A stretch of DNA of 64,000 bases from a virus, in the IMG/VR virus record IMGVR_UViG_3300045256_000094. One strand, 5' to 3'. This document shows, in pieces, positions 1 through 64,000 of this stretch. Each line of letters starts with the position of its first letter. Within the stretch, counting starts at the first letter, position 1. The translations under genes were made by a program, and so were the position numbers. The notes beneath the pieces were generated by a model. The model made no database searches, had not been told where the DNA came from, and saw nothing but the letters and a program-made list of their open reading frames with translations.

Positions 1-444
1 CCGGTCCTGCTCCTTGAAGTCCTGAATGAAGTTCCTTTCGGTAAGAAACTCAGGGTTGAAGCAAATCAGCAGGTGGCGGTAGGTGTTGTTTAACCTCTCG
101 ACCGTGCCGGGGATGACGGTGGACTTCAGGACGATGACCGGCCGGATGCCCAGGTACTCCGCACTCTCGTTCAGGTGCGTCATCACGTCGTCCACGCACA
201 CCACATCGCACTGCCCCTGGTTATTCATCGGCGTCGGAACGCAAACAAACACCGGGCCGTCCACGGACTTCAGGATGTGGGTATAGGGACTCACGGCCGG
301 GGGCGGAACAGGAACCTCCTTACCCCCGCAGACGGCAGCCCAACCCTTGATCTTGTCGTAGGACAAAATGTCGAAACAATGCTTCATCCCCTCGAACACG
401 GCCGAGCCGACGAAGCCCCGACCCACGATCCCGATAGTCTTCAT
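1..444 (-). CDS. UDP-glucose/GDP-mannose 6-dehydrogenase, N-terminal NAD-binding part (gene continues past window edge)
   Basis: Minus-strand translation starting at ATG 442-444 gives MKTIGIVGRGFVGSAV...VFVCVPTP...VVLKSTVIPGT...NPEFLTE. These are the Rossmann GxGxxG and UDPGDH-family motifs. The ORF runs off the 5' edge of the window. Confidence 0.7.
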   Translation of the reverse strand, partial: MKTIGIVGRGFVGSAVFEGMKHCFDILSYDKIKGWAAVCGGKEVPVPPPAVSPYTHILKSVDGPVFVCVPTPMNNQGQCDVVCVDDVMTHLNESAEYLGIRPVIVLKSTVIPGTVERLNNTYRHLLICFNPEFLTERNFIQDFKEQDR

Positions 445-450
445 ATTACC

Positions 451-1341
451 TCACAATTGGTTGCAACACGCCAAGAAGGTGTTCTTCATCAACATGGCAA
501 CCGTGACCGGACCCACCCCTCCGGGCACAGGGGTGTAAGCCTGAACGATCCCGTAGATGCCGGGATGGCAGTCCCCGACGACCTTGCCGTCTACTCGGTT
601 AATGCCCACGTCAATGACAACACTGTCCTTATGTACCATCTCCCTCTTCAAGAAATTCGGCTGCCCCACGGCGACCACGATGAAATCGGAAGAAAGACAG
701 CACTGCTCCAACAGTTCAGGCGGCGTCTTGTCGTGGCACATGCTCACCGTGGCGTTCCCGAACAGGTCGTCCCGGACCATCATCGAGAACAGAGGCTTGC
801 CCACCACGTCGCTGCGGTTGATGAGCGTGACCTTCTTCCCCTCCAGCTTGTAGCCGTAGTGGTGGAGGATCGCCTGTACCGCCGCCGGGGTGCAGGGCTG
901 GTAGCGGGGTCTGCCTTGCGTTAGTAAACCCACGTTGGTCGGGCTGAACACGTCCACGTCCTTGAGCGGGTTCAGGGCGTCGAACACGTTACTCTTGTAG
1001 ATGCCAGTCGGCAGCGGGAGTTGAACAAGGAGGCCGTGGATGGCCTTGTCCTTGTTCAACCAGTCGATCATGCCGAGCAGGTGGGACTCCGGGTCGGAGA
1101 ACTTCTCCACGCCGTTCTCGAACGGCTGGTACAGGACGCTGTTGATCCCGACCTTCTCGCACGCCTCTCGCTTCTTGTTGACGTAGATGCGACTGGCCGG
1201 GTCGTTGGTGGTCAGGATAACGGCAAGGGCGGGACGGATTAGGAACCCTTGTTGGTTCTTCATCCTGATCCCGTCCTTGACTTCCTTCAGAATCGCCTCT
1301 GCTACAACATCACCCTTGAGCAACACGTTTCTGACTCCCAT
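451..1341 (-). CDS. folD: bifunctional methylenetetrahydrofolate dehydrogenase/cyclohydrolase FolD
   Basis: 296 aa; LLVQLPLP, VTLINRSDVVGKP and PGGVGPVTVAMLMKNT motifs are typical of FolD. Confidence 0.88.
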   Translation of the reverse strand: MGVRNVLLKGDVVAEAILKEVKDGIRMKNQQGFLIRPALAVILTTNDPASRIYVNKKREACEKVGINSVLYQPFENGVEKFSDPESHLLGMIDWLNKDKAIHGLLVQLPLPTGIYKSNVFDALNPLKDVDVFSPTNVGLLTQGRPRYQPCTPAAVQAILHHYGYKLEGKKVTLINRSDVVGKPLFSMMVRDDLFGNATVSMCHDKTPPELLEQCCLSSDFIVVAVGQPNFLKREMVHKDSVVIDVGINRVDGKVVGDCHPGIYGIVQAYTPVPGGVGPVTVAMLMKNTFLACCNQL

Positions 1342-1846
1342 AGTTGAAGTCCACCACGAACCCGCTCTGGATGTCGCCCCAGGTCAGGTGGTGGATCGAG
1401 TTGAAGCCTTCCTCGAACGTCGGGTACTTCCACTGGCTGTTGTGGTGTTTCGCCACCATCAGCCAGTAATCATAGTCATGTCCACGGGCATCGGCACCGG
1501 CCCGACGTGCGGCGTGAACCTCCGGCCCTTCGTTGGTGAAGACGATGGCCTCGCACTGAACGTCGAAGCTCTTTGCCAGGGCGATCCACCGCTGGCGTCC
1601 CTGGACGCTACAGTTGAGGCCACGGTCCACCAACACCTTTCGACCCATAAGTAGGGCCGAGGCGATGACGTGGTTTTCGACGCTCTTGTACAGGGTCTTC
1701 AACCCGGTATCATAGAGGGTGTAGTCGTCGGCGTGCAGCATGTTGACGATGGCGTCGTCGTTCATGCAGATGATGCCCTTTTGGGCTGCGTTGCGGGCGT
1801 AGGTGGATTTACCCGATGCGATCATCCCTACTAAGACTGGGATCAT
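1310..1846 (-). CDS. P-loop kinase (polynucleotide-kinase-like kinase domain)
   Basis: Walker A motif GMIASGKST near the N-terminus; roughly 180-aa kinase-only protein. The 5' end overlaps the FolD start, so the real start is probably the internal Met (M10 or M17). Confidence 0.55.
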   Translation of the reverse strand: MIPVLVGMIASGKSTYARNAAQKGIICMNDDAIVNMLHADDYTLYDTGLKTLYKSVENHVIASALLMGRKVLVDRGLNCSVQGRQRWIALAKSFDVQCEAIVFTNEGPEVHAARRAGADARGHDYDYWLMVAKHHNSQWKYPTFEEGFNSIHHLTWGDIQSGFVVDFNYGSQKRVAQG

Positions 1847-1914
1847 ACAAGCCCTCCAATGGCTCGAAAGCACGGCTTCCCTGCCGTGTTGTTAATCTAT
1901 CCGAAAGCGGCTTC

Positions 1915-2214
1915 TTAGTCAATCTTGGGAACGTAAATCTTGGACACGCCCTGCTCGTTGACCAGCTTGTAGAAGTCCTCGTAGGTGAGTTCTTCGTCAA
2001 TCTGGGCCATCACGAACGCCGCCTCGTCCTCGGTGAAGTCGCCCACCAGTTGAGAGGGGTCAACGTAGTGACGCCGCTTGGCGAGCCAGAACGCACTGAG
2101 CAATCGGTGGAACGGGCTGGAGTCGAAGCAACGCTCGCAGTGTTGACAGGTGGTGATGCCGTCTTTGAGGGGGTGATTCAGTTTATGCCCGCAGTATGCG
2201 CACATGATTAACAT
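1915..2214 (-). CDS. small zinc-ribbon protein
   Basis: MLIMCAYCGHKLNHPLKDGITTCQHCERCF carries a CxxC...CxxC zinc-ribbon motif. The ORF-track extension upstream of 2214 is the antisense of the ParB gene and was trimmed. Confidence 0.45.
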   Translation of the reverse strand: MLIMCAYCGHKLNHPLKDGITTCQHCERCFDSSPFHRLLSAFWLAKRRHYVDPSQLVGDFTEDEAAFVMAQIDEELTYEDFYKLVNEQGVSKIYVPKID

Positions 2215-2282
2215 GAATCTATGTAAACAAAAAGGCCGGGGTTTTACAACCCCGGCCCAAAGACTCTGGATTAGTCCGTCCG

Positions 2283-3593
2283 TCAGTCCGCCAGTTCCTC
2301 GTCCCCGGCCTCCACGTCGGTCAGGGGTTCCAGCGGCTTTTCCTCGTAGCCGTCGGGCAGTTCCCACTCGAAGCGGGCGACCATGATCTGCCGGGCCACA
2401 CGGCAGGGGTCGTACACGCCGTTCAGGATGGCGACGGCGGTAGCCCGCATCACTTCCAGAACGTCGTTCGGGATCAGGTTCTTCGTCACGGGGTCTTGCT
2501 TGCCCTTCTCGATCCACCCCTTGACCAGTTCCTTGTAGAACTGCTCGATCTGCCCCTTTGTGAGACAGGTCGCCTTCTTCGGGCTGACGCCCCGCTTCAG
2601 CCCGCCCGCCGTCAGGTGGCCCTGCCGGATGGTTCCGGCCTCCTTCACCACCCGGTCCTTCTTGGCCTTCGCCTTCTTGGCCCGCCCCTCGGCCGTCTCC
2701 TTCTTCTTGGCGAGCCGCTTGGCCGCAGCCTCGTCGCCCTGCTCCTCGGCGATGTTCACCATCGTCGCCGTCATGTCGGCCTCGTCCGACGCCTGTGCGA
2801 TCTCGTCGTCGAGCCGTTCGACCGCCTCAGCCCGCTCGGCCTTCTCTTGCTCAACGGCCCCCTCGTAAGCCGCCTGCCGGTCCTCCTTCTTGTAGGACAA
2901 CAGCTTGACGGCGACGTGACGGGTGAGTTGCCCACTCACCAACTTGGCGAAGGCGTCGGGCGGGAGTTCTTCCCGGAAGTTCCCGGTCTGGGACACCCAG
3001 GTCACGTTGGTGGACAGGAGCTTGACGATCTCCTGCTGGGTCAGGCCACGGAGGGTCAGCCGTTCGACCAGTTCGATCTCTTCCTTGACGGTCAACGACT
3101 GGTGTTCGTTGTTCTCAAGGAAGTTGATCCTCACCGCCTCTTCGTCGGTGATGTTGTACAGGACGTTGCAGGTGACGAACTGGTAGAGTTCCCGTGCGGG
3201 AACCTCGATCTTCCGCTTGCGGTCGAAGCACAGCGGGTTGTTCTTGTACAGCAGGTCGATTGACCGGAATCGCCGCTCACCGGCGATCAGTTGAACCCTG
3301 GTGACGGGGGACTCGTCGTCCGACGGGTTCTCAGTGAAGGCCCGGACGACGATGGGTTGGATCAGACCTTCCAGGCGGATGCTCTCGTAGAGAGCGTGCA
3401 TCTTCTCCTGGGTGAAGCTGTCCATGCTCCGGCAGTTGAAGAACAGAACGTCCTTCTCTCGCCCCGGCTCCGGCCGTTCCACGATCTCGATGGCTTGGAG
3501 TGGCACAAGCCGGAACTGGCCGTCCCCCTCGATTCGGATGCCCCCGAGCGGGTCATCCTTCGTCTTGCCGTTCTTTTTGGTTGCCGTGGTCAT
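2283..3593 (-). CDS. ParB-like nuclease-domain protein
   Basis: The ParB/Srx N-terminal motif IVVRAF...RVQLIAGERRFRS is present. The C-terminal region is rich in Lys/Ala/Glu. Confidence 0.8.
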   Translation of the reverse strand: MTTATKKNGKTKDDPLGGIRIEGDGQFRLVPLQAIEIVERPEPGREKDVLFFNCRSMDSFTQEKMHALYESIRLEGLIQPIVVRAFTENPSDDESPVTRVQLIAGERRFRSIDLLYKNNPLCFDRKRKIEVPARELYQFVTCNVLYNITDEEAVRINFLENNEHQSLTVKEEIELVERLTLRGLTQQEIVKLLSTNVTWVSQTGNFREELPPDAFAKLVSGQLTRHVAVKLLSYKKEDRQAAYEGAVEQEKAERAEAVERLDDEIAQASDEADMTATMVNIAEEQGDEAAAKRLAKKKETAEGRAKKAKAKKDRVVKEAGTIRQGHLTAGGLKRGVSPKKATCLTKGQIEQFYKELVKGWIEKGKQDPVTKNLIPNDVLEVMRATAVAILNGVYDPCRVARQIMVARFEWELPDGYEEKPLEPLTDVEAGDEELAD

Positions 3594-3713
3594 AGATTTT
3601 CCCTTTCCTTGTGACCGGCGTGCCTACGGTGATCGGGTCTGTCGGGGCATAATGATCTGGACCGCACCAGTCCAGGCTTCATCTGCCAGTTTTGCTGGTC
3701 TTCTCCTTTCTTG

Positions 3714-4328
3714 TTACAGAGCGTAAGTCGGCCCCGGTTTACGACAACGCACTTGCCATCCGACTTCGTACTCCGTGCTGCCGTAGTTGTCAAGCACGGA
3801 ATCCTTGCGCCGTAGCATCAGTCCCTCGATTGCATCGAGCTTGATGAAATCGTTGAACCGAGCCACGAAATCCGAGTCCCACGTCTCAGCCATCCACACA
3901 TGGGGGCTGACGGTCAGAGCGATTGCCGGATCGCTCTTAGACGTGGGACTACCGCACAAGTCGTTCAAAAGTTTCAGACGTGTTTCCTGTTTTGCTCCGA
4001 AAAGGTACTTGCCCGTTTGGAGTACGTCGAATAGGACAACGGTGTGGGGAAAATGTTCGTGGACTAGCTCGCAGTCCAGCCAGTAAGCCTTGCCGTCCTC
4101 GAACTTTAGGGCGGAAAGTTCACGCCGAAGCTCGGCGGACATCTTGTACCGCTCGTAGGGCTTGCCGTAGCGGGAAAAGATGGACACCTGACCATCGGGT
4201 GAACGGAAGATCACCGAACGGTCGCCATTGAACTTCCGCTGCACCAGCCACTTCCCCGTTCGCTCCAGGCGGGGGAGTTCCGATGAGGGAACTTTCCCTT
4301 GCGGGCGAGGAGGGAAGATTGGCTTCAT
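3714..4328 (-). CDS. minimal ATP-dependent polynucleotide ligase (nucleotidyltransferase domain)
   Basis: Motif I is LVQRKFNGDR (K-x-[DN]-G-x-R). The downstream EGLMLRRKDS resembles motif IV/V. The likely start is the internal MKPIFPP; the ORF is open to 4415. Confidence 0.55.
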   Translation of the reverse strand: MKPIFPPRPQGKVPSSELPRLERTGKWLVQRKFNGDRSVIFRSPDGQVSIFSRYGKPYERYKMSAELRRELSALKFEDGKAYWLDCELVHEHFPHTVVLFDVLQTGKYLFGAKQETRLKLLNDLCGSPTSKSDPAIALTVSPHVWMAETWDSDFVARFNDFIKLDAIEGLMLRRKDSVLDNYGSTEYEVGWQVRCRKPGPTYAL

Positions 4329-4451
4329 GGGCGGATTGCTCCGTGGATGGAACCAACTTACCCCAGAAACGGGAAAAGTAAAGCGCAAAGTAGGAAAAAA
4401 AGAAAGACCCGGCAAAACCGGGTCTTTCCGTAGTTTTACTTCGACCTGAAT

Positions 4452-4709
4452 TTAGAAGAGACGCTGGTTGCAAACCGTAACAGCAGCTACATACGCCTCG
4501 GAACGAGCGTTGCACTGACGGTTGATCTTCGAGCAGGATACCCGGAACAGCCGCTTCGTGGTGCAAGTGTAAACCTTGTTGCCTTCCTCGTCAACACTCT
4601 TCACGCACTTGAACCGCACGTCCGGCGTGCCGTCCTTGTGGACGCCCTTGCAGTGATTTCCCGGCAGAGGCGGAATGTGCGAAAGTACGTCTTCGATAGT
4701 CTGTGCCAT
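4452..4709 (-). CDS. small Cys-rich hypothetical protein
   Basis: 85-aa ORF with a GGAGGT ribosome-binding site 8 nt upstream of the ATG. Confidence 0.45.
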   Translation of the reverse strand: MAQTIEDVLSHIPPLPGNHCKGVHKDGTPDVRFKCVKSVDEEGNKVYTCTTKRLFRVSCSKINRQCNARSEAYVAAVTVCNQRLF

Positions 4710-4769
4710 AAAAAATACCTCCGTAAACGGAATAAGGGCTATAGCACAGGTATCTAGCAGTATTAACGA

Positions 4770-5534
4770 TTATTTCATGAGTGCCCGGATGTCCTCCAGG
4801 GCTAACTCTCGGTTCTTCTCCACCACCTTCAGATTCTTCGGGTCACGGCGGCAAACCTCCGTGATCGTGCATTCGCCCTCGTGGTAAACAAAACTGTTCC
4901 CGGCGATGGCCTGCTTGAACCCGTGCTTCCGCATCCGGTAGGCGAACTCTTCGTCCTCGTACCCGCACAGTGGATAGGACTTGATCGGCCCGCCGACGTG
5001 TTTGAACAAGTCCCGGTGGCACATGAAGCAGTACATCGACAGGTGCGTGTCGTCCAAGATGATCGGGTCAACCTTCTCCGGCTCCAGCACACCCTTCTGC
5101 CGCTCGTCGCCGCCGAGGGGGTTGTTGGTCTTCGGTGCGACCATGCGCACGCCCTTGTCCTTCAGCGTCAGGAGCGGCTGGGCCATGCTGGTCAACCAGT
5201 TCAGGTCGTCCACAACGCAGTCGGACTGAATCACAACTACCCAGGGACTCTCCGTGTTCTCCAGTCCGGCCCGAACCGCCCCGCCGAACCCCTTCTGCTC
5301 GTTACACCGCAGGCACTTCATCGTCTTAAGCGAGTTCAGGTCGTTGATGAACTGCTCGTTCGGCGAGTGGTCGTCCACCAAGCAAATCTGGTGCGGGTTG
5401 CTGTAGGTGTTGCGGAAGATGCTCTCCAGCAGGCGGCGCACCTTGTCGTACTGCCCGTGGAACGGAATGATGATGTCCACGGCAGAGAAGAAGTCCCGCC
5501 GCTTGATCGGTCTGGCTTCGTGTACCTTCGGCAT
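4770..5534 (-). CDS. family 2 glycosyltransferase (GT-A fold)
   Basis: DIIIPFHGQYDKVRRLLESI...LVDDHSPN...QKGFGGAVRAGL fits the GT2 pattern. Starting at M11 gives an ATGA overlap with the upstream gene. Confidence 0.78.
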   Translation of the reverse strand: MPKVHEARPIKRRDFFSAVDIIIPFHGQYDKVRRLLESIFRNTYSNPHQICLVDDHSPNEQFINDLNSLKTMKCLRCNEQKGFGGAVRAGLENTESPWVVVIQSDCVVDDLNWLTSMAQPLLTLKDKGVRMVAPKTNNPLGGDERQKGVLEPEKVDPIILDDTHLSMYCFMCHRDLFKHVGGPIKSYPLCGYEDEEFAYRMRKHGFKQAIAGNSFVYHEGECTITEVCRRDPKNLKVVEKNRELALEDIRALMK

Positions 5535-6070
5535 TAAATCTCCTCGGACAACTGATCGAACCAATTCTTCAACGCCACGTCCACTTCCCCTGGGTGAGAG
5601 TGCAGATAGGCCAGGGACGGGGTTTGGGCGGCGTACTCAGTCAACTTGTCCTTGTCATACTTGTTACCCACGCCCACTACCAACACTTTGCACTCCAGGC
5701 TTTCCTTCTCGTTCAGCACAACCACCTTCTTCACGCTCAGTAGGTCCGAAGGCAGGAAGCTGTCGGTGACGAGAATCAGAACCTTGTCGGTGTAGTCGTC
5801 GCCCCGAGCGGCGACGTACAAGGTTTGCTTCAGTGCAAACCCCAGGTCGAACTTGAACCCGTCCGTCTCGAAGTTGCCCAGAGCGGCCGTCTTCTCGCCC
5901 TGCGAGTACACGGCGTCAAGAAGCTGTGGGTGGTACAGGTAAAACCCGTCTTCGCTCTCCGTCTTGCAGACGAACCGGACCAGGGACTTTCGTACCTCGT
6001 CCACCACTCGCCTGCCCTCATGTTCACGGGAGGATAGGTGAAGTACGAGGCCGATGTTTTTACTTTTCAT
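5534..6070 (-). CDS. hypothetical protein (possibly vWA-like)
   Basis: 178-aa ORF; VLILVTD and VLVVGVG stretches; no confident homology. Confidence 0.45.
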   Translation of the reverse strand: MKSKNIGLVLHLSSREHEGRRVVDEVRKSLVRFVCKTESEDGFYLYHPQLLDAVYSQGEKTAALGNFETDGFKFDLGFALKQTLYVAARGDDYTDKVLILVTDSFLPSDLLSVKKVVVLNEKESLECKVLVVGVGNKYDKDKLTEYAAQTPSLAYLHSHPGEVDVALKNWFDQLSEEI

Positions 6071-6848
6071 TGCGTTCCTTTCGCTTGTTGCGATGCTTGA
6101 CCCGGATCGGGTTGTTGAAGTCTTTCAGTGGGTGGAGGATCGAGGCGTTCGGGAAGTCCTCGGCCTCCGTCAGTTCCGGCCGGAAGCGGCAGGGGAAGTA
6201 TTCGTAGCTCCCGTGCCACCGGCCCGGCGTGTAGGTGGCGAACACGCCGATGTTGCCGCCCATCTCACGGGCGAGCGTTGGGTACATGTGTTCCGACACG
6301 TCGTACCCGTCGTACCCCGGCATGAACCCCTGGGAGAACGAGTTGGTCGCATTGAGGAAACGGTCTAGGAACTTGATCTCCTTCAGCCGGTCAATGAACT
6401 TGCGGTTGAAGAACAACATGCAGCCGAGCAGGTAGTAGCCCTTCGTGATCTTCTTCCCGATGATCGCTTCGACGATGGGTATCTTCACTTCGTTCACCGC
6501 CCCGTCGTTGCCCAACATCCAGATGTTCTGCTCGTCGGCCATCTTGAGGTTGTGCTTGAATCGGTCCGACGCCACCAGGGCGTCGTAGTCCATGTAGCAG
6601 TACCAGTCGGAGTCGTACATCTCGGTCAGGTGCTTCAAGCCCAGGGCCACGTTGCGGTACGGGGCACGGGGGAAGCCGTGTTTGAAACCTTTGATGTAAG
6701 GGGCTGGCAGTTTCACGTCAACGAAGGCGTTGCTGGCTCCGTCGATGACCAAGAGGATGTCGTTGGTCATGTGGGCCTGAATCGACTCCACCGTGTCCAT
6801 GACCAATTCGGGGTTGGCGTGGATATTTAGGAATGTTGCTACTCTCAT
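6060..6848 (-). CDS. hypothetical protein, putative glycosyltransferase-like
   Basis: ORF of roughly 262 aa after trimming to the MRVATFLNIH start; lies inside the glycan cluster; no strong motif. Confidence 0.4.
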   Translation of the reverse strand: MRVATFLNIHANPELVMDTVESIQAHMTNDILLVIDGASNAFVDVKLPAPYIKGFKHGFPRAPYRNVALGLKHLTEMYDSDWYCYMDYDALVASDRFKHNLKMADEQNIWMLGNDGAVNEVKIPIVEAIIGKKITKGYYLLGCMLFFNRKFIDRLKEIKFLDRFLNATNSFSQGFMPGYDGYDVSEHMYPTLAREMGGNIGVFATYTPGRWHGSYEYFPCRFRPELTEAEDFPNASILHPLKDFNNPIRVKHRNKRKERNEK

Positions 6849-6883
6849 AGTTACGCTCAGGAAGCAGAATAATATAGCAAGGA

Positions 6884-7807
6884 GTGAAAATGGCTGACAA
6901 CGCAAAAGTCAACTTGCTCATCGATAGGTTAGTTCAGGGCTTTCAAGAACTCAAAGCCGCACTGAACGATGAGCCTGCCCCGAAGGTGACGACCCTCTCT
7001 ACCCCGGCACCGCAGGTCGAGTTGAACAGCTTCGACCGTCTGAAGCAAGCTCTCGAATCCGACCGATGGCCCGAGTCCGTCAACAAAAACCTCGTCTGTG
7101 ACCCGAATTCGGAGATCGACAAGGTGGAGCGGGGCCGGGGCGTTGTCGAACTCCTCGTCGAAGACAACCTGAACGGCTTGAAGTTCCTCGACTACGGCTG
7201 CGGAGAAGGCTACGCCGCCTTCTACGCCTCGGAGAAGAACCCCGCCGTGTCCGTTGGCTACGACATCAAGGATCAGAACTGGCAGCACTTCCAGACCAAG
7301 CCAAACCTCCTCTTCACTACGAACAAGAAGGTCGTCGCCGACAACGGGCCGTATGACGTAATCCTGCTGTTCGACGTGATCGACCACCTGGACGGGGCTA
7401 CGCCGGTGGATGTCCTCAAGGAAGTCGCCAGCCTGCTGTCGCCGACCGGCAAGATTTACATGCGGACCCACCCGTTCACGGCGAAGCACGCCACCCACCT
7501 GTACCACGATCTCAACAAGGCGTTCCTGCATCTGGTCTTCACCGAAGACGAGTTGAAGCAGATCGTGCCGGACGCCAAGTACGCCGAGAAGAACCTGGGC
7601 GTGACCACCCCGCTCCTGTCCTACGGCAACTGGATTGAGGAAGCCAAGCTGGCCGTCGTCCACAAGCGGGAGATTAGGGACAAGGTGGAAAGCTTCTTCA
7701 AGATTCCGCAGGTCGCCGAACGGATCATGAAGAACACCAAGATGACCACGTTCCCGGAGTTCCAGATGTCCATCCAGTTCGTTGACTACGTTCTCAAGAA
7801 AGCGTAA
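6884..7807 (+). CDS. class I SAM-dependent methyltransferase (paralog 1 of 3)
   Basis: FLDYGCGEGY (motif I), DVIDHL and FVDYVLKK at the C-terminus. Paralogous to the genes at 11630 and 13419. Confidence 0.78.
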   Translation: MKMADNAKVNLLIDRLVQGFQELKAALNDEPAPKVTTLSTPAPQVELNSFDRLKQALESDRWPESVNKNLVCDPNSEIDKVERGRGVVELLVEDNLNGLKFLDYGCGEGYAAFYASEKNPAVSVGYDIKDQNWQHFQTKPNLLFTTNKKVVADNGPYDVILLFDVIDHLDGATPVDVLKEVASLLSPTGKIYMRTHPFTAKHATHLYHDLNKAFLHLVFTEDELKQIVPDAKYAEKNLGVTTPLLSYGNWIEEAKLAVVHKREIRDKVESFFKIPQVAERIMKNTKMTTFPEFQMSIQFVDYVLKKA

Positions 7808-8259
7808 AAGTCGCTGGCGGAACGCTCCTCGAAGTCGCCCGTGTTCTCGAAGTATCGGACCGGGCACCTGAGCCTGGGGTAATCCACCCCACGATACCAT
7901 TTGTCAAACATCGGCCGGTGCTGATCGGGGTCACTAACCTCGACTCGGTACTGGCCGATGATCTTTTCATACGGGGCGTACAGGACGTACACCGTCGTCT
8001 CGGCCGGGAAGTACAGCCCGGTCGGGTCGCTCAGGTGCCACCCATCCAGGGTGAAGTCGGCGTTGCAGAACCAACTGACATGGGCCATCGCTTCACTGAT
8101 GGAAAGCCCGAACGTCTCGATCTGGTGCCAGGGGAACAGGGCGTCGAAGCAGACGTAGCGGTTCGGCAACAGCTTGGCGAACGTGGTCTTGCCCACACAC
8201 GACATCCCGAACACTATGATACGCTCAGGATGATTACCATTGTAACTGTTAATTTTCAT
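7786..8259 (-). CDS. P-loop NTPase/kinase-like protein
   Basis: Walker A motif IIVFGMSCVGKTT. Confidence 0.5.
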   Translation of the reverse strand: MKINSYNGNHPERIIVFGMSCVGKTTFAKLLPNRYVCFDALFPWHQIETFGLSISEAMAHVSWFCNADFTLDGWHLSDPTGLYFPAETTVYVLYAPYEKIIGQYRVEVSDPDQHRPMFDKWYRGVDYPRLRCPVRYFENTGDFEERSASDFYAFLRT

Positions 8260-8865
8260 AGCGACGACTTCCTTGCCCTGCTCCGTGAGTCCATCGACAG
8301 GTTTAGTGTAACAAGTCCCAAGCTCCTTGTCATCGACAATACCCTAGAAAACAAGGGGCACGGCGAAGCCCTGAACCTCGGTGCGGCCCAGGTCACGACA
8401 GACTACACGATGTTTGTCGATGTCGATACCCACTTTACGCTCAACGCCTGGGACGACGTGCTGCTCGACGCCATTGAGGGATACGAGGCCATCTTCGGAC
8501 GGGGCGTGCCCGTCAAGCCGGTCCGCCCGGCCTGCATGTTTATGCGAACTTCGGTCGCAAAGCTGTACGACTGGAGCGCCAGCCCAAATTACAGAGGGCA
8601 CCGGGTCACGCCGGACGGGTTCGACGTTGGGGTAAAAGCGTACAAGAACATCGTGAACGACGGGAGGCGGCACACCTTCTTCGAGACGATCCCGAACCGC
8701 TACGGCACGGCCAACGGCGAGGAGTTCTGTTGGCATGGCGTGCCGTTCATTTACCACCACTGGCACGGAACACACTTGGCAGCCCGGCAGGCGGACTTTC
8801 CTTCGGTGGACTTGCTGGCGGACAAGCAGAAACTTTTCGACTCAATTCCCTGGCGGTATCTTTGA
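8230..8865 (+). CDS. family 2 glycosyltransferase
   Basis: MITIVTVNFHSDD...VIDN...DVD. The ORF-track N-terminal extension (7918-8229) is the antisense of the kinase gene and was trimmed. Confidence 0.68.
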   Translation: MITIVTVNFHSDDFLALLRESIDRFSVTSPKLLVIDNTLENKGHGEALNLGAAQVTTDYTMFVDVDTHFTLNAWDDVLLDAIEGYEAIFGRGVPVKPVRPACMFMRTSVAKLYDWSASPNYRGHRVTPDGFDVGVKAYKNIVNDGRRHTFFETIPNRYGTANGEEFCWHGVPFIYHHWHGTHLAARQADFPSVDLLADKQKLFDSIPWRYL

Positions 8866-9658
8866 CGAACTTCCGGTTGAGGCCGCTCTGGAGGGCGTAA
8901 TACTCGGCGTAGGTTAGCGGCAGCTTCCACTTCAACAGGTAGTAGATGAAGTTGTACAACGACAGCTTGATGAGTTCCTGGTCGGACAACGCCTTGCCGC
9001 CCTCCTGCTTCTCGTGGTGGTAGTGGAACTCGTTGACCTTCGTGTCCACGAAGGTACAGCCCCCGACCTTAGCCGTCATGTGGAAGTCGGTATCGGCGAA
9101 TGCGCCGTGCCCGCAGTACCAGGGATCGACGCCCTTGAGCCTGTAGAACGTGGACTTAGTGAAGGCGGTGTTGCCCGACATCACGTTCTTACCCGGCCCC
9201 GGCGGCGGATCGACGTACCGGGATTCATAACGGAAGGCTCCCAGGGACCGCTCGTCGAGCAGGAAGTCCTCACGGGGCAATAAATCCTGTAACACCTGCA
9301 AAGACATGTCTTTAAGTACGAAATAATGCCGAGACGAAAAAATAAATACGTCTTCGGAGATCAGGTCTTTGATTAAGGACAGGTACTCCGGCGGCAGCAG
9401 CCGGTCGGAGTCCAGATACCAGACGATCTCGTGCTTGGCGGTGGCGACTCCCGCCTCCCACATGTTTGCCCAGGAGAACTGGCCGTTAATACGGGGGACG
9501 ACGATGGGGGTGAAGTCACGGGGGATCGACCGAGGCTTTCCGTCACAAACTAGGACTTTCTGACATTCCTCGTAGCCACGCATGGCTTCCAGGCAGCGGA
9601 TCGTGTAATCTAGCTGAACTTCACGGTCCTGCGAGAACATAATAAAGATTGAAACCAT
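8747..9658 (-). CDS. glycosyltransferase (GT2-like)
   Basis: MVSIFIMFSQDREVQLDYTIRCLEAM...WYLDSDRLL...GHGAFADTDF. The start was trimmed to the Met at 9658 because the upstream part overlaps the 9668 gene. Confidence 0.6.
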   Translation of the reverse strand: MVSIFIMFSQDREVQLDYTIRCLEAMRGYEECQKVLVCDGKPRSIPRDFTPIVVPRINGQFSWANMWEAGVATAKHEIVWYLDSDRLLPPEYLSLIKDLISEDVFIFSSRHYFVLKDMSLQVLQDLLPREDFLLDERSLGAFRYESRYVDPPPGPGKNVMSGNTAFTKSTFYRLKGVDPWYCGHGAFADTDFHMTAKVGGCTFVDTKVNEFHYHHEKQEGGKALSDQELIKLSLYNFIYYLLKWKLPLTYAEYYALQSGLNRKFVKDTARELSRKVSACPPASPPKESPPAGLPSVFRASGGK

Positions 9659-9667
9659 AGATAAACC

Positions 9668-10417
9668 ATGCTCACGTTCAAAGAGTTCATGATGGCCGAA
9701 AGCGGTGGGTTCGGGGGAAGCACCCGATACGGCACCGGCACGGGCCGAACTTTCTCGCTGGGTAGGGGCATGTTGCACAACCGGCAGGCCGCTTCCAGAA
9801 TGTACTCGCCGAAGCCGCCCATCGGTGTTGACTTCGATGCGTGGTTCCACCACCACCTAAGTAACATAGCAAACGTCTTGGAGTTCTTGTACCACCGTTA
9901 CGAGGCCAACGACCTTGTGGTGGTCAACAAGAAGTTGTGTTTGGCCTCCTCGGAGATCGAACACTGGCACGAGCATACCGTGAAGAAGCTCATTCAGAAC
10001 GGCGTGCTGGTGCAGATGCCGTCCCAGAACGTGATGTGCCGCTGGCTGGAGCGTGACCTGTCGGACTCGGTGCCCAGCTTTGAACACCACCAGCCGGTTG
10101 CGGCGAAAGACGGCACGACCAAAGCTAAGAGCATGTTCTTCACCACCGAGGAGACGCTGAACCGCCTCGCCCAGAACCCGGAAATGGTGGCAGAACTGCG
10201 TGAATGGATCGCACACGGGCGTATGGCAAAAGAAGCCACGCCGCTGACGGGGATTGTGTTCTACGCTGTGGACACGCAGCGGATCGTACTCCTCATGCAG
10301 CGGCAACAGGACATCGCCGGGGCCATGAACGTCGCAGGTCAGGCAACGAACCTCGCCTTCCAGCCGGGTGCCTACCAAGCAAACCCAAACTCGAACGTAA
10401 GATTTTCAGGACACTAA
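9668..10417 (+). CDS. hypothetical protein with the MxTFKEF N-terminal motif
   Basis: Starts MLTFKEFMMAE. Its stop overlaps the next start (TAATG). Confidence 0.5.
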   Translation: MLTFKEFMMAESGGFGGSTRYGTGTGRTFSLGRGMLHNRQAASRMYSPKPPIGVDFDAWFHHHLSNIANVLEFLYHRYEANDLVVVNKKLCLASSEIEHWHEHTVKKLIQNGVLVQMPSQNVMCRWLERDLSDSVPSFEHHQPVAAKDGTTKAKSMFFTTEETLNRLAQNPEMVAELREWIAHGRMAKEATPLTGIVFYAVDTQRIVLLMQRQQDIAGAMNVAGQATNLAFQPGAYQANPNSNVRFSGH

Positions 10418-10836
10418 TGACTACCTTCAGAGAATTCATTAACGAGCAAGATGAAGACCCCTATCAGGAGTTCCTGAAGATGCGTCAGGGCTTGGGCTGG
10501 GGCGATCTGAAACAAGCCCCTCGTGGCACCGCTGCGGCCGTGGAAGAGACGCCGCCGCCGACTCGGGCCGGGACACGCAACCCGCTGGAAGTGAAACTCT
10601 CCAACGAAGTCCAGACCGGGCACAAGATGGGCGGCGTGGTATCACGAGCGGTCATCGCCCGTATGACGGCGAACAACCCGGAAGCCCTCCGCTCGTTCAT
10701 CGCCCCTGACCGCCTCAAGGCCGGTCAGGCTTACCCGTTCATCCAACAGCGTCAGGCCGGTCGGGATGTCGGCGGCATCGTGTACAACCAGATGTTCCCG
10801 CTGCACAGCCTGCTCCGGCTCCTCAACCTTCACTAA
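10417..10836 (+). CDS. hypothetical protein with the MTTFREF N-terminal motif
   Basis: Starts MTTFREFINEQ; the ATG at 10417 overlaps the upstream stop codon. Confidence 0.5.
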   Translation: MTTFREFINEQDEDPYQEFLKMRQGLGWGDLKQAPRGTAAAVEETPPPTRAGTRNPLEVKLSNEVQTGHKMGGVVSRAVIARMTANNPEALRSFIAPDRLKAGQAYPFIQQRQAGRDVGGIVYNQMFPLHSLLRLLNLH

Positions 10837-11633
10837 ATGATGGCCGCTAACTCCCTGGTGCCTTGCTGATACCATCTCAGGTATTCATCAATCGCCAGGG
10901 ATTTTTTTATGCGCATCGGCCGTCGCTCTAGGGTTTTGGATTTGTCTTCCGGCGGCGACGTGATGCCGTCAACCATACCAGCAATGCAATACAGATAGTC
11001 AGGATCATCGGTACTCAGGTACTTGTACAGGAAGTAGTCGAAGTGTGCCTTCGACTTCTCGTAGATGGTGCTGCCGCCCATGAACACGCCCTGGTCCCAC
11101 TCCGAGCCGTGCTTACGCAACGTCATGTACACGTCCCGGTACTTGTGGTAGCAGAAGAACTTCCCCCTGACGACGTGTTTGCCAATCGTCGGCTTGGTCA
11201 AGTAGTTCTGGATGCAGGTGTACCCGGCAGCCGTGAGCCGGTGGAAGTGTTCCACGTCGGGCGTCGGGCTGTCCACGAACGGGTAAACCCGCATGATCTC
11301 CGTGCGCAACACTTTCAGTGCGAGGATGCGTTTCTCAGTGAGCGTATCCCAGAGCGGGAACAGGATCGAGTGCCAGTTCGGATCATGGGAGTATTTGTCA
11401 ATCGCCCGGTTGATCCGCTCGAAGGCGTCGGGTTCAAGGATCATGTCGGCGTCCAGCGGCACGAGGTACGGGGTGCTGGCCGACAGCAGCATCAGGTTGA
11501 GGGCTTTGATCTGCGGTGTGACGTTCCTCACTTCCCGGAACTCGATCTGGTCCCGAAAGGGGGCGATGGCGGCAAGGCACTCTTTTTCCGTCTCCTCGCC
11601 GCACGTCATTAAACAGAAAGTCACTCGCTTCAT
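10833..11633 (-). CDS. putative glycosyltransferase (GT-A-like, DxD motif)
   Basis: 266 aa; LVPLDADMIL is a DxD-like motif. Confidence 0.45.
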   Translation of the reverse strand: MKRVTFCLMTCGEETEKECLAAIAPFRDQIEFREVRNVTPQIKALNLMLLSASTPYLVPLDADMILEPDAFERINRAIDKYSHDPNWHSILFPLWDTLTEKRILALKVLRTEIMRVYPFVDSPTPDVEHFHRLTAAGYTCIQNYLTKPTIGKHVVRGKFFCYHKYRDVYMTLRKHGSEWDQGVFMGGSTIYEKSKAHFDYFLYKYLSTDDPDYLYCIAGMVDGITSPPEDKSKTLERRPMRIKKSLAIDEYLRWYQQGTRELAAII

Positions 11634-12598
11634 GGCGTCAAAACGTAATCTACGAACTCGATCTCCATGTCCTTAATGAAACCCTCCTGCCGGTCCGACG
11701 GAATCTGTTGCTGATCCCAGACCAACTGCTTGAAGGCGGGCACGAGGAAGAAGTCGCTGAGCGGCGTCCTCTGGAACACTTCCTTAACGATCTTGAACTG
11801 GTGGAACCAGTAGTGGTAAGCCCGGATGGGGTCGATCTCCGGCCTCGTAAACATCTGCTCGTAACCCTTCTCGGCCAACTCCTCCCAGGACAGGAACAGG
11901 TGGATGAAGGCCCGGTTGAGTCCGGTCTTAAACAAATGACTGGCGTGTTTCGCACACCAGGGGTGGCAGCGGACGTAGACCACGCCCTTCGGCTTGAGCA
12001 GGCTCTTAACGTGGTTCATCACGTCAACTGGATCGTGGACGTGATCCAAAACGTCGTAGAGGAAGATGACATCGTAGTGTCCCTTCGTCAGCGACTTCCT
12101 GTCCGTAGTGAAGACCACGTTGCTCGGGTGCTTCTTCCAGGTCGGCGATTCCACGATGTCGTAGCCGGTCGTTGACACGACGCCCCGCTTCAGCACCCCG
12201 GCCGTGATCCACCCTTCGCCACAGCCGTAGTCCAAGAAGTGTAGTCCGTCCAGAGAGCCGGAAAGGGTCATGTCCAACACCGCCGTCGCCCGGTTGACCT
12301 GATCCTGGTCGTTCGGGGCACGCATCAGGTGGTTGGGCACAGCCAGCGGCCAACAGTCGATGGAGAACAGTTCCTCGGCGTGCTTCCGTCTGGCCTCTTT
12401 GTAAAGACGCTGTTCCTCTGCGACCTTCCTGTTGTGTTCTTCAAGTTGTTTGGCGTCCGCCTCGGCCTGTTGCTCGGGGGTCAACGCCTGGGCGACCACG
12501 GCCGGTTCTGGTGTAACCGGCTTGCCGAGTTGTTCTTCAATCTTGTCGCACGCCCGGCGGATGACTTCGAGGTACTTTCTTACTGCCTGCTCGTCCAT
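11630..12598 (-). CDS. class I SAM-dependent methyltransferase (paralog 2) with N-terminal coiled coil
   Basis: FLDYGCGEGW, DVLDHV and EFVDYVLTP. The start was trimmed to MDEQAV, which gives a TAATG overlap with the upstream gene. Confidence 0.72.
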   Translation of the reverse strand: MDEQAVRKYLEVIRRACDKIEEQLGKPVTPEPAVVAQALTPEQQAEADAKQLEEHNRKVAEEQRLYKEARRKHAEELFSIDCWPLAVPNHLMRAPNDQDQVNRATAVLDMTLSGSLDGLHFLDYGCGEGWITAGVLKRGVVSTTGYDIVESPTWKKHPSNVVFTTDRKSLTKGHYDVIFLYDVLDHVHDPVDVMNHVKSLLKPKGVVYVRCHPWCAKHASHLFKTGLNRAFIHLFLSWEELAEKGYEQMFTRPEIDPIRAYHYWFHQFKIVKEVFQRTPLSDFFLVPAFKQLVWDQQQIPSDRQEGFIKDMEIEFVDYVLTP

Positions 12599-13401
12599 TA
12601 GACCCCCACGTTGTTTGCCACCACCTGCTGATACAGTCCCCACGCCCGGTGGTTGGGCAGTCGGTTGGCCTGGGTGAAGTGGATGCCGCCCTCTTTCCCC
12701 GTCGGCTTCTGCTGGAAGTCACGGGCCAGGATTTCCACGATCAGCTTCTTGTCGATCCGCACGCTCGGGCTGCGGCTCAGGGCGTACATCAAAAGCCCCT
12801 GCTCGTCGGCCTGCGAGATGTTCGTAAACTTCCCGTGATGCTCCCAGGCGTTTCGGATCGCCCGGCCGAAGTCGTACCCAGGGTAGAAGCCCATCAGCCC
12901 GCTGTTCAGGAACGGCTCCTTCTCCGGGAACAGGTGGTCGTACCGGCCGTAGAACCGGATCGGTTCTTCGAGGATCAACACCTTGTCCTTCGCCGCCAGA
13001 AACTCCTGAATCGGCTTGAGGTTTTGTAACAGCACGATGTCGTTGTCCATGACGATCTCGTGCGTCTCCATACGCATCCGGGCCGGGCACGCCTTCCACA
13101 GCGTCCCGCCGCAGCGGTTGCCGTTCCACTCGAATGAGCCGTCGTCCCGTTGCGGGCTGCGACACTCTTCCTCAATCGGACAGGTCTGCCAGTCCTGCTT
13201 GAAGAAGTGGACCGGCTTGTCCTTCACTCCTTGTTTAAGGAGTTCCAGATTTTCCGGGGAGATGTTATTATAACAGATCATCCAGTCGAACGTGTCCACG
13301 CCGAATGCCTTCTGGGTCATTCGGACTGACTCGATCAGAATGTGGACCCCTTGCGGCAGCGTAGGTCCGATTGTCCAGCGGAACAGCGGTTTTGCGGTCA
13401 T
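12598..13401 (-). CDS. putative glycosyltransferase, FRWTxG / CYNN / xDNDxLL family (paralog A of 3)
   Basis: MTAKPLFRWTIGP...ICYNNISPENLELL...VMDNDIVLL. Paralogs at 21793 and 27509. Confidence 0.5.
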   Translation of the reverse strand: MTAKPLFRWTIGPTLPQGVHILIESVRMTQKAFGVDTFDWMICYNNISPENLELLKQGVKDKPVHFFKQDWQTCPIEEECRSPQRDDGSFEWNGNRCGGTLWKACPARMRMETHEIVMDNDIVLLQNLKPIQEFLAAKDKVLILEEPIRFYGRYDHLFPEKEPFLNSGLMGFYPGYDFGRAIRNAWEHHGKFTNISQADEQGLLMYALSRSPSVRIDKKLIVEILARDFQQKPTGKEGGIHFTQANRLPNHRAWGLYQQVVANNVGV

Positions 13402-13418
13402 ATTGTAATAGAGGAAGA

Positions 13419-14420
13419 ATGCACCAAGAACAGTGGAACGAGTTAGCAAAATACGGGCAGCAGCTTGATTTCAACCTGAAGCGGCTCAACGAAACCAAAG
13501 ACGAGATCGTCAGGGTTCAAGCTATTCTGCAATCCATCATCCAATTGCAGAACAACGACCTGCGGGTAGCTGTGAACCGGCTGGCCGACAGGTTCACCCT
13601 CATGGAACAGCAACTTGCCAACCACGGGCTGCCCAAGATCGACTACTACGACCACGAATTCACGTCGATCAGGAAGCTCGCTGAAAGCCCCGACTGGCCC
13701 CTCGCCGTCGAGGAGATGGTCCGAGACGAGAACTACGAGAAGGCGAAGGCGGCGAACATCCTCGACATGATCGTGATCGAGAACGTGGCCGGAAAGCGTG
13801 TCCTTGATTTCGGTTGTGGCGAAGGCTACCTCACGTCGGCCATCGCAACCAGGGGTGCGGCACTCGCCGTCGGGTACGACCCGGCAGGCAAAGACGAGCG
13901 GTTCCAGAACAAACTCTTGACTAAGGACAAGCTCGTCGCCGCCAACAACGCCCCGTATGACTTCATCGTAGTCTATGATGTGCTGGATCACTGCGAAGAC
14001 CCGGTGGCCGCACTGAAGTTCATTGAGGACTTGGCGTCCATGCAGACGAAGGTGATCGTCCGCAACCACCCGTTCAGTTCCCGCCACGGCAAGCACCTGT
14101 TCACGACCCTCAACCGGGCATTCTTACACATGGTTCTCGACGACATCGAGCTAGTGCGGCTGTGCGGGTCGGCTGGAATGCCGACCAGACCGATCCTGCG
14201 GCCCGTGGCCGAGTACCGTGGGTGGCTCGCCAACACCAAGTTCAACATCGAATTGGAGACGCCGGTGACGACCCCGGTCGAACCGTTCTTCTTGAACCCG
14301 GACAACTACCTCGTCCGGGACAAGCTGGTCGGGAAGTACCAGGGGGAAGACCCGACCCGTTACATGCAAATCGACTTCATGGATTACGTCCTAAAGAAGC
14401 GGACGCAGGTTGTTATATGA
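13419..14420 (+). CDS. class I SAM-dependent methyltransferase (paralog 3)
   Basis: VLDFGCGEGY, DVLDHC and DFMDYVLKK. A GAGGAAG ribosome-binding site lies upstream of the MHQEQW start. Confidence 0.72.
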   Translation: MHQEQWNELAKYGQQLDFNLKRLNETKDEIVRVQAILQSIIQLQNNDLRVAVNRLADRFTLMEQQLANHGLPKIDYYDHEFTSIRKLAESPDWPLAVEEMVRDENYEKAKAANILDMIVIENVAGKRVLDFGCGEGYLTSAIATRGAALAVGYDPAGKDERFQNKLLTKDKLVAANNAPYDFIVVYDVLDHCEDPVAALKFIEDLASMQTKVIVRNHPFSSRHGKHLFTTLNRAFLHMVLDDIELVRLCGSAGMPTRPILRPVAEYRGWLANTKFNIELETPVTTPVEPFFLNPDNYLVRDKLVGKYQGEDPTRYMQIDFMDYVLKKRTQVVI

Positions 14421-15201
14421 TGACCTTCCGGCCTCGCATCCCCTCAACGATGTCACGCAGCTTGGGGATGTTGGGCCAGAACTTGTCCCTGGACGGCAGG
14501 TTGTTGAATTGCTTAACATCGGCCGGGACGGTCTTGTGAACCCTGTACTCGGCCAACAGATTATACTTCTTACAAATCTGGTTGGCCTCCTCGATGGAGG
14601 ACTCGTAGGTGAGGTTGTTACGGTAGTAGTTGTCGCCGTGGAAGCACGCCCTGGTGTGGACGGCGGGCGTCTCGTCAATAATTCCGATCTTGTCCGTCGG
14701 GTTCCCCAATACCATGTTCCACATGAACTCGATGCCCCAATGGGAGTCGTTCTCAGTGAAGGTGTGCTTGAGAGCCTGGAGGCAGACCCGTGAGTAGATC
14801 GGGCACATGATCTCCACCCAATTCGTGAACCGGACTCGGGAGAACGGGACGGCGGCACTGATGGGGATCGAGATGAAGCCGATGATGCCGGGTTGGGCCA
14901 GCATCAGGTCGAACTCCTTGAACGTCCTGAACATCTGGCAGACGCCCTCTGCACTGAGGTAAATGTCGTCGTCCGGCACCCAGATGTTCTGGTAGTGATC
15001 GAGCAAGTCCGGGTTCGCTTCCAGGGCTTGTAACAGAATCTTGTACTTCGTACCCTTGTAGGTCGAGTAGAAGTTCCCTTCCTTCTCGTACCGCCCGGCG
15101 ATCTCGCCGTAGTAGTTGATGTAAACGTCGAAGTCCGGGCAGTGGAGCCAGTGCTGGTGGAGGGAGGAGTCACCAGCGGCGACGAACACGAGATTTTTCA
15201 T
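14413..15201 (-). CDS. putative glycosyltransferase (DUF707-like)
   Basis: 262 aa; IWVPDDDIYL acidic motif. Confidence 0.45.
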   Translation of the reverse strand: MKNLVFVAAGDSSLHQHWLHCPDFDVYINYYGEIAGRYEKEGNFYSTYKGTKYKILLQALEANPDLLDHYQNIWVPDDDIYLSAEGVCQMFRTFKEFDLMLAQPGIIGFISIPISAAVPFSRVRFTNWVEIMCPIYSRVCLQALKHTFTENDSHWGIEFMWNMVLGNPTDKIGIIDETPAVHTRACFHGDNYYRNNLTYESSIEEANQICKKYNLLAEYRVHKTVPADVKQFNNLPSRDKFWPNIPKLRDIVEGMRGRKVII

Positions 15202-15932
15202 AGGCTGTAACCCAATTCCTTTGCGTAAGTCTCAAGCTCGGAACGGACGAGCCGGGACGACAGGTCGTCAGGCGAGAACTTCTTGCAGTTCTTCTTGTAA
15301 AAAGTGTTCTCGTCCTGTTGGACGGCCGGGGCGGTGCGGCCAATGAACTCGCCAAGTTTAACAGATGCGTCTTCGATCTTCAAGAATAAGTGGTTGCGAT
15401 TCTTGAGCAGGTCTTGGATCATGCCGTTCCACCGGATGTAGTACATCGCACACCGCTCGACCGGACTGAGGGCAGAATTCATCAACTCCGGGACCACGGC
15501 GTAGATGACATTTTCGTACCGACGAGTGATCTCGTTCCACGGGCAGGGCATGTGGTAGCTGAAGTAGTCCAGGTAGTGACAAAAAGACTGGATAACGGCG
15601 ACCGGGTGGCGAACCACATGAACCATCTGCGTGTCCTTCAGGCAGTCGTGGTTGAGGTACGGGGCTGCCAGATAGCTCGACTCGGCCCGCAACTGACCGG
15701 AATCGACGTAAGCCTCAAGGCGGGTGATGGTTCCGTCCGGGTGGACACGCATCTGGGACGCATCGCTCAGTGAAACCGGCTCTAAGCCGCTGAGTCGTCC
15801 GAGGGCGGCACCCAGCCCCCGGTAGTCGAAGATGGCTTCGTGCCCGCAGGGGATTCCCGCCGCCGAGAGGTATTTTGCACAATAAACTGTTCCGCACCGG
15901 CCCGTGCCTGTGATAAGATAGTCGAGCTTCAT
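15198..15932 (-). CDS. sulfotransferase-like protein
   Basis: The N-terminal MKLDYLITGTGRCGTVY resembles a 5'-PSB/P-loop motif. Shares an ATGA overlap with the downstream gene. Confidence 0.45.
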   Translation of the reverse strand: MKLDYLITGTGRCGTVYCAKYLSAAGIPCGHEAIFDYRGLGAALGRLSGLEPVSLSDASQMRVHPDGTITRLEAYVDSGQLRAESSYLAAPYLNHDCLKDTQMVHVVRHPVAVIQSFCHYLDYFSYHMPCPWNEITRRYENVIYAVVPELMNSALSPVERCAMYYIRWNGMIQDLLKNRNHLFLKIEDASVKLGEFIGRTAPAVQQDENTFYKKNCKKFSPDDLSSRLVRSELETYAKELGYSL

Positions 15933-15955
15933 GACCTAAAAGAGAAGGGGACCGC

Positions 15956-16681
15956 ATGATTCTGGACGAGCTACACAAGAAGAAACTGATCGCACCGCCG
16001 CACTTCATCCTGGCGAACACTCAGTACCTCACGATCATGGGCAGCAACGCCTACGGCGTGGCGGACACGAACGTCAAGGACAAGGTGCCGGACTTCGATG
16101 TCTACGGCTTCTGCATCCCGCCGAAGGAGTACATCTTCCCGCACCTGCGTGGGGAGATTCCGGGGTTCGGGACGGCCGGGACGAAGTTCGACCAGTGGCA
16201 GCAGCCCCACATCCTCGACCCGGACGCCAACATGGGCCGGGGCAAGGAGTGGGACTTCCAAATCTTCAACATCGTGAAGATGTTCGAACTCTGCCGCCAG
16301 GGCAACCCGAACATGCTGGACTCCCTGTTCACCCCGGAGAACTGCATCGTTCACATCACCCAGGTCGGCCGGAAGGTCCGGGACAATCGGAAGCTGTTCG
16401 TTAGCAAACTGGTCTGGGACAAGTTCCGGGGCTACGCCTTCTCCCAGATGGCAAAGCTAGAAAGCAAACAAAGCCGTGGACTTAACGCAGTGAAGAAATT
16501 CGAAGAAGACCACGAGATCAGCAATAAGACCAAAATGCAAGATATTTTGGCGGAAATTCGCAGACGTGGCTTAAAGTTCGAGCCATCTAACGTAAATAAG
16601 CGTAGTCAGCGATTAAAGGAGATACATGGCTCGACCAAAAGGGATTCCGATGTCGGAGGAACAGAAACGTCAACAGAGTGA
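15956..16681 (+). CDS. PF10127-type nucleotidyltransferase, N-terminal half (RNA-repair-associated Pol-beta superfamily); probably interrupted
   Basis: IMGSNAYGVADTNVKDKVPDFDVYGF (GS...D.D NTase motif). The 3' part of the ORF runs into a low-GC insertion that carries a homing endonuclease. Confidence 0.5.
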   Translation: MILDELHKKKLIAPPHFILANTQYLTIMGSNAYGVADTNVKDKVPDFDVYGFCIPPKEYIFPHLRGEIPGFGTAGTKFDQWQQPHILDPDANMGRGKEWDFQIFNIVKMFELCRQGNPNMLDSLFTPENCIVHITQVGRKVRDNRKLFVSKLVWDKFRGYAFSQMAKLESKQSRGLNAVKKFEEDHEISNKTKMQDILAEIRRRGLKFEPSNVNKRSQRLKEIHGSTKRDSDVGGTETSTE

Positions 16682-17225
16682 GCGATTTCGTGGAGATGGA
16701 AATCCTTTCCACGGTCGTAAGCACTCTCAGGACAGCATCGCCAAGATGTCTGGAACAAGGGGGGAGATAGCGGGTCAAAACAACCCTCTGGTTCGTGCGA
16801 TACAGAACGATCCAGAAAAGGTTAAACAACTCAGCGACCTGCGTAAGAAGATTTGGGCAGATATGTTGCCTGAAAAGAAAAATGCTATCTTTGCTAAGAA
16901 ACGAACAGGCGTAGGAGAAATCAGCGGAGAGTTCTGGGCACGGGTAAAAAGTAATGCAAAGTCCCGTGGACACGCAGTCGAGATCACCGTACAGCAAGCG
17001 TGGGACTTATTCTGTACACAAGGCAAATCTTGTGCGTTATCGGGAGAGCCGCTGAGTTTTGATAAATCCAACTGCACAGCTTCGCTGGATAGGAAAGATT
17101 CTTCCAAGAACTACACCCTGGACAATGTTCAGTGGGTACACAAAACAGTAAACAAAATGAAAAACACACTCTCAGATACAGAGCTTCGAGAGTGGTGTTT
17201 GAAAATCACGAGGAGTATAACATGA
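16440..17225 (+). mobile_element. low-GC insertion carrying an HNH homing endonuclease gene (possible intron or free-standing HEG that splits a gene)
   Basis: GC falls to roughly 40-45%, compared with about 58% in the flanks. It sits between two halves of one nucleotidyltransferase. Confidence 0.5.
16626..17225 (+). CDS. HNH homing endonuclease with NUMOD3 repeats
   Basis: The N-terminal region has NUMOD3-like GIPMSEEQKRQQSE and GRKHSQDSIAKMS repeats. The C-terminal region has the HNH motif ASLDRKDSSKNYTLDNVQWVHKTVN. Confidence 0.75.
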   Translation: MARPKGIPMSEEQKRQQSERFRGDGNPFHGRKHSQDSIAKMSGTRGEIAGQNNPLVRAIQNDPEKVKQLSDLRKKIWADMLPEKKNAIFAKKRTGVGEISGEFWARVKSNAKSRGHAVEITVQQAWDLFCTQGKSCALSGEPLSFDKSNCTASLDRKDSSKNYTLDNVQWVHKTVNKMKNTLSDTELREWCLKITRSIT

Positions 17226-17680
17226 ATAACCTTGAATCGCTTACTGATAAAGAACTGTTTGAGTATGCCCAACTCTACGACAACATGCTAGGTGAGAGCG
17301 AGCGAGCAGAGTATGTGAAGTTTCATTCTTACGACGTAAAGTTCGGCTATCATTTGTTAAGACTACTGGACGAAGCTCAGCAGCTTCTCGAAACCGGCGA
17401 GATGGACTTGCAGCGGGCGAAGGAGCCGATGAAGGCCATCCGGCGGGGCGAGTGGAAGAAGGAGGACTTGGTTAAGTGGGCGCAGGACAAGGCCGCAGAA
17501 CTTGACGTGGCGTTCACGAACACCAAGCTCCCCCAGAAGCCGGACGAAGTGCAACTCAAGAAGCTCCTGATCGAGTGCCTTGAGATGCACTACGGCTCGC
17601 TCGACAAGGCGTTCCACCTGCCCGGCAAGGAGGAACACCTGCTCCAGCAGATCGCTGCTATGGTGAGGGAATACGCCTAA
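17222..17680 (+). CDS. PF10127-type nucleotidyltransferase, C-terminal helical half
   Basis: YDVKFGYHLLRLLDEAQQLLETGEMDLQR...IRRGEWKKEDLVKWA matches the C-terminal region of that family. Its ATG overlaps the HEG stop (ATGA). Confidence 0.5.
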   Translation: MNNLESLTDKELFEYAQLYDNMLGESERAEYVKFHSYDVKFGYHLLRLLDEAQQLLETGEMDLQRAKEPMKAIRRGEWKKEDLVKWAQDKAAELDVAFTNTKLPQKPDEVQLKKLLIECLEMHYGSLDKAFHLPGKEEHLLQQIAAMVREYA

Positions 17681-17683
17681 AGA

Positions 17684-17744
17684 AACACAATCCATCAGTG
17701 TATTTTTCGCTCTCGGAAGTGAAGATACACTGATGGATTGTGTT
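17684..17744 (+). promoter_or_regulatory. perfect 20-bp inverted repeat (21-nt loop) enclosing the start codon of the next gene
   Basis: aacacaatccatcagtgtat (17684-17703) pairs with atacactgatggattgtgtt (17725-17744). The ATG at 17733 lies in the right arm and the purine-rich SD-like stretch lies in the loop. Confidence 0.4.
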
Positions 17745-18554
17745 GTGCCACTGCTGCTGTCCGCCGACTTGGGGCGGTTCGACCTGCTCTGCGACTCCAT
17801 TGCGCACTTCTACCCAAGCATCACCAACCTCTTTGCCATCGTCCGTGGCGATCCACCGAAGGCCCGCCACCCGTTCATTAAGTGGATCAAAGAGGAAGAA
17901 CTGCTCTCCCGAGATTGGCTCGCCCCCACGGTCGAAGGCTGGTATCGGCAGCAGGCATTGAAGCTGATCGCCCACAAACTCGTCACCACCGACTTTTACT
18001 GGTGCCTCGACGCTGACTGTTTCTTCGTGCGGCCCTTCGAGCCGAGGTTCATTATTGAAGACAACCGGGTCGGCATCCACGTTTACCGGAAGGGAGACAT
18101 AGACTGGTGGACGACGGACGCCGGGCAAGCCCTGGACGTGCCCCTCAAGCGGATGATCCACCACTACTACGACGTGACCCCGAACGTGTTCTCACGCCGG
18201 GCGATGATCGTCACCGAACAGTTCTTCATGATGAAGTTCGGCAGTTGGCAACGGGCGTTGTTGGAACGGCTGCCGTGGACGGAATACCAGCTTCACTATG
18301 GGCTGATGGAATACCTACGGCTGTTCACAATGTTCTACTTCTACGATCAGTTCAGCTACGGCAACAACATCATCTGGTATCGTGACGACATCAAAGACGT
18401 TAAACAACATGTGCAACGGCAGATGTACAAGAGCCACACCGGCTACATTTCGTTGATTCAGTCCAACCAAGCCACCCCGGTCCACGTCTACGCCGAGGAG
18501 GTAAGCCAACTCTGGCTTGACCCGTCAAAGCAGTACGATATTCCGGTGCTTTAA
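17733..18554 (+). CDS. hypothetical protein (glycosyltransferase-like, DxD motif)
   Basis: 273 aa; WCLDADCFF. Confidence 0.4.
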   Translation: MDCVVPLLLSADLGRFDLLCDSIAHFYPSITNLFAIVRGDPPKARHPFIKWIKEEELLSRDWLAPTVEGWYRQQALKLIAHKLVTTDFYWCLDADCFFVRPFEPRFIIEDNRVGIHVYRKGDIDWWTTDAGQALDVPLKRMIHHYYDVTPNVFSRRAMIVTEQFFMMKFGSWQRALLERLPWTEYQLHYGLMEYLRLFTMFYFYDQFSYGNNIIWYRDDIKDVKQHVQRQMYKSHTGYISLIQSNQATPVHVYAEEVSQLWLDPSKQYDIPVL

Positions 18555-19256
18555 CGTCTTGTACAACTCAACGAACTGGTCGTAGTACGGCTTAGCCCAG
18601 GATATGACCTTTGGTAACGGCGGGATGCGCAGAGACGACATCACATAGTTGTTTCTGATCGCCGATGTTGACCCGGCGTGCCAGAGGTAGACGTTGAGCG
18701 GCACGTTCGAGCTAACGTGCCGCAGCCCGAGTTCGACCGTGTAGCGGCTGGCGTACTCGTGGTGAAACAGGATGCGGGCGAGCATCTTGGGCGGGAGTTG
18801 CCGCAGCACCCCCACTCGGACTGCGTAGTTGCTGCACCACATCTTCTTGTTGTTGTCCCGCCAGTAGTGAAAGTTGCAGTGATCGGCGGTCTGGAACACC
18901 ATCACGTTCCACTCGAACATGTCGCAGTTCGGAGGGGCGGTGATCCCCTCCGAGTACCAGTCGTCGTCGTCCAGCGGGAGGATGAAGTCGTCGTCGCTGA
19001 GATTGTTATCCTTGAAGGTGGCGTTCAGGGCGTACATCGAGTTGAACTCGACGTTCAATATGTCCTCGTAGCCAATCACAGGGTAGCTGGCGAGGCTTTG
19101 CTTGCTGATCTCGGCCAGCCGTTTACGATAACTTCGCCACGAACGGCCAGCGATGTACTCCCACTGGTGTATTTTGTACGAAGTTAAACCAAACAGGTAC
19201 TCGCCGGTCGGGTTCGACCAATTTTCAAACCTTCGCCGCATCGGAATAACTCTCAT
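18525..19256 (-). CDS. hypothetical protein
   Basis: 243-aa ORF with an ILPLDDDDW acidic motif. Confidence 0.4.
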   Translation of the reverse strand: MRVIPMRRRFENWSNPTGEYLFGLTSYKIHQWEYIAGRSWRSYRKRLAEISKQSLASYPVIGYEDILNVEFNSMYALNATFKDNNLSDDDFILPLDDDDWYSEGITAPPNCDMFEWNVMVFQTADHCNFHYWRDNNKKMWCSNYAVRVGVLRQLPPKMLARILFHHEYASRYTVELGLRHVSSNVPLNVYLWHAGSTSAIRNNYVMSSLRIPPLPKVISWAKPYYDQFVELYKTLKHRNIVLL

Positions 19257-19261
19257 AGGGT

Positions 19262-20014
19262 ATGGTATGCACCTTCATCATCCCTTTCCCCTCCGCACGG
19301 ATAGATAATGTCCTGCAAACGGTCCGCTTCCTGGGGCGGAACCACCCGGAGGTTTGCAAAGAATCTGAGATCATCTTCTCATGCCAGGACCGCTGCGGCA
19401 ACATCCCCAACCCGTTCAAAAAAGACCGTCTCATCAACCTGGAAACGGACTGCATGAGGAAATCCAAGATGATGAACGAGGCGGCGAAGGTGGCGTCGTC
19501 CGACTTGCTCGTGTTCCTCGACAGCGACCGGGTGCTACCGGCCGGGTATTTCGACAAGGTGGTGCGGAACTACCAGCCCGGCACGGCCGTCTCCACGAAG
19601 AACATGTGGCGGCTCACAGAACCGGCCTCCGACGAGGACATCATCGCCGGAAAGTTCAAGTACGAGTTAGAAAACAAAGACACGACCAACAAAGCGTGGA
19701 CTCGGACCATGTTCGCCGGGAACTGTACCGTCAGTAAAGCCGACTTCTGGCGGGTCGGCGGGTGTGACGAGTCGTACCACGGGTACGGGTTCGAGGATCA
19801 CGACATGACCCGTACCCTGGAAACCGGAGGCGTCAAGTTCGTCTGGCACGAGGACATTGAACTCCATCTCTGGCACCCGAGGCTAACTTACGGCAAAGGC
19901 GACCAGAAGAAGATGTTCATCATGAACGGGTTGCGTTACTGCAAGAAGTGGAGTCTGCCCATTCCGCCGGAGCTACAGGTGGAGATGGGCACTTATACGA
20001 AGGGGATGATCTAA
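19262..20014 (+). CDS. family 2 glycosyltransferase (galactosyltransferase-like C-terminal motif)
   Basis: LVFLDSDRVL...GGCDESYHGYGFEDHDM. Confidence 0.68.
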   Translation: MVCTFIIPFPSARIDNVLQTVRFLGRNHPEVCKESEIIFSCQDRCGNIPNPFKKDRLINLETDCMRKSKMMNEAAKVASSDLLVFLDSDRVLPAGYFDKVVRNYQPGTAVSTKNMWRLTEPASDEDIIAGKFKYELENKDTTNKAWTRTMFAGNCTVSKADFWRVGGCDESYHGYGFEDHDMTRTLETGGVKFVWHEDIELHLWHPRLTYGKGDQKKMFIMNGLRYCKKWSLPIPPELQVEMGTYTKGMI

Positions 20015-20943
20015 TGGAATGCGTTGTCTACCACTGGTGGGCAGAGGACTACGATGCCCAGCCCGCAGAGAACCTGCGCACCCCGCTCATCCACTCCATC
20101 GCCAGCCTGCGTGCGGTTGACAAGACCATCCCGGTTTACGTCCTAGACGGCAGCAAGAAGCCGCTCAACTGGCACTACTGGTCGAGCAGCCTGCGGTTCA
20201 AGCTGATCCCGATCACCTTCAGTTACGAAGAGAAGTACGCCGACAAGCCCGGCTACAAGAACTTGTCCCGGATCGAGGACATCTGGAAGTGCGAGCTTCC
20301 CGAGGAGAAGATCATCTACTCGGACGCCGACGTGTTCTGGATCAAGAGTCCCAGGCCGACGACGTTCGACGGCCAGCGGTTCACCTTCAACAAATACAAC
20401 AGCGGTTTCTTTTACTACGACAAGACATCGCCGCTGGTCAAGGACTTCCACGAACTGTGGCACGCCTACATCATCACGGCGTTGAACGACGAGAACTTCC
20501 GAATCCTGAGCCGTCAGTACACAGACTACCGGGAGTGGTACTTCGTGCTGGACGAGACGGTGCTAACGTACATGGCGTACAAGCTGCCACGGTTCTTCGA
20601 CATCGTGGACACGAACGAACACTGCACCCTGGGCATGGCGGCTCAGCAGATGCCGTCGCCCGACAAGATCAAAATGTTCCACACGCACGGCGTCCTGGTC
20701 AAAGACGTGTTCACACACAGCGAACATGCCCGTGGACTGACGCCCCTGTTGATTAAGGAATGCTGGGACTCGCTCCAGGGACTCGGCGAAGAGAAGGTGA
20801 AGCAGTTGTACCGGCCGCAATACCTGGAGAAGTACCTTCCGTACCAGCGGTCCCTGTTCGACCCCGAGTTCGAGAAGGTACTTCGAGAGAGTAAAAACGA
20901 AAAGGGCTTGTGCCGGTTGACACAAGCCCTGCGGGTTACTTGA
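20014..20943 (+). CDS. hypothetical protein, nucleotide-sugar-transferase-like
   Basis: Starts MECVVYHWW with a TAATG overlap on the upstream stop; contains IYSDADVFWI. Confidence 0.4.
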   Translation: MECVVYHWWAEDYDAQPAENLRTPLIHSIASLRAVDKTIPVYVLDGSKKPLNWHYWSSSLRFKLIPITFSYEEKYADKPGYKNLSRIEDIWKCELPEEKIIYSDADVFWIKSPRPTTFDGQRFTFNKYNSGFFYYDKTSPLVKDFHELWHAYIITALNDENFRILSRQYTDYREWYFVLDETVLTYMAYKLPRFFDIVDTNEHCTLGMAAQQMPSPDKIKMFHTHGVLVKDVFTHSEHARGLTPLLIKECWDSLQGLGEEKVKQLYRPQYLEKYLPYQRSLFDPEFEKVLRESKNEKGLCRLTQALRVT

Positions 20944-21693
20944 GAAGGTCTAACTCGCCCTTCATGATCGCCTTGATGTTCGTCACCTTCTTGTTGGTCC
21001 GGTGATCGGTAACTCGACTCTCCATGAAGTTGTAGGTTCTGATCTTCTGCCCACGGCTGCCGTCGCCGAGCGTCTTGCGACGGAACTCGGAGTATTCCTT
21101 GTCGGCGGCTGCCTTCCGTTTGTCCTGAACACGGGCCGTCATGATCCTGATGGCGTCCCGCTTGTTGGAGTGCTGGTCCCGGCCGTTAATGAACACCGTG
21201 ATGCCAGTCTCCTTGTGCTTCACCCGCACGGCACTCTCGGTCTTGTTCTGGTGCTGACCACCAGGACCGTGCCCGCACTGAGTCGTCACTTCGTACTCGT
21301 CTTCCTTGATCGGCTCCCACACGTCCTCCTTGATCGGCAGGACGCCGACGGAGATCATGGAAGTTTGTTTACGGCCTTTGGATTCCGTCTCCGGGACACG
21401 CTGGCAGCAGTGACCGCCGCTCTCGCTCTTGAAGGCATCCCAGACCCCGTTGCCGGTGATCTTGGCGATGCAGTGCCCTTCGGACGTGTGAATCAGTTCA
21501 GACTTGAAGCCCTTCGTGTTGGCGTACTTGATGTACGCTGCGAAGAGTTCATCGACGAATATCTTGGAGTCCGCACCGCCCTCCCCGAACCGTAGTTCGA
21601 GGATGATTTCTTTGGCCTGCTCAAAGACTCCTCCACTTGTCCCCCATCTTCTTCATGGGGTCAAAGCGACCCCCTATTGTTGTGCTTACTCAT
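20936..21693 (-). CDS. class I release factor lacking domain 1 (RF1-like PxT = PET; PrfH-like architecture), with programmed +1 frameshift(s) in its leader
   Basis: The body aligns to RF1 domains 2-4: LELRFGEGGADS...IAKITGNGVWDAFKSESGGHCCQRVPETESKGRKQTS...GPGGQHQNKTESAVRV...RTYNFMESRVTDHR. The RF frame has no ATG/GTG/TTG upstream of M(21358) back to a TGA. The leader holds ATG(21691-21693)...AGGGGG-TCG-CTT-TGA-C followed by ATG AAG AAG ATG...GGAGGAGT-CTT-TGA-G. Confidence 0.7.
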
Positions 21694-21792
21694 CGTCGTC
21701 TCCTGTGTTGGAATGAACAGGGCGTGCCCCTGTTTCTACAATCATATAGTGTTCGAGGCCGCAAATCAAGGCGGCTTTCACTCAAATAAAAC

Positions 21793-22512
21793 ATGGTAGT
21801 CTGGCGGTACACCGTCGGCCCGGTCAGCGACCGTGGCCTAGACATTTTGCACGAGAGCGTTCGGCGGCTGAAGAAGCTGTATCCCGACTTCCGAATCGTC
21901 GTTTGCTACAACCAAATCTCGCCGGACCGCCTCAGCCGCCTCGACGTGGAGTTGATCCCGTCCGACAGGTCCGCCCTGTCCCGAGAGCCACGCCCAGGCT
22001 ACAGCGAACACTGGAAGTTCTACCCGGCCCGGATCGCACCGAACGATTACGAAATCGTCTGCGACAACGACATCCTCCTGCACCGCCCGCTGCCCAAGAT
22101 CGAGTACGCCGTGTCCCGGAACTTCTTCATAGGGTACGAAGCCCTCGGTCGTAACTACGGGAACTTCGACCACGTTGCCCCGAAGTGTTCCATCCGAATC
22201 AACTCCGGCCTGTACGGACTGCCGCCCCGGTACGACTTCGGCAAAGAGTTGAACTCGGTGATCGACAAGGGGGCGAAGCCGGGATGGGCACACCGATTCG
22301 ACGACCAGGGAATGTTGGCGATGGTGCTATTGAATAACAAGTCACTTATGTGCGTGAGCCAATCCGACCTGCCGATCATCGAGCCGGACGAAGACCTGTC
22401 CGTGCAAAACAACAACGTGATGTGTTGCGGATATCACTTCGTATTCGCCAACAGGGAAGAAGAACACCACGGATGGAACAGTTTCTTGCAAAGAGGGTGT
22501 AAGTTATGTTAA
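21793..22512 (+). CDS. putative glycosyltransferase, WRYTVG / CYNQ / CDNDILL family (paralog B)
   Basis: MVVWRYTVGP...VVCYNQISPDRLSRL...VCDNDILLH. Confidence 0.5.
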   Translation: MVVWRYTVGPVSDRGLDILHESVRRLKKLYPDFRIVVCYNQISPDRLSRLDVELIPSDRSALSREPRPGYSEHWKFYPARIAPNDYEIVCDNDILLHRPLPKIEYAVSRNFFIGYEALGRNYGNFDHVAPKCSIRINSGLYGLPPRYDFGKELNSVIDKGAKPGWAHRFDDQGMLAMVLLNNKSLMCVSQSDLPIIEPDEDLSVQNNNVMCCGYHFVFANREEEHHGWNSFLQRGCKLC

Positions 22513-22623
22513 TGAGATTGTTTAGAAAGATCAAACGTGCTATAACTTCATGGTGGGCACTTAGGAAACACAGAAAGAATAGCAGCAAAGACGATTACGT
22601 TTACCCTGTAGATTAAGGACACT

Positions 22624-23424
22624 ATGTTTGCAAACTTTGTCAGTCGCTTCCTGAATGATATCCCCATTAACCAGGGCGGCACCGATACCGACAAACGGTC
22701 GTGTACTATGAACTGGTACATGGCCGACCGGGAACAATACCACCTGGAAGCCGTCAAGTTCAACGAGCCACTGATCTCCTACCGGCACAACGCCCACGGG
22801 TATCGGGGCGACGAGTTCACGGCGACGGCCAAACACCGCATCCTGGTCTGCGGTTGTTCTTACGCCTACGGGCTTGCCGTCAATGAAGAGGACACGTTCT
22901 ACGCCGAGATGAAGCGGCACCTGGGCGACGACTGCGTGGTCTGGAACTTCGGTTCGCCGGGCAAGAGCAACGAGTACATCAACCGGATGGTGAACTTGGC
23001 GATGAACGTCCTCAAGCCGACCGTGTGTTTAATCAACTTTACCTACACCGGCAGGCGAGAGTTGTTCAATCACGAGGGCAACTACGTTCACTACCTCCGA
23101 CAGTCTAAGGACTTGTCCCGGTACAGGGATATCATAGAGATACAAGATAAGCTGAGCAACGGGTTCGCCGACCTAGCTAACTTCTACACATGCTACAAGA
23201 GCATTAAGAACTGCATGCTGGCAAACAAGACCCCGTGGTTGTTCTCTTGGAATGAGAACTCGATCCTCGAAATCCCCGAAGTGCGTGACGACCCCGCCAG
23301 GGTAGAGTTCTTCAACAAGGTGGACATCGCCCGAGACAACATGCACCCTGGCCCGAAGAGTCACAAAAAGCTGGGCCAACTATACGTTAAGAAGTACCAC
23401 GACCTATATGGAAAATATCTATAG
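22624..23424 (+). CDS. SGNH/GDSL-type hydrolase (esterase/acyl-transferase-like)
   Basis: ILVCGCSYAYG is a GDS-block variant; the C-terminal DNMHPGPKSH resembles the DxxH catalytic block. Confidence 0.55.
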   Translation: MFANFVSRFLNDIPINQGGTDTDKRSCTMNWYMADREQYHLEAVKFNEPLISYRHNAHGYRGDEFTATAKHRILVCGCSYAYGLAVNEEDTFYAEMKRHLGDDCVVWNFGSPGKSNEYINRMVNLAMNVLKPTVCLINFTYTGRRELFNHEGNYVHYLRQSKDLSRYRDIIEIQDKLSNGFADLANFYTCYKSIKNCMLANKTPWLFSWNENSILEIPEVRDDPARVEFFNKVDIARDNMHPGPKSHKKLGQLYVKKYHDLYGKYL

Positions 23425-24469
23425 CTCTAAGCCGTCCGTAGGACCGCTCGAAGCCCAGGCTGTGTCAGATGCCGTCCTCAGCGGATGGGTGGCACAGGGT
23501 CCGGTCATCGGTCAGTTCGAGCAAGCCTTCGCCGACGCCCACCGCAACCGTCACGGGGTCAGTTGCTCCTCCGGCATGAGTGCCCTGGAGCTTGCCATCC
23601 TGTCCCTCCGCTTGCCGCCGTTCACTGAGATCATCGTCCCGAACTTGACCATGATCGCCGTCCTGAACGCCGTCGAGCGGTTAGACTATCGACCCAAGTT
23701 CGCCGAAGTGTCGGGCGTGGTCGGTAACGTGACTGTAGACTCGATCAAAGAGTGTATCACCGACAGGACATCGGCCGTGATCGTCGTACACAACTACGGC
23801 GAAGTCGTAGAAGACATGGCCGAAATCCGCAACCTCTGTCACCACCACGGCCTCAAGCTGATCGAAGACTGTGCGGAAGCCCACTACGCCGATGTCGCCC
23901 GGTACGGCGACGTGAACACCTTCAGTTTCTACGCCAATAAGATCATCACCACCGGCGAAGGCGGGATGGTCTTAACCAACTACGATGTTTACCAGAAGCG
24001 GATGCAACTGTTACGGAACCACTACTTCGGGCCGCAGCGGTTCATCCACGAAGAACCTGGGCTTAGCTGCCGTATGTCGAACTTGTCCGCCGCCCTCGGT
24101 CTTTGCCAACACAACCGGCGGGACGAGTTCATTCAACGCAGAAAGGCCATCAAGGCGATGTACCTGGAGGGGTTCGCCAACCTCCCCATCGAATATCCCA
24201 CATCGCCGAATTCGGCCAACTGGCTGATGCCAATCCAGGGCGGCAACATCGACGGATTGATTCACCACCTACACGAGAAGAAGATAGAAACCAGACGCTA
24301 CTTCTACCCATTCCACAAGCAGCCGTTGACTTGGGGGAGCTATTCCGGTTATGCCTACTCCGAGAAGTTGTACGAGAACGGGCTGTGCCTGCCGATCTAC
24401 CCGAGCCTGACCGATGATGAGGTAGGGCGGGTCGTTGACGCAGTGAAGGGCTTCTATGCTAACGTTTAA
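23408..24469 (+). CDS. DegT/DnrJ/EryC1/StrS-family PLP-dependent sugar aminotransferase
   Basis: 353 aa; SSGMSALELAI, HNYGEVVEDMAEI...LIEDCAEAH and SFYANKIITTGEGGMV. Confidence 0.85.
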   Translation: MENIYSSKPSVGPLEAQAVSDAVLSGWVAQGPVIGQFEQAFADAHRNRHGVSCSSGMSALELAILSLRLPPFTEIIVPNLTMIAVLNAVERLDYRPKFAEVSGVVGNVTVDSIKECITDRTSAVIVVHNYGEVVEDMAEIRNLCHHHGLKLIEDCAEAHYADVARYGDVNTFSFYANKIITTGEGGMVLTNYDVYQKRMQLLRNHYFGPQRFIHEEPGLSCRMSNLSAALGLCQHNRRDEFIQRRKAIKAMYLEGFANLPIEYPTSPNSANWLMPIQGGNIDGLIHHLHEKKIETRRYFYPFHKQPLTWGSYSGYAYSEKLYENGLCLPIYPSLTDDEVGRVVDAVKGFYANV

Positions 24470-25265
24470 CCGCTACTCCACCCACATCAACATCTACGGC
24501 ATCGCCCGGTCGGGCATCCACGCCATCGCCGACTGGTTGTATATCAACATGCTGGGTAATACGATCTACCTGGACAACCAGAACCAGGACGACGAGGGGT
24601 ACACAGCGAGTTGGGAACCCGGCTCCCCACTATCAGAGTGGCAGCCGGGGATGCGGGACGTGCGGTTGAAGTTCAATTACGAGTGGGGGCAGAAGTTCGA
24701 CAATGCCATCACCATCTTCGAGAACCACGACCTGACGAGACTGAAGCCCAACTTCCACCGTGAGTTCGGACTGCCGTCGAAGAAGTTCGACCTACTCGTA
24801 ATCCGCAGCCTGCGAAACCACTACGCCTCGTTCATCAGGATCAAAAAAGAACACCGGGATGCCGCCTGCCGACTGAGGCGGTTCGAGTCGCCCAACCACC
24901 AGAAAGCGGGCATCTATGACCTGGACTTGTGGAGAATGTACGTCAAGGAAGTCCTCAACCCCAAAGATAAGATCACAGTTCTGTATGATCTGTGGTGTAA
25001 GAACCTGGACTATCGGCTGGCCCTGCTGGACAAGCTGGGTTTGCCACACCTGAAGAGATCGCTGAATCACGTCCCCCACTATGGCGGGGGCAGTTCGTTC
25101 GACGGCACGGCCTTCAACGGCAATGCCGGTGAGATGCAGACGTTGGACCGCTGGCGATCCCTAACCCATGAAGAAAAACTATGTCTGCTTAATCTGATGA
25201 CAGAAGATGACGTTCGTCTTGACGCCGCCATAGATTCCAGTCTACATGCTGGGCGAATGGCGTGA
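24456..25265 (+). CDS. hypothetical protein (sulfotransferase-like?)
   Basis: IYGIARSGIHAIADWL and LLVIRSLRNHYASF; the assignment is weak. Confidence 0.35.
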   Translation: MLTFNRYSTHINIYGIARSGIHAIADWLYINMLGNTIYLDNQNQDDEGYTASWEPGSPLSEWQPGMRDVRLKFNYEWGQKFDNAITIFENHDLTRLKPNFHREFGLPSKKFDLLVIRSLRNHYASFIRIKKEHRDAACRLRRFESPNHQKAGIYDLDLWRMYVKEVLNPKDKITVLYDLWCKNLDYRLALLDKLGLPHLKRSLNHVPHYGGGSSFDGTAFNGNAGEMQTLDRWRSLTHEEKLCLLNLMTEDDVRLDAAIDSSLHAGRMA

Positions 25266-26085
25266 ACGGCATGACGGACGGGTCACAGAAGATGTCCAAC
25301 GATTTGCCCACGTCGAAGAAGAAGGCGTTGGGCAGTGTCTTGGAAAGCTTGTGAATGATCCAAGCCCCGACGTAGCCGCCCTGGTAGAGATACACGACCG
25401 GGTAGTGGGCGAACTGCTTGTGGTAGCGGGTCATGTCTTCGATGAACTCATCCTTGTAGGCCGAGAGCGGCATCCGCACCCGGTAGAACTGGTAGTCGGG
25501 GAACTGCCAGAACTCGTGGGCGTTGATCTCATTCAAATGGTTCATGCCGACCACGACGACGAAATACTTCCGCATCGCATTCAGCACCTTAATCATCGAC
25601 CCGTCCACACACCACTGCTTCCAGCACATGCCGTTGTAGATCGTCTTATCGGGCGGCAGCACGGCCTTCATTGCTAACAGCGACTCCCACTTCTTCTCGA
25701 CCGGCAGCGGAGAGTTCTTCGGGTAGCCGTCGTAGAACACGCCCCACATCACGTCCGTGTCCTCCCGCATCATGTCAATCAAGTCGAGGTAGTGCCACTC
25801 GATGTCCTTCTTGTCGAACCCGTTGAATAACTCCTTCGTGCCCTCTCGGGTCTGTGGAATTTTCTCCACGAACCCCTTGTAGAAGTCCGGGTTGTCCTCG
25901 CAGATCGCCCGGAGGCCGGACCTGATCCCGTCCAGGGTAATGTCCGGCTGGTCGGTGGCGAACTTGTAGAGGCGTTCCCAATACCCGTGCAGCAACTTAC
26001 AGAACGAGAAGTATTCCTTGTTCACGAGCTTGCGGGCCACGTCGTCGGCCGTGATGGGGGCGAAACGGAAGTCTGGAAAGAGCAT
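25189..26085 (-). CDS. hypothetical protein
   Basis: 298-aa ORF sharing an ATGA overlap with the carbamoyltransferase stop. Confidence 0.45.
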   Translation of the reverse strand: MLFPDFRFAPITADDVARKLVNKEYFSFCKLLHGYWERLYKFATDQPDITLDGIRSGLRAICEDNPDFYKGFVEKIPQTREGTKELFNGFDKKDIEWHYLDLIDMMREDTDVMWGVFYDGYPKNSPLPVEKKWESLLAMKAVLPPDKTIYNGMCWKQWCVDGSMIKVLNAMRKYFVVVVGMNHLNEINAHEFWQFPDYQFYRVRMPLSAYKDEFIEDMTRYHKQFAHYPVVYLYQGGYVGAWIIHKLSKTLPNAFFFDVGKSLDIFCDPSVMPFTPFAQHVDWNLWRRQDERHLLSSD

Positions 26086-27512
26086 CAGTAAATCTCCACG
26101 TCGTATAGCTCGGTGAACTTGCGGGCGTCATCCAGGTCGTTAAGGATCGGCTGTCCCCGGATGTTCAGGCTCGTGTTCAACACCATCGGGCAGCCGGTCA
26201 ATCGGTAGAACTCTTCGAGAACAGCGTTGAACCGTGGGTTGTTCTTCTCGTTCACCGTCTGCACCCTGGACGTATTGTCATAGTGACAGATGGCGGGAAA
26301 CTCTGCCGGGTAGCGGCACTTGCCCACATACTGCATGTACGGGCTGACGGGGACCGGCATCTCGAAGTAGTCGTGGACGAAACGTTCCAGAACGGCCGGG
26401 GCGAACGGGCGGAATTGGTGGCGACGTTTGACTTGGTTCACCATCACCTTGTTCTCGATCTTTCTCGGGTCTGCCAGCAGTGAGCGGTTCCCCAACGCCC
26501 GTGGCCCGAACTCCGCTGGTCCGTTCGCAATACCCACCGCTTTGCCCTGGGCCAGCGTCCTAGCCACGGCTTCCACGTCGAGTTCCCGGTCGATACTCTT
26601 GCCCAGGTAAGGACCGTCCCATTGGACGTGCCGGTCGAGCGCACACCCGACGGCCGACCCGGCGTCCCCTGGATTGGGGAATATCCACATGTTCTCAAAC
26701 AGCGGGGCGATCTTCGCATTCAGTACACAGTTCAAAGCCACGCCGCCGACGTACACGAGGTTCGACGAGTAGCGACTGGCCTGCCGCATGACCTTCAGTA
26801 CCACCCGTTCAGTAACGGCCTGGACGCTGGCGGCGATGTCCACCGGGTCGGCTTCCGGGAGGTAGTCGCCCACGCCCCGCCACACGTCCCGCTTCAACTC
26901 AAACAGCGGCGCACTGTCCACGAAGAAGTCGTCGTAGATTTGCTCGGCGTAGATCGGCTTCCCGAAGGCAGCCATCCCCATCATGATGTACTCTTCCTCG
27001 TTCGGCTTGAGGCCGCACCGCTTCGTGAACGCCGAATAGAACAGGCCGATGGACGACGGGTAGTTGATTTGCTGCACCCGATCAAGTCGCTCCAGATATC
27101 CGCAGTGGATACCGAACGTGGCCCACTCGCCGATGGCGTCGATGGTCACGACGACTGCGTGCTGGAACGGCGATGTGTAATAACCCGTCTTGGCGTGGGA
27201 GTCGTGGTGGTCGCCATACTCCACGCCTCTGATCCCGAACCGCTTCAGATAGGTGGATGGCAACTCTTTCATCAGTGCCTTCCACTGACCGAGCCGCAAC
27301 TGACGCCCCTTTTTCTTCCAGGGGTTCTCGTAGAACACCACCCGATCCGGTTTTCCGAACGCACGGGCGTCGTCCACCAGTTCTTGACACAGGTGCTTAT
27401 CTTGCTTGATCTTGGTATACCGCTCGGAGGACGAGGCGTATACCAACTTGTTGTCCTGAACCACCGCCAGCGAGGCGTCGTGGTTCATGGCGGTGATACC
27501 CCAGGTAATCAT
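26085..27512 (-). CDS. NodU/CmcH-family carbamoyltransferase
   Basis: MITWGITAMNHDASLAVV...; roughly 475 aa. Both ends overlap neighbouring genes by ATGA. Confidence 0.82.
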   Translation of the reverse strand: MITWGITAMNHDASLAVVQDNKLVYASSSERYTKIKQDKHLCQELVDDARAFGKPDRVVFYENPWKKKGRQLRLGQWKALMKELPSTYLKRFGIRGVEYGDHHDSHAKTGYYTSPFQHAVVVTIDAIGEWATFGIHCGYLERLDRVQQINYPSSIGLFYSAFTKRCGLKPNEEEYIMMGMAAFGKPIYAEQIYDDFFVDSAPLFELKRDVWRGVGDYLPEADPVDIAASVQAVTERVVLKVMRQASRYSSNLVYVGGVALNCVLNAKIAPLFENMWIFPNPGDAGSAVGCALDRHVQWDGPYLGKSIDRELDVEAVARTLAQGKAVGIANGPAEFGPRALGNRSLLADPRKIENKVMVNQVKRRHQFRPFAPAVLERFVHDYFEMPVPVSPYMQYVGKCRYPAEFPAICHYDNTSRVQTVNEKNNPRFNAVLEEFYRLTGCPMVLNTSLNIRGQPILNDLDDARKFTELYDVEIY

Positions 27513-28231
27513 ACGCTCCTCTGCTTGTAAGCTTCCCACCCGTAATGCCTGTCGGCACGATTAACACCGATGAAGTGGATGATATCGGTGAAGCCGTCCA
27601 GGTCGGTTTTCAACTCATACATGTCCCGGACTTCCAAGACGACGTGCCGTGGGTATTTCAAAAGAGCGGCGATGACCAACGCCTGCTCCTCTCCGTAGGT
27701 GAACTTCGCCACCGGGTTGTCGTAGATGATGTCCACGATCTCCTTCTGGAAGTCGAACCCCGGCGGCATCCCGATGAGGCCACTGTTATAAGCCCCTTCA
27801 CTAATGAGATGGGCGTAGGTGCCGTAATACCGTACCCCGGTTCGGGCGAACATCGTGCAGTCGCCGTCGAGGAAGGGTTTGATCTGGTCGATGCTGTGGA
27901 TCAACACGTCATTGTCGCAGACGATCTCGTGCTTGTCCGGGGCCAACCTCGGCGGGCAAATCTTCCACAAGCTCCCGCCCGTCTTGTGCCGGTTCCTCTG
28001 GTCCGTCCCGGCGTCGAGGTAGGGCCGGAGGAGATGGGTGGGTTCCTGTCGCACCAGGGGCACATCCAACTTCTGCAATTGTTCAACTTGTAACTCAGTT
28101 AGGTTGTTGTAGCAGACGGCGTACTCCACGGGATATCCATCGAACGCCTTCTTCGCCAACTTGACTGAGCGAGCCAGTGTCTCCAGTCCGGCCACGGTCG
28201 TATTGCCACAAGTCCAACGGAAGAGAACCAT
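27509..28231 (-). CDS. putative glycosyltransferase, FRWTCG / CYNN / CDNDVLIH family (paralog C)
   Basis: MVLFRWTCGN...AVCYNNLTELQVEQL...VCDNDVLIH. Confidence 0.5.
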   Translation of the reverse strand: MVLFRWTCGNTTVAGLETLARSVKLAKKAFDGYPVEYAVCYNNLTELQVEQLQKLDVPLVRQEPTHLLRPYLDAGTDQRNRHKTGGSLWKICPPRLAPDKHEIVCDNDVLIHSIDQIKPFLDGDCTMFARTGVRYYGTYAHLISEGAYNSGLIGMPPGFDFQKEIVDIIYDNPVAKFTYGEEQALVIAALLKYPRHVVLEVRDMYELKTDLDGFTDIIHFIGVNRADRHYGWEAYKQRSV

Positions 28232-29156
28232 GATTATCCCCAAATTCAACTGCCAACAAGTGCGTGCGATGCCGTTACACAACTCCCACGGGTGGTTGGA
28301 CGCAGTGAACGCAATCCAGGCCAAACTGAACAACCCTAACGGAGTGTTGTTCTACGACATGCTGGATTTTCATTTCATAGAAAAGCGGACGCCCATCCAA
28401 ACCCAATGGACGGGCTTCTTCCACAGCGTACCAAAATACCCGGAAAACGTCCACAACATTGCCCGGCTCCACGCCGGGAGGCTGTACATGCTGTCGGCCA
28501 TTCTGGAACAAGAGTGGGTCAGAGAGAGCCTGCCATACTGCGTCGGCCTCTTCACCCTGTCGCCCGCACTCAGCCGATTCATCGTGGAGAAGACGGGCAT
28601 CCCGGTCAGCACCATCCCGTATGCCGTCAGTGAATACGACTGCCAGTTCGACATCAAAGCCTACGACGAAAACCCACGAGTCCTACACGCCGGTCAGTAC
28701 CAGAGGAACTACCAGCCGTTCTTCGACCTGAAGGTGAAGCAAAAGAAGACGTTCATTAAGATAGACTTCGACAAGGAGGCCGGTTTCTACACCAACACGG
28801 AGGGAACGGAGTTCCTAGAACTCCAGTCGGCCGAACAATTCATCAAGATGCAAAGCTCGTCGGTGGTGTTCATGAACCACTACAACGAGTTCGCCTGCAC
28901 GGTCATGTTGCAGTGCATCAAGCTCAGGACGCCGGTCATGGTCAACCCCACCGAGACGAACCGATACTATCTCGGCGAGGACTACCCCTTGTTCTACTCG
29001 TCCGTCGAAGAGGCTAACGCCAAACTGGCCGACCACGATCTCATCGTGAAGGCCCACGAGTACCTGAAAGGTCTTTCTTATACTACCGACCGAATGGTGG
29101 ACGAGATCGCCAACTCAAAAGTGTACAAGAGCATTGGCACTCGCTTCGTCTTTTAA
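28230..29156 (+). CDS. putative GT-B glycosyltransferase
   Basis: The C-terminal region SVVFMNHYNEFACTVMLQCIKLRTPVMVNPTE resembles the GT4 C-terminal part. Its start overlaps the divergent gene's start in a CATG. Confidence 0.4.
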   Translation: MIIPKFNCQQVRAMPLHNSHGWLDAVNAIQAKLNNPNGVLFYDMLDFHFIEKRTPIQTQWTGFFHSVPKYPENVHNIARLHAGRLYMLSAILEQEWVRESLPYCVGLFTLSPALSRFIVEKTGIPVSTIPYAVSEYDCQFDIKAYDENPRVLHAGQYQRNYQPFFDLKVKQKKTFIKIDFDKEAGFYTNTEGTEFLELQSAEQFIKMQSSSVVFMNHYNEFACTVMLQCIKLRTPVMVNPTETNRYYLGEDYPLFYSSVEEANAKLADHDLIVKAHEYLKGLSYTTDRMVDEIANSKVYKSIGTRFVF

Positions 29157-30086
29157 CTCCCATGACCACCGGCTGCCGTTCGTTCTGAACCAGCCGACGG
29201 TGCGCATCAACCCGTCGTGAATATCGACGGTGGGTTGCCAGCCGGTACACTGCTTCAACTTGGCGTTATCACAAACGAGTCGGTCGATCTCACTGCGGCG
29301 GAACCGTGCGGGGTCGATCTGTAGGAACGGCTCCACGTCCATGATCTCGGCGATGGTCTTGTACAGGTACTCAATGCTGTAGCTTACGCCCGAGCCGATG
29401 TTGTACGCCTCACCGGGTTTGCCGTGTTCCATCAGTGCGATGATGGCACGGGCCGTGTCGTGGACGAAGGTGAAGTCACGCTCGGCGTGGATGTTCCCCA
29501 GCTTCAGGATCGGGCCGTCCCGCAACTGCTTGATGATCTCTGCGATGACGTAAGGGGCACTCTCCCGTGGGCCGTAGGCGTTGAACAACCTAGCCACGAC
29601 GACCGGCGTACCGTGTTCCCGGTACGCACTGATGCAAAGCCCGTCCCCAGCGATCTTTGTGGTGGCGTAGGTGTTGCAGAACGACAGAGGCGAAGTCTCG
29701 GACAAGCTGACGTTCGGGTTGTTACCGTATACCTCTGCGGTGGAGATGTGGACGATCCGCTTCACGTTACGACACGCCTTCAGGACGTTGTACGCCCCGA
29801 CCACGTTGTTGTTGATGAACCGTTTCGGGACGACGTAGGAGTTGGGGATGAACGTGTCCCCGGTAAAGTTGATGACCGAATCAGGATTAACCTCATCAAC
29901 ACACTTGAGTAAGTTCCATTCGTCCAGCACGTCGAACGGGTAGACGGTGACTTCTCCCGGAAGGTTAGACCTTCGGCCGTTGGACAGGTTGTCGTAAACG
30001 TAGACAGCGTGCCCTTCCCGAAGCAGTTCAATAGCGGTGGCGGACCCGATGAAACCGGCACCGCCGCAGATTAACACTTTAGCCAT
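29115..30086 (-). CDS. NAD-dependent epimerase/dehydratase (GalE/UXS-like)
   Basis: MAKVLICGGAGFIGSA... and the YxxxK block YATTKIAGD. Confidence 0.8.
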   Translation of the reverse strand: MAKVLICGGAGFIGSATAIELLREGHAVYVYDNLSNGRRSNLPGEVTVYPFDVLDEWNLLKCVDEVNPDSVINFTGDTFIPNSYVVPKRFINNNVVGAYNVLKACRNVKRIVHISTAEVYGNNPNVSLSETSPLSFCNTYATTKIAGDGLCISAYREHGTPVVVARLFNAYGPRESAPYVIAEIIKQLRDGPILKLGNIHAERDFTFVHDTARAIIALMEHGKPGEAYNIGSGVSYSIEYLYKTIAEIMDVEPFLQIDPARFRRSEIDRLVCDNAKLKQCTGWQPTVDIHDGLMRTVGWFRTNGSRWSWELKDEASANALVHF

Positions 30087-31185
30087 TCAATAGTCTCGCA
30101 GAGTGTATTAACGCCATTTGTATTACGTCGTCCATGTCGAGGTACTTGTAAGTTCCCAGCCTCCCTCCGAACGTAACATCAGTCGTCTCCCGCATCAGTT
30201 CTTGGTACTGACCGAACATCTTTTCATTGGTCTGGTCGTTGATCGGATAGAACGGTTCGTTCTTCCCGTCGAACTCCTGGGGGTATTCATATGTAACAAT
30301 CGTGTCCGGGATTCGGTGGCCTTCGTACTGAATGTGCTTGTGTTCAATGATGCGGGTGTACGGCACGTCCTTCGACGTGTAATTCACCTGGGCCGTCCCC
30401 TGGAAGTCGCAATTCTGGTGGGTGTGGGACTCGTGCCGCAGGGAGCGGTAATCCAGGCGACCGAATCGGTAGTCGAAGAAGGCGTCCACGCAGCCCGAGT
30501 AGATCAGGTGCTTAGCGTGGTGTCGCCACCAGCCCGCCTTGTGGGCGAAGAAGTCTGCGTTCAGTTCAACGTCGATACCGTCCAGCATAACCTCGAACAG
30601 TTCAGTGTACCCTTTGAGCGGCACCCCCTGAAATTGCGACGAGCCGTGGTAGGTATCGTCCATCGTCGTCCGAATGGGAATACGCTTGGCGATGCTGGCC
30701 GGTAGCTCCCTGGGGTGACGGCCCCATTGCTTGATCGTGTAGCCCTCGTAGAAAGTCTGGTACAGTTGGAACCCCACCTGCGAGATCACGAACTGCTCGA
30801 AATTGGCCGGGTTCGGAACGTCCTTCCGAAGTTTCTTAATCAACTCCTCGGCCTCGGCCGGGGTCTTCACCCCGTACATCTGGTGCAGCGTGAGCAGGTT
30901 GATGGGGAACGAGTACAATTTGCCTTCGTAGTTCACCTTTACCCGTGGCAGGCTGGTGTAGAAGTCCACGAAGTTGTTGACGTACCGCCACACGTTCATC
31001 TTGTTCGTGTTGAAGTAGTGCGGCCCGTAGCGGTGGACGTGGATGCCGCCCACGTTCTCAGTGTAGCAGTTGCCTCCGATGTGATCCCGGCGTTCCAGAA
31101 TCTTCACCTTCTTCCCACGGGCGGCAAGCTCGTAAGCCATGACCGTCCCGTAGAGGCCGCTCCCAACAATCAGATAATCTAGCAT
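30079..31185 (-). CDS. glf: UDP-galactopyranose mutase
   Basis: MLDYLIVGSGLYGTVMAYELAARGKKVKILERRDHIGGNCYTE; 368 aa. Confidence 0.88.
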   Translation of the reverse strand: MLDYLIVGSGLYGTVMAYELAARGKKVKILERRDHIGGNCYTENVGGIHVHRYGPHYFNTNKMNVWRYVNNFVDFYTSLPRVKVNYEGKLYSFPINLLTLHQMYGVKTPAEAEELIKKLRKDVPNPANFEQFVISQVGFQLYQTFYEGYTIKQWGRHPRELPASIAKRIPIRTTMDDTYHGSSQFQGVPLKGYTELFEVMLDGIDVELNADFFAHKAGWWRHHAKHLIYSGCVDAFFDYRFGRLDYRSLRHESHTHQNCDFQGTAQVNYTSKDVPYTRIIEHKHIQYEGHRIPDTIVTYEYPQEFDGKNEPFYPINDQTNEKMFGQYQELMRETTDVTFGGRLGTYKYLDMDDVIQMALIHSARLLNG

Positions 31186-32153
31186 TACGCCTTTTCTTCA
31201 CTGAGAATCCACGCCAGTGTTTCCTCAAGTGTGTATTGATGCCGCCAACCGGCGGCGGACAGCTTGCTGCCGTCCAACATGTACCGCCGGTCGTACCCTT
31301 TGCGGGCCGACTCCGACGGGATCAACTTGTAGTTCAACTCTCTGCCGAGCAGCTTGGCGATGGCCTGTGCCATTTGCAAGTTGTCAATCTCCGTCTTGCC
31401 GCACACGTTGAAGCGGTTCGGCCGGGGTGCCACCCCGTCGGCAGCCTGGACCGGCAGCCCGGAGACGAAGTGGATCGCACTCGCAACGTCTCGGGCGTCA
31501 ACGTAACATCTCGACCCGATCCGCCCGGCCTCGCCGTAGATGGGCATCTCCTTCCCGGACCGGACGTAGTTGATGATCTTCGGCACGAACTTCTCCGGGT
31601 CTTGCCTCGGCCCGATGATGTTCATGGCGTTCAGGATGACCAGCGGCATGCCGTAACTTCGCCAATAAGCGATAGCCATCGCCTCCTGGCACGCCTTGCT
31701 GGCGGCGTAAGGGTTGCTGGGCACGATGGACGACCACTCGGCGTGGCCGGACGTGGTGGCCTCCCCGTACACTTCGTCCGTGCTGAATTGTAAGAACAAC
31801 TTCGGCGGGTGCTTCCGGGCGAACTCCAGCATGTTGAGGCCGACTTCGAAGTTGTTCCTCAATGCGGCCACAGGGTCGGAGATGGACCGCTCCACCGCCG
31901 AGTCGGAGGCCAGATGGATGATGAAGTCGATCTCCCCGCCCTTTAATAACTTGTCCTGGGTCATCGGGCAGATCGGGACGGACAGGTCGTGGAAAACTAA
32001 GTCGATGTCCTGCCGGACACGGGCTAAACTGCCCCGGTGACGGAAGGAGTCGAGGCCAATAATTGACCAATCGGTCTTTTCCTTAAGATAATCGAGGACT
32101 AGACCGCCTAAGAAACCGCCCACGCCCGTCAGCAAAACCCTGTTCATTTTCAC
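31185..32153 (-). CDS. dTDP-glucose 4,6-dehydratase-like (RmlB family)
   Basis: MNRVLLTGVGGFLGG...YAASKACQEAMAIAYWRSYG. Shares a TAATG overlap with glf. Confidence 0.82.
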   Translation of the reverse strand: MKMNRVLLTGVGGFLGGLVLDYLKEKTDWSIIGLDSFRHRGSLARVRQDIDLVFHDLSVPICPMTQDKLLKGGEIDFIIHLASDSAVERSISDPVAALRNNFEVGLNMLEFARKHPPKLFLQFSTDEVYGEATTSGHAEWSSIVPSNPYAASKACQEAMAIAYWRSYGMPLVILNAMNIIGPRQDPEKFVPKIINYVRSGKEMPIYGEAGRIGSRCYVDARDVASAIHFVSGLPVQAADGVAPRPNRFNVCGKTEIDNLQMAQAIAKLLGRELNYKLIPSESARKGYDRRYMLDGSKLSAAGWRHQYTLEETLAWILSEEKA

Positions 32154-32200
32154 CGCCTGGAAAACTGCCTGAGCTATAATAGTATTTCCTGAGTTGTGCT
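32150..32200 (+). promoter_or_regulatory. candidate sigma70-like -10 element (TATAAT) upstream of the 32234 gene
   Basis: gagcTATAATagt at about 32175-32180, with GGAGA 8 nt before the ATG; the -35 is weak. Confidence 0.25.
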
Positions 32201-32233
32201 AAATACTGTGTACTTCGACTTGGAGATAGAATA

Positions 32234-33706
32234 ATGCAGTCATTCTTCGAAATGTCCGAATTGCTGGAGAACTTCGAGTATCTTCAGGAATCGGCAGCGG
32301 GCCTCGCCAGGATTATTGATCGGATTGCCGGGGATGCAGACGAGGCTATCAAGCCTTACATCGCACAGGTAATCCAAAAGGGTTACAAGGGTGGCGTTCA
32401 CAGCCTCGCCGACCTGGAGAAAGGGGCGGCGGACAAGAAGAAGCTGCACGCAGCCCTCCACTACCTCGCCGAGAAGGACATCGTTGACTTCGGTGAAAAC
32501 GGCACGTTCAAGGTGGCCGATATTAACGCACACGCTGGTACTGGCGGTAGTGCCCTGAAGGGTGCTAAGGCTGGCGTCCTGTCCCGGAAGATGCTGGGTC
32601 ACGGCGACGGCCAGAAGACGCACGGCGAGTACGGCTCCAAGTTGGATCAAGTCAAGGCGAAGTACCCGAAGCACGCCCGGACCTTTGACATGATCTTTGC
32701 CAGCCCGAACTGGAAGCAGATGATGGCCGGTAAGCCTTACCGGGCCGAGGACATCGCTCCTGGTGTTGATCCTGGTCAACTCATGGGTGCCCTGGACGTT
32801 CTGCGGCACGAAGAGATCGTCGGCTTCGCCGGTGAGCCGAAGCCGGATACCATTGTTAAGGCACGAAAGTACGCCGACGCCGTGGAGAATGACCTGGACC
32901 GGGCAGCCAAGCAGTTCCCTCAGTACGCTCAGGTGTTCCAGGCCATTATGAAGACCGGGGCATGGCGGCGTCTGCAAGGTGGCAGCCCGATCCTGGCGGC
33001 TAACCTGTTGGGCGTCGGGGCGAGCGGCGGCGATTTCAATGCCAACGTCGAGCTACAACTGAAGGCTCTGATGGCACTGAAACACATGGGCATTATCCAC
33101 TTCGAGGGAGACAAGCCGACCCTGAAGACGCCGGTCACGAAGGGTGCCGGTGAAGTGGACGCAGCCAACGCCTACAAGGGTCCGAACCGGGCTTCTGACG
33201 CAGCACAGGCGATGGCAGGTGCGGAATCCAAGCCGGGCACCCGGTTGGCGGACAAGCAGACGGTGGTTAGCGGACAGAACAAGATGCACGGCGGCTCCGC
33301 TCAAGAGAAGATGGCACCGGGCAAGGTTGCGGCAGCGGCGGGCATGTACCAAGACGACCCGACGCAGGCGATCTCTCGTGAGTGGTGGCACGGCTGGACG
33401 ACGGCAATGCAGGCCGTCGAACGTGACCCGACGCTTTGGAATAACGAGAAGTGGCTGGGTCAACTCCAACAGCACACCGTCACGACTTTGCAGAACATCG
33501 CCGGTCAGATCAAGCGAGCCATCGACGGCGGTGCCCCTCGGGAGCAGGTGAAACCGATGTTGACGAACTTCTTCATGATCGCTTCGCCGAACAACTCGGA
33601 ACACAAGCCAATCGAGATGTTCCCAGGCATTGCCGGAATGGCGAACAAGTTGAAAGCCCTGTACGACGGGGCGTACAAGCGGACGGCAACCGTCCCTGGG
33701 TACTAA
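32234..33706 (+). CDS. large hypothetical protein (Ala/Gly/Gln/Lys-rich; possible virion or internal protein) with N-terminal MQSFFEM
   Basis: 490-aa ORF followed by an intrinsic terminator. Confidence 0.5.
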   Translation: MQSFFEMSELLENFEYLQESAAGLARIIDRIAGDADEAIKPYIAQVIQKGYKGGVHSLADLEKGAADKKKLHAALHYLAEKDIVDFGENGTFKVADINAHAGTGGSALKGAKAGVLSRKMLGHGDGQKTHGEYGSKLDQVKAKYPKHARTFDMIFASPNWKQMMAGKPYRAEDIAPGVDPGQLMGALDVLRHEEIVGFAGEPKPDTIVKARKYADAVENDLDRAAKQFPQYAQVFQAIMKTGAWRRLQGGSPILAANLLGVGASGGDFNANVELQLKALMALKHMGIIHFEGDKPTLKTPVTKGAGEVDAANAYKGPNRASDAAQAMAGAESKPGTRLADKQTVVSGQNKMHGGSAQEKMAPGKVAAAAGMYQDDPTQAISREWWHGWTTAMQAVERDPTLWNNEKWLGQLQQHTVTTLQNIAGQIKRAIDGGAPREQVKPMLTNFFMIASPNNSEHKPIEMFPGIAGMANKLKALYDGAYKRTATVPGY

Positions 33707-33712
33707 AGAAAC

Positions 33713-33738
33713 AAGCCCGGCTTTCGCCGGGCTTTTTC
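33713..33738. terminator. bidirectional rho-independent terminator
   Basis: aagcccggc-tttc-gccgggctt followed by a T-run, sitting between convergent genes. Confidence 0.6.
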
Positions 33739-33739
33739 A

Positions 33740-34240
33740 TTACTTCTTTTTCTTCAGGTAGAAGCACTCCCCTGCGTAAACCCGCATGAAGTCGTCTATC
33801 TTCCAGGTCTGATCTTCGAGGGCTTTCGGCCCGCCGTTGTCGATCACCGTCATCGTCCCGGCCTTCCGGTCAACGCCGCTGACGACGAGGCAGTGGCGAG
33901 AACGTGGCCCGGTGATGATGCAGACAGCGACCGGCGAGCCTTCCTTAACGGCCGACTCGATTGACTCAAACACCGGCCCCTGTACAGCAACAAAGTCCAC
34001 CCCTCCCACACGGCACATCTCGTTGAGTGCGTCGTGGAGGAAGGCTGGACCCTTCTTCGTTTCAGTGACCTTGTAGAGTTGCGTGTAGCCGTGGTGGCGA
34101 GCAAGGGTTTCCATGCTCGACCACATGCACTGAACGCCGGTCTGGTTCTTGACCCTGTTCTCAGTTTTTACTTCAATGTTCTGCCCAAATGCCCAAACCG
34201 GAGCAACGGCCAGAAATAATACAGCGAGTAACTTACGCAT
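33740..34240 (-). CDS. secreted papain-like cysteine peptidase (C39-like) with signal peptide
   Basis: Signal peptide MRKLLAVLFLAVAPVWAFG, Cys block GVQCMWSSMETLARHHG and His block SRHCLVVSG. Confidence 0.5.
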   Translation of the reverse strand: MRKLLAVLFLAVAPVWAFGQNIEVKTENRVKNQTGVQCMWSSMETLARHHGYTQLYKVTETKKGPAFLHDALNEMCRVGGVDFVAVQGPVFESIESAVKEGSPVAVCIITGPRSRHCLVVSGVDRKAGTMTVIDNGGPKALEDQTWKIDDFMRVYAGECFYLKKKK

Positions 34241-34272
34241 AGGTTAATACCCTCCGCAGGGTATATTAACCT

Positions 34273-35151
34273 CTACATCAATTTCTCGCCAGTCCTCCAC
34301 ACACCCTTCGCCGCTTTGTACTTCCTGTCCAAAGACTCCAACTTCGCCATATCCATGTTGGCCTGATTGCTCTTAAGCTTCCCGCCGTTGAAAAACAACT
34401 CGATCATCCGCTCACGGGGCAGGTGGTTGGCACTCTTGTCGTCCACTTTCGGTGCCCAACCGAGCCGGGCGAGGAACTGCAACATGGCGTCGGGATCGTA
34501 CCCGGCGTTCTTATAGTGAAGCATCGACGTGCTGCCCTCACTCTTGCTGAGCAGCTTGCCGCCCTGGGAGATCAATCCGACGTGGGCGAACTTCGGGATG
34601 GGTGCCCCGAGCAGGTGGAACAGCACGACCTGCTTGCTGGTGTTGGTGATGTGGTCGGTGCCCCGGAGGATGTAGTTGATCCCCATATCCATGTCGTCCA
34701 CCACGGACGACCAGTTGTAGGTCGGGGTGCCGTCGCTCTTAATCAACACCATCTCGTGCATGCGGTTGAGATCGTCGTCGGTGATCTTCACGTCACCCAC
34801 AACCTCGTCGTGCCATGTCCTCGGGACTTCCTTGAAGTCCAGGTGGCTGACGTAAAGGGTCAACGCACCGTCCCGGTCGGAAACGTTGGGCAGCAGGTCG
34901 ATGGCCTCCCGGTGACGCTTGAACCGCTCGCTCTGGCGGAACGTCCGGTCGTGGTTGAGGCCGAGCCAGTCCATGATGTCGTGGATGACCTTCACTGAGT
35001 CTTCGTTGTTACGCTTCTGGTCCGTGTCGTCAATGCGGAGGGTGAAGGTGCCGCCGCTCGCTTTAGCGGCGAGCCAGTTGAAGTACGCCGTCCGGGCCGT
35101 GCCGATGTGAAGATCGCCGGTCGGGGACGGGGCAATTCGGGTGTGAAACAT
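34273..35151 (-). CDS. glutamyl-Q tRNA(Asp) synthetase-like protein (GluRS catalytic domain without anticodon-binding domain)
   Basis: RIAPSPTGDLHIGTAR (HIGH), DGTPTYNWSSVVDDMDMGINYILRGTDHITNT and KLLSKSEG (KMSKS-like); 292 aa. Confidence 0.72.
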   Translation of the reverse strand: MFHTRIAPSPTGDLHIGTARTAYFNWLAAKASGGTFTLRIDDTDQKRNNEDSVKVIHDIMDWLGLNHDRTFRQSERFKRHREAIDLLPNVSDRDGALTLYVSHLDFKEVPRTWHDEVVGDVKITDDDLNRMHEMVLIKSDGTPTYNWSSVVDDMDMGINYILRGTDHITNTSKQVVLFHLLGAPIPKFAHVGLISQGGKLLSKSEGSTSMLHYKNAGYDPDAMLQFLARLGWAPKVDDKSANHLPRERMIELFFNGGKLKSNQANMDMAKLESLDRKYKAAKGVWRTGEKLM

Positions 35152-35227
35152 GGGTTCCTTTCATGAAAAAAGCCCGGCGTACTGAGTGTACGCCGGGCTA
35201 CAGGTAGGAGGGTTACTCTACCTTCGT

Positions 35228-35860
35228 CTACTCTTCGTCGCTCATGTCGTTCTCAAGCTCGACGTTCCAGTAGGCCGTGCCGAGGAATTGCTCCCACGAC
35301 TTGATCGGCTTTACCATGTCGGCCTTGAAGACGTTCATCTTCGGCTTCTGCGGCTTCGTCAGCAGCTTCATGCCTGCCTGCTTCGGGGTCCGGTTGGCCT
35401 TCTTGGCGTTGCAGCTTACGCACGCCAGGGCACAGTTCTCCCACGACGTTACCCCGCCCTGGGCACGAGGCAGAACGTGGTCGATGGTCAGTTCCTCACT
35501 GCCGAACCGCTTGTAGCAGTATTGGCAGGTGTAGTTGTCTCGCTTGTACAGCGTCCGACGGCTGAAGTGAATCTTCGGCCGGGGCAGCTTCTCGTACTTC
35601 GAGAGCAGGATTACTTCGGGAATCCGAACCTCAAGGTTCGCCGTGCGGATGACTTCATCGTCGGCGGACGCCTTCAGCTTCGACCAGTCGGCCCAGGTCA
35701 TCTGCTGATAGCTCTCCGGCTCGATGATCTTTGCCTTCGGCGTGCCGTCAGCGTACTCGCTGAACAGCATGACGATGGCCCGCTGGAGACTGACCGTCCC
35801 CACGGCTGTCCAGTTCTTGTTTAGAACTAGAACTCGGTTCTGTGTGAGTGTCGCACTCAT
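35228..35860 (-). CDS. HNH endonuclease
   Basis: CQYCYKRFGSEELTIDHVLPRAQGGVTSWENCALACVSCNAKK. Confidence 0.8.
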   Translation of the reverse strand: MSATLTQNRVLVLNKNWTAVGTVSLQRAIVMLFSEYADGTPKAKIIEPESYQQMTWADWSKLKASADDEVIRTANLEVRIPEVILLSKYEKLPRPKIHFSRRTLYKRDNYTCQYCYKRFGSEELTIDHVLPRAQGGVTSWENCALACVSCNAKKANRTPKQAGMKLLTKPQKPKMNVFKADMVKPIKSWEQFLGTAYWNVELENDMSDEE

Positions 35861-35948
35861 GGATTCCCTCCTGTAATCTAAAGCATGTTTAACCCTCCGG
35901 CTGGCATTGCTGGGGGCGTTGTGGCCCTATCCATATCTATTATTCTAC

Positions 35949-36149
35949 TCAAAATCCCTCATTCTGCCAATCCACCTTTTCTCGTTTGGCCGGTTTCACC
36001 GGGGTGTACCAGCCGCCGATCAGGTAGATGTCCGGGAAGTAGGGCCGGGGCCGGACCGTCGCCTTCATCCGCTCCCGGTACACTGAGTCAAGGTACGTTG
36101 CGGCGACGAAGTAGAACGCCATGCTGCCGAGGATAGCCATTTCCAGCAT
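35949..36149 (-). CDS. small hydrophobic protein ending ...REKVDWQNEGF
   Basis: 66 aa; member of the C-terminal WxxEGF group. Confidence 0.5.
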   Translation of the reverse strand: MLEMAILGSMAFYFVAATYLDSVYRERMKATVRPRPYFPDIYLIGGWYTPVKPAKREKVDWQNEGF

Positions 36150-36196
36150 CTCTTCCCCTCATAGACCACCCACGGCAGCAGGTGGTTCACGCTTTT

Positions 36197-37000
36197 TTAC
36201 TCTTTCGTCTTGGCGTACAACCGGAGGATTTCCAGGTACAGCCACACCAGTCCGAGCATCAGACCGAACCCGGCGTACCATTCGTACCACTTCGGTGCCT
36301 TGTCCTCAGCCGCCAACCGGATGTCCTCGAAGTCCACGATCAGTGAGAGTGCTGCCACACCCACCACGAAGATCGAGAACACGACGCCCCAGGTGCCGCC
36401 CTCGTGAACCACCGGGACGTAGCTGCCGAAGCTGAGCATCACCAAGTCCACGGTATACAACACGATGATCCCGAGCATCGCCGCCAGCAGCCCGATCAGG
36501 AACTTCTGGGTCGGCCGCAGGATGCCCGTCCCGTACAGGAACAACATACCCGCCGCCACTCCGAAGGTTGAGGCCAACGCCTCCAACACGATCCCAGGGT
36601 ACTTCGCCTCGAACCCCGCCGAGATCGCACCCAGGGCTAACCCCTCCAGGGCGGCGTAGACCGGGCCGGTGAACGGTGCGGCTCGCTGCACGAAGATCGT
36701 GAACATTGCCACAGCGAAGGCACCGAGGCACCCCCAAATGGCGAGGCTGTAGACGTTGCCGGGAATGTCGATCTGGGTCTTCGCCGCCCCGTCCGTCACC
36801 GCCGAGAACGCATCCTTGTACCCGACCGTGGTGAGGTTCCAGGTGTAGAAGAACGTCGCCGCCATGATCGCCAGCATGATCCCCGTCTTGAGGGCCACGC
36901 CAGCCACACTGAACTTCGCTTCTTGGGGGCCGACTTCTGACTCGTCGAAGCTGCCCTGACGTACCGCCGGATTCTTTAACCAGTCCGCCATCTTACACAC
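36197..37000 (-). CDS. multi-pass membrane protein, BAX-inhibitor-1/YccA-like
   Basis: About 7 predicted TM segments. The C-terminus GLMLGLVWLYLEILRLY resembles the BI-1 family tail. Confidence 0.45.
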   Translation of the reverse strand: MCKMADWLKNPAVRQGSFDESEVGPQEAKFSVAGVALKTGIMLAIMAATFFYTWNLTTVGYKDAFSAVTDGAAKTQIDIPGNVYSLAIWGCLGAFAVAMFTIFVQRAAPFTGPVYAALEGLALGAISAGFEAKYPGIVLEALASTFGVAAGMLFLYGTGILRPTQKFLIGLLAAMLGIIVLYTVDLVMLSFGSYVPVVHEGGTWGVVFSIFVVGVAALSLIVDFEDIRLAAEDKAPKWYEWYAGFGLMLGLVWLYLEILRLYAKTKE

Positions 37001-37049
37001 TCCTTGTGTTAGAAACTGGTGTTAAGCTATCACATCGGCGAACCCGAGT

Positions 37050-37292
37050 CTAGTGCGTTAGCAAATTTCGGAGCAGGGTGTTTTCGGCGTCGATTCGCTC
37101 CAACTCTTTGCGATGGCGGGTTCGCCGCTTAGCCTTCTCGTTCTCTTCGAGAAGTTTCTTTAGAGTCGTCTCGCCGACTTGACCTTTGGGGGCGTTGGTG
37201 AGTTCGCCCAGAATGAACTGAAGTGACTGTCGTTTTTCAGAGCCGAATGGGGTAGCAGAGAGTTCCGACCTGACCTTCGCTAGAACGTCCAT
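37050..37292 (-). CDS. hypothetical protein
   Basis: 80-aa ORF starting 1 nt after the stop of the 37294 ORF. Confidence 0.4.
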   Translation of the reverse strand: MDVLAKVRSELSATPFGSEKRQSLQFILGELTNAPKGQVGETTLKKLLEENEKAKRRTRHRKELERIDAENTLLRNLLTH

Positions 37293-37293
37293 A

Positions 37294-37560
37294 TCAAAAT
37301 CCTTCCTGCGTCCATTCAGGATGTCCGCAGTCTAAACCATATTCCCATTCAAAATCAAGTGCAGCGTGCGCTCCGTCAAGCCACTTCGGACGGTCCGCTG
37401 GACTCGACGAACTGGAAGACGATGTTCTGGTCCGGGTTGAACTCGCCGCAGAGGATGTCTCTGCTTTGACCGCCGGTAAGGTCTTTCCGCAGAATGACCC
37501 GAAATACTTGTTCTGCATCGTCCACCGTAATCCCCTGATCCGAGAACAAATCCTTAACAT
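37294..37560 (-). CDS. questionable ORF ending ...PEWTQEGF (overlaps the 37376-37627 gene in another frame)
   Basis: The C-terminal 24 aa carry the WxxEGF motif. The N-terminal part is a low-complexity alternate frame. Confidence 0.3.
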   Translation of the reverse strand: MLRICSRIRGLRWTMQNKYFGSFCGKTLPAVKAETSSAASSTRTRTSSSSSSSPADRPKWLDGAHAALDFEWEYGLDCGHPEWTQEGF

Positions 37561-37627
37561 CCTGGTAGGTGAGGACGAGTTCTTTGGTCTGAAAGGTCAG
37601 TTGCGTCTCGCTGCCCGTGATAGTCAT
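37376..37627 (-). CDS. hypothetical protein
   Basis: MTITGSETQLTFQTKELVLTYQDVKDLF...; trimmed from the ORF-track extension. Confidence 0.4.
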   Translation of the reverse strand: MTITGSETQLTFQTKELVLTYQDVKDLFSDQGITVDDAEQVFRVILRKDLTGGQSRDILCGEFNPDQNIVFQFVESSGPSEVA

Positions 37628-37701
37628 ACCATATGTAAGTGTCAAAACAAAAAAATCCCCGGCCATCGGGCCGGGGACTTGGCGTTGAGCCTCTGGCGGT
37701 T

Positions 37702-38469
37702 CTAGCTGGACAGACGCTTGCGGACGAGGAACAGGCCGAACGCCGCCGGGATGCCCGAAGCCATCAGTGCGATGCTGCTCGGCTCGGGCGTGGTGATGGT
37801 CGGCGGGCCGTGCGGGTTCGGGTGATCGTTGCAATCCTTGTCATCATGACAGTGGCCCTTCGTGGGGCAGTGGATGGTGCAGATCGGCGGGCAAAAACGA
37901 TTGCACCAGTCGTGGTCTTCAGGGTAGGTGGTCGTCCAGTTGTTGATGATGGTCGGACCGTAGTTGATGAACGTGTCGCCGTTGATGATGGTCGGACCGT
38001 AGTTGATGATCGTCGAGGGCGGCGAGGCGAAGACGGTCGGCGGGCCGTACCGGAAGCCGCCCCCAAACCCCCAGCCTAAACCCCACCCGAGGCCACCGAA
38101 GAACGGGGACGGCGGCGTGTAGAAGAACCTGTTGATCGGCCCGCCCCCGGTCATCGGACCGAACCAGGAGTCGTGGCCGGTGGGCGGCAGACCCGAGTCG
38201 TAGTAGCCGTACAGCGGGACGCTGCCGCCGCTGTACTCTTCTTCACTAAGGACAACCTGCTTGTCGTCGGGGATGGGGATCGGACCGAGCGGGACGGTCG
38301 GGCAGAGGGGGATGGGCGGGCAGGGCAGGCACTCGAAGTAGAAGAACTGCGGCGGCGGGCAGTGGTAGAACCGGATGGGCGGCTCGCACCGGGGTCGGCC
38401 GAGCAGGAACCCGGCCTGGGTTTGGGCCACCATCAGCAGTGGCAGGACGGCGGACAGGAGCAGTCGCAT
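37702..38469 (-). CDS. secreted Cys/Pro/Gly-rich protein with PEP-CTERM sorting signal
   Basis: Signal peptide MRLLLSAVLPLLMVAQTQAG; internal repeats (I)INYGPTIIN; C-terminus TTPEPSSIALMASGIPAAFGLFLVRKRLSS. Confidence 0.62.
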   Translation of the reverse strand: MRLLLSAVLPLLMVAQTQAGFLLGRPRCEPPIRFYHCPPPQFFYFECLPCPPIPLCPTVPLGPIPIPDDKQVVLSEEEYSGGSVPLYGYYDSGLPPTGHDSWFGPMTGGGPINRFFYTPPSPFFGGLGWGLGWGFGGGFRYGPPTVFASPPSTIINYGPTIINGDTFINYGPTIINNWTTTYPEDHDWCNRFCPPICTIHCPTKGHCHDDKDCNDHPNPHGPPTITTPEPSSIALMASGIPAAFGLFLVRKRLSS

Positions 38470-38594
38470 GATGAACCTCCGACAACGAAGCGGGCGAAGA
38501 CCGAACCAGTATACCGTAAACTTTGGATGTGAAAAGGAGAGGGGCGGAATTTCTCCCGCCCCTCTCCCTGCTATAGCTCCCGTCGTTGGGAGTA

Positions 38595-39515
38595 TCACTT
38601 CAACCAGATGCCGTCGAAGTGTTTGTTGAGGAAATCCCTCATTTCTTTGGCGTCAGGTGAGTTCCTAAGTGCATCAAGATACTTCTCTTGCTTGTCATAC
38701 TTGAACTCCTTCAGGTCTTTGCCGGACATGAACACGTCGTAGCTCCGCTTCAGGTGCCAGTGAACAAATCTCTTGAACTGAACATTGGTCTTCCAGTATT
38801 CAGGGTCGTGCTTCTCGGCAGCCATCGCCACCGCAGTTCCGTAGACAGAGAACTCCAGCGGACCCGAAACAGCATCGGACCACTGCCCATTGTGTTTCCC
38901 GATCTTGGTGTCCTCGACGTTGACGCTGGCCCCGTTCACATAGGCAACCCACTCATCAAAGATGTACAGTGGGCGGTCGTCCCACGCCTGCTGTCCCGTG
39001 ACGTAGGTCGGATAGCGGAAGCCGTGGAGGGACTTCGGCACGAAGGGAATGATCGCACTCTTCTTAAACTTCGGCTCGTAGATCACGACGCCTTTGCCGT
39101 GCATGACGTAGAAGCCGTTGACCTTCGTGGAGTCCGGGTGGCCGTTGCGGATGTCGGCGTTGATGCCGTGGGTCGATTCGTGAGCGTTCGTGTCACGGTC
39201 GGCACGGGTGAACGGGCGGCGTGCCCGGTTCATGATGTCGGCGTACAGCGAATCTTCTCGATAGGCTTGCGTCACCGTCTTGACTTCAATGAACTCCGGC
39301 TCAGGAATCTTAGGGGCTGCCGGTGGCGTCCCCTCCTCTGGCCGGGCGTTGATCGGGCTGCTGAACTCTTCAAACGGCTCGACCGGCATTGTTGGCGGGG
39401 CGTTCTCCGTGAGCGACGGTGTACGACTCCCATACAGTTTGTAAATGGCGAGGTTGATGTTGACTGCAAAAGAGAGCAAGACAACCATCAACAGATTGCT
39501 CTTGATAGACATCAA
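38595..39515 (-). CDS. membrane-anchored/secreted hypothetical protein
   Basis: N-terminal hydrophobic segment MMSIKSNLLMVVLLSFAVNINLAIY; 306 aa. Confidence 0.5.
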   Translation of the reverse strand: MMSIKSNLLMVVLLSFAVNINLAIYKLYGSRTPSLTENAPPTMPVEPFEEFSSPINARPEEGTPPAAPKIPEPEFIEVKTVTQAYREDSLYADIMNRARRPFTRADRDTNAHESTHGINADIRNGHPDSTKVNGFYVMHGKGVVIYEPKFKKSAIIPFVPKSLHGFRYPTYVTGQQAWDDRPLYIFDEWVAYVNGASVNVEDTKIGKHNGQWSDAVSGPLEFSVYGTAVAMAAEKHDPEYWKTNVQFKRFVHWHLKRSYDVFMSGKDLKEFKYDKQEKYLDALRNSPDAKEMRDFLNKHFDGIWLK

Positions 39516-39701
39516 GAGTTATCTATAGTTTAACAACCACCATCTCGACCGAGTTCCAGGCAGTTTCTTCCAGGGTCACTCTGTAACCCATTTCGAGGAG
39601 CTTGGTGTGAAGTGCGCCGTCGTAAGGAATGCAGACCCGGATGTCCGGGCTAAGTCCTGCGTCCATAAGGGCTTTGATGAACAGGACAGTATCTTGAAAA
39701 G

Positions 39702-40295
39702 TCAAAATCCCTCTTCTTTCCAGTTCACCTTCTCTCTCGGCTCACTGACTTTCTTGAATGTGTTTACTTCGTCGTCCACGGCGATGCGGACGAATTGAGG
39801 CGGCATGACGACCGGGGCAGAGTTAACGAACCCGAACCGAGACAGGCGGCTGCGGCGGTTCTCGTACCGATCCATCTCCCGCTGGTACTCTCGCTCGTTA
39901 CTGGTGCGAACCGGCCTCTCGTTCATGACTTCCCGGAAGAAGGTATTAGAGTTATGCGCCCATTCGCCCATCATCTCTCGGCGGAACCGCTCGGACTGCT
40001 CCCGGAAATTCCGCTGGGATTCAGTCTCGTTGCTCCGAAGGTTCTGTAAGACGGCCTTGATCGAGGCCAACAGGCTCGCACCGCTTTCATCCTGCCGAGT
40101 CAGCGTGCGGTCCTGGTAGGCAACAATCCGGTCGGAGACGGCTTCCCTCAATCGGAAGTCCCGTCTCCCGCCGTACTCGTTAGATAGGATTGATAAGGCT
40201 TGGTTCTGGTCGCCGGACGTGCCGACTTCCCGCCACTCGCCGTTGAACATCACTTCCATGCGATACCTGTACCAAATGTCGTCGTTGTAGCTCAT
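39702..40295 (-). CDS. hypothetical protein (Arg/Glu-rich) ending ...REKVNWKEEGF
   Basis: 197 aa; member of the WxxEGF group. Confidence 0.5.
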   Translation of the reverse strand: MSYNDDIWYRYRMEVMFNGEWREVGTSGDQNQALSILSNEYGGRRDFRLREAVSDRIVAYQDRTLTRQDESGASLLASIKAVLQNLRSNETESQRNFREQSERFRREMMGEWAHNSNTFFREVMNERPVRTSNEREYQREMDRYENRRSRLSRFGFVNSAPVVMPPQFVRIAVDDEVNTFKKVSEPREKVNWKEEGF

Positions 40296-41086
40296 GCCAA
40301 GTAGGTATGCACCTGCTCCAATACCGACTCGACCCTGGCGATGTCGAACTTGTCGGCCTCGTCCCGGACCTTCGTCTCCATGTCAATCCAGAACGGCGTC
40401 TCGCCTACAACGTCGCCGATCTTCTTCAGAATCTCGACCACGTTGTCAGGCCCGATCCCGCCTGCGTACCCGCACTGCACGCCCTCTGCCGGAGGGTGCC
40501 ACGTCTTCGGCTGCTTACCCTTCCCGCCGCTCACGTCGTAGAGCATGTGGAACTGAAACAACTCCTCCGGCCCGGCCGGACCCGGCTTGTCGTCGTCGAA
40601 GCGGTAGTGCTTCAGGTACTCGTCCCGCAAGTTCTTGTTGATGAGGGCCAACCACTCATGCCGCTGGAAGGCACGCTTGGTCTGGAGGATGATCGAGGGG
40701 CAGAAGTCCAACTCGATGCCCTGACCGGCCCGGTAGGTGTCGAGCAACTTCTGGAAGTCCAACGCCATGAACGTGTCGTCAGTCATGTTGACCTGGAGAC
40801 GCCCGTAGCTGTCGAACTCCTCTTCACCGAAGGTGAACTTCCCCTTAACGAACTCGGTCGTCCACTGGCCGCAGATGTGCGCAGCCAGCGGCAGGTCGTC
40901 CCGCTCGTCCCAATAGGCTTGCAGGTTGCTCGTCCACTCAGGGCCGGGGTAGCGTCCGCTGCCCTGCTTGTTCTTGGAAAAGAGGATGGCCCACTCGACA
41001 AGCGGGTACTTGTCGGTGAGGGCACCGAGTTGTTCCGGGGTAACGGCCTCGTCAGCCCCGGTAATCGTAACACGCTTGAGCTTCAT
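40292..41086 (-). CDS. TIM-barrel protein, phosphoribosylanthranilate-isomerase-like
   Basis: VTITGADE...AHICG...MLYDVSGGKGKQPKTW...GYAGGIGPDNVVEILKKI resembles the TrpF fold motifs. Confidence 0.4.
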   Translation of the reverse strand: MKLKRVTITGADEAVTPEQLGALTDKYPLVEWAILFSKNKQGSGRYPGPEWTSNLQAYWDERDDLPLAAHICGQWTTEFVKGKFTFGEEEFDSYGRLQVNMTDDTFMALDFQKLLDTYRAGQGIELDFCPSIILQTKRAFQRHEWLALINKNLRDEYLKHYRFDDDKPGPAGPEELFQFHMLYDVSGGKGKQPKTWHPPAEGVQCGYAGGIGPDNVVEILKKIGDVVGETPFWIDMETKVRDEADKFDIARVESVLEQVHTYLA

Positions 41087-41113
41087 GTCGCATCCTCCAG
41101 ATGCCACAATCTA

Positions 41114-41389
41114 TCACAACAGGTTGGCGGTGTCCACAGTAACACGACGGCCGTGAACGATAGACGGCGACGGCAGGTCAATCGTTGCACGGTTGCCCTG
41201 GGAGCCGTACTCCTTGACCTTCAAGAACCCCTCGGCGGGGAGTTTCTTGTTACTGCTCTTGAAGACGACGTTATCAAACGGGGTTTTGATTTCGAAAGGA
41301 GTTCCGTCAACCAGGGTGGACTTCACCAAATAATGCTTCTCGGTTTCGGACTCGTGGATGGTGCAGCTTAGTCTGCGATCTTTAGTCAT
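41114..41389 (-). CDS. hypothetical protein
   Basis: 91-aa ORF. Confidence 0.4.
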   Translation of the reverse strand: MTKDRRLSCTIHESETEKHYLVKSTLVDGTPFEIKTPFDNVVFKSSNKKLPAEGFLKVKEYGSQGNRATIDLPSPSIVHGRRVTVDTANLL

Positions 41390-41556
41390 AAAAATACCTC
41401 ACTGCCCATAGAGTAGTGACCTAAAGAAGAAACCCAGGCTAGTGCCTGGGTTTCTGGGCCTGGGATACGATCCCAGGCGGGGTAGTGGAGACGGTCGGAC
41501 TCGCACCGACATTTCCGAGCGGCCCGTGGGCTTTGACTCGGCGGATTACTTTATGC

Positions 41557-41997
41557 CTACGTCCCCTCTGGTCTGCCCGCCTTCCCCTTGCTCCGGTTCT
41601 GGAGGTTCAAGTAGAAAGCAAAGGTCTGGCGGTTCGGAACCGACTTGTTGCCGTCGATGCCCCTGAACACCAGCTTTAGTTTAGTGTTGTCGTTCTCATA
41701 TGGCAAGATGTCTTTCAACCGGGAAAGCACGCTCGCAATGAACGGCCATGTGCCGGTGATCCGAATCCCGTCCTCACCATACGACGACTTGCTCGGCCCG
41801 CCTTCGTTGCCATCCTTCATCGGCTGGATGTAAACGGGCAGGTCCGGGCGTAGTTTCTTCCAGATGTCGAGAATTTCCGCCTTCTTGGCAGACCAACTCT
41901 GGTGCGAGACGCCTTGAACGCCCGCACCAGAGTCGAATGCCTGTTGAGCGAACTCGACGAACTCCTGTTGCTCGAAGAACTCCTTGAAACTACCCAT
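41557..41997 (-). CDS. hypothetical protein with N-terminal MGSFKEFFEQQEF
   Basis: 146 aa; member of the N-terminal FKEF group. Confidence 0.5.
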   Translation of the reverse strand: MGSFKEFFEQQEFVEFAQQAFDSGAGVQGVSHQSWSAKKAEILDIWKKLRPDLPVYIQPMKDGNEGGPSKSSYGEDGIRITGTWPFIASVLSRLKDILPYENDNTKLKLVFRGIDGNKSVPNRQTFAFYLNLQNRSKGKAGRPEGT

Positions 41998-42005
41998 GCC
42001 AGTAT

Positions 42006-42452
42006 TTAGCTGGCACGGATTTGTTTCACGGCTGCCCCGACGGTATTTCCGTCAACGGCGAGGTTCTTCCCCTTCAGGAGCTTCATCGCCACGCCCGTCG
42101 CCTGCCCGTCGGACTTCGCCGCCTTGATGTCGCCCTGGACGGAAGCGAGTTCCGCCAGGACTTGATCGAGGGACAGCATCACCGGCAGGTAGCCCGTCAG
42201 GATCACGTTCTCCTGCGTCAGCTTGGCGTGCCGGGGGTCGGTCGTCGGCAGGTGCCCCAGCGACTCCGTGTTGCCCTCGATGGCCTTACGGATGACGCCG
42301 AACACCATCTCGTCGGTCGCCGTCTTGCTCTGGCGGATCGCCAGTGACTCGGTTTCGGCGACCACGACCTTCAGCGTGTCCCGGCGCACCGTGTCGCCGA
42401 ACTTCATTGCGGCCGTGATCTCAGCCCGCATCTGCTCGATCAACTTGCTCAT
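42006..42452 (-). CDS. GatB/YqeY-domain protein
   Basis: MSKLIEQMRAEITAAMKFGDTVRRDTLKVVVAE. Shares an ATGA overlap with the upstream CCA-enzyme stop. Confidence 0.62.
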   Translation of the reverse strand: MSKLIEQMRAEITAAMKFGDTVRRDTLKVVVAETESLAIRQSKTATDEMVFGVIRKAIEGNTESLGHLPTTDPRHAKLTQENVILTGYLPVMLSLDQVLAELASVQGDIKAAKSDGQATGVAMKLLKGKNLAVDGNTVGAAVKQIRAS

Positions 42453-43696
42453 GTCATCAGCCTCCGATCTTCGAGGTAGTGGTTCACCTGGAGTTCCCTG
42501 ATCTTCTTCCCCATCTCCGGCCCAGGGGCAATCCCGTACTTCTCCTGCACTTCCGCCCCGGTGATCTCCGGGAGTTCGTACACGCACAGGTGTTCGAGCC
42601 GTTCCGGGCAGAACGGGACGATCTTCGAGAACTCCGTCAAGCTCTCCCGGAACCCCGGCCTGTTACGCAAGGCCAGGGACGCCTTCACCATGTCGTCCAT
42701 CTTCGGCTCGGACGCACGGCAGGCGTTGTTCGTTTCCACCAAGAAGGCCACCAGATCGAACACATCGGCGGGCCACTTGGCTTCGAGGAGCTTGGCCTTC
42801 ACCAAATTCCCCTTCGGCACGTCGCTCAGAATCACCCCTAACACGACGCTCGGGTTCTTACAGTTCCCGACCTGTGCAGCGTGTGCCCGGCTGTGGTTCA
42901 GTTCGGGCAGCACTTCGTCCATCAGGCCCAGCCCGTACAGGTTGAGCAAGTACGAACGAGTCCTGACCGACTGCTTCAGCCCGGCAAGGAACTCCTGCTG
43001 GATACGCTCCTTGCTGATCGGCTGGAGGGTGCGCTGCCCCAGGTGGTGCGGGCAGGGCTGGTTCAGACGCCGGTAGTAGTCCAGAGCCGAGTAGGTCTGG
43101 TCAGTCAACTGGCCGTCGCCCTCTTGCAGCACCGTGTCGTTGAACCGGGAGAAGAACCGAACCAACCGCAAGATGCGGAGCCGGTCTTCACCGAGTCGCC
43201 TCCACGGATCGCCGATGGTGCGGACGTGCTTGAACATCACGTCGTTGATCCCGCACGAGTAGTCGAGGACTTCCCCGCTCCCGATGTCGTAGAACAACCC
43301 GTTGATGGTCAGGTCACGCCGGTAGTGATCGGCCTCTAGGTCACGGGTGTAAGTCACCTTGTCCGGGTGACGCCCGTCCCCGTCGGCCCCGTCGCTCCGC
43401 ATGGTGGCGATCTCGAAGTCCTCGCCGTCCAGGTGCGCCACCATGACCCCGAACGCCTCGCCCTTCTCGAAGCAGCGGATGTTGGCTTTCTTCAGTACAT
43501 CCGCTACCTCGAACGGCACGGCGTCAGTCACCACGTCCACGTCCTTCGACTTGAAAGGAAGGCCGTGAAAGCGAGCCAGGAGGAAGTCCCGGACGTAGCC
43601 GCCGACAGCGTAGAACCCGAACCCGGCGTCCTTGAAGACCTTGTGGAGCTTCTGGACGGGCTTGGGGACCGGGATGTCGAACTTGTGTCGTTGCAT
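42449..43696 (-). CDS. tRNA nucleotidyltransferase (CCA-adding enzyme)/poly(A) polymerase family with HD domain
   Basis: FYAVGGYVRDFLL...DVDVVT...GRHPD...RRDLTINGLFYD. Confidence 0.85.
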   Translation of the reverse strand: MQRHKFDIPVPKPVQKLHKVFKDAGFGFYAVGGYVRDFLLARFHGLPFKSKDVDVVTDAVPFEVADVLKKANIRCFEKGEAFGVMVAHLDGEDFEIATMRSDGADGDGRHPDKVTYTRDLEADHYRRDLTINGLFYDIGSGEVLDYSCGINDVMFKHVRTIGDPWRRLGEDRLRILRLVRFFSRFNDTVLQEGDGQLTDQTYSALDYYRRLNQPCPHHLGQRTLQPISKERIQQEFLAGLKQSVRTRSYLLNLYGLGLMDEVLPELNHSRAHAAQVGNCKNPSVVLGVILSDVPKGNLVKAKLLEAKWPADVFDLVAFLVETNNACRASEPKMDDMVKASLALRNRPGFRESLTEFSKIVPFCPERLEHLCVYELPEITGAEVQEKYGIAPGPEMGKKIRELQVNHYLEDRRLMT

Positions 43697-43744
43697 GGCT
43701 ACCTCCTCGCATTACAGACATTGTAACAGATGCGGGGTTCGCTG

Positions 43745-43780
43745 TAAAAGAAGAACACCGCCCGGTTTCCCAGGCGGTGT
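43745..43780 (-). terminator. rho-independent terminator (minus strand)
   Basis: acaccgcc / ggcggtgt stem followed on the minus strand by TCTTCTTTT. Confidence 0.4.
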
Positions 43781-44051
43781 CACGGAGTTTGTTCCCGGAG
43801 GGCACAACTGAGTTGCCAGTGAGGCTTTCGCCTCAAAGTGCCAACAGTTTGAAAGAATAAGGTTTGAAGCTTACAGTTTGACCCTTGACCACTTTAACGG
43901 TGCGGTAGGCTGTTGACGTTCGGCCTTTGAAGTAAAGGACCGCATGACCGTTTGCCGCTGTCTTGGGGTTCGGGTGTTAGCCCACGATTATTGTAGCTCA
44001 AACCCGTCAGCCGCCCTCCGGGACTCCTAACGCCGGTCGCCCGGCGTGTTC

Positions 44052-44513
44052 TCACTCAACGTCGGTGACGTTGATCTTTGTGTTGGCGTTGTGGGCATCG
44101 ACCTTGCCCTGGAGTTCGTCGATCTGGGCCGTCAGGTCGGCCACCTGCTTGTCCCGGTCCGCCTTGCGGATTTCGGCGACGTACTTCACCACCTGCCCCG
44201 TCCCGTAGCGGTCGGTCACGTTCCCGTGGACGACGCTCAGCCGGTTGAGGAAGGCGATCTTGCCCTTCAACTCGCTCAGCCGCAGGATGGTCGGCATGAC
44301 CGGGAGCGTGGCCTTCTGGATCGCCAGCTTCAGTTCGATCAGGTGATCGACCAGCTTCTCACGCCGGGCGATGTTGTCGGCGATGCTGCCGACAAGCTCC
44401 CGCTCCGAACCCTCGACCACCGAGTTGTACGCAGCGATGTCGTTCTCGACCTTGCTGATCTTTTCCTTCACCCGCTTGATGTAGCGGAGGCCACGAGCCA
44501 GTGTCATTTCCAT
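44052..44513 (-). CDS. hypothetical protein
   Basis: 153-aa ORF. Confidence 0.45.
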   Translation of the reverse strand: MEMTLARGLRYIKRVKEKISKVENDIAAYNSVVEGSERELVGSIADNIARREKLVDHLIELKLAIQKATLPVMPTILRLSELKGKIAFLNRLSVVHGNVTDRYGTGQVVKYVAEIRKADRDKQVADLTAQIDELQGKVDAHNANTKINVTDVE

Positions 44514-44534
44514 TCTGTTCTCCTTGTGTTTCCC

Positions 44535-45011
44535 TTACCGATGTTTCGCTTCGAGGATATCAGCGGGGCTGCTGACATGCAACTCGAAATGATGACGGGT
44601 CGCCCCGTCCCGCTTGTGATACTGCTTGGCCCACATCGGGGCACCCTTCTCCACGTCGCAGATCACGATCTCGTCTGCGGTGGAGGTAGCGGTTAGCTGA
44701 TACCGCTGCATCTTCTTGTTGGCTTGGTCGTAGGTGTAGACGCTGTAGCTGTACGTCGTCTTCTCGATCCCTACGATGTTCTTGATCTCGATCTCGTCCG
44801 GCCGCTGGATGATCGAGACGTTCTCGACTTCCGCTTTGACCTTCGGAGTGGGGCTTCCACAGCCCGAGGCGCACACCGCTCCGATGAACATGCCACCGAT
44901 TCCTGCGATCAGTACAGCGGCACGCACCGAAATCTCCCGCATCAACATCGGATGCTCGTGGATAGTGTGCGACTTAGTGAAATTTCGGGAAGACCAGTTT
45001 CGGAGAGACAA
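44535..45011 (-). CDS. putative lipoprotein/secreted protein
   Basis: Hydrophobic signal AAVLIAGIGGMFIGAVCASGCGSP with a lipobox-like ASGC. Confidence 0.45.
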   Translation of the reverse strand: MSLRNWSSRNFTKSHTIHEHPMLMREISVRAAVLIAGIGGMFIGAVCASGCGSPTPKVKAEVENVSIIQRPDEIEIKNIVGIEKTTYSYSVYTYDQANKKMQRYQLTATSTADEIVICDVEKGAPMWAKQYHKRDGATRHHFELHVSSPADILEAKHR

Positions 45012-45285
45012 CCCAGCCTACACGGCCTCCACCTTACGGCTTCAGCCTCGGCCAGATGTGAGTTCCACGGTACGGTCCCAGGTATTGCTACCTGGGGTGC
45101 CGTCGTTCGGCACGCTTGTCGCACACCCTTGCGGGGTACAGTACCCTAGCTATTACGCTTTGGGATCAAGCTCGCTATCACCCTTACGGTGTTCGCAACC
45201 TTAGACTCGTCAAGATGTAATCCCTCTACCTGTACCTGATTCATCACCAAGTACAAGCATCCTTGCGGACAGCATTCTTCCCGAG

Positions 45286-45356
45286 TAGCCCCTACAGGAG
45301 TCGAACCTGTTCGACCTCTTTAGGAAAGAGGCACGCTTCCGTCACATCCAGGGGCC
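45286..45356 (-). tRNA. tRNA-Arg (anticodon CCU)
   Basis: Hand-folded 71-nt cloverleaf: acceptor GGCCCCU/AGGGGCU, anticodon arm CCUCU-UUCCUAA-AGAGG, T-arm ACAGG-UUCGACU-CCUGU. The D-stem has two G·U pairs. Confidence 0.55.
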
Positions 45357-45462
45357 ATGCACTAAACCCTGTTTTGCCTCCCTGGGGGATGTGCAGTGCC
45401 GTGATACGGCTCCCCCAGGGAGGCTCAAGGGGAAGGAAACCCTCCCTTGATCCTTAACAGAG

Positions 45463-45792
45463 TTAAGTCTTGACGCAGAATCCGGTTCTCGGCCCGGTCG
45501 GCGTCTCTACCACTCGCCTCGGACATCCATACTGGATGAGCGCCCGAACGGCGATGGCAGCAACCTTACGCAACTGATCGAGTGCCGGTTCGTCGCCCGC
45601 ACTCAGGGTCCAGGCGTCTTCCGCCTTGCGGACGTAAGTCGCCAGAGTCACCAGTTGCCCTTCGACGCCGTGGTCCCGTGCGTCGGCTCGGCCGCTGCCC
45701 TTGAGGGTTGACTGGTAAGCCAACTCCTCATTGATCGCTTCAATCACTTCCGGGGTCATCGTGACCAGCGGAAGTCCTGTCGTGTTTCCCAT
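45463..45792 (-). CDS. hypothetical protein
   Basis: ORF trimmed to the Met (MGNTTGLPL) at 45792. Confidence 0.4.
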   Translation of the reverse strand: MGNTTGLPLVTMTPEVIEAINEELAYQSTLKGSGRADARDHGVEGQLVTLATYVRKAEDAWTLSAGDEPALDQLRKVAAIAVRALIQYGCPRRVVETPTGPRTGFCVKT

Positions 45793-45814
45793 ACTACATC
45801 CTTGTAGCTCGTTT

Positions 45815-45900
45815 GTAAAGAGTCGCCGGGTGGAGTCGAACCACTTAGCAGTGGTTTTGCAGACCACCGGCCCACCCCGAGCCTTTCGCTTCCGACGACC
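45815..45900 (-). ncRNA. tRNA-like element (T-arm GUGG-UUCGACU-CCAC, anticodon-like arm GUGGU-CUGCAAA-ACCAC); does not fold as a canonical tRNA
   Basis: An intergenic GGAGTCGAACC signature lies on the plus strand; the D region is too long for a standard cloverleaf. Confidence 0.25.
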
Positions 45901-46106
45901 TACTCTGTTCTTGGCTTAACCACCAGTGCTACCAGCTTGTCGCCGCACCACGCCGGTGCCCGAAGCATAGTCCACTGGTCGTGCGGATAGTGAGTGTTCA
46001 GTTTCGAGTACAAATCCGGCTCACTATCCGCCACCACGAACTCGGTGTCAATCCGTCGGCCTAGTCCTTGCAACTCTTCCAGGGTGATCGGCTGCCAGGA
46101 CATCAC
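45900..46106 (-). CDS. hypothetical protein
   Basis: MSWQPITLEELQGLGRRIDTEF...; the Met at 46106 overlaps the stop of the DUF2934 gene by ATGA. Confidence 0.35.
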   Translation of the reverse strand: MMSWQPITLEELQGLGRRIDTEFVVADSEPDLYSKLNTHYPHDQWTMLRAPAWCGDKLVALVVKPRTE

Positions 46107-46327
46107 TTCGCCGCTACACGGACACAGCCGTTGCTCGTAGGTTCGCCGAATTCCTCCACGGCCTCGTCGAGCGTGGCGTCCAGGGCGTCGGAGAACTCCT
46201 CGTCGAACTCGGACTCGGCCTGAAGCCAGAAGTCCACCCCGTCGCCCGGCGGGCTGCCAGCCTCTTCCCAGAGTTGGTAGGCCCGGACCCGGATCACATC
46301 TTCCCGACTCGTAACGACCTGCGACAT
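46103..46327 (-). CDS. DUF2934-family small protein
   Basis: VIRVRAYQLWEEAGSPPGDGVDFWLQAESEF. Confidence 0.5.
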   Translation of the reverse strand: MSQVVTSREDVIRVRAYQLWEEAGSPPGDGVDFWLQAESEFDEEFSDALDATLDEAVEEFGEPTSNGCVRVAAK

Positions 46328-46523
46328 GATTTGTTCTCCAAGACCCGATGGTTTTCCCGACATCGGTGAGGAGTTTATACCCGAAATCCAAGTCTGCGGC
46401 AAGAGTATTTACCGACGAGTGCAACTTTTTCGTCCGAAACCCGCCCCTCCGAAAAAACGAGAAACAGGCATAAAAAAATTCCGGGCAGCTTTCCTAACTA
46501 ATAGCAGCATTAGTGAGGTAAAA

Positions 46524-47402
46524 AACATGTACAGTTCGTTCCAAGAGTTCGTTCAAATTCGTGAAGCCAGAACTTGCGAGTCTTACTTAAACGCAGCCGC
46601 CTGGGCCATTAAAGAACAAGCCGAGGAAGTGGGCTTTGAGCTTGTCTTCGACAGCTTCGCAGAGTCCGTCGCACTCGTTTCCCCGGAAACCACCGAGAAG
46701 CAACTTCTTCAAGAGTTCTTGAGCAACCTGCTCAAGAAGGCCGGGAACATGGTCGGCCTGGGTGGACGGCCTCAACAGCCTGCCGCTCCTGCTAAGCCAG
46801 CCGGTCCGCAACTGAACCAAGACCAGATCATGAAGTTCAAGGGTGCCGCTCAGACCGTGAGCCAAGCCATCCAGAACGCCATGATGGCCGTCAACCAGAA
46901 GATCGCTCAGAACAAGGACAAGTACAGCTACGCTGTCATGCACGCCGTCCAGAACTCGATCCAGAAACTACTCCAGAAAGTCCAAACCGATCCGCAGTCC
47001 CTCGTGAAGCAAGCCGGTCAGGACTTCACCAACGGTATGAACACCGCCTTCGCTGGTGCCAACCCGCAGGCACAGGCTTCGACGGGCGACCGTTACAACT
47101 CCCTCAGCGAGCCGATGAAGCAACGCTACGCTCAGATGATCGCAAAGCAGATCGGTGCCACCGGCCAGGAAGCCGCAGTCGCCAACCTGCTGAACGCTGG
47201 TTTCACCAAGCCGGAGCAGATCAAGCAGCAGTTGATGAACGCTGGCAAGTTGCAGAACCCGCTGGGTGCAAACGCCAACGGCGCAACACAAGACATGGAC
47301 CCGGCATACAAGGCCAAGCTCGCAAGCATGGCAGGTCAGCCGACCCCGGCACGACCCGTGGCACGCCCAGGAGCAACAGCCACCCCGACCGCAGCAGTCT
47401 AA
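46524..47402 (+). CDS. Gln/Ala-rich hypothetical protein with N-terminal MYSSFQEF (possible scaffold or internal virion protein)
   Basis: A GTGAGGT ribosome-binding site sits upstream of the MYSSFQEF Met; the ORF is open from 46326. Confidence 0.5.
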   Translation, partial: NMYSSFQEFVQIREARTCESYLNAAAWAIKEQAEEVGFELVFDSFAESVALVSPETTEKQLLQEFLSNLLKKAGNMVGLGGRPQQPAAPAKPAGPQLNQDQIMKFKGAAQTVSQAIQNAMMAVNQKIAQNKDKYSYAVMHAVQNSIQKLLQKVQTDPQSLVKQAGQDFTNGMNTAFAGANPQAQASTGDRYNSLSEPMKQRYAQMIAKQIGATGQEAAVANLLNAGFTKPEQIKQQLMNAGKLQNPLGANANGATQDMDPAYKAKLASMAGQPTPARPVARPGATATPTAAV

Positions 47403-47456
47403 GTAACATCCCCACACTAATGCAGAAGACCCAGGCAAACGCCTGGGTCTTTCTTT

Positions 47457-47984
47457 TTACGGCTCGTCGATACACTCGCAGTGAAGATGGGCGTTCGGGT
47501 CCGGCTCGTCCTGCCCCGTCTCGAAAAGTTCCCGTGCTGCCGTCAGCACTTGACCGAGCCAGTTCTTCCCTCGCCACGTCGCCCGGTCCTGGGCCTTCGG
47601 GTCGTCTTCCTTCAACCCGATCCCCCAAATCTTATCGTAGGGGCTGGCCTCCACCAGCGTAGTGCCCTTCGTCGCCAGCAGTTTTTCCAACAAGTCCGGG
47701 TTCTGTTTGAACTTGGCGAGGTTGCCCCGCAGCACCACGTCACGGGCCACGCCCTCCCACTTGCCCTGGTCGAACGGCGTGACCTGACGACCGAGTGCCT
47801 TCTGGGCCTTCGGGCTGGTCGTTTCCAGAATCTTCTTGGCGGTTTCCTTGTCACCGAAGAAGAGAGCCTTCTGGTGCATCATGTATTGCTCGGCGCAGTT
47901 GTACTCCACGCCATCGACCGTGAACTTGCAACGGTGCCACTGCGAAAACGGCCCGCTCCAAAAGAACGTGAACTTCTCAGACAT
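47457..47984 (-). CDS. NADAR-family protein (YbiA-like N-glycosidase / ADP-ribose processing)
   Basis: FFWSGPFSQWHRCKFTVDGVEYNCAEQYMMHQKALFFGD. Confidence 0.78.
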   Translation of the reverse strand: MSEKFTFFWSGPFSQWHRCKFTVDGVEYNCAEQYMMHQKALFFGDKETAKKILETTSPKAQKALGRQVTPFDQGKWEGVARDVVLRGNLAKFKQNPDLLEKLLATKGTTLVEASPYDKIWGIGLKEDDPKAQDRATWRGKNWLGQVLTAARELFETGQDEPDPNAHLHCECIDEP

Positions 47985-48840
47985 CGAGTCTCCCTCCTAT
48001 CATGTGTTTATCCATCTGCCGTGTGAACACGGCCCGGAACTCCGGCGTCTGACACTGTGCATACGAGAACGCTATCTGCGGCTCGAAGCCAGGGAACACG
48101 TCTCGCACGACGCCGTGGTTAATCTCTTCCATCATCAGAGCATACAGCACCCGATTCGCCCGAATGGGCTGGGGCATACACCCTTGCAGCAAGTGAAGGT
48201 TCGTCTGACCCCTTACATCCGAGTGAATCATACCGTTGTGAGAAAATGGTTCTAACGGAATGCCCAGGTCGCCCATGTGCAACAGGTAGCAGATCATCGA
48301 CTCGTCGTTGTAGTAGTCGAGAGTCGTCACCCGCTTGACCGTCTCTTCCATCCCAGGGCGGTCGGCCATGAGACAGGCGGCTGCAACCTGCGACAACATA
48401 CTGAACGAGCGGTAGCCGCCGTCGAAGGTGAAGCACCCGTTGTTCACGAAGCAGCCCGTTCGGGCCATCCGCAACACAGAGAAGTCCCAATCCTCGGGCA
48501 CGCAACCCATCCAGAACAAGTCCGTGTCCATGTGGACGTACTTGCCCGGATGCAAGGCGGCGGACCGGAACAGGGTGATGATCCGAGAGAACACCAGTCG
48601 AGTGAGAGGCGGCAGGCTGTGATGGAAGTTGTACATCACAGCCGGGACAACCTGGAAGTCCAGCATCTTCGGATAGGACTTCCAATCACACCCGTTGAAG
48701 TCGTACACCACTACCGGAGCGTCGGTGTAGTTCCTCAGTGAAGCGATGGTCAGGATCGGGTTGCAATACGGATCGCTGACCGGGCAGGAACCCGGCACCG
48801 GCGAATAGTAGCTCGTCAGGTAGGTTATTGTTGACGGCAT
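47977..48840 (-). CDS. hypothetical protein
   Basis: 287-aa ORF. Confidence 0.5.
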   Translation of the reverse strand: MPSTITYLTSYYSPVPGSCPVSDPYCNPILTIASLRNYTDAPVVVYDFNGCDWKSYPKMLDFQVVPAVMYNFHHSLPPLTRLVFSRIITLFRSAALHPGKYVHMDTDLFWMGCVPEDWDFSVLRMARTGCFVNNGCFTFDGGYRSFSMLSQVAAACLMADRPGMEETVKRVTTLDYYNDESMICYLLHMGDLGIPLEPFSHNGMIHSDVRGQTNLHLLQGCMPQPIRANRVLYALMMEEINHGVVRDVFPGFEPQIAFSYAQCQTPEFRAVFTRQMDKHMIGGRLDV

Positions 48841-49058
48841 GCTTCTTCGTACTGCGGGTCAAGCTCTGCGTGCAGGGCGGCGATCTCTTCCTTCGTGAAC
48901 GGCGGCTTCCCGGCCTTCACACGGAAGTGGTTCATCCACTGAATCTGAACCCACGGGACGACCGGCATTGGTTTGGTCATACCGAGTTCGCCGCAGGGGT
49001 TGAGGGTTTGTTGTTCCATAATTCGCCGGGGCAGGATTCGAACCTGCATTTGCTCCAT
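48825..49058 (-). CDS. hypothetical protein
   Basis: 77-aa ORF. Confidence 0.35.
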   Translation of the reverse strand: MEQMQVRILPRRIMEQQTLNPCGELGMTKPMPVVPWVQIQWMNHFRVKAGKPPFTKEEIAALHAELDPQYEEACRQQ

Positions 49059-49100
49059 GTCTAAGAGCGTGCTGCACCTTTACACCATGACGCTCCACGA
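49024..49100 (-). ncRNA. tRNA-like element with canonical T-arm (GCAGG-UUCGAAU-CCUGC); the full cloverleaf could not be resolved by hand
   Basis: GGATTCGAACC signature on the plus strand. A second T-arm-like and D-arm-like motif lies at 49130-49200. Confidence 0.3.
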
Positions 49101-49207
49101 AACAACCGGGCTGCTATCCGGTTATCCCGCTTGCGTTGCCAGAATCGAACCAGCGTCTTCTCTCGGGAGCCTAGTGCTACCGTTGCACAACCCGGCTCTT
49201 GGAGTAT

Positions 49208-49248
49208 AACAAAAAAGACAGGGGAGGCAATCGCCTCCCCTGTCTTTT
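49208..49248. terminator. strong rho-independent terminator (12-bp GC-rich stem, T-runs on both strands)
   Basis: gacaggggaggc-aatc-gcctcccctgtc flanked by a6 and t4. Confidence 0.6.
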
Positions 49249-49262
49249 CAGCCCTTTGGGGT

Positions 49263-50105
49263 TTAGTCCAAAAAGGCGACGTGTCGCATTGCTGCGGCTT
49301 GGTTCTCGGTGTTCATCAGCACCCGGCACCACGTCGGCAGGACGATGGTGGCGTGGTCGGCGTGGCTGATCCGGCCCTTAGCGTAGACGTTGGCGTCACG
49401 GACCATGACCCGCCAGCCCGGAGCCTTCCGCTCCTTCTCGGACAACTTGTGGTAAGCCTTCGCCGAGATGCCAGTGGGGTGCTGGCCGTTGACGTAGACC
49501 GTCTCGCCGCCCGCCCGGTAGCAGAACTCCATCGTGTGCGGCTTGCTGCCACGGCCACGGGTCAGGGGTTCGTTCTTGAGGATCAGGGCTTCGTCCGGCT
49601 TCAGGTCCGGGGCGGGGACGAAGAACCACTCGCCCTGGCGTTGGTAGACTTCGTTCTTCCGCTTCAGAGCCTTCTCGGGCTTGAGGCCGCTCTTGGCGAG
49701 GAGTTCCTGAACAGCCTTCGGCTGGAGGGCTTCCTTCGCCCGGCGAACGTCGCCGACGCCGGTAGCCTTCTCCGGGATGGCTGCGACGAACCAGTGGCGT
49801 TCGTCGTGCCCGCACAGGAACTTGCTCTTGTTGACCTGCCCCCGCTCGTCCTCGGTCTTCACCAAGAGAAGCAGGTGACGGTCGTCAGGCTTGATGTCTA
49901 CGACATCGACCTGAGCGGGTTCGGTGTTGGCTGGGAACTGGATGTCGAAGTATTCCCCGTTCTTGTCGCTGCGCACATCGAGGCGGGGGACGCCGAACTG
50001 CTGCGGTTGGGTCGTGGTGAAACGACGGAACCGTGGTGGCGGGGCGGTGGTGATCTTCACCCGTGCGCCCATTTCCTCGAAGCGCTTGATGAGTACGTTA
50101 CTCAT
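49263..50105 (-). CDS. hypothetical protein
   Basis: 280-aa ORF. Confidence 0.5.
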   Translation of the reverse strand: MSNVLIKRFEEMGARVKITTAPPPRFRRFTTTQPQQFGVPRLDVRSDKNGEYFDIQFPANTEPAQVDVVDIKPDDRHLLLLVKTEDERGQVNKSKFLCGHDERHWFVAAIPEKATGVGDVRRAKEALQPKAVQELLAKSGLKPEKALKRKNEVYQRQGEWFFVPAPDLKPDEALILKNEPLTRGRGSKPHTMEFCYRAGGETVYVNGQHPTGISAKAYHKLSEKERKAPGWRVMVRDANVYAKGRISHADHATIVLPTWCRVLMNTENQAAAMRHVAFLD

Positions 50106-50279
50106 GTGGCACTTCCTTAACTTTTGTTAGACACTCTCTTCCACGCTGGGGTCGCTACTCCCGTTGTGGATTATTATCTATACACCACTCCCCGAAGTTT
50201 ATCAAGAGGGAAAATAGAAAAGCCCGCCGATTTCTCGGCGGGCTTCCTCCGTTAGTGAATGTGGGGTTGGCCGATCAGG

Positions 50280-50801
50280 TTACTTGTAGATCGGCACCAG
50301 TTGCCCGTTGATGAGGGCGTACCCCTGGAAGGTGAGGGTCTGGCCCTGCTGTTGCTGTTGCGGCATCGGCTGGCCCTGCTGGATCGCCGGTGCCGCCCCG
50401 GTCGCCGGGATCGCCGACGACTGGCCGGGCGTCGTGCTGGACGACGGCGGCAGGGTGATGGTGGGCTGAGCGGCCGGGAACTGGATCGGCTGCTGCCAGT
50501 TCGGCTGCCAGCCAGCGATGGCGGGCTGCTGGAAGGACTGCGGGAACTGCTGGAAGGCGAACCCCGCCTGCTGGCACTCGGCACAGTTGCTCGCCGGGCT
50601 GGTGCTGATGAACCCGGTGGAGGCGTAGCCGCCACTGCACCCGCTGTTACACCCGGCGGAAGCGTAGCTCCCGCTGCACCCGGAGGAGGCGACGGCGTGC
50701 CCGCCACCGCACCCGCCCTTGCGACGACCCCCGAAGGCCGAAGCGTCCGCCGCCAGAACACCCGCCAGCCCCAGGGCCAGCATCAGTCGGAACTGCATCA
50801 C
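50280..50801 (-). CDS. secreted Gly/Cys/Ser- and Gln/Pro-rich protein
   Basis: Signal peptide MMQFRLMLALGLAGVLAADASA followed by low-complexity repeats. Confidence 0.5.
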   Translation of the reverse strand: MMQFRLMLALGLAGVLAADASAFGGRRKGGCGGGHAVASSGCSGSYASAGCNSGCSGGYASTGFISTSPASNCAECQQAGFAFQQFPQSFQQPAIAGWQPNWQQPIQFPAAQPTITLPPSSSTTPGQSSAIPATGAAPAIQQGQPMPQQQQQGQTLTFQGYALINGQLVPIYK

Positions 50802-50907
50802 GAACCCTCCTGAGATTCACGGCCAGCCGCCTGCTTGACGACCGGGACCACACTGAAGTGGACAGGGAGAGTAATACCGACGCCCTGGCGGGGTGTCAAC
50901 CTTTTTT

Positions 50908-51114
50908 TCAGATTGCGGGTGAATCGGGGATTAGCTCGGCGTACAGCGTCTCGAAGAACTCAGCGTCCATCGCCTTCGGCAGCGGAGGTTGGCTTTGTAG
51001 CTCCTGGGACATCTCCCGAAAACAATTGTCGCACATCCCGTGCGTCACCGCCGTGTTCTCAAGCGGTTCCTTCTGTCCCTGGTGGCTGTTGCACCACGCA
51101 CACATCACGATCAT
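50908..51114 (-). CDS. small zinc-ribbon protein
   Basis: MIVMCAWCNSH...THGMCDNCF; the ORF-track upstream part is a low-complexity alternate frame. Confidence 0.35.
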   Translation of the reverse strand: MIVMCAWCNSHQGQKEPLENTAVTHGMCDNCFREMSQELQSQPPLPKAMDAEFFETLYAELIPDSPAI

Positions 51115-51424
51115 TGGGCGTACCCTCCTGCCGATGCACCCAATAGTGGGCGCACCGTGCTGCGAATGCCTCGAAGTAAGCTTGGGGATCAGTCCCGAAC
51201 TCGGGGAAGCGGCCTGCCTCCAAACAACTTCTAGCATACAATCCGCAGTTGTGGAAAAATTCCACGGAATTCGGGAGGGCTTTCTTCGACTGGTCGCCTT
51301 CCGGCAGCGTCGAGTACAACTCGTGGTCATCGACCCAGCAGCGGCCGTGGCCCTCTTCGAGCATGTGTAAACGAATCCGACCCCGGAGGCGTCTGGCCTC
51401 ATCAGCCAGTTGCTCCGGGGTCAT
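51059..51424 (-). CDS. hypothetical protein
   Basis: MTPEQLADEARRLRGRIRLHMLEEGHGRCW... Confidence 0.4.
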   Translation of the reverse strand: MTPEQLADEARRLRGRIRLHMLEEGHGRCWVDDHELYSTLPEGDQSKKALPNSVEFFHNCGLYARSCLEAGRFPEFGTDPQAYFEAFAARCAHYWVHRQEGTPNDRDVCVVQQPPGTEGTA

Positions 51425-51447
51425 CGTGTCCAGATCGGTGTCCTGGT

Positions 51448-51957
51448 TCACTTTTTGTCCTTCTCTTCTTCGGATGTGAACGAGCGTTTGAGGCCACGCC
51501 ACAAGCCCTGGCCGAGATCGCCCCCGGCCTCGCCGATGCCTTCACCCGCCTTCTTCCAGTCGAGCTTGACGTGGCGGGTTGCGGTGATGTCGTCCTTCGT
51601 GTTGGGCTTGCCGTCCGGCCCACACGAGATGATGGTCATCGACTTCATGAAGCCGTCGTTGTACTTGACCATCAGGTCGTTGCCCCACGGGTCGGCCCGG
51701 TGGAGGGCTTCCGCCAGCCCCTCCTCGGGACAACTCCTGCACTCCTCGACCATCTCCTTCGCCTGCTTGACCTTCTCCTTCTCCAGCCTGATCTGTTCCT
51801 GCCGCTCGTTGTACTCCCGGTTCAGGGCACAGCCACCGTAACCGATCAGACCGGCGACAACCAACATGATGACGAAGATCACAAAAGGCCCGGCGGGGTC
51901 GTTACGTCGCATGTCATCCTCCTTATCGGTCACGGTCGTCGTAGTCGTATCGCTCAT
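51448..51957 (-). CDS. membrane-anchored hypothetical protein
   Basis: TM segment PFVIFVIMLVVAGLIGYGG. Confidence 0.45.
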   Translation of the reverse strand: MSDTTTTTVTDKEDDMRRNDPAGPFVIFVIMLVVAGLIGYGGCALNREYNERQEQIRLEKEKVKQAKEMVEECRSCPEEGLAEALHRADPWGNDLMVKYNDGFMKSMTIISCGPDGKPNTKDDITATRHVKLDWKKAGEGIGEAGGDLGQGLWRGLKRSFTSEEEKDKK

Positions 51958-52123
51958 TGTACCCGTCGTCGTCGCCGGTGTAATGTCGGCTCGGGACGTA
52001 GTTGGGGCGGTAGGTCTGTAGGTCAGTTACCTGACGGCGAAGCGACGTGTTCTCGCTACGCAGCTTCGTGTTTTCGGCACGGAGTTCAGCGTTTTCCTTC
52101 TGCAATTGTTCCAGTTCGGTCAT
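51923..52123 (-). CDS. small coiled-coil protein
   Basis: MTELEQLQKENAELRAENTKLRSENTSLRRQVTDLQ. Confidence 0.4.
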   Translation of the reverse strand: MTELEQLQKENAELRAENTKLRSENTSLRRQVTDLQTYRPNYVPSRHYTGDDDGYNERYDYDDRDR

Positions 52124-52189
52124 GTTATCCCCTTAATGCGGATAGATAAGACATCTATGATCTAAATCAATACTCCCAGGAGGCCCGCT

Positions 52190-52612
52190 ATGGTGAAGAG
52201 ACTTCTCCGGTTCTGTGAATCGTTCGCCAAGAAAACAACTCATTGGGCCGGGAGTAGTCTAGCGTTCCTGCTGGCGATTCTGGTCATCTTACTCTGGATC
52301 GTCACTGGCCCACTCTTCGGATTCTCAGACACATGGCAACTGGTGATTAACACCGGCACCACCATCGTGACCTTCCTGATGGTATTCCTTATTCAACGCA
52401 CGCAGAACAAAGACTCCATCGCCCTCCAGCTAAAGCTTAACGAATTGCTGGCCGCTCATCAAGGGGCGAGCAACCGATTGCTGAACATCGAAGAGTTGTC
52501 GGAAGAGGAGATTATGGCGTTGCAGAAGAAGTATCACAAGCTGGCAGACAAGATCAAGGCCGATGACAATCCGCACCGGGCCTTCACTGTTGACGAAGTG
52601 GACGACGACTGA
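52190..52612 (+). CDS. low-affinity iron permease (Fet4-like) family membrane protein
   Basis: FSDTWQLVINTGTTIVTFLMVFLIQRTQNKDS. Confidence 0.58.
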   Translation: MVKRLLRFCESFAKKTTHWAGSSLAFLLAILVILLWIVTGPLFGFSDTWQLVINTGTTIVTFLMVFLIQRTQNKDSIALQLKLNELLAAHQGASNRLLNIEELSEEEIMALQKKYHKLADKIKADDNPHRAFTVDEVDDD

Positions 52613-52747
52613 ACCGCTTCTTCCACAACCGATCCAGTAGTTTGATCCAGAGGCGGGCACACCGCTGGCTACAGAGAGGTTTCAACGTCCCGTCTGTGTC
52701 GTAAAACCCCCAGACGGGACGGTTTCGTTTACACCAACTGCATCTCA

Positions 52748-53119
52748 TCATAGGAGCTTCAAGCTCCCCGTGATCTTGTCGATCTTCCCCGCCGGAGCCG
52801 GACCGATGGCGAGGCAGGTCTTGGTGGGCACTCCGTTGAACTCAGTACGCCCGCTGTCCGTAATCATGTGGACGGTGAGCATGGCGTCCTTCGCCTTCTG
52901 GAAGATGTCGAGCAGTTCTTCCTCGGAGTCGCAGCGGACGCAAATCTTGGCGTAGCCCGATTCGGTCCACTCGACTTCTTCCTTCGTGAGCTTCTGCCCG
53001 TTGAGGAGTTTCTGCATCAAAAACGCACCGGAGGCGTGCGAACCCTGGGCGACCATCTTGCCCTTGCGCATGTTCAGGTCGTTACGCATCACGATGACTT
53101 GCTTCACGTCGTCCATCAC
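52748..53119 (-). CDS. peptidyl-tRNA hydrolase, PTH2 family
   Basis: KMVAQGSHASGAF...KICVRCDSEEELL...DSGRTEF...TCLAIGPAPAGKIDKITGSLKLL. Confidence 0.8.
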   Translation of the reverse strand: MMDDVKQVIVMRNDLNMRKGKMVAQGSHASGAFLMQKLLNGQKLTKEEVEWTESGYAKICVRCDSEEELLDIFQKAKDAMLTVHMITDSGRTEFNGVPTKTCLAIGPAPAGKIDKITGSLKLL

Positions 53120-53412
53120 TTCTCCACTTTCGTGACTTTACCGAAGATAGTCTTCGTCCAGCCGTTGACGTGCCCCTTGTTGTTGCTGATCTGCCACCGC
53201 TGGCCGTCTTTGGCGGTAATCAGATGGAGGTAGTAGGTGCCGTGGACTTTGCACAGCACCACGTCGCCTACCTCTAGCGTCTCGGGAGCGACGGGCTGGA
53301 CAGTTACCAGATCACCGTCGTCCACTTTCCCTGTCATCGAGTTGCCTCTAGGCCGAAACTGGACGGTTTCGCCTTTCTGCAACTTCTCAACATGCGGCTT
53401 TGCCCAACTCAC
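53116..53412 (-). CDS. S24-like peptidase-domain protein (LexA/UmuD-type fold)
   Basis: FRPRGNSMTGKVDDGDLVTV. Confidence 0.45.
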   Translation of the reverse strand: MSWAKPHVEKLQKGETVQFRPRGNSMTGKVDDGDLVTVQPVAPETLEVGDVVLCKVHGTYYLHLITAKDGQRWQISNNKGHVNGWTKTIFGKVTKVEK

Positions 53413-53617
53413 ACTTCACCGCCATGAACGGGTTAACGATCTGCATGCCCTCGGCCTGCTTCTCTGCCTTCTCTTCGCCCGCCCGCTCGATCTCCCTCCG
53501 GGAGTGGAACGGACAGCAGTGCAACGACCAGTCGAGGCAGACGCCGTAGAACACGCCTTCCCCTGATACTACCTTGACGGCTTTGCAATTACAACCGGGA
53601 ATTTCGCAGCTTGGCAT
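53387..53617 (-). CDS. Cys-rich small protein
   Basis: 76-aa ORF. Confidence 0.4.
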   Translation of the reverse strand: MPSCEIPGCNCKAVKVVSGEGVFYGVCLDWSLHCCPFHSRREIERAGEEKAEKQAEGMQIVNPFMAVKCELGKAAC

Positions 53618-53985
53618 TAGAAACCCTCCTGTCTCCAGTTAACGCCCGTTTCCCCACGAATCAGGCGACAAGAGTATGTACGTTGATGCTGTGCGTCTTC
53701 GAGGAAAGGATAGAGCTTCCGGCAGTGAATCCACAACATGACGGGAGTGCCGAACAGGTAGAGGACAGGAATTGCAATACCGGCCAGGATCGTCTCGAAG
53801 ATATCCCCGGCGTCGGCCTTCCTCATGCAGAAATCAAAGGTGCGAACGAAGACGTGTTTCCTGATCGCCAGGACGCACTTGTCGATGAAGTTGGGTTTCA
53901 TGGTTGTCCCCCACGCCGGGCGGGTCGGGCAACCCCTGTCCGACCCCATAAGGACAATGCCTGCAACCATTGCGGCAGCAGGCAT
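53617..53985 (-). CDS. hypothetical protein ending ...ETGVNWRQEGF
   Basis: Member of the WxxEGF group; the likely start is the internal MKPNFIDK. Confidence 0.45.
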   Translation of the reverse strand: MPAAAMVAGIVLMGSDRGCPTRPAWGTTMKPNFIDKCVLAIRKHVFVRTFDFCMRKADAGDIFETILAGIAIPVLYLFGTPVMLWIHCRKLYPFLEDAQHQRTYSCRLIRGETGVNWRQEGF

Positions 53986-54064
53986 TGCGGTTTCTCAAGA
54001 ACAACGTGGTTAGGACGAACCGGCCGTTCTCTTGGTAATAATCTCGTCCCTCTTGTAACATGAG

Positions 54065-54155
54065 TCGGGGTGTCGGGATTCGAACCCGATCCGGTGGGTT
54101 AATCGGACCCTATACCGATTATAAGTCGGCCCGTTCTGCCAGTAACTCCACCCCG
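54065..54155 (-). tRNA. class II-like tRNA (91 nt, long variable region); anticodon loop CUUAUAA, so the anticodon is possibly UAU and the identity is uncertain
   Basis: Acceptor CGGGGUG/CACCCCG (7/7 pairs), 3-bp D-stem GUU/AAC, T-arm UCGGG-UUCGAAU-CCCGA. Confidence 0.5.
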
Positions 54156-54354
54156 CCTTTCACCAACGGCAAGCGACGACCCACTTGCCGCCCTGTACCG
54201 CTATCGGGTCTTCCACCCACTTGAACAAGATGTACCGCTCGTTTGGCGGCTGCGTGACTGCGGACACATACTTGTCGTTGTAGTTGAGCAGGTGGTATCC
54301 CGCAGCAACGATCTCGTCAACTCGGTGGTACATGAGCTATCTATGCTGCTCGTT

Positions 54355-54534
54355 TTATTCCCACGGCCAGTTGAACTTCACCGGGGAGTCCTTCGGAGGC
54401 CAGCCACGCAGCCAGACGGTCGCATAGAACACCGTCTGCTGGAACAACACGAACAGCCCGGCCAGGACGATGAGGAAGAAAAGTCCCTGACCGAAGTGGT
54501 CCCACTTTGCTGCGATGCTCCAGAACTCTTGCAT
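54355..54534 (-). CDS. small membrane protein (not in the ORF track; 59 aa)
   Basis: GGAGG ribosome-binding site 6 nt before the ATG; MQEFWSIAAKWDHFGQGLFFLIVLAGLFVLF. Confidence 0.4.
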   Translation of the reverse strand: MQEFWSIAAKWDHFGQGLFFLIVLAGLFVLFQQTVFYATVWLRGWPPKDSPVKFNWPWE

Positions 54535-54557
54535 GATTGGCCTCCGAGGGTTGTGTT

Positions 54558-54691
54558 ACTTCTTCTTGGCCGGGGCTGCCTTCTTGGCCGGAGCCTTCTT
54601 TGCAGGAGCAGCCTTCTTGGCCGGGGTTGCCTTTTTGGGAGCGGCCTTCTTAGCCGGTGCGGCCTTAGCCGGAGCTTTCTTAGTTGCCATG
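54558..54691 (-). CDS. small basic Lys/Ala/Pro-repeat protein (histone H1-like or AlgP-like KKAAPA repeats; 44 aa, not in the ORF track)
   Basis: MATKKAPAKAAPAKKAAPKKATPAKKAAPAKKAPAKKAAPAKKK, with an AAGGA ribosome-binding site upstream. Confidence 0.45.
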
Positions 54692-54759
54692 ATACAAATC
54701 CTTTCTTTTAGAAACAAGCACCATACTTGTTGATAAAGAAAAGATAGTAACTCCTGTGG

Positions 54760-55134
54760 TCATTTTCTACTAACTGTCAGTTTTCCTTCACGAATATCGA
54801 GCAACATCTGCGCTTCCTGCTCGGTGATTCGGTATTCGAGCAGGTAGTGGTTGAAGTCGAGAACCTTCTTCGCCCCACGCTTGATGTCGCTCAACAGCTT
54901 CTCGTCCTCTGCCGAGATCACCGTGCCGCCCTGCGTCACCGTGGGCGGCTTCGGCTGCTCCTCGTAGAAGGAGATGTCATCCTCTCGGATGTAGCTGTGG
55001 TTGAGGACTCGTGCCCCGCTGATGAGACTGTGGACGGCTTCCTGGCGGGACTTCTCCCTCCACCGCTCCGTGCCGTCTTGGATACGGCACTCGACGAGCC
55101 ATTCGCCGTTCTGCAACTTGGTGATGCTGTACAT
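54760..55134 (-). CDS. hypothetical protein
   Basis: 124-aa ORF. Confidence 0.45.
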   Translation of the reverse strand: MYSITKLQNGEWLVECRIQDGTERWREKSRQEAVHSLISGARVLNHSYIREDDISFYEEQPKPPTVTQGGTVISAEDEKLLSDIKRGAKKVLDFNHYLLEYRITEQEAQMLLDIREGKLTVSRK

Positions 55135-55152
55135 TCCTGTCCTCCTTGACAG

Positions 55153-55467
55153 TCATGCTGTGTACTTGAGGCCGACAACTCCGCTGAGGATCATGGTCAG
55201 GAACAACACCCGGCCCACGGTGAACGGCTCGGCGAACAAGATGATGCCGAGCAGTGCGGTCCCGACGGCCCCGATCCCCGTCCACACGACGTACCCCGTT
55301 CCAACGGGGATCGTCTTGATTGCCATCGCCAGGAAGGTGAAGCTGATGCCCATCCCGACGAGCGTGGCGATGCTCCACTTGAGTTTAGTGAAGCCGTCCG
55401 AGTGCTTCAGACAGATCGCCCAGATGATTTCAAATGCGGCTGCGATAAACAAATAGACCCAGGCCAT
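55153..55467 (-). CDS. SMR-family transporter (SugE/Gdx-like)
   Basis: Four TM segments; GYVVWTGIGAVGTALLGIILFAEP. Confidence 0.75.
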   Translation of the reverse strand: MAWVYLFIAAAFEIIWAICLKHSDGFTKLKWSIATLVGMGISFTFLAMAIKTIPVGTGYVVWTGIGAVGTALLGIILFAEPFTVGRVLFLTMILSGVVGLKYTA

Positions 55468-55543
55468 TTCGCCCTCCGGTGTACCTATTACCGGGTCGTC
55501 CCGGTTAGAGATATACCGACGGGTCGTCCCAGCCGGTTATTCG

Positions 55544-56095
55544 TCAGACTTGCACGACAACGTATGTGTCGGCGACTTCCAAGCCCATCCTCTCGTCGAA
55601 CCCGTCAACGCTCTCCACGTCGGCAATGAGTTCAAGTTCTTGTAGTATTTCTAATGCCAGTTCGGCGTCGGTCCCAGGCTTGGGATTGTATTTACCCAAG
55701 CCGCTCGAAGTTACACTTTCAAAAGACACAGGAATGAACTGGAATTTGTTTTTTCCTGCGGCCACAGCGTCTTCGAGCAGCTTGGGCAACTTGCTGAACC
55801 ACTCGTCCAGCATCTTCTTCCGTCGTTCCGATTTCAGAGCCGCCGCCTTTTCCTGGTTGCGACGGATCGTTTCTTGCTGCCGCTCGTGGCCCTTGTCACG
55901 AGCTTCATCCAAGCTCCGCAGCATGGATGCCTTCCACGCCGAATCCTTCAGATCGTGTCCGATGCCCATGTCGTCCTCCTTGACCTTCTTTTTACGCTTG
56001 CCGTAGTTGGTGGCCTTCGCAGCCGACTGGTCGAAGGGTCCACCGATGTAGCCAGCGTGGGTCATGTACCGAAAGTATTGGTCGTCCTGACTCAT
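55544..56095 (-). CDS. hypothetical protein
   Basis: 183-aa ORF. Confidence 0.45.
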   Translation of the reverse strand: MSQDDQYFRYMTHAGYIGGPFDQSAAKATNYGKRKKKVKEDDMGIGHDLKDSAWKASMLRSLDEARDKGHERQQETIRRNQEKAAALKSERRKKMLDEWFSKLPKLLEDAVAAGKNKFQFIPVSFESVTSSGLGKYNPKPGTDAELALEILQELELIADVESVDGFDERMGLEVADTYVVVQV

Positions 56096-56097
56096 AC

Positions 56098-56604
56098 TTA
56101 GTTTTTACCGACTTTCGTCTCCAAACGCAAGATGCGTTCCTTCAGGTCGGAGTTTTCTTTCTTCAGGTCGTTGATCTCCTTCTCCAACTTCTCGATGGTC
56201 GCCTTCGTCGTCTTGGTGTTCTCCTCGCTGTAGGTCTGCCGCTCCTTCAGGCCGACTTCCAGCAGGGCGATCTTCTCCTTGTGGAGCTTCAGGAGTTCGT
56301 CGTTGGCCTTGACCAGCTTGTCCAGGTCGTTGTACCGCTCCTTGCCGGAGTCACGGGCCTGGGTCATCATGGCGAGCCGTTCACGAATCTGAACGTTCTC
56401 TTCCTTCATCTGGGTCAACGTGGTCGTGATCTCAGCACGAAACGTGGAGATGTTGTTTGTTAAGCTGTTAAGGATGACGGCCAGCAAAAGTGTGGTGAGG
56501 CCGATCAACGCACCGCCGAACAGCTTCCAGAACCACGGAGAGCCTTCGATGTGTTGCTGCGTTACTACTTGTTGTGCTTTGACTTCTTCTTCTTTGTCAG
56601 ACAT
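56098..56604 (-). CDS. N-terminal TM plus long coiled-coil protein (i-spanin-like topology)
   Basis: TM segment WFWKLFGGALIGLTTLLLAVIL followed by a heptad-rich C-terminal region. Confidence 0.4.
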   Translation of the reverse strand: MSDKEEEVKAQQVVTQQHIEGSPWFWKLFGGALIGLTTLLLAVILNSLTNNISTFRAEITTTLTQMKEENVQIRERLAMMTQARDSGKERYNDLDKLVKANDELLKLHKEKIALLEVGLKERQTYSEENTKTTKATIEKLEKEINDLKKENSDLKERILRLETKVGKN

Positions 56605-56655
56605 GTTTACCCCCTCTAGCGGTATGTATCGCTAGTAGGGGGAAACATCATGATT

Positions 56656-56898
56656 TTAGTCGTTCTTGACGGGGTGCAGCTTCGGGTGCCTCGACGGGAA
56701 CTTCAGAATGCTCCCGACCGGCTCCGGCTCGCCGCCGTCTTCAGGCATCGGCCGAGGCGGGGTGAGCTTGGCTCCCTGGCCCGTTTCATCGTCGTCCAAC
56801 CCGTCCATCACCTTCACGATCAGCTTCTTGATGTCCTGCCGGTACTTCGGGTACTCCTCGGCAAGCCTCGATAAGTCGGAAATCAACTGAAAAGACAT
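56656..56898 (-). CDS. hypothetical protein
   Basis: Trimmed to the internal Met (MSFQLISDL). Confidence 0.4.
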   Translation of the reverse strand: MSFQLISDLSRLAEEYPKYRQDIKKLIVKVMDGLDDDETGQGAKLTPPRPMPEDGGEPEPVGSILKFPSRHPKLHPVKND

Positions 56899-56924
56899 AT
56901 AACCCTCCCTGGTTGTTAATATAG

Positions 56925-57140
56925 TTACCCGTCGAGCCACTTGACGACATCTCGGTGGCTCTCCAGCACCAGGGACTCCTCCTCTGGGGCGATCACCACG
57001 TCGTCGGGAATGGGCTGGACCCACGGCCCCAGAAAGCTGTCTCGGAAGATGGTGCGTTTGGGCACGTTGACTTTCAACGTGGCCCAGACTTCACTCTCGT
57101 CGATCCGGGTGGCGTCCAGAACCCATTCCTTCAGTGTCAT
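56925..57140 (-). CDS. hypothetical protein
   Basis: 71-aa ORF. Confidence 0.4.
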   Translation of the reverse strand: MTLKEWVLDATRIDESEVWATLKVNVPKRTIFRDSFLGPWVQPIPDDVVIAPEEESLVLESHRDVVKWLDG

Positions 57141-57149
57141 GATGACCCT

Positions 57150-57647
57150 TTACTTCTTGAGTTTCGCCTGGAGATGGGCGGACAGTCCTTTCTGTCCCTT
57201 CGCCAACTCCCGCTTGACTTCGTTCGCCGTCACGCCACGTTCACTGATGGTGGCCTTCGTGTTGATCGTCACCCGGCTGCCGAAGCGGTCGGCCACGACG
57301 ACGATCTTGTTCTCGGCGTCCACCATGCCGCCCTTGTTAGCCTCGGTCATAGCTGCCTTGAACTCGCTCTTGTCCTTGTCCTCGCTCTCCTTCAGGGTGA
57401 ACTCCCAGGAGTGCCGGAGGTTGCTGATCCGCACCTTCACGCCGTCCTTGTTCCGCTCGACGACCTTCATCCCCATCGCACCCAGAACGGCGTCCGGGTT
57501 CATGCGGAGATAGTCTTCCACGACCTGCGGTGCGACCGGCAAAAGTACGACGGTTTCCGACTCTGCGGTAACAGTGGTCGGAGGAGCAGCAGCAAACGAA
57601 GCTGCCCCGAAAGCGATGGCAAGCATCGCCAACATAGCCCTAAGCAT
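57150..57647 (-). CDS. secreted hypothetical protein
   Basis: Signal peptide MLRAMLAMLAIAFGAASFAAA. Confidence 0.5.
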   Translation of the reverse strand: MLRAMLAMLAIAFGAASFAAAPPTTVTAESETVVLLPVAPQVVEDYLRMNPDAVLGAMGMKVVERNKDGVKVRISNLRHSWEFTLKESEDKDKSEFKAAMTEANKGGMVDAENKIVVVADRFGSRVTINTKATISERGVTANEVKRELAKGQKGLSAHLQAKLKK

Positions 57648-57685
57648 TAGTATACCTCACATATGGGGTGTGCGGTATTTATGCT

Positions 57686-57907
57686 TTAGAACCCGTCTTT
57701 CAACCAGTCGAACGGCGGCTCGGGGCCGAGGAAGCAGTCGGCACAACGGTCACAAAGGGCTTCGGCGTAGTGCCTGCCCTTGACGAGTAAGTGCCCACAC
57801 TTCGCTTCGTTTCCGCACCAGCAGCAGCAGGTGAAGTAGGTGTAGTCGTTTTTCTGAACGAACTCGGCCGACGGAATCGGCGAGCTTTGGTTAACACAGG
57901 CAATCAT
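57686..57907 (-). CDS. Cys-rich small protein ending ...PPFDWLKDGF
   Basis: Member of the WxxEGF group (DGF variant). Confidence 0.45.
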   Translation of the reverse strand: MIACVNQSSPIPSAEFVQKNDYTYFTCCCWCGNEAKCGHLLVKGRHYAEALCDRCADCFLGPEPPFDWLKDGF

Positions 57908-57936
57908 CGAACACTATCGGCTAAGAACCTAAACCC

Positions 57937-58125
57937 TTACTCAAACAAACTGTCGTAGACAAGCCGAATCGCATTCGACGTAATCCCGAAACCAATCGCT
58001 ACGAGCAAGCAACAGAAGGCGAGCTTCCACCCCGTACCGTTCATCAGTGAAACTGCTCCCTTGAAGCAGATCAGCGATACGGTGAAAGAGCTAGAGACTA
58101 TAACTACCCGCCTCAGTGTCTCCAT
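57937..58125 (-). CDS. small two-TM membrane protein
   Basis: 62 aa, hydrophobic. Confidence 0.4.
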   Translation of the reverse strand: METLRRVVIVSSSFTVSLICFKGAVSLMNGTGWKLAFCCLLVAIGFGITSNAIRLVYDSLFE

Positions 58126-58469
58126 TATACATCATTGCGGCGGACGGTTTCGTCGGCCACACGTTCCTTCCACTTCAGGAGCTTCTTCAGGCCGTACTCG
58201 GCCAACTCCTCGTCGGTCCCGCCACGGGCGTAGAACAACGACAGGGCGCAGATCACCACGTCAACCGCCTCGTGCTTCGAGGACTCGGTGATCTCCTTCT
58301 TCTTCAACCCCTGCTCGACCGTCAGGGCTTTGGCGAACTCGCCAATCTCCTCAACGGTGTTCTTGAACAGAAGGTTGATGTCGTGGTTCTTGTTAAGGTC
58401 GGCCAGGGTGGTTTCCCGGACTTCCTCCAAGAACATCCTCATCAGTCCGCTCATTACCACATGTCCCAT
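58125..58469 (-). CDS. MazG-like nucleotide pyrophosphohydrolase
   Basis: EEIGEFAKA...E...HEAVDVVICALSL. Confidence 0.68.
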   Translation of the reverse strand: MGHVVMSGLMRMFLEEVRETTLADLNKNHDINLLFKNTVEEIGEFAKALTVEQGLKKKEITESSKHEAVDVVICALSLFYARGGTDEELAEYGLKKLLKWKERVADETVRRNDV

Positions 58470-58681
58470 TCGGTTAGGTCTAGCTCGTCGCCAGACAGGT
58501 TGTTTTTCACCTTCACGACCATCCCGAGGGTCGTCGGGGTGAAGGTGTAGCTGAAAGCGCCGCCCGAGGCACCGTAGACGCTGAGCCGACCGCTCGCTTT
58601 GGCCTTCTCAGCGTCTTTCTTGTGCTGCTCGTCGGCCCAGGCACCCAGCTTCTCTTTCTGTTCTTCCGTCAGTGCAAACAC
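58454..58681 (-). CDS. hypothetical protein
   Basis: 75-aa ORF. Confidence 0.4.
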   Translation of the reverse strand: MFALTEEQKEKLGAWADEQHKKDAEKAKASGRLSVYGASGGAFSYTFTPTTLGMVVKVKNNLSGDELDLTEWDMW

Positions 58682-58740
58682 GGAACTACTCCTTTACGAC
58701 ATAAATAGCTTAGCAAATACGGCGGGAAAAGGGAATAGCC

Positions 58741-60255
58741 ATGATCCAAAGACCAGAAAGAATTACAGACACGGGCGGCACCTTCACCGGCGGTGCGACG
58801 ACCACCTTCACACTGGCCGTGCCCGCCAAGCGTGGCGTCATTCGCCGTGTCGCCTTTGGCATCTACGGGCTAGTGGCAGCAGACACGTCAACCCTCCGCA
58901 TTCTGGTGGAAGCCCCCAACGGGGATGCCGTTCTCCTGCTTTCCAACGTTGGATTTGGTACAGACGGGGGCACTACCGCCGTTAGCGGCTTTAACCTGAT
59001 CTTCGACCCGTTCGCCTACTACGACCGAAGCTTGAACTCCGTCTCGGGCCGTGTTTACAAAACTGCAACGGCCGACGGGGATGAGGGGCTTCAAGTCCCG
59101 GACGCCACGCCCGTACCGCCTTACACGCCCGACTTGAACTTCATCTTCGACACCGACACCCCCGAGGGGACTTGGAAGCTCTACATTTACGACAGCGGCA
59201 GTGGCGGGTCTTTCGACTATTGGGGTATTGACTTTGAGTACGACTCCGGCGAGCCTTACGATACACCGATGTCGGACTTCTACGCCACCAACTTCACGAA
59301 GGTAAACGTAAACTACGGTTTCACAGCGGATGTCTACCCGTTGGAAATCGAGGCTTCTGGTATGAACGGGCGTGTTGACTACATGGACGTGAGCTTCACG
59401 TTACAACACTCAGACCCGAGCGCCCTCACCTTCATCCTCGAAGCTCCGAACGGAGCGGCGTCCATGTTCGTCTCCGGTACGAGCCTTCAAAATCCCGGAT
59501 TGGTCGTCGTCAACTTCGTTGATAAAACTTTCGCCCCGTCTCCGTTTATGAGCATTGGCGACGGCGATTACATTCAAAACACCAACTACAACCCGACCGA
59601 GGGGAATTTCATCACTACGGCCGGGTTCGGTATCGCTCCCCAGCCGGGACCAGACGGATACTACGAACACCGCCTATACCCTACTCTCTTCGGTGATCCG
59701 AACGGAACCTGGAAGCTCTGGGTAGAAGATCACGGAGGCGGCAGTGGTTCGTTCTTGAACTTCCAGATGCACTTCTACGCCGAGGACATCAACCGCACGG
59801 GCAGTGGGGGTGTACTTGCCGCCGGGAAAAGCCCGAGTAGCAAACGTGGCATTGAGATGTTCTACGACTTGACGGGCACCCCCTACGACGGCAGCGTGGG
59901 TCCGTTCGGCAACGATATGTCCGAAGTTGTGGACAACACCGTCGAGAAGTCCGATTGGGTAGACTTGAAGTTCACCATCGACGCAACCGGCGGCGACGGC
60001 AGTGGGCCGCTCTACATCTTCCTCCTCCGCTCGCTCGACGGGGTTACGTTCGACACGGCAGATATGGACGCCTGCCTGCTCCGCAAGGTAAACCTCACCG
60101 GGTCTGGGGCGTTTACGATCTCAGTGAACCTCCGAGAGTCGTTCGGCAAGGTGTCCCGCTACTGGAGGCTGTACTTCGTCAACCAGTCGCCGCACAACGC
60201 CAACATCACCGCCTCCTTTGGCAACCAGTACATCTTCGTACAGAACAGAGGCTAA
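58741..60255 (+). CDS. tail-fibre/receptor-binding-like protein with proprotein-convertase P-domain-like repeats
   Basis: Repeated PEGTWKLYIYDSGSGGSFDYWGIDF and PNGTWKLWVEDHGGGSGSFLNFQMHF modules; 504 aa, beta-rich. Confidence 0.5.
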   Translation: MIQRPERITDTGGTFTGGATTTFTLAVPAKRGVIRRVAFGIYGLVAADTSTLRILVEAPNGDAVLLLSNVGFGTDGGTTAVSGFNLIFDPFAYYDRSLNSVSGRVYKTATADGDEGLQVPDATPVPPYTPDLNFIFDTDTPEGTWKLYIYDSGSGGSFDYWGIDFEYDSGEPYDTPMSDFYATNFTKVNVNYGFTADVYPLEIEASGMNGRVDYMDVSFTLQHSDPSALTFILEAPNGAASMFVSGTSLQNPGLVVVNFVDKTFAPSPFMSIGDGDYIQNTNYNPTEGNFITTAGFGIAPQPGPDGYYEHRLYPTLFGDPNGTWKLWVEDHGGGSGSFLNFQMHFYAEDINRTGSGGVLAAGKSPSSKRGIEMFYDLTGTPYDGSVGPFGNDMSEVVDNTVEKSDWVDLKFTIDATGGDGSGPLYIFLLRSLDGVTFDTADMDACLLRKVNLTGSGAFTISVNLRESFGKVSRYWRLYFVNQSPHNANITASFGNQYIFVQNRG

Positions 60256-60605
60256 CGGGATCGTGTGACCTTGATGTGGAGGCGGTGGAATGGTTCGGGC
60301 TTCCACTCGCTGACCGGCGTGCCGTCCTCGAACGTGAGTTTGCAGTCCCATTGTTTCTCGAACAACAGGAACAAGTCCTTGAACGTCTGGGCCGTCGCCG
60401 TGTCCTCCTCCAGCCACTCCTTGCCCATGACACCATTGCTGTACAGGGTCGTCAGCCCATGTTTGTTAACATGGGCTTCTTTGGCGGGGCTGCGTGATTG
60501 GAGGAGGTAGAAGTAGATTTCAGCTACATCGCCGCCGTAGCTGTTCTTGTCGTAGTACGCTTCGCAGAGCAGGTTCCAAACCTTGAGAATCATGTGGGGC
60601 AGCAC
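60252..60605 (-). CDS. hypothetical protein
   Basis: 117-aa ORF. Confidence 0.4.
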   Translation of the reverse strand: MLPHMILKVWNLLCEAYYDKNSYGGDVAEIYFYLLQSRSPAKEAHVNKHGLTTLYSNGVMGKEWLEEDTATAQTFKDLFLLFEKQWDCKLTFEDGTPVSEWKPEPFHRLHIKVTRSR

Positions 60606-60606
60606 G

Positions 60607-60996
60607 TCAGTCTCCCTGGAAGGTGATCCCGATCTCGTCGGTGATGTCCTGGCCTGCCACCCAGGCCGGGTTCCACGATTCGCCCTGCGAGCCGTAGAAG
60701 AGGGCGGCGGACCTTACGCCGTCCATCTCCCTCGCCTTGACCCTGTTCCCCTTCTTGCCGCCGAGCCGACCTTTACCAAGTTCATCGTTCCACAACCACA
60801 TCTCCCGCAGCAGCTTCTCCGGGACGATGCCGCCCTCTGGGACGACGAAGCCGAGTTGCCCCTGGTAGTAGTGGTCGCCGGTGACGATCTGGTAGCCGCA
60901 GCACATCCCGACCTTCAGCTTGGGGTTGGTCGGATGGTCTTGGAAGCTGATCGGCCCTACCAGAACTCTGCTCATAATCTGTCTCTCCAGTGTCAA
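60607..60996 (-). CDS. hypothetical protein
   Basis: 129-aa ORF. Confidence 0.4.
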   Translation of the reverse strand: MTLERQIMSRVLVGPISFQDHPTNPKLKVGMCCGYQIVTGDHYYQGQLGFVVPEGGIVPEKLLREMWLWNDELGKGRLGGKKGNRVKAREMDGVRSAALFYGSQGESWNPAWVAGQDITDEIGITFQGD

Positions 60997-61167
60997 GTCT
61001 CGCCCGAAGGCACTTTCTCGGTCCTAGTCAGCTACTTGCTCTACCCAGCTTTCGCAGTCTGCCGAACCCTGGACTTTCAGGGAAGTCTTCACCAACTCAC
61101 GAGGAACACACACAGGCCGACGAACATGACGATGAGGCTGACCTTCAGCAGCCAGTTGCCCCGACTC

Positions 61168-61554
61168 TTAACCCAGAAGTCGAGGAAGGCTGTTATCCAA
61201 CTCAGCACCACGATTGTCAGGGTGATGATCGCCTGCGGGGGCAGCTTCTCCATCGTTTACCTCCGGTAATGCGTTGACCAACTCGACCAGCACATCGCCG
61301 TGGCAACGTTTCGGCTTGCAGAAACAGCCGAGTGTCTTCCCTCTGAGTTCGGGCAACTTCGCCATCAACTCCGGCTGGGTGACGATCCACTCACGGTACT
61401 TCTGAATCGCTTCACTGCGGCTCGCCACCCGGAACTCGGCCAGGGTGTCGGGCTTGTGACTGTACGGGTTTCCCCAGATCGAGGGCCGAGCGATGTAAAC
61501 GTCAGCCCCCTCCTTGTTCACGTTTACGACTCTCGTCGTGCTTGCGGAGGACAT
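61168..61554 (-). CDS. DUF4326-family protein
   Basis: VNVNKEGADVYIARPSIWGNPY...LGCFCKPKRCHGDVL. Confidence 0.62.
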   Translation of the reverse strand: MSSASTTRVVNVNKEGADVYIARPSIWGNPYSHKPDTLAEFRVASRSEAIQKYREWIVTQPELMAKLPELRGKTLGCFCKPKRCHGDVLVELVNALPEVNDGEAAPAGDHHPDNRGAELDNSLPRLLG

Positions 61555-61975
61555 CCTTTTCCTCGGGGGTTAGTTCTCGAACACGTTCCATCTTGCCGTC
61601 TGCCCCTCGCTTGTAAATCCAAGACGAGATCGGGCCTTCTGCCTTCGGCCCGACGAAGCCGGTGCCGATAGTGTAAGGACCGTCGGCGTACCGGCCCAGG
61701 TTCTTCTGCCGCCACTCCTCGTCCATGTAGAAGCACGAGAAGTTCGACGTGCGGTTGATTCTCGCCCGAACCTCCGGGTTGATCTTACCGCACCCATAGC
61801 AGAACACCACCGTGCCGTTCTTCTCGCACTTGTTGGCGGTCAGGCACTCATTGCAGAACTTGACGTTGCAATGAGGACAGGCGTCGGGGTAGTTGCTGGA
61901 TGGGGCGATGATGATCCCCATGCAGAAGCCACACCCGTACTCGTCTACACGTTCCGTCTCGCCTGCCGTTTCCAT
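61502..61975 (-). CDS. Cys-rich hypothetical protein (multiple CxxC)
   Basis: 157-aa ORF. Confidence 0.4.
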   Translation of the reverse strand: METAGETERVDEYGCGFCMGIIIAPSSNYPDACPHCNVKFCNECLTANKCEKNGTVVFCYGCGKINPEVRARINRTSNFSCFYMDEEWRQKNLGRYADGPYTIGTGFVGPKAEGPISSWIYKRGADGKMERVRELTPEEKDVLRKHDESRKREQGGG

Positions 61976-62463
61976 GCGTCGAACACCTTCTTGGGATCGT
62001 CCATGTTAGCCATCAGGATAGTACCATCTATCATATCCCACGTCAACACGGTGACGACGATGGGTCGCCCGTCCGGCTCACGGCGGATGGCGAAGACGAT
62101 GGTGTTCGGCCCCTGCCGGTCGATGTAGTGTTCGGTCGGCTCGACCCGCTCCTCGGCGAACCACCGCTTGATGGCGTCGAGAAACAACGGGTCCGTGACC
62201 CGTTCGTTGTTTCGGATGGCAGCGAGTGCCCGGCCGGAGATGCTGCGATCCAGGCTGGCTCGGACGTTCCGCATGATGTCACGGAGTTCGTGAATCAATT
62301 GGATGCAAATGCCGCAGTTCCCGCCGTCGCCACAGCGGCGCAGGTGGATGTACTTTTTTGGGTCTACAACTCGTTCGAGCCACCGCTGGCGTGCGTGATG
62401 AGTGATGAGAATCGGATACCGCTTAACCGGCTCGGGTTGCGACTGTTCTGGTGGTCCGTCCAC
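61945..62463 (-). CDS. hypothetical protein
   Basis: 172-aa ORF. Confidence 0.4.
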   Translation of the reverse strand: MDGPPEQSQPEPVKRYPILITHHARQRWLERVVDPKKYIHLRRCGDGGNCGICIQLIHELRDIMRNVRASLDRSISGRALAAIRNNERVTDPLFLDAIKRWFAEERVEPTEHYIDRQGPNTIVFAIRREPDGRPIVVTVLTWDMIDGTILMANMDDPKKVFDAWKRQARRNV

Positions 62464-62519
62464 GGCTTCACCCCCTTTCGTTGCCTCATTCTACAAGGGG
62501 GTTCGCCGGTTGTAAGCCG

Positions 62520-62999
62520 TTATTTCATCAGGAAAATTAGGTAGAACGTCCCAATGAGGGCCGCTCCGTGGAGGAACTGGTCAAAGCCGATGGCGGTGAA
62601 GAAGGCTTTCTCGTCGCCCACTTCCTTGTAACGGCGGGTGAACTGGCTCGTGATGGCGTCGGTGAACAGGTGGAGTCCAGCGTTCGACCCGACGTAAGTC
62701 GCCCACACATCCCAGGTCACTTTGGACAGGAGCAGGGCCGTGCCAGCGGCGAGGATGAAGGTGTAGGCTAGGATGTGGACAATCAGGGCGATGATCTTCT
62801 TCCCCTTGTTGTTCGCCATCCACCGAGTCTGGAACACGAAGTCCCCGACGAAGTGTAAGAACAGCAAGTAGATGACGATCAAAACCAGATATTGCTCCAC
62901 GTTATCCTCGGTGAGAGAGTAGCAAGGGCAGGAATCGAACCTACCTCCGTCCGGCTCATGATACCGGCCGGTGTCCACTCTTGCTATATCTATCCGCAA
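62520..62999 (-). CDS. DUF3307-family membrane protein
   Basis: EQYLVLIVIYLLFLHFVGDFVFQTRWMANNK. Confidence 0.52.
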   Translation of the reverse strand: MRIDIARVDTGRYHEPDGGRFDSCPCYSLTEDNVEQYLVLIVIYLLFLHFVGDFVFQTRWMANNKGKKIIALIVHILAYTFILAAGTALLLSKVTWDVWATYVGSNAGLHLFTDAITSQFTRRYKEVGDEKAFFTAIGFDQFLHGAALIGTFYLIFLMK

Positions 63000-63199
63000 A
63001 AGTAGATGTTTGTGTCGTAGTCATCCCTCGGCGGCTCGGGCGGTCTGTTTCGCATCCACTCCCGGAACTCAGCCTCGTGTTGCTCGCAGTGTTGTACTTC
63101 GAGCGGGGTGTAAGTTCCCTGGTAGTATTTGCAGCCGCAGGGCCGCACATCCCACTTCTTCTCGAACAGCTTCCAGAGCCAGTTAAACACTCCACTCAC
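62990..63199 (-). CDS. hypothetical protein
   Basis: 69-aa ORF. Confidence 0.35.
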   Translation of the reverse strand: MSGVFNWLWKLFEKKWDVRPCGCKYYQGTYTPLEVQHCEQHEAEFREWMRNRPPEPPRDDYDTNIYFCG

Positions 63200-63515
63200 C
63201 CCGCCAGTAGACGGTCTTCCCCGTCACCACCTGCACTACCTCGAAATGCTCGCCGCACTCGAAGTAGGGTTGGTGCGTCTCGACGTACCGCTTGGCCTCG
63301 TCGAGCGTGCCCCAGAGCAGCACGTCCCGGTCGGAGCAGTCGCCCATGAACCACAACTGCTTTACTGCGTACAGGTCGGGACTCAGGGCTTTGCTGCCGT
63401 CGAGCTTGACGCAGTGGCGGCAGTACAACCCCGTGTGCGGCCCGTCGCAGTAAGTGGCTTCCTCGGGATGTCCGAACGGTTTGACCAGAGGCGAGCCAGC
63501 AGGTTCTTTGGTCAT
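63183..63515 (-). CDS. hypothetical protein
   Basis: Trimmed to MTKEPAGSPL. Confidence 0.42.
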   Translation of the reverse strand: MTKEPAGSPLVKPFGHPEEATYCDGPHTGLYCRHCVKLDGSKALSPDLYAVKQLWFMGDCSDRDVLLWGTLDEAKRYVETHQPYFECGEHFEVVQVVTGKTVYWRGEWSV

Positions 63516-63712
63516 TTCTTCACCGCATCCTTGACGGTTAGGTTCCGGGCCAGGATCGCCGAACCCCAGAGCAGGAAAAACACGCCCAGGCCCAGGTGCC
63601 ACGTCGGGTCCAGCGGGTTCGTCCAGACCTTCAGGTTCGGGTTGGCGAGGATGGCGATCCCCGAACCGAACATCGTGAAGCCGATCCACAGGGCGGTCCG
63701 CATGACACTCAT
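63512..63712 (-). CDS. small membrane protein
   Basis: MSVMRTALWIGFTMFGSGIAILANP... Confidence 0.4.
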   Translation of the reverse strand: MSVMRTALWIGFTMFGSGIAILANPNLKVWTNPLDPTWHLGLGVFFLLWGSAILARNLTVKDAVKK

Positions 63713-63768
63713 GTTACACCTTCTGGTAAGAAAACTGAACACGTTCTTTATACCAGAAGATCATGTCG

Positions 63769-63966
63769 TCAGTCAAGCAGCCCCAAAAGGAAGACTGCGA
63801 AGCAGGCGATGGCTAAGCCGCCATAGACCTGCCGACGCTCATACCGCTCCTGCCGCCTCATCCGGGCGATCCGTACATCCTTGCACCACATCCTTGTCTT
63901 CCTCCGTTTGGCGTTCATGTGCCGGAATCCACAGGGCGGTGTCGTCCGGGTCGTCGTCCTCGTCAT
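63769..63966 (-). CDS. hypothetical protein
   Basis: 65-aa ORF. Confidence 0.3.
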   Translation of the reverse strand: MTRTTTRTTPPCGFRHMNAKRRKTRMWCKDVRIARMRRQERYERRQVYGGLAIACFAVFLLGLLD

Positions 63967-64000
63967 CCCCGCCGAGATCGACCGTTTCGGCCTCGTCCTT

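Follow-up and report, generated by a model that had tools for sequence, protein, structure and literature searches.

The window analysed here is a 64-kb stretch of DNA (64,000 nucleotides) from a large phage. It carries two open reading frames resembling parts of a nucleotidyltransferase (NTase), with an endonuclease gene between them. The question is whether the two are pieces of a single gene, how that gene came to be interrupted, and whether the pieces still serve one function. Our preferred reading, to which we give a probability of about 0.8, is that a free-standing homing endonuclease gene (HEG) inserted in the NTase gene, giving a gene in pieces whose halves reassemble with neither RNA splicing nor protein splicing.

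The halves of the nucleotidyltransferase

An earlier note placed three ORFs in this region, and all were found at the positions it gave:

15956 to 16681, plus strand: ORF1, the N-terminal half of the NTase, 241 aa (Pfam, PHROG, alignment to intact NTases)
16626 to 17225, plus strand: the HEG, 199 aa, free-standing, NUMOD3 plus HNH-fold (profiles, fold comparison)
17222 to 17680, plus strand: ORF2, the C-terminal half and helical domain of the NTase, 152 aa (PHROG, alignment to intact NTases)

ORF1 and ORF2 had been proposed as the N- and C-terminal parts of one PF10127 (RlaP) NTase, and the colinear PHROG and homologue alignments bear this out. ORF1 matches PF10127 with E 3e-9 and 37.4 bits (Pfam gathering score 23), its residues 21-172 aligning to profile positions 19-144 of 249, and it matches positions 33-222 of the 351 in phrog_388 'nucleotidyltransferase' (E 4e-25). 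A Pfam search with ORF2 alone gave no match, PF10127 included, and the family link for this half is therefore taken from its match within the C-terminal portion of phrog_388 (E 7e-19, positions 234-339 of 351) and from intact homologues. The possibility that the two ORFs are unrelated proteins was looked at, and both align colinearly to the uninterrupted homologues P0003 and CcrBL9 gp117, P0003 being 81% identical to each of them.

Homology to intact NTases covers ORF1 residues 1-204 (15956-16567) and resumes at about residue 4 of ORF2. The Pol-beta catalytic motif of ORF1 comprises G29, S30, D46, D48 and D100, residues that are invariant in homologue alignments A1 and A3 and all kept here. 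ORF1 residues 205-241 form a 37-aa read-through tail into the inserted cassette, with no homology to intact NTases, and this tail overlaps the start of the HEG by 56 nt in another frame.

With regard to fold, P0003, the intact orthologue, was modelled with AF2 (pLDDT 91.9) as an alpha/beta domain at the N end followed by a C part made up of helices only. The crystal structure of PfRlaP has an N-terminal NTase domain and a C-terminal helical domain (bioRxiv 10.64898/2025.12.29.696909), and P0003 as modelled has this same two-domain layout. A Foldseek comparison of the NTase model with the PDB gave only weak matches to Pol-beta NTases (HalB and ANT(4'), E ~1e-2, TM 0.2-0.4), the PfRlaP structure being absent from them; such matches are consistent with the predicted fold and are not proof of it. 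The split site falls in loop 210-222 of the P0003 model (local pLDDT ~77), between helices 197-209 and 223-239; this loop, predicted to be structurally tolerant and at the surface, belongs to the helical insert in the middle of a 'long-form' NTase. The two polypeptides, one with the Pol-beta catalytic domain and the other with the helical domain, would reassemble non-covalently into an active enzyme.

The genes adjoining the NTase in the window are for a methyltransferase, DUF707, sulfotransferase-like and DUF6492 proteins and a glycosyltransferase, and no RNA-ligase or RNA-repair gene was found among these neighbours. Some homologues do adjoin RNA-related genes, for Thg1 and RNase T in L089 and for an aminoacyl-tRNA hydrolase in L001. 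A blastn search of GenBank phages matched only ~220 bp at 67% identity, in Caulobacter Bertelyvirus phages, and there was no close cultured relative.

The endonuclease gene and the DNA around it

The HEG has NUMOD3 DNA-binding modules at residues 8-60 and an HNH-fold (beta-beta-alpha-metal) nuclease domain at residues ~95-195. A NUMOD3 plus HNH endonuclease between the halves, as earlier described, is thus present, with the proviso that the HNH label comes from PHROG profiles and fold similarity and not from a Pfam match: there was none to any Pfam HNH family at E<=1, and neither the canonical H-N-H residues nor a match to a curated HNH sequence profile was found. A PDB sequence search gave no match at E<=10, so fold comparison was required. 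The motif of the HEG family is C-A-L-S-G ... T-A-S-L-D-R ... N ... H ... N, with the first His replaced by Arg, and all of the family-invariant residues (C136, T151, S153, L154, D155, R156, Y163, N167, H172 and N176) are kept. No paralogue of the HEG was found elsewhere in the 64-kb window.

Two ribosome-binding signals can be read from the sequence:

16616 to 16621, plus strand: Shine-Dalgarno AAGGAG of the HEG, 4 nt upstream of its ATG
17210 to 17215, plus strand: Shine-Dalgarno GAGGAG of ORF2, 6 nt upstream of its ATG and within the 3' end of the HEG

The HEG is in a different frame from the NTase, has its own Shine-Dalgarno and ATG and lies in no intron matched by a covariance model, as befits a free-standing gene. 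Its stop overlaps the start of ORF2 just as the note had it, the ATG at 17222-17224 and the TGA at 17223-17225 forming ATGA. The arrangement suggests a three-cistron unit, in which the N-half is followed by the HEG, starting within the N-half tail, and then by the C-half, each of the last two with its own Shine-Dalgarno. A pairing of 9 bp might mask the start codon of the HEG, but this stretch folds no better than shuffles do (z -0.2). A scan of 15600-18000 for sigma-70 promoters and intrinsic terminators gave nothing informative.

Comparison with related phages, looking for an empty site, found one in the syntenic L006, where the NTase (P0003, 366 aa) is uninterrupted. L005 and L006 share with the window the flanking genes for a 262-aa DUF707-like protein, a 244-aa protein and Glyco_transf_7C, and have an intact NTase, so that the HEG shows presence/absence polymorphism at one site. 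Base composition and nucleotide identity delimit a larger unit around the HEG:

~16442 to 17350, plus strand: foreign, apparently co-transferred block of 5' arm, leader, HEG and 3' arm (GC3, nucleotide identity)
16442 to 16567, plus strand: 5' NTase arm, ORF1 residues 163-204
17222 to 17350, plus strand: 3' NTase arm, ORF2 residues 1-43

The drop in GC that had been reported for ~16440-17225 is real (0.40-0.50 vs 0.55-0.62), but that extent is too short: low GC reaches ~17350, ~125 bp into ORF2, and the block comprises the HEG with ~125 bp from the NTase coding sequence to either side of it. GC3 along the gene is 0.91 in the N core and 0.83 in the C core, with 0.48 in the HEG and 0.50 and 0.51 before and after it; for most other genes in the window it is 0.74-0.88. 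A Lys/Glu-rich composition of the central arms as the cause of their low GC was ruled out, since it is the third codon positions that show the drop.

Compared in bins of 15 codons, the block has 83-100% nucleotide identity to L008, a distant split homologue, in most bins, the first bin of ORF2 being at 72%, and just 42-62% to L006, whereas in the outer parts of the gene this is reversed and the match is to the HEG-less L006. At the amino acid level the N core is 90% identical to P0003 and 68% to P0002 of L008, and the central 5' arm 41% to P0003 and 92% to P0002. The switch points, by codon, are at ~16450 and ~17350-17395. This pattern, with flanks incongruent with the block, reads as a mosaic produced by homing and co-conversion. 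During co-infection the endonuclease would cut HEG-less NTase alleles, and the break would be repaired from the HEG-bearing allele, with the HEG and ~125-180 bp of flanking NTase coding sequence per side being copied. With three sequences compared, either the window gained the block or the central segment of L006 was replaced. Between the window and L008, dN/dS is 0.07 for the HEG at dS ~1.0 and 0.05 for the NTase arms over dS ~1, so that the HEG and the adjoining arms are under strong purifying selection (0.05-0.07), and this dS also means that the transfer is not recent.

One further feature lies outside the block, since the conserved C core (17351-17680) separates the two:

17684 to 17744, plus strand: hairpin with a 20-bp perfect stem, directly after the ORF2 stop

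The inverted repeat noted earlier at this position is indeed perfect over 20 bp (23 nt at 96%), and the hairpin is the longest in the window (dG -38.7 kcal/mol, z -7.7). Its 3' arm includes the start codon (ATG, 17733) of the DUF6492 gene that lies downstream, and in L006 this position is taken by an unrelated terminator hairpin rich in GC. The 20-mer occurs nowhere else in the window and gave no exact match in IMG/VR; Rfam 'miRNA' matches were set aside as generic long-hairpin matches far under the gathering scores.

Recurrence of the split and other explanations

The split recurs in many phage lineages. The NTase has ~1400 homologues in all. N-halves ending at the split position make up 21 of the 120 closest homologues, and a HEG or HEG remnant lies between the halves in every split locus examined (L007, L008, L010, L013, L033, L041, L050, L075, L088, L089, L091, L093, L095, L097, L099 and L101). 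Four HEG architectures occupy the NTase loop in other phages, the nucleases being HNH-fold, TnsA-like PD-(D/E)xK or GIY-YIG, with the NUMOD3 DNA-binding part common to some. All 7 full-length NUMOD3 plus HNH relatives found were within, or directly upstream of, an NTase gene, and in L096 and L100 a member of the HEG subfamily is just upstream of an intact short-form NTase. Two homologues (L014 and L081) have an in-frame intein.

This distribution bears on the order of events. The NTase may already have been a two-gene enzyme in this lineage, with the HEG settling in the spacer later, which differs from the preferred explanation in the order of events only, and to which we give perhaps one chance in ten. 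Free-standing HEGs favour intergenic positions (PMC2988022), as is the case for those upstream of the intact genes just mentioned, and in L033 the split is there with hardly any insert, a 147-nt gap being the only remnant; the 64-aa ORF within it looks, by eye only, like the C-terminus of TnsA-like HEGs and had no BLASTP match at E<=1e-3. However, no split locus was found that lacked a HEG or its remnant, long-form genes are as often intact as split, with the two states interleaved on the N-core tree, and the closest relative of the window NTase gene is intact.

It is somewhat less probable again that the insertion merely inactivated the NTase, the ORFs being what is left of a decaying gene that the phage can do without. 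Dispensability is common among accessory phage genes and the tail of ORF1 is without homology, as would suit decay, but each half is still an intact ORF at every one of the ~20 split loci looked at, in lineages 42-71% identical to the window N-half, and this is so even in L033 and L091, where the HEG is degraded or broken. The low dN/dS of the segments beside the HEG, and the retention of all catalytic and invariant residues, also speak against decay.

The note had offered as an alternative a group I-like intron with an ORF inside it. A self-splicing group I or group II intron carrying the endonuclease ORF, with splicing restoring a continuous NTase frame, is very improbable here. ORF1 and ORF2 do share one reading frame, and phage genes for nucleic-acid enzymes often carry group I introns with HEGs. 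Against this, a search of 15500-18200 with covariance models, as had been suggested, gave no match to Intron_gpI, Intron_gpII, a group-II domain or any other Rfam intron family at E<=10 with permissive filters. The insert is ~655 nt relative to the intact allele and the HEG ORF takes 600 nt of it, leaving ~55 nt non-coding, into which a ribozyme core cannot fit. ORF2, moreover, has its own ATG and Shine-Dalgarno and every other C-half examined starts with its own ATG, while in L050 the ORF at the split site is of the GIY-YIG type and on the opposite strand, and L033 has only its short gap.

A split intein, which has an N-intein of ~100 aa starting with Cys or Ser and a C-intein of ~35 aa ending in HN followed by Cys, Ser or Thr, was rejected, as the 37-aa tail (LKFEPSN...) has no Cys/Ser start and the C-half aligns from residue 4, leaving no room for a C-intein. 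The empty site, the separate Shine-Dalgarno and ATG, the mosaic and the recurrence together support a free-standing HEG between two separately translated pieces, which was the first of the readings put forward in the note.

Known systems and significance

'Genes in pieces' of the form nrdA-a / mobE / nrdA-b were reportedly described from Aeromonas phage Aeh1 by Friedrich et al. in 2007. In that phage mobE splits nrdA and overlaps nrdA-b, there is a GC anomaly, and the reassembled enzyme is functional (Crona et al. 2011, PMC3045599). The window shares with it a free-standing HNH-family HEG placed inside an enzyme gene of a phage, separate translation of the halves of that gene, overlap of the HEG with the start of the downstream one, a GC anomaly at the site, sequences beside the insertion that apparently arrived with the mobile element, and no RNA or protein splicing. 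It differs in that the target is a Pol-beta/RlaP-type NTase and not a ribonucleotide reductase, that the split is in one loop of a helical insert that varies between lineages and not in the active-site barrel, and that dozens of lineages and four HEG architectures are involved and not a single phage. The Aeh1 enzyme is functional once reassembled, whereas for the window NTase an active reassembled enzyme is a prediction.

As in the T4-type Seg and Mob HEGs, a modular nuclease is combined with NUMOD-type DNA-binding (PMC2988022, PMC2790892, PMC2330249), presence is polymorphic among related phages, gene conversion carries flanking DNA, and relatives are found intergenically beside the target gene (L096, L100, L003). 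Unlike them, the window HEG is intragenic and breaks the frame of its target, and its nuclease, a divergent HNH, lacks a Pfam match and has an LDR motif where DH is usual. The fractured split-intein genes of environmental phage-like sequences (Dassa et al. 2009, PMC2677866) are likewise broken into two ORFs around a free-standing HEG, but the window has no intein halves. Inteins occur in PF10127/IPR018775 nucleotidyltransferases of actinobacteriophages (bioRxiv 10.1101/2025.01.02.630785), so this gene family was already known as a target of selfish elements; those inteins are at another site, inside the GYD|..|TKF motif, and are removed by protein splicing, whereas the window element is out of frame and is no intein.

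We also suggest, tentatively and while considering it doubtful, that the ~60-aa three-helix central insert distinguishing long- from short-form NTases is itself part of the mobile element, the HEG travelling with its coding arms. One arm would then extend the N-half at its C-terminus and the other the C-half at its N-terminus, both serving as assembly domains of the split enzyme in the way of the tails of NrdA-a as well as NrdA-b in Aeh1, and after in-frame loss of the HEG they would remain as a new internal protein segment. Several observations hint at this. The arms share the foreign codon usage of the HEG (GC3 0.50 vs 0.91 in the window) and the HEG-less L006 has a like contrast (0.33 vs 0.70); the recombination boundaries coincide with those of the insert; splits are found in insert-bearing genes only, and the HEG subfamily adjoins intact short-form genes. 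An N-core neighbour-joining tree gives at least 26 gains or losses of the insert among 112 sequences, a number that is indicative only, being a Fitch count on a distance tree of 165 aa.

An enzyme gene split by a HEG was already known in phage from one ribonucleotide reductase; here it is an NTase gene, with the split recurring across many lineages of phage. Apparently this is a second and far more widespread natural case in which a free-standing HEG has left an enzyme gene in separately translated, selected pieces. The RlaP NTase family has been biochemically characterised only recently, PfRlaP having been assayed for addition of 1-2 NMP to RNA 3'-OH, and the natural split marks a permissive site between the catalytic and helical domains. 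With several nucleases at one loop, the family offers a natural data set on the shuffling of nuclease and DNA-binding modules with target specificity kept, which is relevant to engineering of site-specific nucleases. In annotation of large-phage genomes, we suggest that 'nucleotidyltransferase' fragments of ~200 aa and ~150 aa be treated as one function and not as pseudogenes. If the central insert is indeed part of the mobile element, then traffic of HEGs would create a protein insertion and spread it across a gene family.

Parts of the split gene and nature of the interruption

All three parts of the interrupted gene, a PF10127/RlaP-type nucleotidyltransferase (NTase), were found where the earlier note had placed them.

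Parts of the split NTase gene
15956-16681 (+): ORF1, NTase N-half, 241 aa
16626-17225 (+): middle ORF, homing endonuclease gene (HEG), 199 aa
17222-17680 (+): ORF2, NTase C-half, 152 aa

ORF1 and ORF2 are in one common frame and the middle ORF in a different one. ORF1 matches PF10127 (RlaP) with 37.4 bits, against a Pfam gathering score of 23, its residues 21-172 aligning to profile positions 19-144 of 249; ORF2 searched alone against Pfam gave no match. In PHROGs the two are consecutive segments of phrog_388 (“nucleotidyltransferase”, 351 positions), ORF1 at 33-222 (E 4e-25) and ORF2 at 234-339 (E 7e-19), and the proposal that they are N- and C-terminal parts of one family holds. The Pol-beta domain is whole in the N-half, including G29 S30, D46, D48 and D100, and the C-half is the helical domain. 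The proposed overlap of the HEG stop with the ORF2 ATG (ATGA) can be read directly from the sequence, as can AAGGAG before the HEG ATG and GAGGAG before that of ORF2.

The earlier note had also suggested alignment to uninterrupted homologues and a search of related phages for an empty site, and both were fruitful. A protein search with ORF1 gave 1378 homologues. The nearest full-length protein among them is P0003 (366 aa), which aligns with ORF1 residues 1-204 and ORF2 residues 3-152 at 81% identity each. Its contigs (L005/L006, from JGI metagenomes) are the empty site: the NTase is intact and they are syntenic with the window, sharing two opposite-strand genes upstream (262-aa DUF707-like and 244-aa) and, on the downstream side, a Glyco_transf_7C gene. 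On the ORF1 side the break follows ...AEIRRR(G), at about nt 16568; on the ORF2 side it precedes (MNN)LESLTDKEL, at nt 17222. Compared with the intact allele, the insert is therefore ~655 nt long, and the endonuclease ORF takes 600 nt of it. The NTase is also uninterrupted in the cultured Caulobacter phage CcrBL9 (gp117), Rhizobium phage RHph_I1_18 and Xanthomonas jumbo phages.

The earlier note offered two readings, a free-standing HEG that splits the gene into two translated pieces and a group I-like intron. An Rfam scan of 15500-18200 (E<=10, permissive filters) matched neither a group I nor a group II intron family and gave only sub-threshold “miRNA” matches to a downstream hairpin. The ~55 nt of non-coding insert is too small for a ribozyme core and ORF2 carries its own Shine-Dalgarno sequence (SD) and ATG; the intron is rejected. 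The C-halves of other split loci begin, in every one seen, with their own Met at the homologous position. An ordinary intein is rejected because endonuclease and NTase are in different frames. So is a split intein: nothing in either half is intein-like, the N-half tail being a 37-aa read-through and homology of the C-half to the intact protein starting at residue 4. Since there is no intron match, ORF2 has its own SD and ATG, and there is no intein signature, the free-standing HEG interpretation is supported, and we give the mechanism of a free-standing HEG splitting the NTase a probability of about 0.8.

The endonuclease and its probably co-transferred flanks

The NUMOD3 and HNH assignments of the earlier note were borne out, NUMOD3 by Pfam (E 2.3e-8) and the nuclease by matches of aa 99-195 to PHROG endonuclease, endonuclease VII and HNH families. 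Searches of the nuclease domain against Pfam and PDB sequences gave no match; the domain is one member of a large family (>1100 proteins), and the window HEG holds every residue of the invariant motif CALSG ... TASLDR ... Y ... N ... H ... N.

Start-occluding hairpins control other phage HEGs, and there is a resemblance here in that UCGAGCCAU at 16578-16586 can pair perfectly over 9 bp with AUGGCUCGA at 16626-16634, which includes the HEG start codon. The sole difference in L008, a distant locus with a split homologue, is an A to G change that keeps a G-U pair. The local fold of this region is no better than shuffles (z -0.2).

The local GC drop that the earlier note saw is real (0.40-0.50 between about 16400 and 17400). 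L008, whose N-half protein is P0002, has an N core far more divergent than that of the HEG-less L006 and a centre almost identical to that of the window gene.

Identity to the window of HEG-less P0003/L006 and split P0002/L008 (nucleotide values from a codon alignment in 15-codon bins)
N core, aa: L006 90%; L008 68%
Central 5' arm (NTase coding segment adjoining the HEG), aa: L006 41%; L008 92%
Most of 15956-16450, nt: L006 80-96%; L008 49-82%
16451-17350, nt: L006 42-62%; L008 83-100% in most bins, 72% in the first ORF2 bin
17396-17665, nt: L006 82-93%; L008 58-84%

The HEG proteins of the window and L008 are 87% identical, and the L008-like block coincides exactly with the low-GC block. GC3 changes in abrupt steps, being 0.91 in the N core, 0.50 in the 5' arm, 0.48 in the HEG, 0.51 in the 3' arm and 0.83 in the C core, with 0.74-0.88 in most other window genes of >=200 aa. 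The identity pattern and the GC3 steps indicate that, on either side of the HEG, ~125 bp of NTase coding sequence has its ancestry and codon usage in common with the HEG and not with the rest of the gene, and homing with co-conversion would be expected to leave such a mosaic. Between window and L008, dN/dS is 0.07 for the HEG (dS about 1.0) and 0.05 for the adjoining NTase arms. Selection has therefore long preserved both the endonuclease and the NTase segments beside the split, and by these values the transfer is not a recent one.

Recurrence and likely tolerance of the split

The 120 closest ORF1 homologues (of 1378) comprise 73 of a “short-form” of about 306 aa that is without the ~60-aa central segment, 25 intact “long-form” proteins, 21 N-halves of about 204-241 aa, and one truncated fragment (P0104, 184 aa). 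All 21 N-halves stop a few residues past a common E-x-x-x-R-R/K motif, and there are no split short-form genes among the 120. In the DNA of 80 IMG/VR loci and of contigs with selected proteins, four HEG architectures occupy one NTase site.

HEG architectures at the NTase site
A, NUMOD3 + HNH-fold: window, L008, L007, L095, L097, L099, L101
B, HTH + Cys-rich module + HNH-fold domain as in A: L013, L089, L093; broken in L091
C, HTH + NUMOD3 + TnsA-like PD-(D/E)xK domain: L010, L041, L075, L088
D, GIY-YIG ORF on the opposite strand: L050

In L010 the match to PF08722 is just below cutoff (26.0 against 26.5 bits), and over its first ~150 aa it shows 43% identity (E 5e-33) with the L007 HEG of type A. 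The two have their DNA-binding part in common and differ in their nucleases. Decay is also seen: the type-B HEG of L091 (3656-4299) is broken into 138-aa and 81-aa ORFs, and L033 (4033-4227) keeps the split with a gap of only 147 nt containing a 64-aa ORF remnant, which has no BLASTP match at E<=1e-3 and whose end by eye resembles the C-terminus of type-C HEGs. Both NTase halves are intact in L091 and L033.

The NUMOD3+HNH subfamily is dedicated to the NTase gene. The seven full-length relatives found all either interrupt that gene or, as in L096 and L100, directly precede an intact copy of the short form; of the loci found by nuclease domain alone only 4 of 76 adjoin an NTase. In LR745208.1 (L003, 2620-5294) an intact 390-aa long-form NTase has paralogous type-B HEGs on both sides (260 and 246 aa, sharing 50% identity, HNH-fold domain as in the window HEG). 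Two homologues (L014 3339-5603, L081 3480-5288) carry an in-frame intein with a weak LAGLIDADG_3 match, at a site other than the HEG hotspot, inside the conserved GYD|C...HGN|TKFAYH motif; inteins in actinophage members of the family have been reported (bioRxiv 10.1101/2025.01.02.630785).

In an AF2 model of P0003 (pLDDT 91.9, pTM 0.85) the break maps to loop residues 210-222, the sole internal stretch of reduced confidence (about 77), which connects helices 197-209 and 223-239 in the long-form-specific insert; the split is likely to be tolerated. In the PfRlaP crystal structure both domains form the substrate cleft and are joined via a three-helix bundle to which the C-terminal helix belongs (bioRxiv 10.64898/2025.12.29.696909), an arrangement that makes non-covalent reassembly of the two halves plausible.

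The closest precedent, and one the window system would resemble in operation, is phage Aeh1, in which the free-standing HNH-family HEG mobE splits nrdA into nrdA-a and nrdA-b, overlaps nrdA-b and has anomalous GC content, and the tails created by insertion are essential for assembly of active enzyme (PMC3045599). The split gene in the window differs in being an RlaP-type NTase, in being split in a variable loop and not in an active-site barrel, and in that the split recurs across numerous phage lineages and involves several HEG architectures. It is neither a fractured gene with split inteins (PMC2677866) nor an intron.

Gene neighbourhood and origin of the long-form insert

The inverted repeat reported at 17684-17744 is a perfect 20-bp stem (dG -38.7 kcal/mol, z -7.7) with no second copy in the window. 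It lies past the conserved C core and is not part of the co-transferred block; in L006 this position is taken by an unrelated hairpin, GC-rich and terminator-like. The ATG of a DUF6492 gene (17733; Pfam E 8e-29) and its first four codons are in the 3' arm of the window stem, and no U-tract follows the hairpin; it could be an RNA 3' end, a processing site or a means of occluding the downstream start.

Immediately after the NTase comes a second variable spot, beside the HEG site: window 17681-19260, with the DUF6492 gene (+) and a 243-aa ORF (-), is not homologous to L006 5100-6085, with a single 323-aa ORF, though the genomes are otherwise syntenic. In these large phages the neighbours of the NTase (window 12600-21000, L006, L007 and L093) include methyltransferase, DUF707, sulfotransferase-like, DUF6492 and glycosyltransferase genes, with Glyco_transf_7C downstream in all four, and no RNA ligase or repair genes are present there. 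RNA-related neighbours are found in L089 (Thg1, RNase T) and in RHph_I1_18 (aminoacyl-tRNA hydrolase, metallophosphoesterase). The substrate of the window clade may differ from that shown for bacterial RlaP. In L089 (1158-2767) the split NTase is preceded upstream by the Thg1-like gene and by an ORF of 262 aa that matches LAGLIDADG_3 faintly and may be a further selfish element in this neighbourhood.

Elsewhere in the window there are two tRNA genes, Arg(CCT) and Ile(TAT), at 54064-54155 (-) and 45285-45356 (-); the Ile(TAT) call, at 92 nt unusually long for tRNA-Ile, may reflect an intron, an insertion or a miscall. A perfect 16-bp inverted repeat at 49213-49248 (AAAAGACAGGGGAGGC / GCCTCCCCTGTCTTTT, 4-nt loop), bordered on each side by A/T runs, resembles a bidirectional intrinsic terminator.

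With regard to the origin of the long-form insert, the whole of it may derive from a mobile element, though we think this rather unlikely; several findings would favour it. The arms in the window share the foreign codon usage of the HEG, GC3 likewise dips in the HEG-less L006 (0.70 / 0.33 / 0.68), the arms are below the cores in GC3 in nearly all of 18 insert-bearing loci, and recombination boundaries match those of the insert. The AT-richness of the arms could have other causes. Presence of the insert is also patchy on a crude N-core tree, a further finding in favour, with at least 26 changes over 112 taxa, against a mean of 36 and minimum of 27 on label permutation. If such an origin were true, HEG traffic would split the gene, and in-frame loss of the HEG would then leave a new internal segment in the protein.

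Follow-up and report, generated by a model that had tools for sequence, protein, structure and literature searches.

A tandem prfB-type frameshift leader predicted to govern a huge-phage release factor lacking domain 1

The locus and its reading frames

The window, that is, the whole 64-kb stretch of DNA that was analysed, has the standard code, with each of the three stops in use, and a high coding density under code 11; a 3-kb blastn query found zero DNA similarity to deposited phages. On its minus strand lies a release factor gene of which a gene caller sees only the 3' part. As the initial annotation had recognized, the frame of this ORF continues upstream and, in Pfam and NCBIfam comparisons, encodes domains 2-4 of RF1 with domain 1 absent. 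From 5' to 3', the features of the locus are:

21741-21769, minus strand: promoter-like site, TTGATT, 17-nt spacer, TATGAT, 5' of the leader (consensus match only)
21699-21703, minus strand: ribosome-binding site (RBS) GGAGA, 5 nt 5' of the ORF0 ATG
21661-21693, minus strand: ORF0, from ATG 21693-21691 to TGA 21663-21661, MSKHNNRGSL, 10 codons
21660-21675, minus strand: frameshift site 1, AGGGGG-TCG-CTT-TGA-C
21624-21662, minus strand: linker, the +1 frame after site 1, which reads DPMKKMGDKWRSL
21620-21634, minus strand: frameshift site 2, GGAGG-AGT-CTT-TGA-G
20936-21622, minus strand: RF1-type release factor body, domains 2-4, 228 aa, EQAKEIIL...LDLLK and TAA
21386-21394, minus strand: PET, the RF1-type PxT codon-recognition tripeptide, aligned with PAT of E. 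coli RF1
20936-21358, minus strand: the sole conventional ORF visible to a gene caller, 140 aa, GGQ domain only
21254-21262, minus strand: GGQ catalytic motif, from sequence and alignment
20893-20930, minus strand: intrinsic terminator directly 3' of the stop codon, a stem of 12 bp, 7 of them GC, followed by TTTCGTTTTT

With a promoter-like site (three such sites fall within 20800-21900, against 0.1 expected), an RBS and a terminator, the unit is self-contained. The RNA-repair neighbors that had been ascribed to it turned out to be sugar-modification genes; the sole RNA-related gene found, which encodes a CCA-adding enzyme, is 21 kb distant.

How would a ribosome reach the release factor (RF) frame? 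This frame contains a TGA (21655-21653) and then, as first described, no ATG, GTG or TTG up to the ATG at 21358 (Met-89). A start at a non-canonical codon 3' of site 2 is unlikely, the sole TTG there (21624-21622) being out of frame, and reading TGA as sense fails to join ORF0 to the RF frame. What precedes the body, by contrast, is ORF0 with its GGAGA and two prfB-style sites in successive +1 frames, all of which hold as originally annotated. Site 1 comprises a Shine-Dalgarno (SD)-like element (AGGGGG, 21675-21670), a 3-nt spacer (TCG), a CUU P-site codon (CTT, 21666-21664), UGA (TGA, 21663-21661) and a C; site 2 comprises GGAGG (21634-21630), AGT, CTT (21626-21624), TGA (21623-21621) and a G. 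At both, the SD-like element thus stands 3 nt 5' of CUU, and at both CTT-TGA hexamers (21666-21661 and 21626-21621) the +1 frame is open as far as the next element: the linker frame is open between the two sites only, and the second +1 frame reads EQAKEIILELRFGEGG... and ends at TAA 20938-20936, for a predicted full product of 251 aa. Because the RF-frame TGA lies between the sites, one -1 or +2 shift at site 1 cannot give access to the body.

A motif search of both strands of the window for AGGGGG, GGAGG or GGGAGG followed by 3 nt and CTT-stop returned two matches, precisely the two leader sites, where 0.08 are expected (300 second-order Markov simulations); the observation of two tandem sites is correct and not a product of chance. 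The folding of the leader RNA (z = -2.4, a small hairpin over site 1) was judged unconvincing as a stimulator.

The body matches Pfam RF-1 and PCRF, the latter at profile positions 98-194 of 194 only, and the match to the NCBIfam RF1 models begins at profile position about 101-110, which leaves out domain 1, the domain that interacts with RF3 and the L11 stalk. Among the RF1, PrfH and ArfB models, RF1 gives the best score, albeit below equivalog cutoffs (244 bits vs 400 for NF001859; 234 vs 423 for TIGR00019), while PrfH (TIGR03072, 69.3 bits vs 166.65) and ArfB (20 bits vs 100) fall below theirs; ArfB was rejected also because a codon-recognition domain (PCRF) is present in full. Over residues 109-340 the protein shares 40% identity with E. 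coli RF1, and its AlphaFold model (pLDDT 89) aligns with ribosome-bound RF1 at a TM score of 0.86 when normalized to the query and 0.57 when normalized to full-length RF1. Profiles, alignment and model together support the view that this is an RF1-derived class-I release factor without domain 1. Its decoding center is not entirely canonical: a conserved RF1 Gln is kept alongside PxT and alignment of the decoding motifs found no RF2-type SPF, but the decoding loop reads GRKQTS in place of GRIHTS (His to Gln in RxHTS; GR(K/R)(Q/H)TS across the clade) and there is a 6-residue loop deletion relative to E. coli RF1, so stop-codon specificity is not certain.

Relatives among huge phages

The same leader is present in 30 non-redundant related huge-phage loci, with two sites in one third of them and a single site in the other 20. 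Contigs that carry the family range from 100 to 600 kb, LR756511.1 among them, and the loci with the leader include a published 595-kb phage genome. The ten two-site loci are the window, L258, L259 and seven further independent huge-phage contigs with site-1 equivalents (L001, L004, L021, L022, L024, L262 and L293). In all 30 leaders, ORF0 has its own RBS (in the relatives, AAGGAG-type at the same position) and ATG, and each shift leads into the frame that is needed next; in all 30, too, the site that lands in the RF frame is found near position -40 relative to the GxGG motif. The ORF0 peptide is conserved as MSKH..RG.L (for example, MSKHNRGSL in L258, MSKHNRRLL in L022 and MSKHKNRGWL in L024).

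Within this common plan, the parts vary. The stop is TGA at 26 of the 40 sites, TAG at 11 and TAA at 3, and mixed stop pairs occur inside one gene in L001, L021, L024 and L293. At about 60% of family sites the stop is followed by C, a weak-termination context as in prfB. L259 and L038 have GTT-TGA variants; three relatives have an in-frame TGA in place of a shift site; and in five single-site relatives (L025, L029, L034, L035 and L039) the SD-like element is unrecognizable, so this stimulator is not universal. In-frame linker ATGs occur in the window and L258, where some initiation needing the second shift only could take place; L259, L001, L004, L021, L022, L024, L262 and L293 have no linker ATG, and their site 1 is perfect.

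The initial annotation had looked to homologs to tell a functional leader from decay, and they favor the former. L258 and L259, whose proteins are 94% and 89% identical to that of the window, retain both sites despite changes in the spacer, the SD-like element, ORF0 codons and the promoter region, and the seven other contigs keep two sites as well; more distant short release factors have a conventional start and wholly lack the motif, which marks the leader as a maintained feature of the clade rather than decay. Furthermore, leader types do not group in the clade tree but are scattered over it: stop codon and site number have changed many times, and the element has persisted throughout.

Database gene calls of the family are truncated (P0001, 208 aa; P0002, 181 aa) or carry false MSLAP... 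N-termini; genes with such leaders are systematically mis-called in databases. Generic pattern scans of metagenome and genome contigs gave, with few exceptions, full-length cellular prfA, at most 44% identical and usable as an outgroup only.

Proposed control of the phage factor

The anatomy of the leader, its conservation and the identity of the body with RF1 domains 2-4 can be read directly from the sequence; from them we infer that the shifts occur, how their efficiency would be set, which factor would read the leader stops and what physiological role would follow. Very probably, a prfB-type programmed +1 frameshift leader, used twice in series, expresses the domain-1-less RF1-derived phage factor. 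Translation would start at the ORF0 ATG (21693) and bring CUU into the P site and UGA into the A site, with AGGGGG paired to 16S rRNA. UGA is read by host RF2; if termination is slow, the peptidyl-tRNA-Leu would re-pair from CUU to UUU, and reading would resume at GAC. Thirteen codons on, the event would repeat at GGAGG-AGT-CUU-UGA-G, placing the ribosome in the RF frame for synthesis of the 251-aa protein. With two shifts in series, output would be approximately proportional to the squared probability of escape from termination at UGA: fast termination would yield little factor, and limiting termination capacity much more. The leader is thus best read as tying synthesis of the phage RF1-like factor to slow termination.

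If the leader measures termination, whose termination does it measure? Both stops in the window are UGA, so the leader would sense host RF2 twice in series; this putative RF2 sensitivity is a reasonable inference from the stop codons. The PET motif, by contrast, predicts reading of UAA and UAG. With an RF1-type PxT factor behind UGA sites, control in the window is probably cross-regulation, exerted by RF2 or through the overall load on termination, and UAG-site relatives would be the ones with true autoregulation. Two points temper this proposal: UGA gating of an RF1-type factor would close no prfB-like autoregulatory loop, and a serial pair of sites would cost yield.

The first point would fall away if the phage factor read all three stops, or at least UGA, for every leader would then be autoregulatory. 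We regard this as unlikely, though worth weighing. The leader stops are mixed, even within single genes; their identity is independent of the decoding loop (no covariation was found: the best uncorrected p was 0.007 over hundreds of tests, with none in the loop) and of GC content, with which no link was found; and the loop itself, with its His-to-Gln change and deletion, is non-canonical. Against this, PxT and the conserved RF1 Gln are kept with no SPF, and the mixture of stops fits sensing of host factors equally well, UGA being preferred as the weakest stop. To our knowledge, no natural omnipotent bacterial class-I release factor has been described, which also counts against this reading. 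Should the factor, against expectation, read UGA besides UAA and UAG, the autoregulated tandem sites would exert steep, switch-like control, and the factor would be an RF3-independent "universal" terminator through which huge phages seize termination in the cells they infect.

A different objection concerns site 1. Only site 2 would be used if ribosomes initiated at a linker ATG (21656 or 21647), perhaps re-initiating once they had terminated ORF0: TGACCCCATG puts a linker-frame ATG 5 nt past the ORF0 stop, L258 retains both ATGs, and 20 relatives work with a single site. This internal start, offered initially as an alternative route, is nonetheless improbable. It is unconserved, eight two-site relatives having a perfect site 1 and no linker ATG; no SD element lies at a useful distance, AGGGGG being 13 nt 5' of the linker ATG; and it would leave the conserved SD-like element, 3-nt spacing, CTT and stop of site 1 without purpose.

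That the locus is a pseudogene, an RF1 copy in decay, or a product of faulty assembly, and expresses at most the 140-aa GGQ fragment, is very improbable indeed. A standard ORF finder does show 20936-21358 alone, and database relatives are called truncated, but the exact in-frame motif, RBS and ATG recur across some 30 contigs that are independent and come from different samples, where the chance of the motif is about 1-2% per locus; domain 2 coding upstream of Met-89 is intact, at 63-94% identity to relatives; and both sites are kept at 89-94% identity amid varying neighboring bases. Finally, a PrfH-type factor that, together with an RNA ligase, rescues damaged ribosomes, in keeping with the PrfH-like label first given to the protein, is scarcely credible: domain 1 is missing as in PrfH, but the PrfH score is far below its cutoff and the RF1 scores, canonical PxT is kept, and RtcB was absent from the 10 neighboring ORFs, from another 20 large ORFs in the window and from the called genes of L258-L260, all of which make the protein RF1-derived instead.

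Comparison with known systems

A +1 frameshift at CUU-stop is the standard example of autoregulated translation and is regarded as restricted to bacterial prfB, the gene for RF2. The prfB leader (AGGGGG-UAU-CUU-UGA-C in E. coli) and the phage leader have in common a short ORF0, CUU with an in-frame stop, an SD-like element 3 nt upstream, a C after the stop at site 1, though a G at site 2, a +1 frame that encodes a class-I release factor and, as proposed here, expression coupled to termination efficiency. They differ in that the phage gene is RF1-type and phage-encoded; ten phage loci have a serial pair of sites; the phage leader stop is TGA, TAG or TAA; and, where UGA sites precede a PxT factor, autoregulation is not evident. 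The site also sits differently: because the phage factor has no domain 1, its site comes just before domain 2, whereas the prfB site is inside domain 1. By comparison, the stop of the prfB motif is TGA in 98.6% of cases and never TAG, which is regarded as a signature of autoregulation, and the same recent survey reports no programmed frameshift in prfA (PMC12421855); RECODE lists CUU-stop +1 sites for prfB only (PMC10885494). No report of frameshifting in phage release factor genes was found in the full-text literature searched, whose scope excludes most subscription journals.

The family thus appears to hold the first RF1-type genes with a CUU-stop motif. It offers natural TAG, TAA and TGA versions of one cassette, together with tandem +1 sites and in-frame-stop variants, within one clade of huge-phage genes; the cassette, as a small natural device for sensing termination capacity, may be of interest to recoding and synthetic biology. 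It also raises a question: how do huge phages manipulate termination with a release factor that is unable to talk to RF3?

Other systems share single aspects of this design. PrfH (RFH) is likewise a bacterial-type class-I paralog without domain 1; the phage factor differs from it in scoring as RF1, in keeping PxT and in having no RtcB partner. We know of no frameshift leader in prfH. PrfH proteins have their own divergent recognition motifs and are always paired with RtcB (PMC1586002, PMC6514570). In Mimivirus and Megavirus, an eRF1-like factor is made through two successive recoding events at stops, read as termination-sensing regulation (PMC3521657). That system, however, serves a eukaryotic-type eRF1 in giant viruses of amoebae and combines one frameshift with one readthrough, whereas the phage gene encodes a bacterial-type RF1 behind two prfB-like +1 shifts; the two are analogous, not homologous. 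For huge and stop-codon-recoded phages, the published passages on RF1 and RF2 genes report presence or a tie to code change only and mention neither a missing domain 1 nor a frameshift leader (PMC7162821; bioRxiv 10.1101/2021.08.26.457843); the window, for its part, keeps the standard code. A functional precedent for the truncation comes from the laboratory: an E. coli RF1 construct without domain 1 (Mora 2003, as cited in PMC1586002) retains stop recognition and peptide release and loses RF3 recycling. By contrast with that construct, the phage truncation is natural, widespread and joined to a basic leader peptide of 10-35 aa.

Leader anatomy and tandem shift sites

How is a release-factor (RF) gene with no usable start codon expressed? 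In anatomy, its leader closely follows the prfB paradigm: a short leader ORF (ORF0) ends in a predicted +1 shift site, a linker frame leads to a second one, and the last +1 frame encodes the factor.

21769-21741, minus: promoter-like site, by consensus match only
21703-21699, minus: GGAGA, ribosome-binding-site (RBS)-like by consensus match, upstream of the ATG at 21693
ATG 21693 to TGA 21663-21661, minus: ORF0, MSKHNNRGSL, by sequence reading
GAC 21662 to site 2, minus: linker, DPMKKMGDKWRSL, by +1 frame reading
CTT 21626-21624, minus: site 2, GGAGG-AGT-CTT-TGA-G, closing the linker frame
GAG 21622 to TAA 20938-20936, minus: RF frame, EQAKEIILELRFGEGG...LDLLK, 228 codons, second +1 frame
Directly after the RF stop codon, minus: 12-bp GC-rich hairpin and T tract, terminator-like

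Site 1, at the 3' end of ORF0 on the minus strand, reads AGGGGG-TCG-CTT-TGA-C and equals the E. coli prfB site except in the spacer codon. The RF frame is bounded upstream by a TGA (21655-21653) and has no ATG, GTG or TTG before the ATG at 21358, which is why an ORF finder returns only a 140-aa fragment; re-reading the minus strand bore out the initial annotation for ORF0, both sites and the RF frame. The cassette, an SD-like hexamer or pentamer (by consensus match) set 3 nt ahead of CTT and a stop, occurs only twice in the 64-kb window, both strands counted, at sites 1 and 2, against 0.08 expected from second-order Markov simulations. With its promoter-like site and its hairpin and T tract, the unit resembles a complete gene.

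Site 1 also lies within a small hairpin, GGGGUC-GCUUU-GACCCC (21657-21673, minus), in which the SD-like G-run is paired to the CCCC 3' of the stop; similar pairing seems possible in three relatives (L258, L259, L001). Antisense to the RF gene runs a 197-aa ORF (21002-21595, plus), which is almost certainly a mere shadow cast by the GC-rich coding strand.

Identity of the factor

Pfam finds the RF-1 (GGQ) domain and, of PCRF, only the C-terminal half (profile 98-194 of 194). Among the NCBIfam models for RF1, RF2, PrfH and ArfB, RF1 ranks first (244 and 234 bits, matched from profile position ~101-110 on), followed by RF2 (154), PrfH (69, cutoff 167) and ArfB (20 bits). E. coli RF1 residues 109-340 are 40% identical to the window factor in a PDB comparison, and an AlphaFold model built from the family alignment (pLDDT 89), when overlaid on ribosome-bound RF1, gives a TM of 0.86 if normalised to the query but only 0.57 if normalised to full-length RF1. 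The factor is therefore RF1-derived and consists of domains 2-4; it lacks the N-terminal domain, through which RF1 contacts RF3 and the L11 stalk. The PrfH-like assignment made at first does not hold: the PrfH score is below the model cutoff, the PxT motif is kept (as PET), along with GGQ, and there is no RtcB among the 30 window ORFs scanned.

Two departures from canonical RF1 stand out, a 6-residue deletion and a decoding loop that reads GRKQTS instead of GRIHTS (Gln at 21368-21373, minus; clade alignment); Gln also occupies the His position in most of the clade. The His of the RF1/RF2 loop R-(I/R)-H-T-S is not otherwise known to vary, and its replacement and the loop deletion may affect codon specificity. 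According to the account of Mora 2003 in PMC1586002, decoding and peptide release both survive the loss of domain 1 from RF1, but recycling by RF3 does not; by this analogy, the phage factor is plausibly active and independent of RF3.

Leaders of the relatives

Protein searches return >1,200 relatives. Lengths among the best 120 range over 172-295 aa, and many of these proteins are encoded on contigs of 100-660 kb. DNA came from IMG/VR, the contigs of the three closest proteins, LR756511.1 and a metagenome contig (L126), and leaders were traced backwards from the conserved GxGGxDSK motif in ~40 loci, leaving redundant copies (L026, L040, L271) out of the census.

Leader types among sampled loci
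Two sites, TGA/TGA: window, L258, L262
Two sites, GTT-TGA then CTT-TGA: L259
Two sites, TAA/TGA: L001, L293
Two sites, TAG/TGA: L021
Two sites, TAG/TAG: L004, L022
Two sites, TAA/TAG: L024
One site, TGA: L025, L029, L030, L031, L034, L036, L039, L042, L260, L274, L276, L277, L281, L285
One site, GTT-TGA: L038
One site, TAG: L027, L032, L035, L126, L275
In-frame TGA few codons past ATG: L002 (~2990-3030), L033 (~2975-3020), L267 (~1490-1524)
Ordinary start, same clade: L023, L028, L037, L288, L290, L292

Ten loci have two sites, 20 have one and three an in-frame TGA. A CTT-stop in the one productive frame, anywhere in the ~60 nt that precede domain 2, has a ~1-2% chance per locus, so the recurrence is not accidental. 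Every two-site leader begins with an AAGGAG-type RBS (consensus match) and ATG and encodes a similar, basic peptide (MSKH..RG.L, MGKKHKK.., MKEKKKNRGCL). The in-frame TGAs (AGT TGA AGA, CAG TGA AGA, AGT TGA CTG) take the position of a shift site and would imply readthrough or TGA recoding.

Both sites persist in the closest relatives, L258 (94% protein identity) and L259 (89%), against a changing background: the TCG spacer turns into TCA or TTG, GGAAG replaces the second SD-like GGAGG, ORF0 codons are altered, and the promoter region is unalignable. Site 1 of L259 has GTT for CTT (~5835-5845), as has the single site of L038 (~2985-2995), which suggests that the P-site codon need not strictly be CUU. 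The more distant short RFs (L043-L096) have no cassette, and their starts lie 9-11 codons ahead of the motif. In a neighbour-joining tree, the types of leader are intermixed, as are the stop identities, a pattern indicating repeated switching of site number and stop codon with the mechanism retained.

Could translation start inside the linker, as also proposed? The in-frame ATGs exist only in the window and L258, and L259 and the other seven two-site loci have none; thus, the conserved route appears to be ORF0, shift, linker, shift, RF, and a linker start may contribute in the window but is not what selection maintains.

Cassettes also leave footprints in gene calls: database N-termini such as MSLAP, MSLTP or VSLAL, and xFD, xFE or xFS directly before EIIL, arise where gene callers translate the two cassettes in the RF frame. 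Among the best 120 proteins, 32 carry a footprint, 8 have long N-termini without one, 33 have their called start beyond the motif on its downstream side, and 47 start <=11 residues from it and are uninformative.

L293 (~2920-3010) belongs to LR756511.1, a complete, unannotated published huge-phage genome of 595,163 bp; its leader reads TGT-CTT-TAA-C, then CGT-CTT-TGA-C. In L003 (1188-3000; IMGVR_UViG_3300045256_000381), the 3' part of the RF gene shares 97% identity with that of the window, and the gene is interrupted directly before '...HSNKRDAIR' by an ORF that carries HNH motifs and those of a group-II-intron-type reverse transcriptase (YADD); its 5' exon falls outside the sequence covered.

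Regulation, precedents and surroundings

We infer shifting, specificity and role from sequence and comparison. By analogy with prfB, slow termination at the leader stop would raise the fraction of ribosomes that shift; two serial sites would make output the product of two escape probabilities, giving a steeper response and a lower basal level, and unlike stops (TAA/TGA, TAG/TGA, TAA/TAG) would make it depend jointly on both host factors. The P-site codons are 34-49 nt apart in nine of the ten two-site loci, about one ribosome footprint; collisions stimulate +1 shifting at motifs of this kind (PMC6815119), and a link between the two is speculation. On the simplest reading, the window phage would make an RF1-like factor upon a shortage of RF2 or of termination in general. 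Both leader stops of the window are UGA, a codon that is not decoded by factors of the RF1 type, and the control does not look like strict self-regulation; relatives that have UAG sites could possess a genuinely autoregulatory loop. TGA accounts for 26 of the 40 shift sites (TAG 11, TAA 3), and leader stops covary with neither decoding loop nor GC content across the sampled loci. UGA may be favoured as the weakest stop and thus the best sensor; a less likely reading is that the factor reads all three stops.

Phage-encoded RF1/RF2 have been listed (PMC7162821; bioRxiv 10.1101/2021.08.26.457843), and the release-factor passages of these sources mention neither truncation nor recoding. A 2025 survey of >12,000 bacterial genomes describes programmed frameshifting as shown for prfB but not for prfA, and gives 98.6% TGA and no TAG for the prfB motif (PMC12421855), whereas the phage leaders use all three stops; every CUU-stop +1 site in RECODE is prfB (PRFect; PMC10885494), and a reviewer remark in the PrfH paper describes the RF1 family as without a frameshift mechanism. 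The nearest conceptual precedent, Mimiviridae eRF1, needs frameshift plus readthrough (PMC3521657). No earlier report of the phage family was found in the full-text literature searched, whose coverage is incomplete; the apparent novelty is that a prfB-like mechanism would serve another gene family and another type of host, with tandem sites and relaxed stop identity.

The window has 57% GC and uses the standard code with each of the three stops; it also holds ParB, two tRNAs, a GluRS/GlnRS-like domain and numerous ORFans, which fits a huge phage. The RNA-repair genes initially placed beside the RF gene are absent: its neighbours are glycosyltransferases, a DegT aminotransferase, a carbamoyltransferase, UDP-galactopyranose mutase and epimerases, and the nearest RNA-related gene, for a CCA-adding enzyme, is 21 kb off. 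The neighbours belong to a very large sugar-modification cluster (~10800-32200) around the RF gene, with several glycosyltransferases, methyltransferases and two epimerases/dehydratases, partially syntenic in L259 and L260.

34273-35151, minus: GluRS/GlnRS catalytic-domain protein, 292 aa
42449-43696, minus: CCA-adding tRNA nucleotidyltransferase
45285-45356, minus: tRNA-Arg(CCT)
54064-54155, minus: tRNA-Ile(TAT), 92 nt (ARAGORN)

The tRNA-Ile(TAT) is unusually long for a tRNA, and may reflect an intron, an insertion or a poor call.

Follow-up and report, generated by a model that had tools for sequence, protein, structure and literature searches.

An RF1-type release factor gene with tandem putative +1 frameshift sites among the scattered translation and repair genes of a huge-phage contig

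The +1 frameshift site of the release factor 2 gene prfB of E. coli reads AGGGGG UAU CUU UGA C. CUU-stop frameshift sites have been reported from prfB alone, and in no case with UAG (PMC12421855; PMC10885494), UAG being absent among 8,164 prfB motifs and frameshifting in prfA not being known (PMC12421855). Phages above 200 kb encode a complement of translation and repair genes (tRNAs, CCA-adding enzyme, PTH2, RlaP, polynucleotide kinase, ligases, aminoacyl-tRNA synthetases and release factors), as set out by Iyer et al. 2021 (PMC7824862) and Al-Shayeb et al. 2020, and Iyer et al. read the Pnk-like kinase, ligase, RlaP, PTH2, CCA enzyme and tRNA set as a jumbo-phage equipment for RNA repair and ribosome rescue (PMC7824862). 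RlaP was recently shown to add one to two nucleotides to damaged RNA 3' ends (PMC12776372).

The window, that is the whole stretch of 64,000 nucleotides analysed here, is a piece of a very large bacteriophage genome with known translation-support and RNA-repair genes in scattered positions (Table 1). Its phage origin is indicated by the IMG/VR contigs of 62-533 kb on which relatives of the release factor are found, and by contigs of up to 668 kb that carry relatives of the ligase; stop usage (TAA 33, TGA 27, TAG 11) indicates a standard code. The gene set as such has already been described for jumbo and huge phages, and in the window its members spread across 54 kb, interspersed with sugar-metabolism genes and forming no operon. 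A preliminary description gave the range as positions 33740 to 54155, within which the GluRS, CCA/YqeY, PTH2 and tRNA genes only are found, the rest lying at 1.3-21.7 kb. The reading preferred here, with a probability of roughly 0.7, is of three loosely grouped sets typical of huge phages, for tRNA supply, for ribosome and peptidyl-tRNA clearing and for end healing and sealing, together with a release factor made via tandem +1 frameshifts.

Table 1. Positions in the window of the translation and repair genes and of the parts of the release factor gene
Feature	Coordinates	Strand	Basis
P-loop kinase, polynucleotide-kinase type (AAA_33)	1310..1846	-	Pnkp kinase domains best match; phrog_505
Zinc-ribbon protein (1918-2214) and ParB_N-domain protein (2283-3593), between kinase and ligase	1918..3593	-	
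ATP-dependent ligase, 204 aa, nucleotidyltransferase domain only, no OB domain	3714..4328	-	
RlaP/PF10127 nucleotidyltransferase, split in two	15956..17680	+	phrog_388 positions 33-222 and 233-339
RlaP N part	15956-16681	+	
NUMOD3/HNH-like homing-endonuclease ORF inserted in RlaP	16626-17225	+	
RlaP C part	17222-17680	+	
Truncated RF1-type release factor gene, without domain 1, three frames	20936..21693	-	PET and GGQ motifs, NCBIfam prfA
Release factor leader ORF, 10 codons, MSKHNNRGSL	21693-21664	-	
Putative +1 frameshift site 1, AGGGGG TCG CTT TGA C	21661..21675	-	sequence read directly; homologous sites in relatives
Release factor middle segment, DPMKKMGDKWRSL	21662-21624	-	
Putative +1 frameshift site 2, GGAGG AGT CTT TGA G	21621..21634	-	sequence read directly; relatives
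Release factor body, 228 aa, PET and GGQ motifs	21622-20936	-	
GluRS catalytic core, 292 aa, no anticodon-binding domain (GluQRS-like architecture)	34273..35151	-	PF00749 E 7e-61
YqeY (GatB/YqeY) domain protein	42006..42452	-	PF09424 E 2.5e-12
Class II tRNA nucleotidyltransferase, CCA-adding type	42449..43696	-	PolyA_pol head E 2e-30
tRNA-Arg(CCU), CCA end not encoded	45285..45356	-	ARAGORN; Rfam
PTH2 peptidyl-tRNA hydrolase	52748..53119	-	TIGR00283, PF01981
tRNA, anticodon UAU, variable region 21-23 nt, CCA end not encoded	54064..54155	-	ARAGORN; Rfam

The tRNA supply set would comprise two rare-codon tRNAs, a CCA-adding enzyme coupled to a YqeY tRNA-binding-type protein and a GluRS core. Both tRNAs stand well in Rfam (40.5 bits for tRNA-Arg(CCU) and 36.6 for tRNA(UAU), the gathering score being 29) and serve rare codons, AGG making up 10% of Arg codons and AUA 4% of Ile codons, while the further tRNA-like elements at first described come down to sub-threshold hits only. 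The CCA enzyme has as its best NCBIfam match the CCA nucleotidyltransferase NF009814, at 139 bits and under the cut-off, and its proposed translational coupling to the YqeY gene is borne out by the ATG of the latter overlapping the TGA of the former as ATGA, with GGAGG upstream. The truncated glutamyl-tRNA synthetase of GluQRS-like kind is likewise as first described, with a catalytic domain bearing the HIGH (HIGT) and KLLSKS motifs and no domain for anticodon binding. Its scores lie under every curated cut-off, with 259 bits to gltX_bact (profile to position 315 of 470) against 156 bits to the best GluQRS model, for which the equivalog cut-off is 250. For the tRNAs, the CCA enzyme and the GluRS core the simpler explanation is supply and maturation of the phage's own tRNAs.

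Polynucleotide end healing and sealing may fall to a set in which the Pnk-like kinase would phosphorylate 5'-OH ends, the split RlaP would refill lost 3' nucleotides and the ligase, a nucleotidyltransferase domain only, would seal, with RNA or DNA as substrate. Pnkp kinase domains are the best, though weak, matches of the kinase, in line with its first assignment (C. thermocellum Pnkp kinase domain 4gp7, E 0.007, best in the PDB; TIGR04075 over positions 11-160, E 5e-9, in NCBIfam); it falls in phrog_505 (polynucleotide kinase), and mammalian PNKP is also among its matches. The minimal ATP-dependent ligase, correctly recognised at the outset, carries motif I as KFNGDR and motifs III, IIIa, IV and V, matches the DNA_ligase_A_M profile and has its nearest counterparts in ATP-dependent DNA ligases by both profile and fold (pLDDT 95; top fold matches archaeal, eukaryotic and ASFV DNA ligases), and so looks to be of DNA-ligase type; a few members of its family also carry PF09414 (RNA ligase) as a precomputed assignment. 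Related huge-phage contigs keep the order ligase, ParB_N, zinc ribbon, kinase, and in two relatives (L005 and L006) a 2H/tRNA-ligase-type cyclic phosphodiesterase adjoins the ligase; Pfam scans of the window, and tblastn with the 2H proteins of these two relatives, gave neither a 3'-phosphatase nor a 2',3'-cyclic phosphodiesterase. The PF10127 nucleotidyltransferase, also rightly named at first, scores 37.4 bits against a Pfam cut-off of 23, and its product, the gene being split by a mobile element, may be inactive. There is no RNA ligase gene beside it, the neighbours being sugar-modifying and methyltransferase genes.

Possibly, although it is less likely than not, the kinase/ParB/ligase module works on DNA, in nick or end repair or in replication, and the translation genes serve just to adjust phage translation, without any part in repair. 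The DNA-ligase affinities of the ligase, the presence of mammalian PNKP among the kinase matches, the ParB_N protein lying between the two genes and the tRNAs that fit rare codons, with the CCA end encoded in neither, are all consistent with such an arrangement. However DNA ligases require an OB domain for self-adenylylation, which the ligase here is without, and the phosphodiesterase adjoining it in the two relatives, being of tRNA-ligase type, has an RNA-specific chemistry. RlaP too acts on RNA (PMC12776372).

The set for clearing ribosomes and peptidyl-tRNA would consist of PTH2 and a domain-1-less, RF1-derived release factor. The identification of PTH2 stands at 109.4 bits (TIGR00283 cut-off 82) and 119.5 bits (PF01981 cut-off 23), as does that of a release factor lacking domain 1, whose matches are to the RF-1 domain and the C-terminal half of PCRF and whose alignment with E. 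coli RF1 covers residues 109-340 only. To NCBIfam prfA the factor scores 234-244 bits over profile positions 101-333 of 347, below the RF1 equivalog cut-off (244 bits vs 400) and with profile positions 1-100 missing; the RF2 and PrfH models give 154 and 69 bits. The PxT and GGQ motifs are both there (QRVPETE, GPGGQ), PET being the most frequent tripeptide in bacterial RF1 controls. An identity as PrfH (RF-H) was considered and rejected, at 69.3 bits against a TIGR03072 cut-off of 166.65 and with the PxT stop-codon motif kept, and by these scores and motifs the factor is RF1-type and not PrfH. No RtcB domain lies near it, the neighbouring genes being without match when the 88 window ORFs were scanned against Pfam.

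In the preliminary description all the parts made a single repair and rescue kit against ribotoxins and anticodon nucleases, with Pnkp/Rnl-like healing and sealing of tRNA joined to PrfH/RtcB-like ribosome rescue by the truncated release factor, a reading that finds support in part but seems unlikely as a whole. The Pnk-like kinase, ligase, RlaP, PTH2, CCA enzyme and tRNAs do share the window, a release factor without domain 1 recalls PrfH, and the 2H phosphodiesterase adjoins the ligase in L005 and L006, but the genes are dispersed across 54 kb and the fold of the ligase is of the DNA-ligase type. The PrfH/RtcB part fails, the factor giving 69 bits against the PrfH cut-off of 167 and 244 bits to the RF1 model with its PxT motif retained, and RtcB not being found in the 88 ORFs. 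For the Pnkp/Rnl part the kinase has Pnkp kinase domains as its best, though weak, matches, and an Rnl1/Rnl2-type RNA ligase and a 3'-end-healing enzyme (2H enzyme or phosphatase) were not found when the same 88 ORFs were scanned against Pfam.

Two consecutive programmed +1 frameshifts, as predicted for this one release factor gene, would be new, frameshifting having previously been a matter of a single site and of bacterial release factor 2 genes only, and no description of such a double-frameshift release factor was found in the literature searched. There is no ATG, GTG or TTG in the release factor frame upstream of the PCRF domain, and the release factor domains, so left without a start codon, would be reachable from the leader, which has a good ribosome-binding site, only via two +1 shifts at CUU-UGA. 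At each site a Shine-Dalgarno-like sequence and a 3 nt gap (AGGGGG-TCG; GGAGG-AGT) are followed by CUU UGA, and the downstream frame is +1. Site 1 is nearly identical in sequence to the prfB site of E. coli and has the same layout, and site 2 opens into the release factor frame 12 codons upstream of the GEGG motif. Frameshifting at both is predicted from sequence, and because two ATG codons lie inside the middle segment, with a Shine-Dalgarno-like sequence 13 nt upstream, initiation there could skip site 1.

Of 29 truncated RF1-like genes from huge-phage contigs, 25 share the CUU-stop design and eight of these have two sites; the stop at the site can be UGA, UAG or UAA. Leader ATGs of the relatives are preceded by AGGAG or GGAGG, the middle segment is without a start codon in four of seven non-redundant double-site genes, and the distance from frameshift site to GxGG is 11-12 codons in most; the design with leader ATG and ribosome-binding site is seen at constant distance from GxGG in about 22 independent assemblies. 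In some relatives the CUU comes without an upstream Shine-Dalgarno-like element, and two (L011 and L019) begin directly with ATG at the position just ahead of the release factor domains. Among 72 full-length bacterial RF1 genes, taken as a control, none has a CUU-stop site close to GxGG. That the in-frame stops are not recoded, the gene being a pseudogene, an assembly error or one with a non-canonical start just before its domains, agrees with the lack of a canonical start in that frame and with the ATG of L011 and L019, but is very improbable given the recurrence of the design in those assemblies at the same GxGG distance and its absence from the 72 controls, a chance of about 1e-5 for two correctly framed CTTTGA (a rough hand estimate, with 31 CTTTGA in 128 kb) and an intact body in which the GGQ and PxT motifs are present.

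By analogy with prfB each +1 shift would compete with termination at its stop codon, and so the factor would be made mainly when the release-factor activity of the infected cell is limiting; since two sites in series multiply their efficiencies, basal levels would be low and the response steeper. With RF2-specific UGA stops gating a product of RF1 type, there is no simple autoregulatory loop. Any feedback would be indirect, because the product is RF1-type while the two stops of the window are UGA, read by RF2, and it could run via the UAA load common to RF1 and RF2. An altered codon range of the factor would be the alternative: a His-to-Gln change (GRxHTS to GRxQTS) is frequent in the decoding segment of the phage factors and may mean an altered stop-codon range, which would explain the use of UGA, UAG and UAA alike as the sensing codon. 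In one relative (L036) both sites carry UAG, as would suit RF1, in contrast to UGA at both with an RF1-type product in the window. Tentatively, and at slightly less than even odds, huge phages may hold a widespread domain-1-less RF1-type family, turned on through a single or double +1 frameshift in the manner of prfB, that both senses and effects termination capacity in the infected cell. If so, the tandem sites would count as the first serial +1 frameshift switch found in nature, and the UAG-containing sites the first RF1-type autoregulatory frameshift.

Set beside known systems, the 5'-kinase and ligase, with the 2H cyclic phosphodiesterase of the two relatives, resemble T4 Pnkp-Rnl1 and fungal Trl1, although the window has separate small proteins, a ligase of another clade and no cyclic phosphodiesterase. 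The likeness to the jumbo- and huge-phage complement is broad, but here the ligase, of 204 aa, is a domain of DNA-ligase type, neither Rnl nor RtcB, there is no end-healing phosphoesterase in the window, and a recoding leader of a release factor is mentioned by neither Iyer et al. 2021 nor Al-Shayeb et al. 2020. PrfH (RF-H) with RtcB2 is also a release factor homologue without domain 1 (PMC6514570), whereas the factor here scores weakly to the PrfH model, retains PxT and has no RtcB neighbour. The Mimivirus/Megavirus release factor is again a viral class I factor with two internal stop codons to pass, interpreted as prfB-like autoregulation, but it is an eRF1 homologue of a eukaryotic virus and combines one frameshift with one readthrough in place of two CUU-stop +1 sites (PMC3521657). 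The autoregulatory +1 frameshift of prfB (RF2) likewise involves a class I release factor gene in which CUU and an in-frame stop, close to the 5' end, follow a Shine-Dalgarno-like element after a 3-nt spacer; in contrast the gene in the window is phage-borne, codes for a factor of RF1 type that lacks domain 1, has two sites in series, and belongs to a family in which the stop can be UAG, as it never is in 8,164 prfB motifs (PMC12421855).

The release factor gene of the window encodes a protein made up of the C-terminal half of the PCRF domain and the RF-1 domain, and is putatively read through two successive +1 frameshifts. Against NCBIfam the protein scores 234-244 bits with the RF1 models, over positions 101-333 of a 347-position profile, as against 154 bits with the RF2 model and 69 bits with the PrfH model, for which the cut-off is 167, and it aligns to E. 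coli RF1 only from residue 109 on (residues 109-340) with the QRVPETE (PxT) and GGQ motifs retained. It is thus an RF1 lacking domain 1, a truncation which the preliminary description had recognised, and not the PrfH-like factor proposed there. A Gln replaces the conserved His of the GRxHTS decoding segment in 21 of 28 phage-type factors, versus 5 of 80 bacterial RF1 controls. The PxT motif is missing from two relatives, being PHL in locus L012 and PSN in locus L027; compared by eye, there is no obvious correlation of the site stop codon with the His/Gln residue or with the PxT variants.

Features of the window discussed in the text
Feature	Coordinates	Strand	Basis or remark
Pnk-like kinase	1310-1846	-	Pfam (AAA_33)
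Ligase to zinc-ribbon gene block	1918-4328	-	
Ligase, 204 aa, no OB domain	3714-4328	-	Pfam, profile search, fold
ORF upstream of ligase	4452-4709		Cys-rich
RlaP/PF10127 enzyme, split	15956-17680	+	Pfam, PHROGs
ORF between RlaP pieces	16626-17225		NUMOD3 motif
Release factor gene	20936-21693	-	PCRF (C-terminal half), RF-1
Release factor leader	21693-21664	-	
Release factor middle segment	21662-21624	-	
Release factor body	21622-20936	-	
Putative frameshift site 1	21661-21675	-	CTT-TGA
Putative frameshift site 2	21621-21634	-	CTT-TGA
GluRS-like synthetase core, 292 aa	34273-35151	-	Pfam; class I, Glu/Gln type
YqeY-domain gene	42006-42452	-	Pfam
PolyA_pol-head nucleotidyltransferase (CCA enzyme)	42449-43696	-	Pfam
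tRNA-Sec-like sequence	45821-45893	-	Degenerate
NADAR-domain protein	47457-47984	-	E 5e-54
tRNA-Val(GAC)-like sequence	49023-49092	-	Degenerate
PTH2	52748-53119	-	Pfam
tRNA(UAU)	54064-54155	-	ARAGORN

The reading frame of the release factor has no ATG, GTG or TTG before the PCRF domain. The minus strand from 21710 reads AGGAGacgacg ATG AGT AAG CAC AAC AAT AGG GGG TCG CTT TGA C; after a +1 shift at this first CTT-TGA the frame continues GAC CCC ATG AAG AAG ATG GGG GAC AAG TGG AGG AGT CTT TGA G, and after a second one GAG CAG GCC AAA GAA ATC ATC CTC GAA CTA CGG TTC GGG GAG GGC GGT, which is the release factor frame. Shine-Dalgarno-like sequences, AGGGGG at site 1 and GGAGG at site 2, each lie exactly 3 nt before the CTT, as in E. 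coli prfB. Both strands of the window together (128 kb) contain 31 copies of CTTTGA, and the chance of two correctly framed copies in these short open stretches comes to about 1e-5 by a rough hand estimate. Use of TGA as a sense codon is dismissed, as readthrough of the first TGA yields no release factor sequence and TGA ends 27 of 71 window genes (TAA 33, TAG 11); with all three stop codons in use the genetic code of the window is the standard one. A single prfB-like shift from the leader ends in frame with another stop, and only two successive +1 shifts join the frames. An exact search of viral contigs for the leader DNA gave no match.

The arrangement is conserved among phages. IMG/VR was scanned first with the window protein and afterwards with an alignment of four sequences, which yielded 33 loci with a full-length or nearly full-length match, among them three ordinary full-length RF1 genes (L037, L039 and L041) and two fragmentary ones (L033 and L040). 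A CTT-stop site with a +1 shift into the release factor frame is found in 25 of 29 truncated release factor genes (the window counted), in most of them 11-12 codons before the GxGG motif, and there is one such site in 17 of the 25 and two in 8. Stops at the single-site genes, with three duplicate loci removed, are TGA in 11, TAG in 3 and TAA in 1, while the double-site genes have TGA/TGA (window, L016 and L031), TAG/TGA (L009), TAA/TAG (L012), TAA/TGA (L013) or TAG/TAG (L036). All the double-site genes have a leader ATG, preceded by AGGAG or GGAGG in 6 of the 7 non-redundant ones, including the window and excepting L009. The middle segment has two ATG codons in the window, and no possible start codon in 4 of the 7, so that in those four both shifts are needed. 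Two loci, L011 and L019, have a direct ATG start at the domain edge. Another (L002, the same locus as L030; IMGVR_UViG_3300025131_011243) carries an RF1-like gene with two in-frame TGA codons, and since the conserved C-terminus (MKG-W-FDLIN) is recovered when TGA is taken as sense, this phage probably recodes TGA and carries an RF1-type factor.

Cellular RF1 genes do not share the arrangement: of the 72 full-length RF1 genes in a bacterial-genome control, none has a CTT-stop site 30 codons or less from GxGG. CTT-stop leaders were seen in three short RF1-like genes on 26-51 kb contigs from bacterial bins (L087 and L090 from Pirellulaceae, L088 from Obscuribacterales); these could be prophages, or phage contigs assigned to the wrong bin, and hint weakly at Planctomycetota as hosts. 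The best 120 of 723 protein database matches are all of 172-295 aa and carry the name "peptide chain release factor 1" without mention of recoding; the leader is missed by gene callers, and so the true N-termini and the regulation of the phage family are at present unannotated. Separately, the gene seems a frequent target of mobile elements, being broken by an insertion of at least 3 kb with an HNH ORF in L003 (IMGVR_UViG_3300045256_000381) and having its halves about 2.5 kb apart in L022/L042 (IMGVR_UViG_3300049617_000144).

At each site +1 slippage would compete with termination, and so output of the factor would go up when release factor activity is low; two serial sites would give the product of the two efficiencies. 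There is a mismatch between an RF1-type product and the UGA sensing codons of the window. Feedback might operate via the load of UAA codons common to RF1 and RF2; another possibility is that the factor recognises a broader range of codons.

The window is a segment of a huge-phage genome, with a GC content of about 58% and a large cluster of sugar-nucleotide, glycosyltransferase and methyltransferase genes; release factor relatives come from IMG/VR contigs 62-533 kb long and ligase relatives from contigs reaching 668 kb. Megablast against phage records matched only a 373-nt NADAR region of Xanthomonas phage Xoo-sp2, making the NADAR gene the only nucleotide similarity of the window to a sequenced phage; its product weakly matches the NCBIfam "NADAR family anti-phage protein" model. 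Likely genes were picked from the length of the ORFs and their GC content at third codon positions, and 88 window ORFs were scanned with Pfam, key proteins additionally against NCBIfam and PHROGs. Together with ARAGORN these searches recovered every gene of the translation and RNA-repair toolkit named in the preliminary description, although the range given for it, 33740-54155, holds only the genes from GluRS to the tRNAs; those for the release factor, kinase, ligase and RlaP are at 1.3-21.7 kb.

The synthetase, proposed as GluQRS-like, has the GluQRS architecture with HIGH and KMSKS-like motifs, but by sequence it scores higher with the bacterial GluRS model (259 bits) than with the GluQRS models (156 bits), all below cut-offs in NCBIfam. 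In keeping with the coupling proposed, the YqeY gene starts with an ATG that overlaps the TGA of the CCA enzyme gene (ATGA) and has GGAGG upstream, and PTH2 is present. ARAGORN found two tRNAs, tRNA-Arg(CCU) and one with a UAU anticodon, serving the rare codons AGG (10% of Arg codons) and AUA (4% of Ile codons); an Rfam scan of the whole window at gathering thresholds had no matches and missed both, and a laxer scan of 12 kb found them at 40.5 and 36.6 bits (gathering score 29). Neither has an encoded CCA end, which suggests a plain maturation role for the CCA enzyme. With a class II-like variable region of 21-23 nt, a C1-G72 pair and A73, the tRNA(UAU) is unusually built for an isoleucine tRNA. 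The further tRNA-like elements claimed were sub-threshold only: one degenerate sequence with a GCA anticodon loop reaches 25.9 bits with the tRNA-Sec model, and a tRNA-Val(GAC)-like one appears only at a relaxed ARAGORN threshold.

As expected of a Pnk-like P-loop enzyme, the kinase best matches bacterial Pnkp kinase domains (NCBIfam E 5e-9; PDB 4gp7 E 0.007), with further matches to mammalian PNKP and to phrog_505 "polynucleotide kinase". The minimal ATP-dependent ligase belongs to a conserved OB-less family whose members are about 200 aa long, are encoded on contigs of 177-668 kb and all retain motifs I (KFNGxR), III, IIIa, IV and V. Its AlphaFold model has a pLDDT of 95, and both profile search and Foldseek group it with ATP-dependent DNA ligases (ASFV, Lig1, archaeal), with no RNA ligase near the top of either. 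The upstream ORF was considered as a separate OB domain and rejected, being a Cys-rich protein with no family match. The ligase is always trailed by a ParB_N protein, a CxxC zinc-ribbon protein and then the kinase, and this order through to FolD is kept in three related contigs, although general synteny among related phages weakens it as functional evidence. Two of the relatives encode, next to the ligase and divergent from it, a 2H protein that has a pair of HxT motifs (L005 5405-5896(-), L006 5460-5915(-)), that of L005 scoring 28.9 bits, over the Pfam cut-off, with tRNA_lig_CPD, the fungal tRNA-ligase phosphodiesterase; tblastn with both proteins found none in the window, and the related contig L007 also lacks one. 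Pfam detected no RtcB, Rnl1/Rnl2-type ligase, HD or metallophosphatase domain in the 88 ORFs. The PF10127 nucleotidyltransferase is present, its match to phrog_388 falling into two parts (positions 33-222 and 233-339). Between them lies an ORF of low GC content that has a NUMOD3 motif and ends in an HNH-like segment, so that the RlaP gene is split by a homing endonuclease. The inserted ORF ends in a stop that shares an ATGA with the start codon of the C-terminal RlaP piece, and Rfam gave no match to a group I intron around the insertion.

Overall an integrated repair kit is only partly supported: all the parts are present, but the PrfH/RtcB logic ascribed to them is not borne out, the release factor being RF1-type and the 88 scanned ORFs showing no RtcB domain. 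The kit concept has already been published for jumbo phages (PMC7824862), and the toolkit is one more example of this known huge-phage pattern. What is new, and worth following up, is the RF1-type gene, putatively recoded twice, together with the family it represents across phages. CUU-stop frameshifting has so far been regarded as a signature of RF2 only: in 8,164 surveyed prfB motifs the stop is TGA in 98.6%, otherwise TAA and never TAG, with no evidence for prfA frameshifting (PMC12421855), and the CUU-stop +1 sites in RECODE are all in prfB (PMC10885494). RF1 and RF2 are known to be encoded by phages, with frameshifting unmentioned (PMC7162821; bioRxiv 10.1101/2021.08.26.457843), and no description of a phage RF1 leader was found in the literature searched. 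The phage family would break both rules, RF2 only and no UAG, and adds serial sites, offering a system in which the sensing and adjustment of host translation termination by a virus can be tested directly. The closest parallel to the putatively doubly recoded gene of the window is the eRF1 gene of Mimivirus, which requires one frameshift and one readthrough (PMC3521657).
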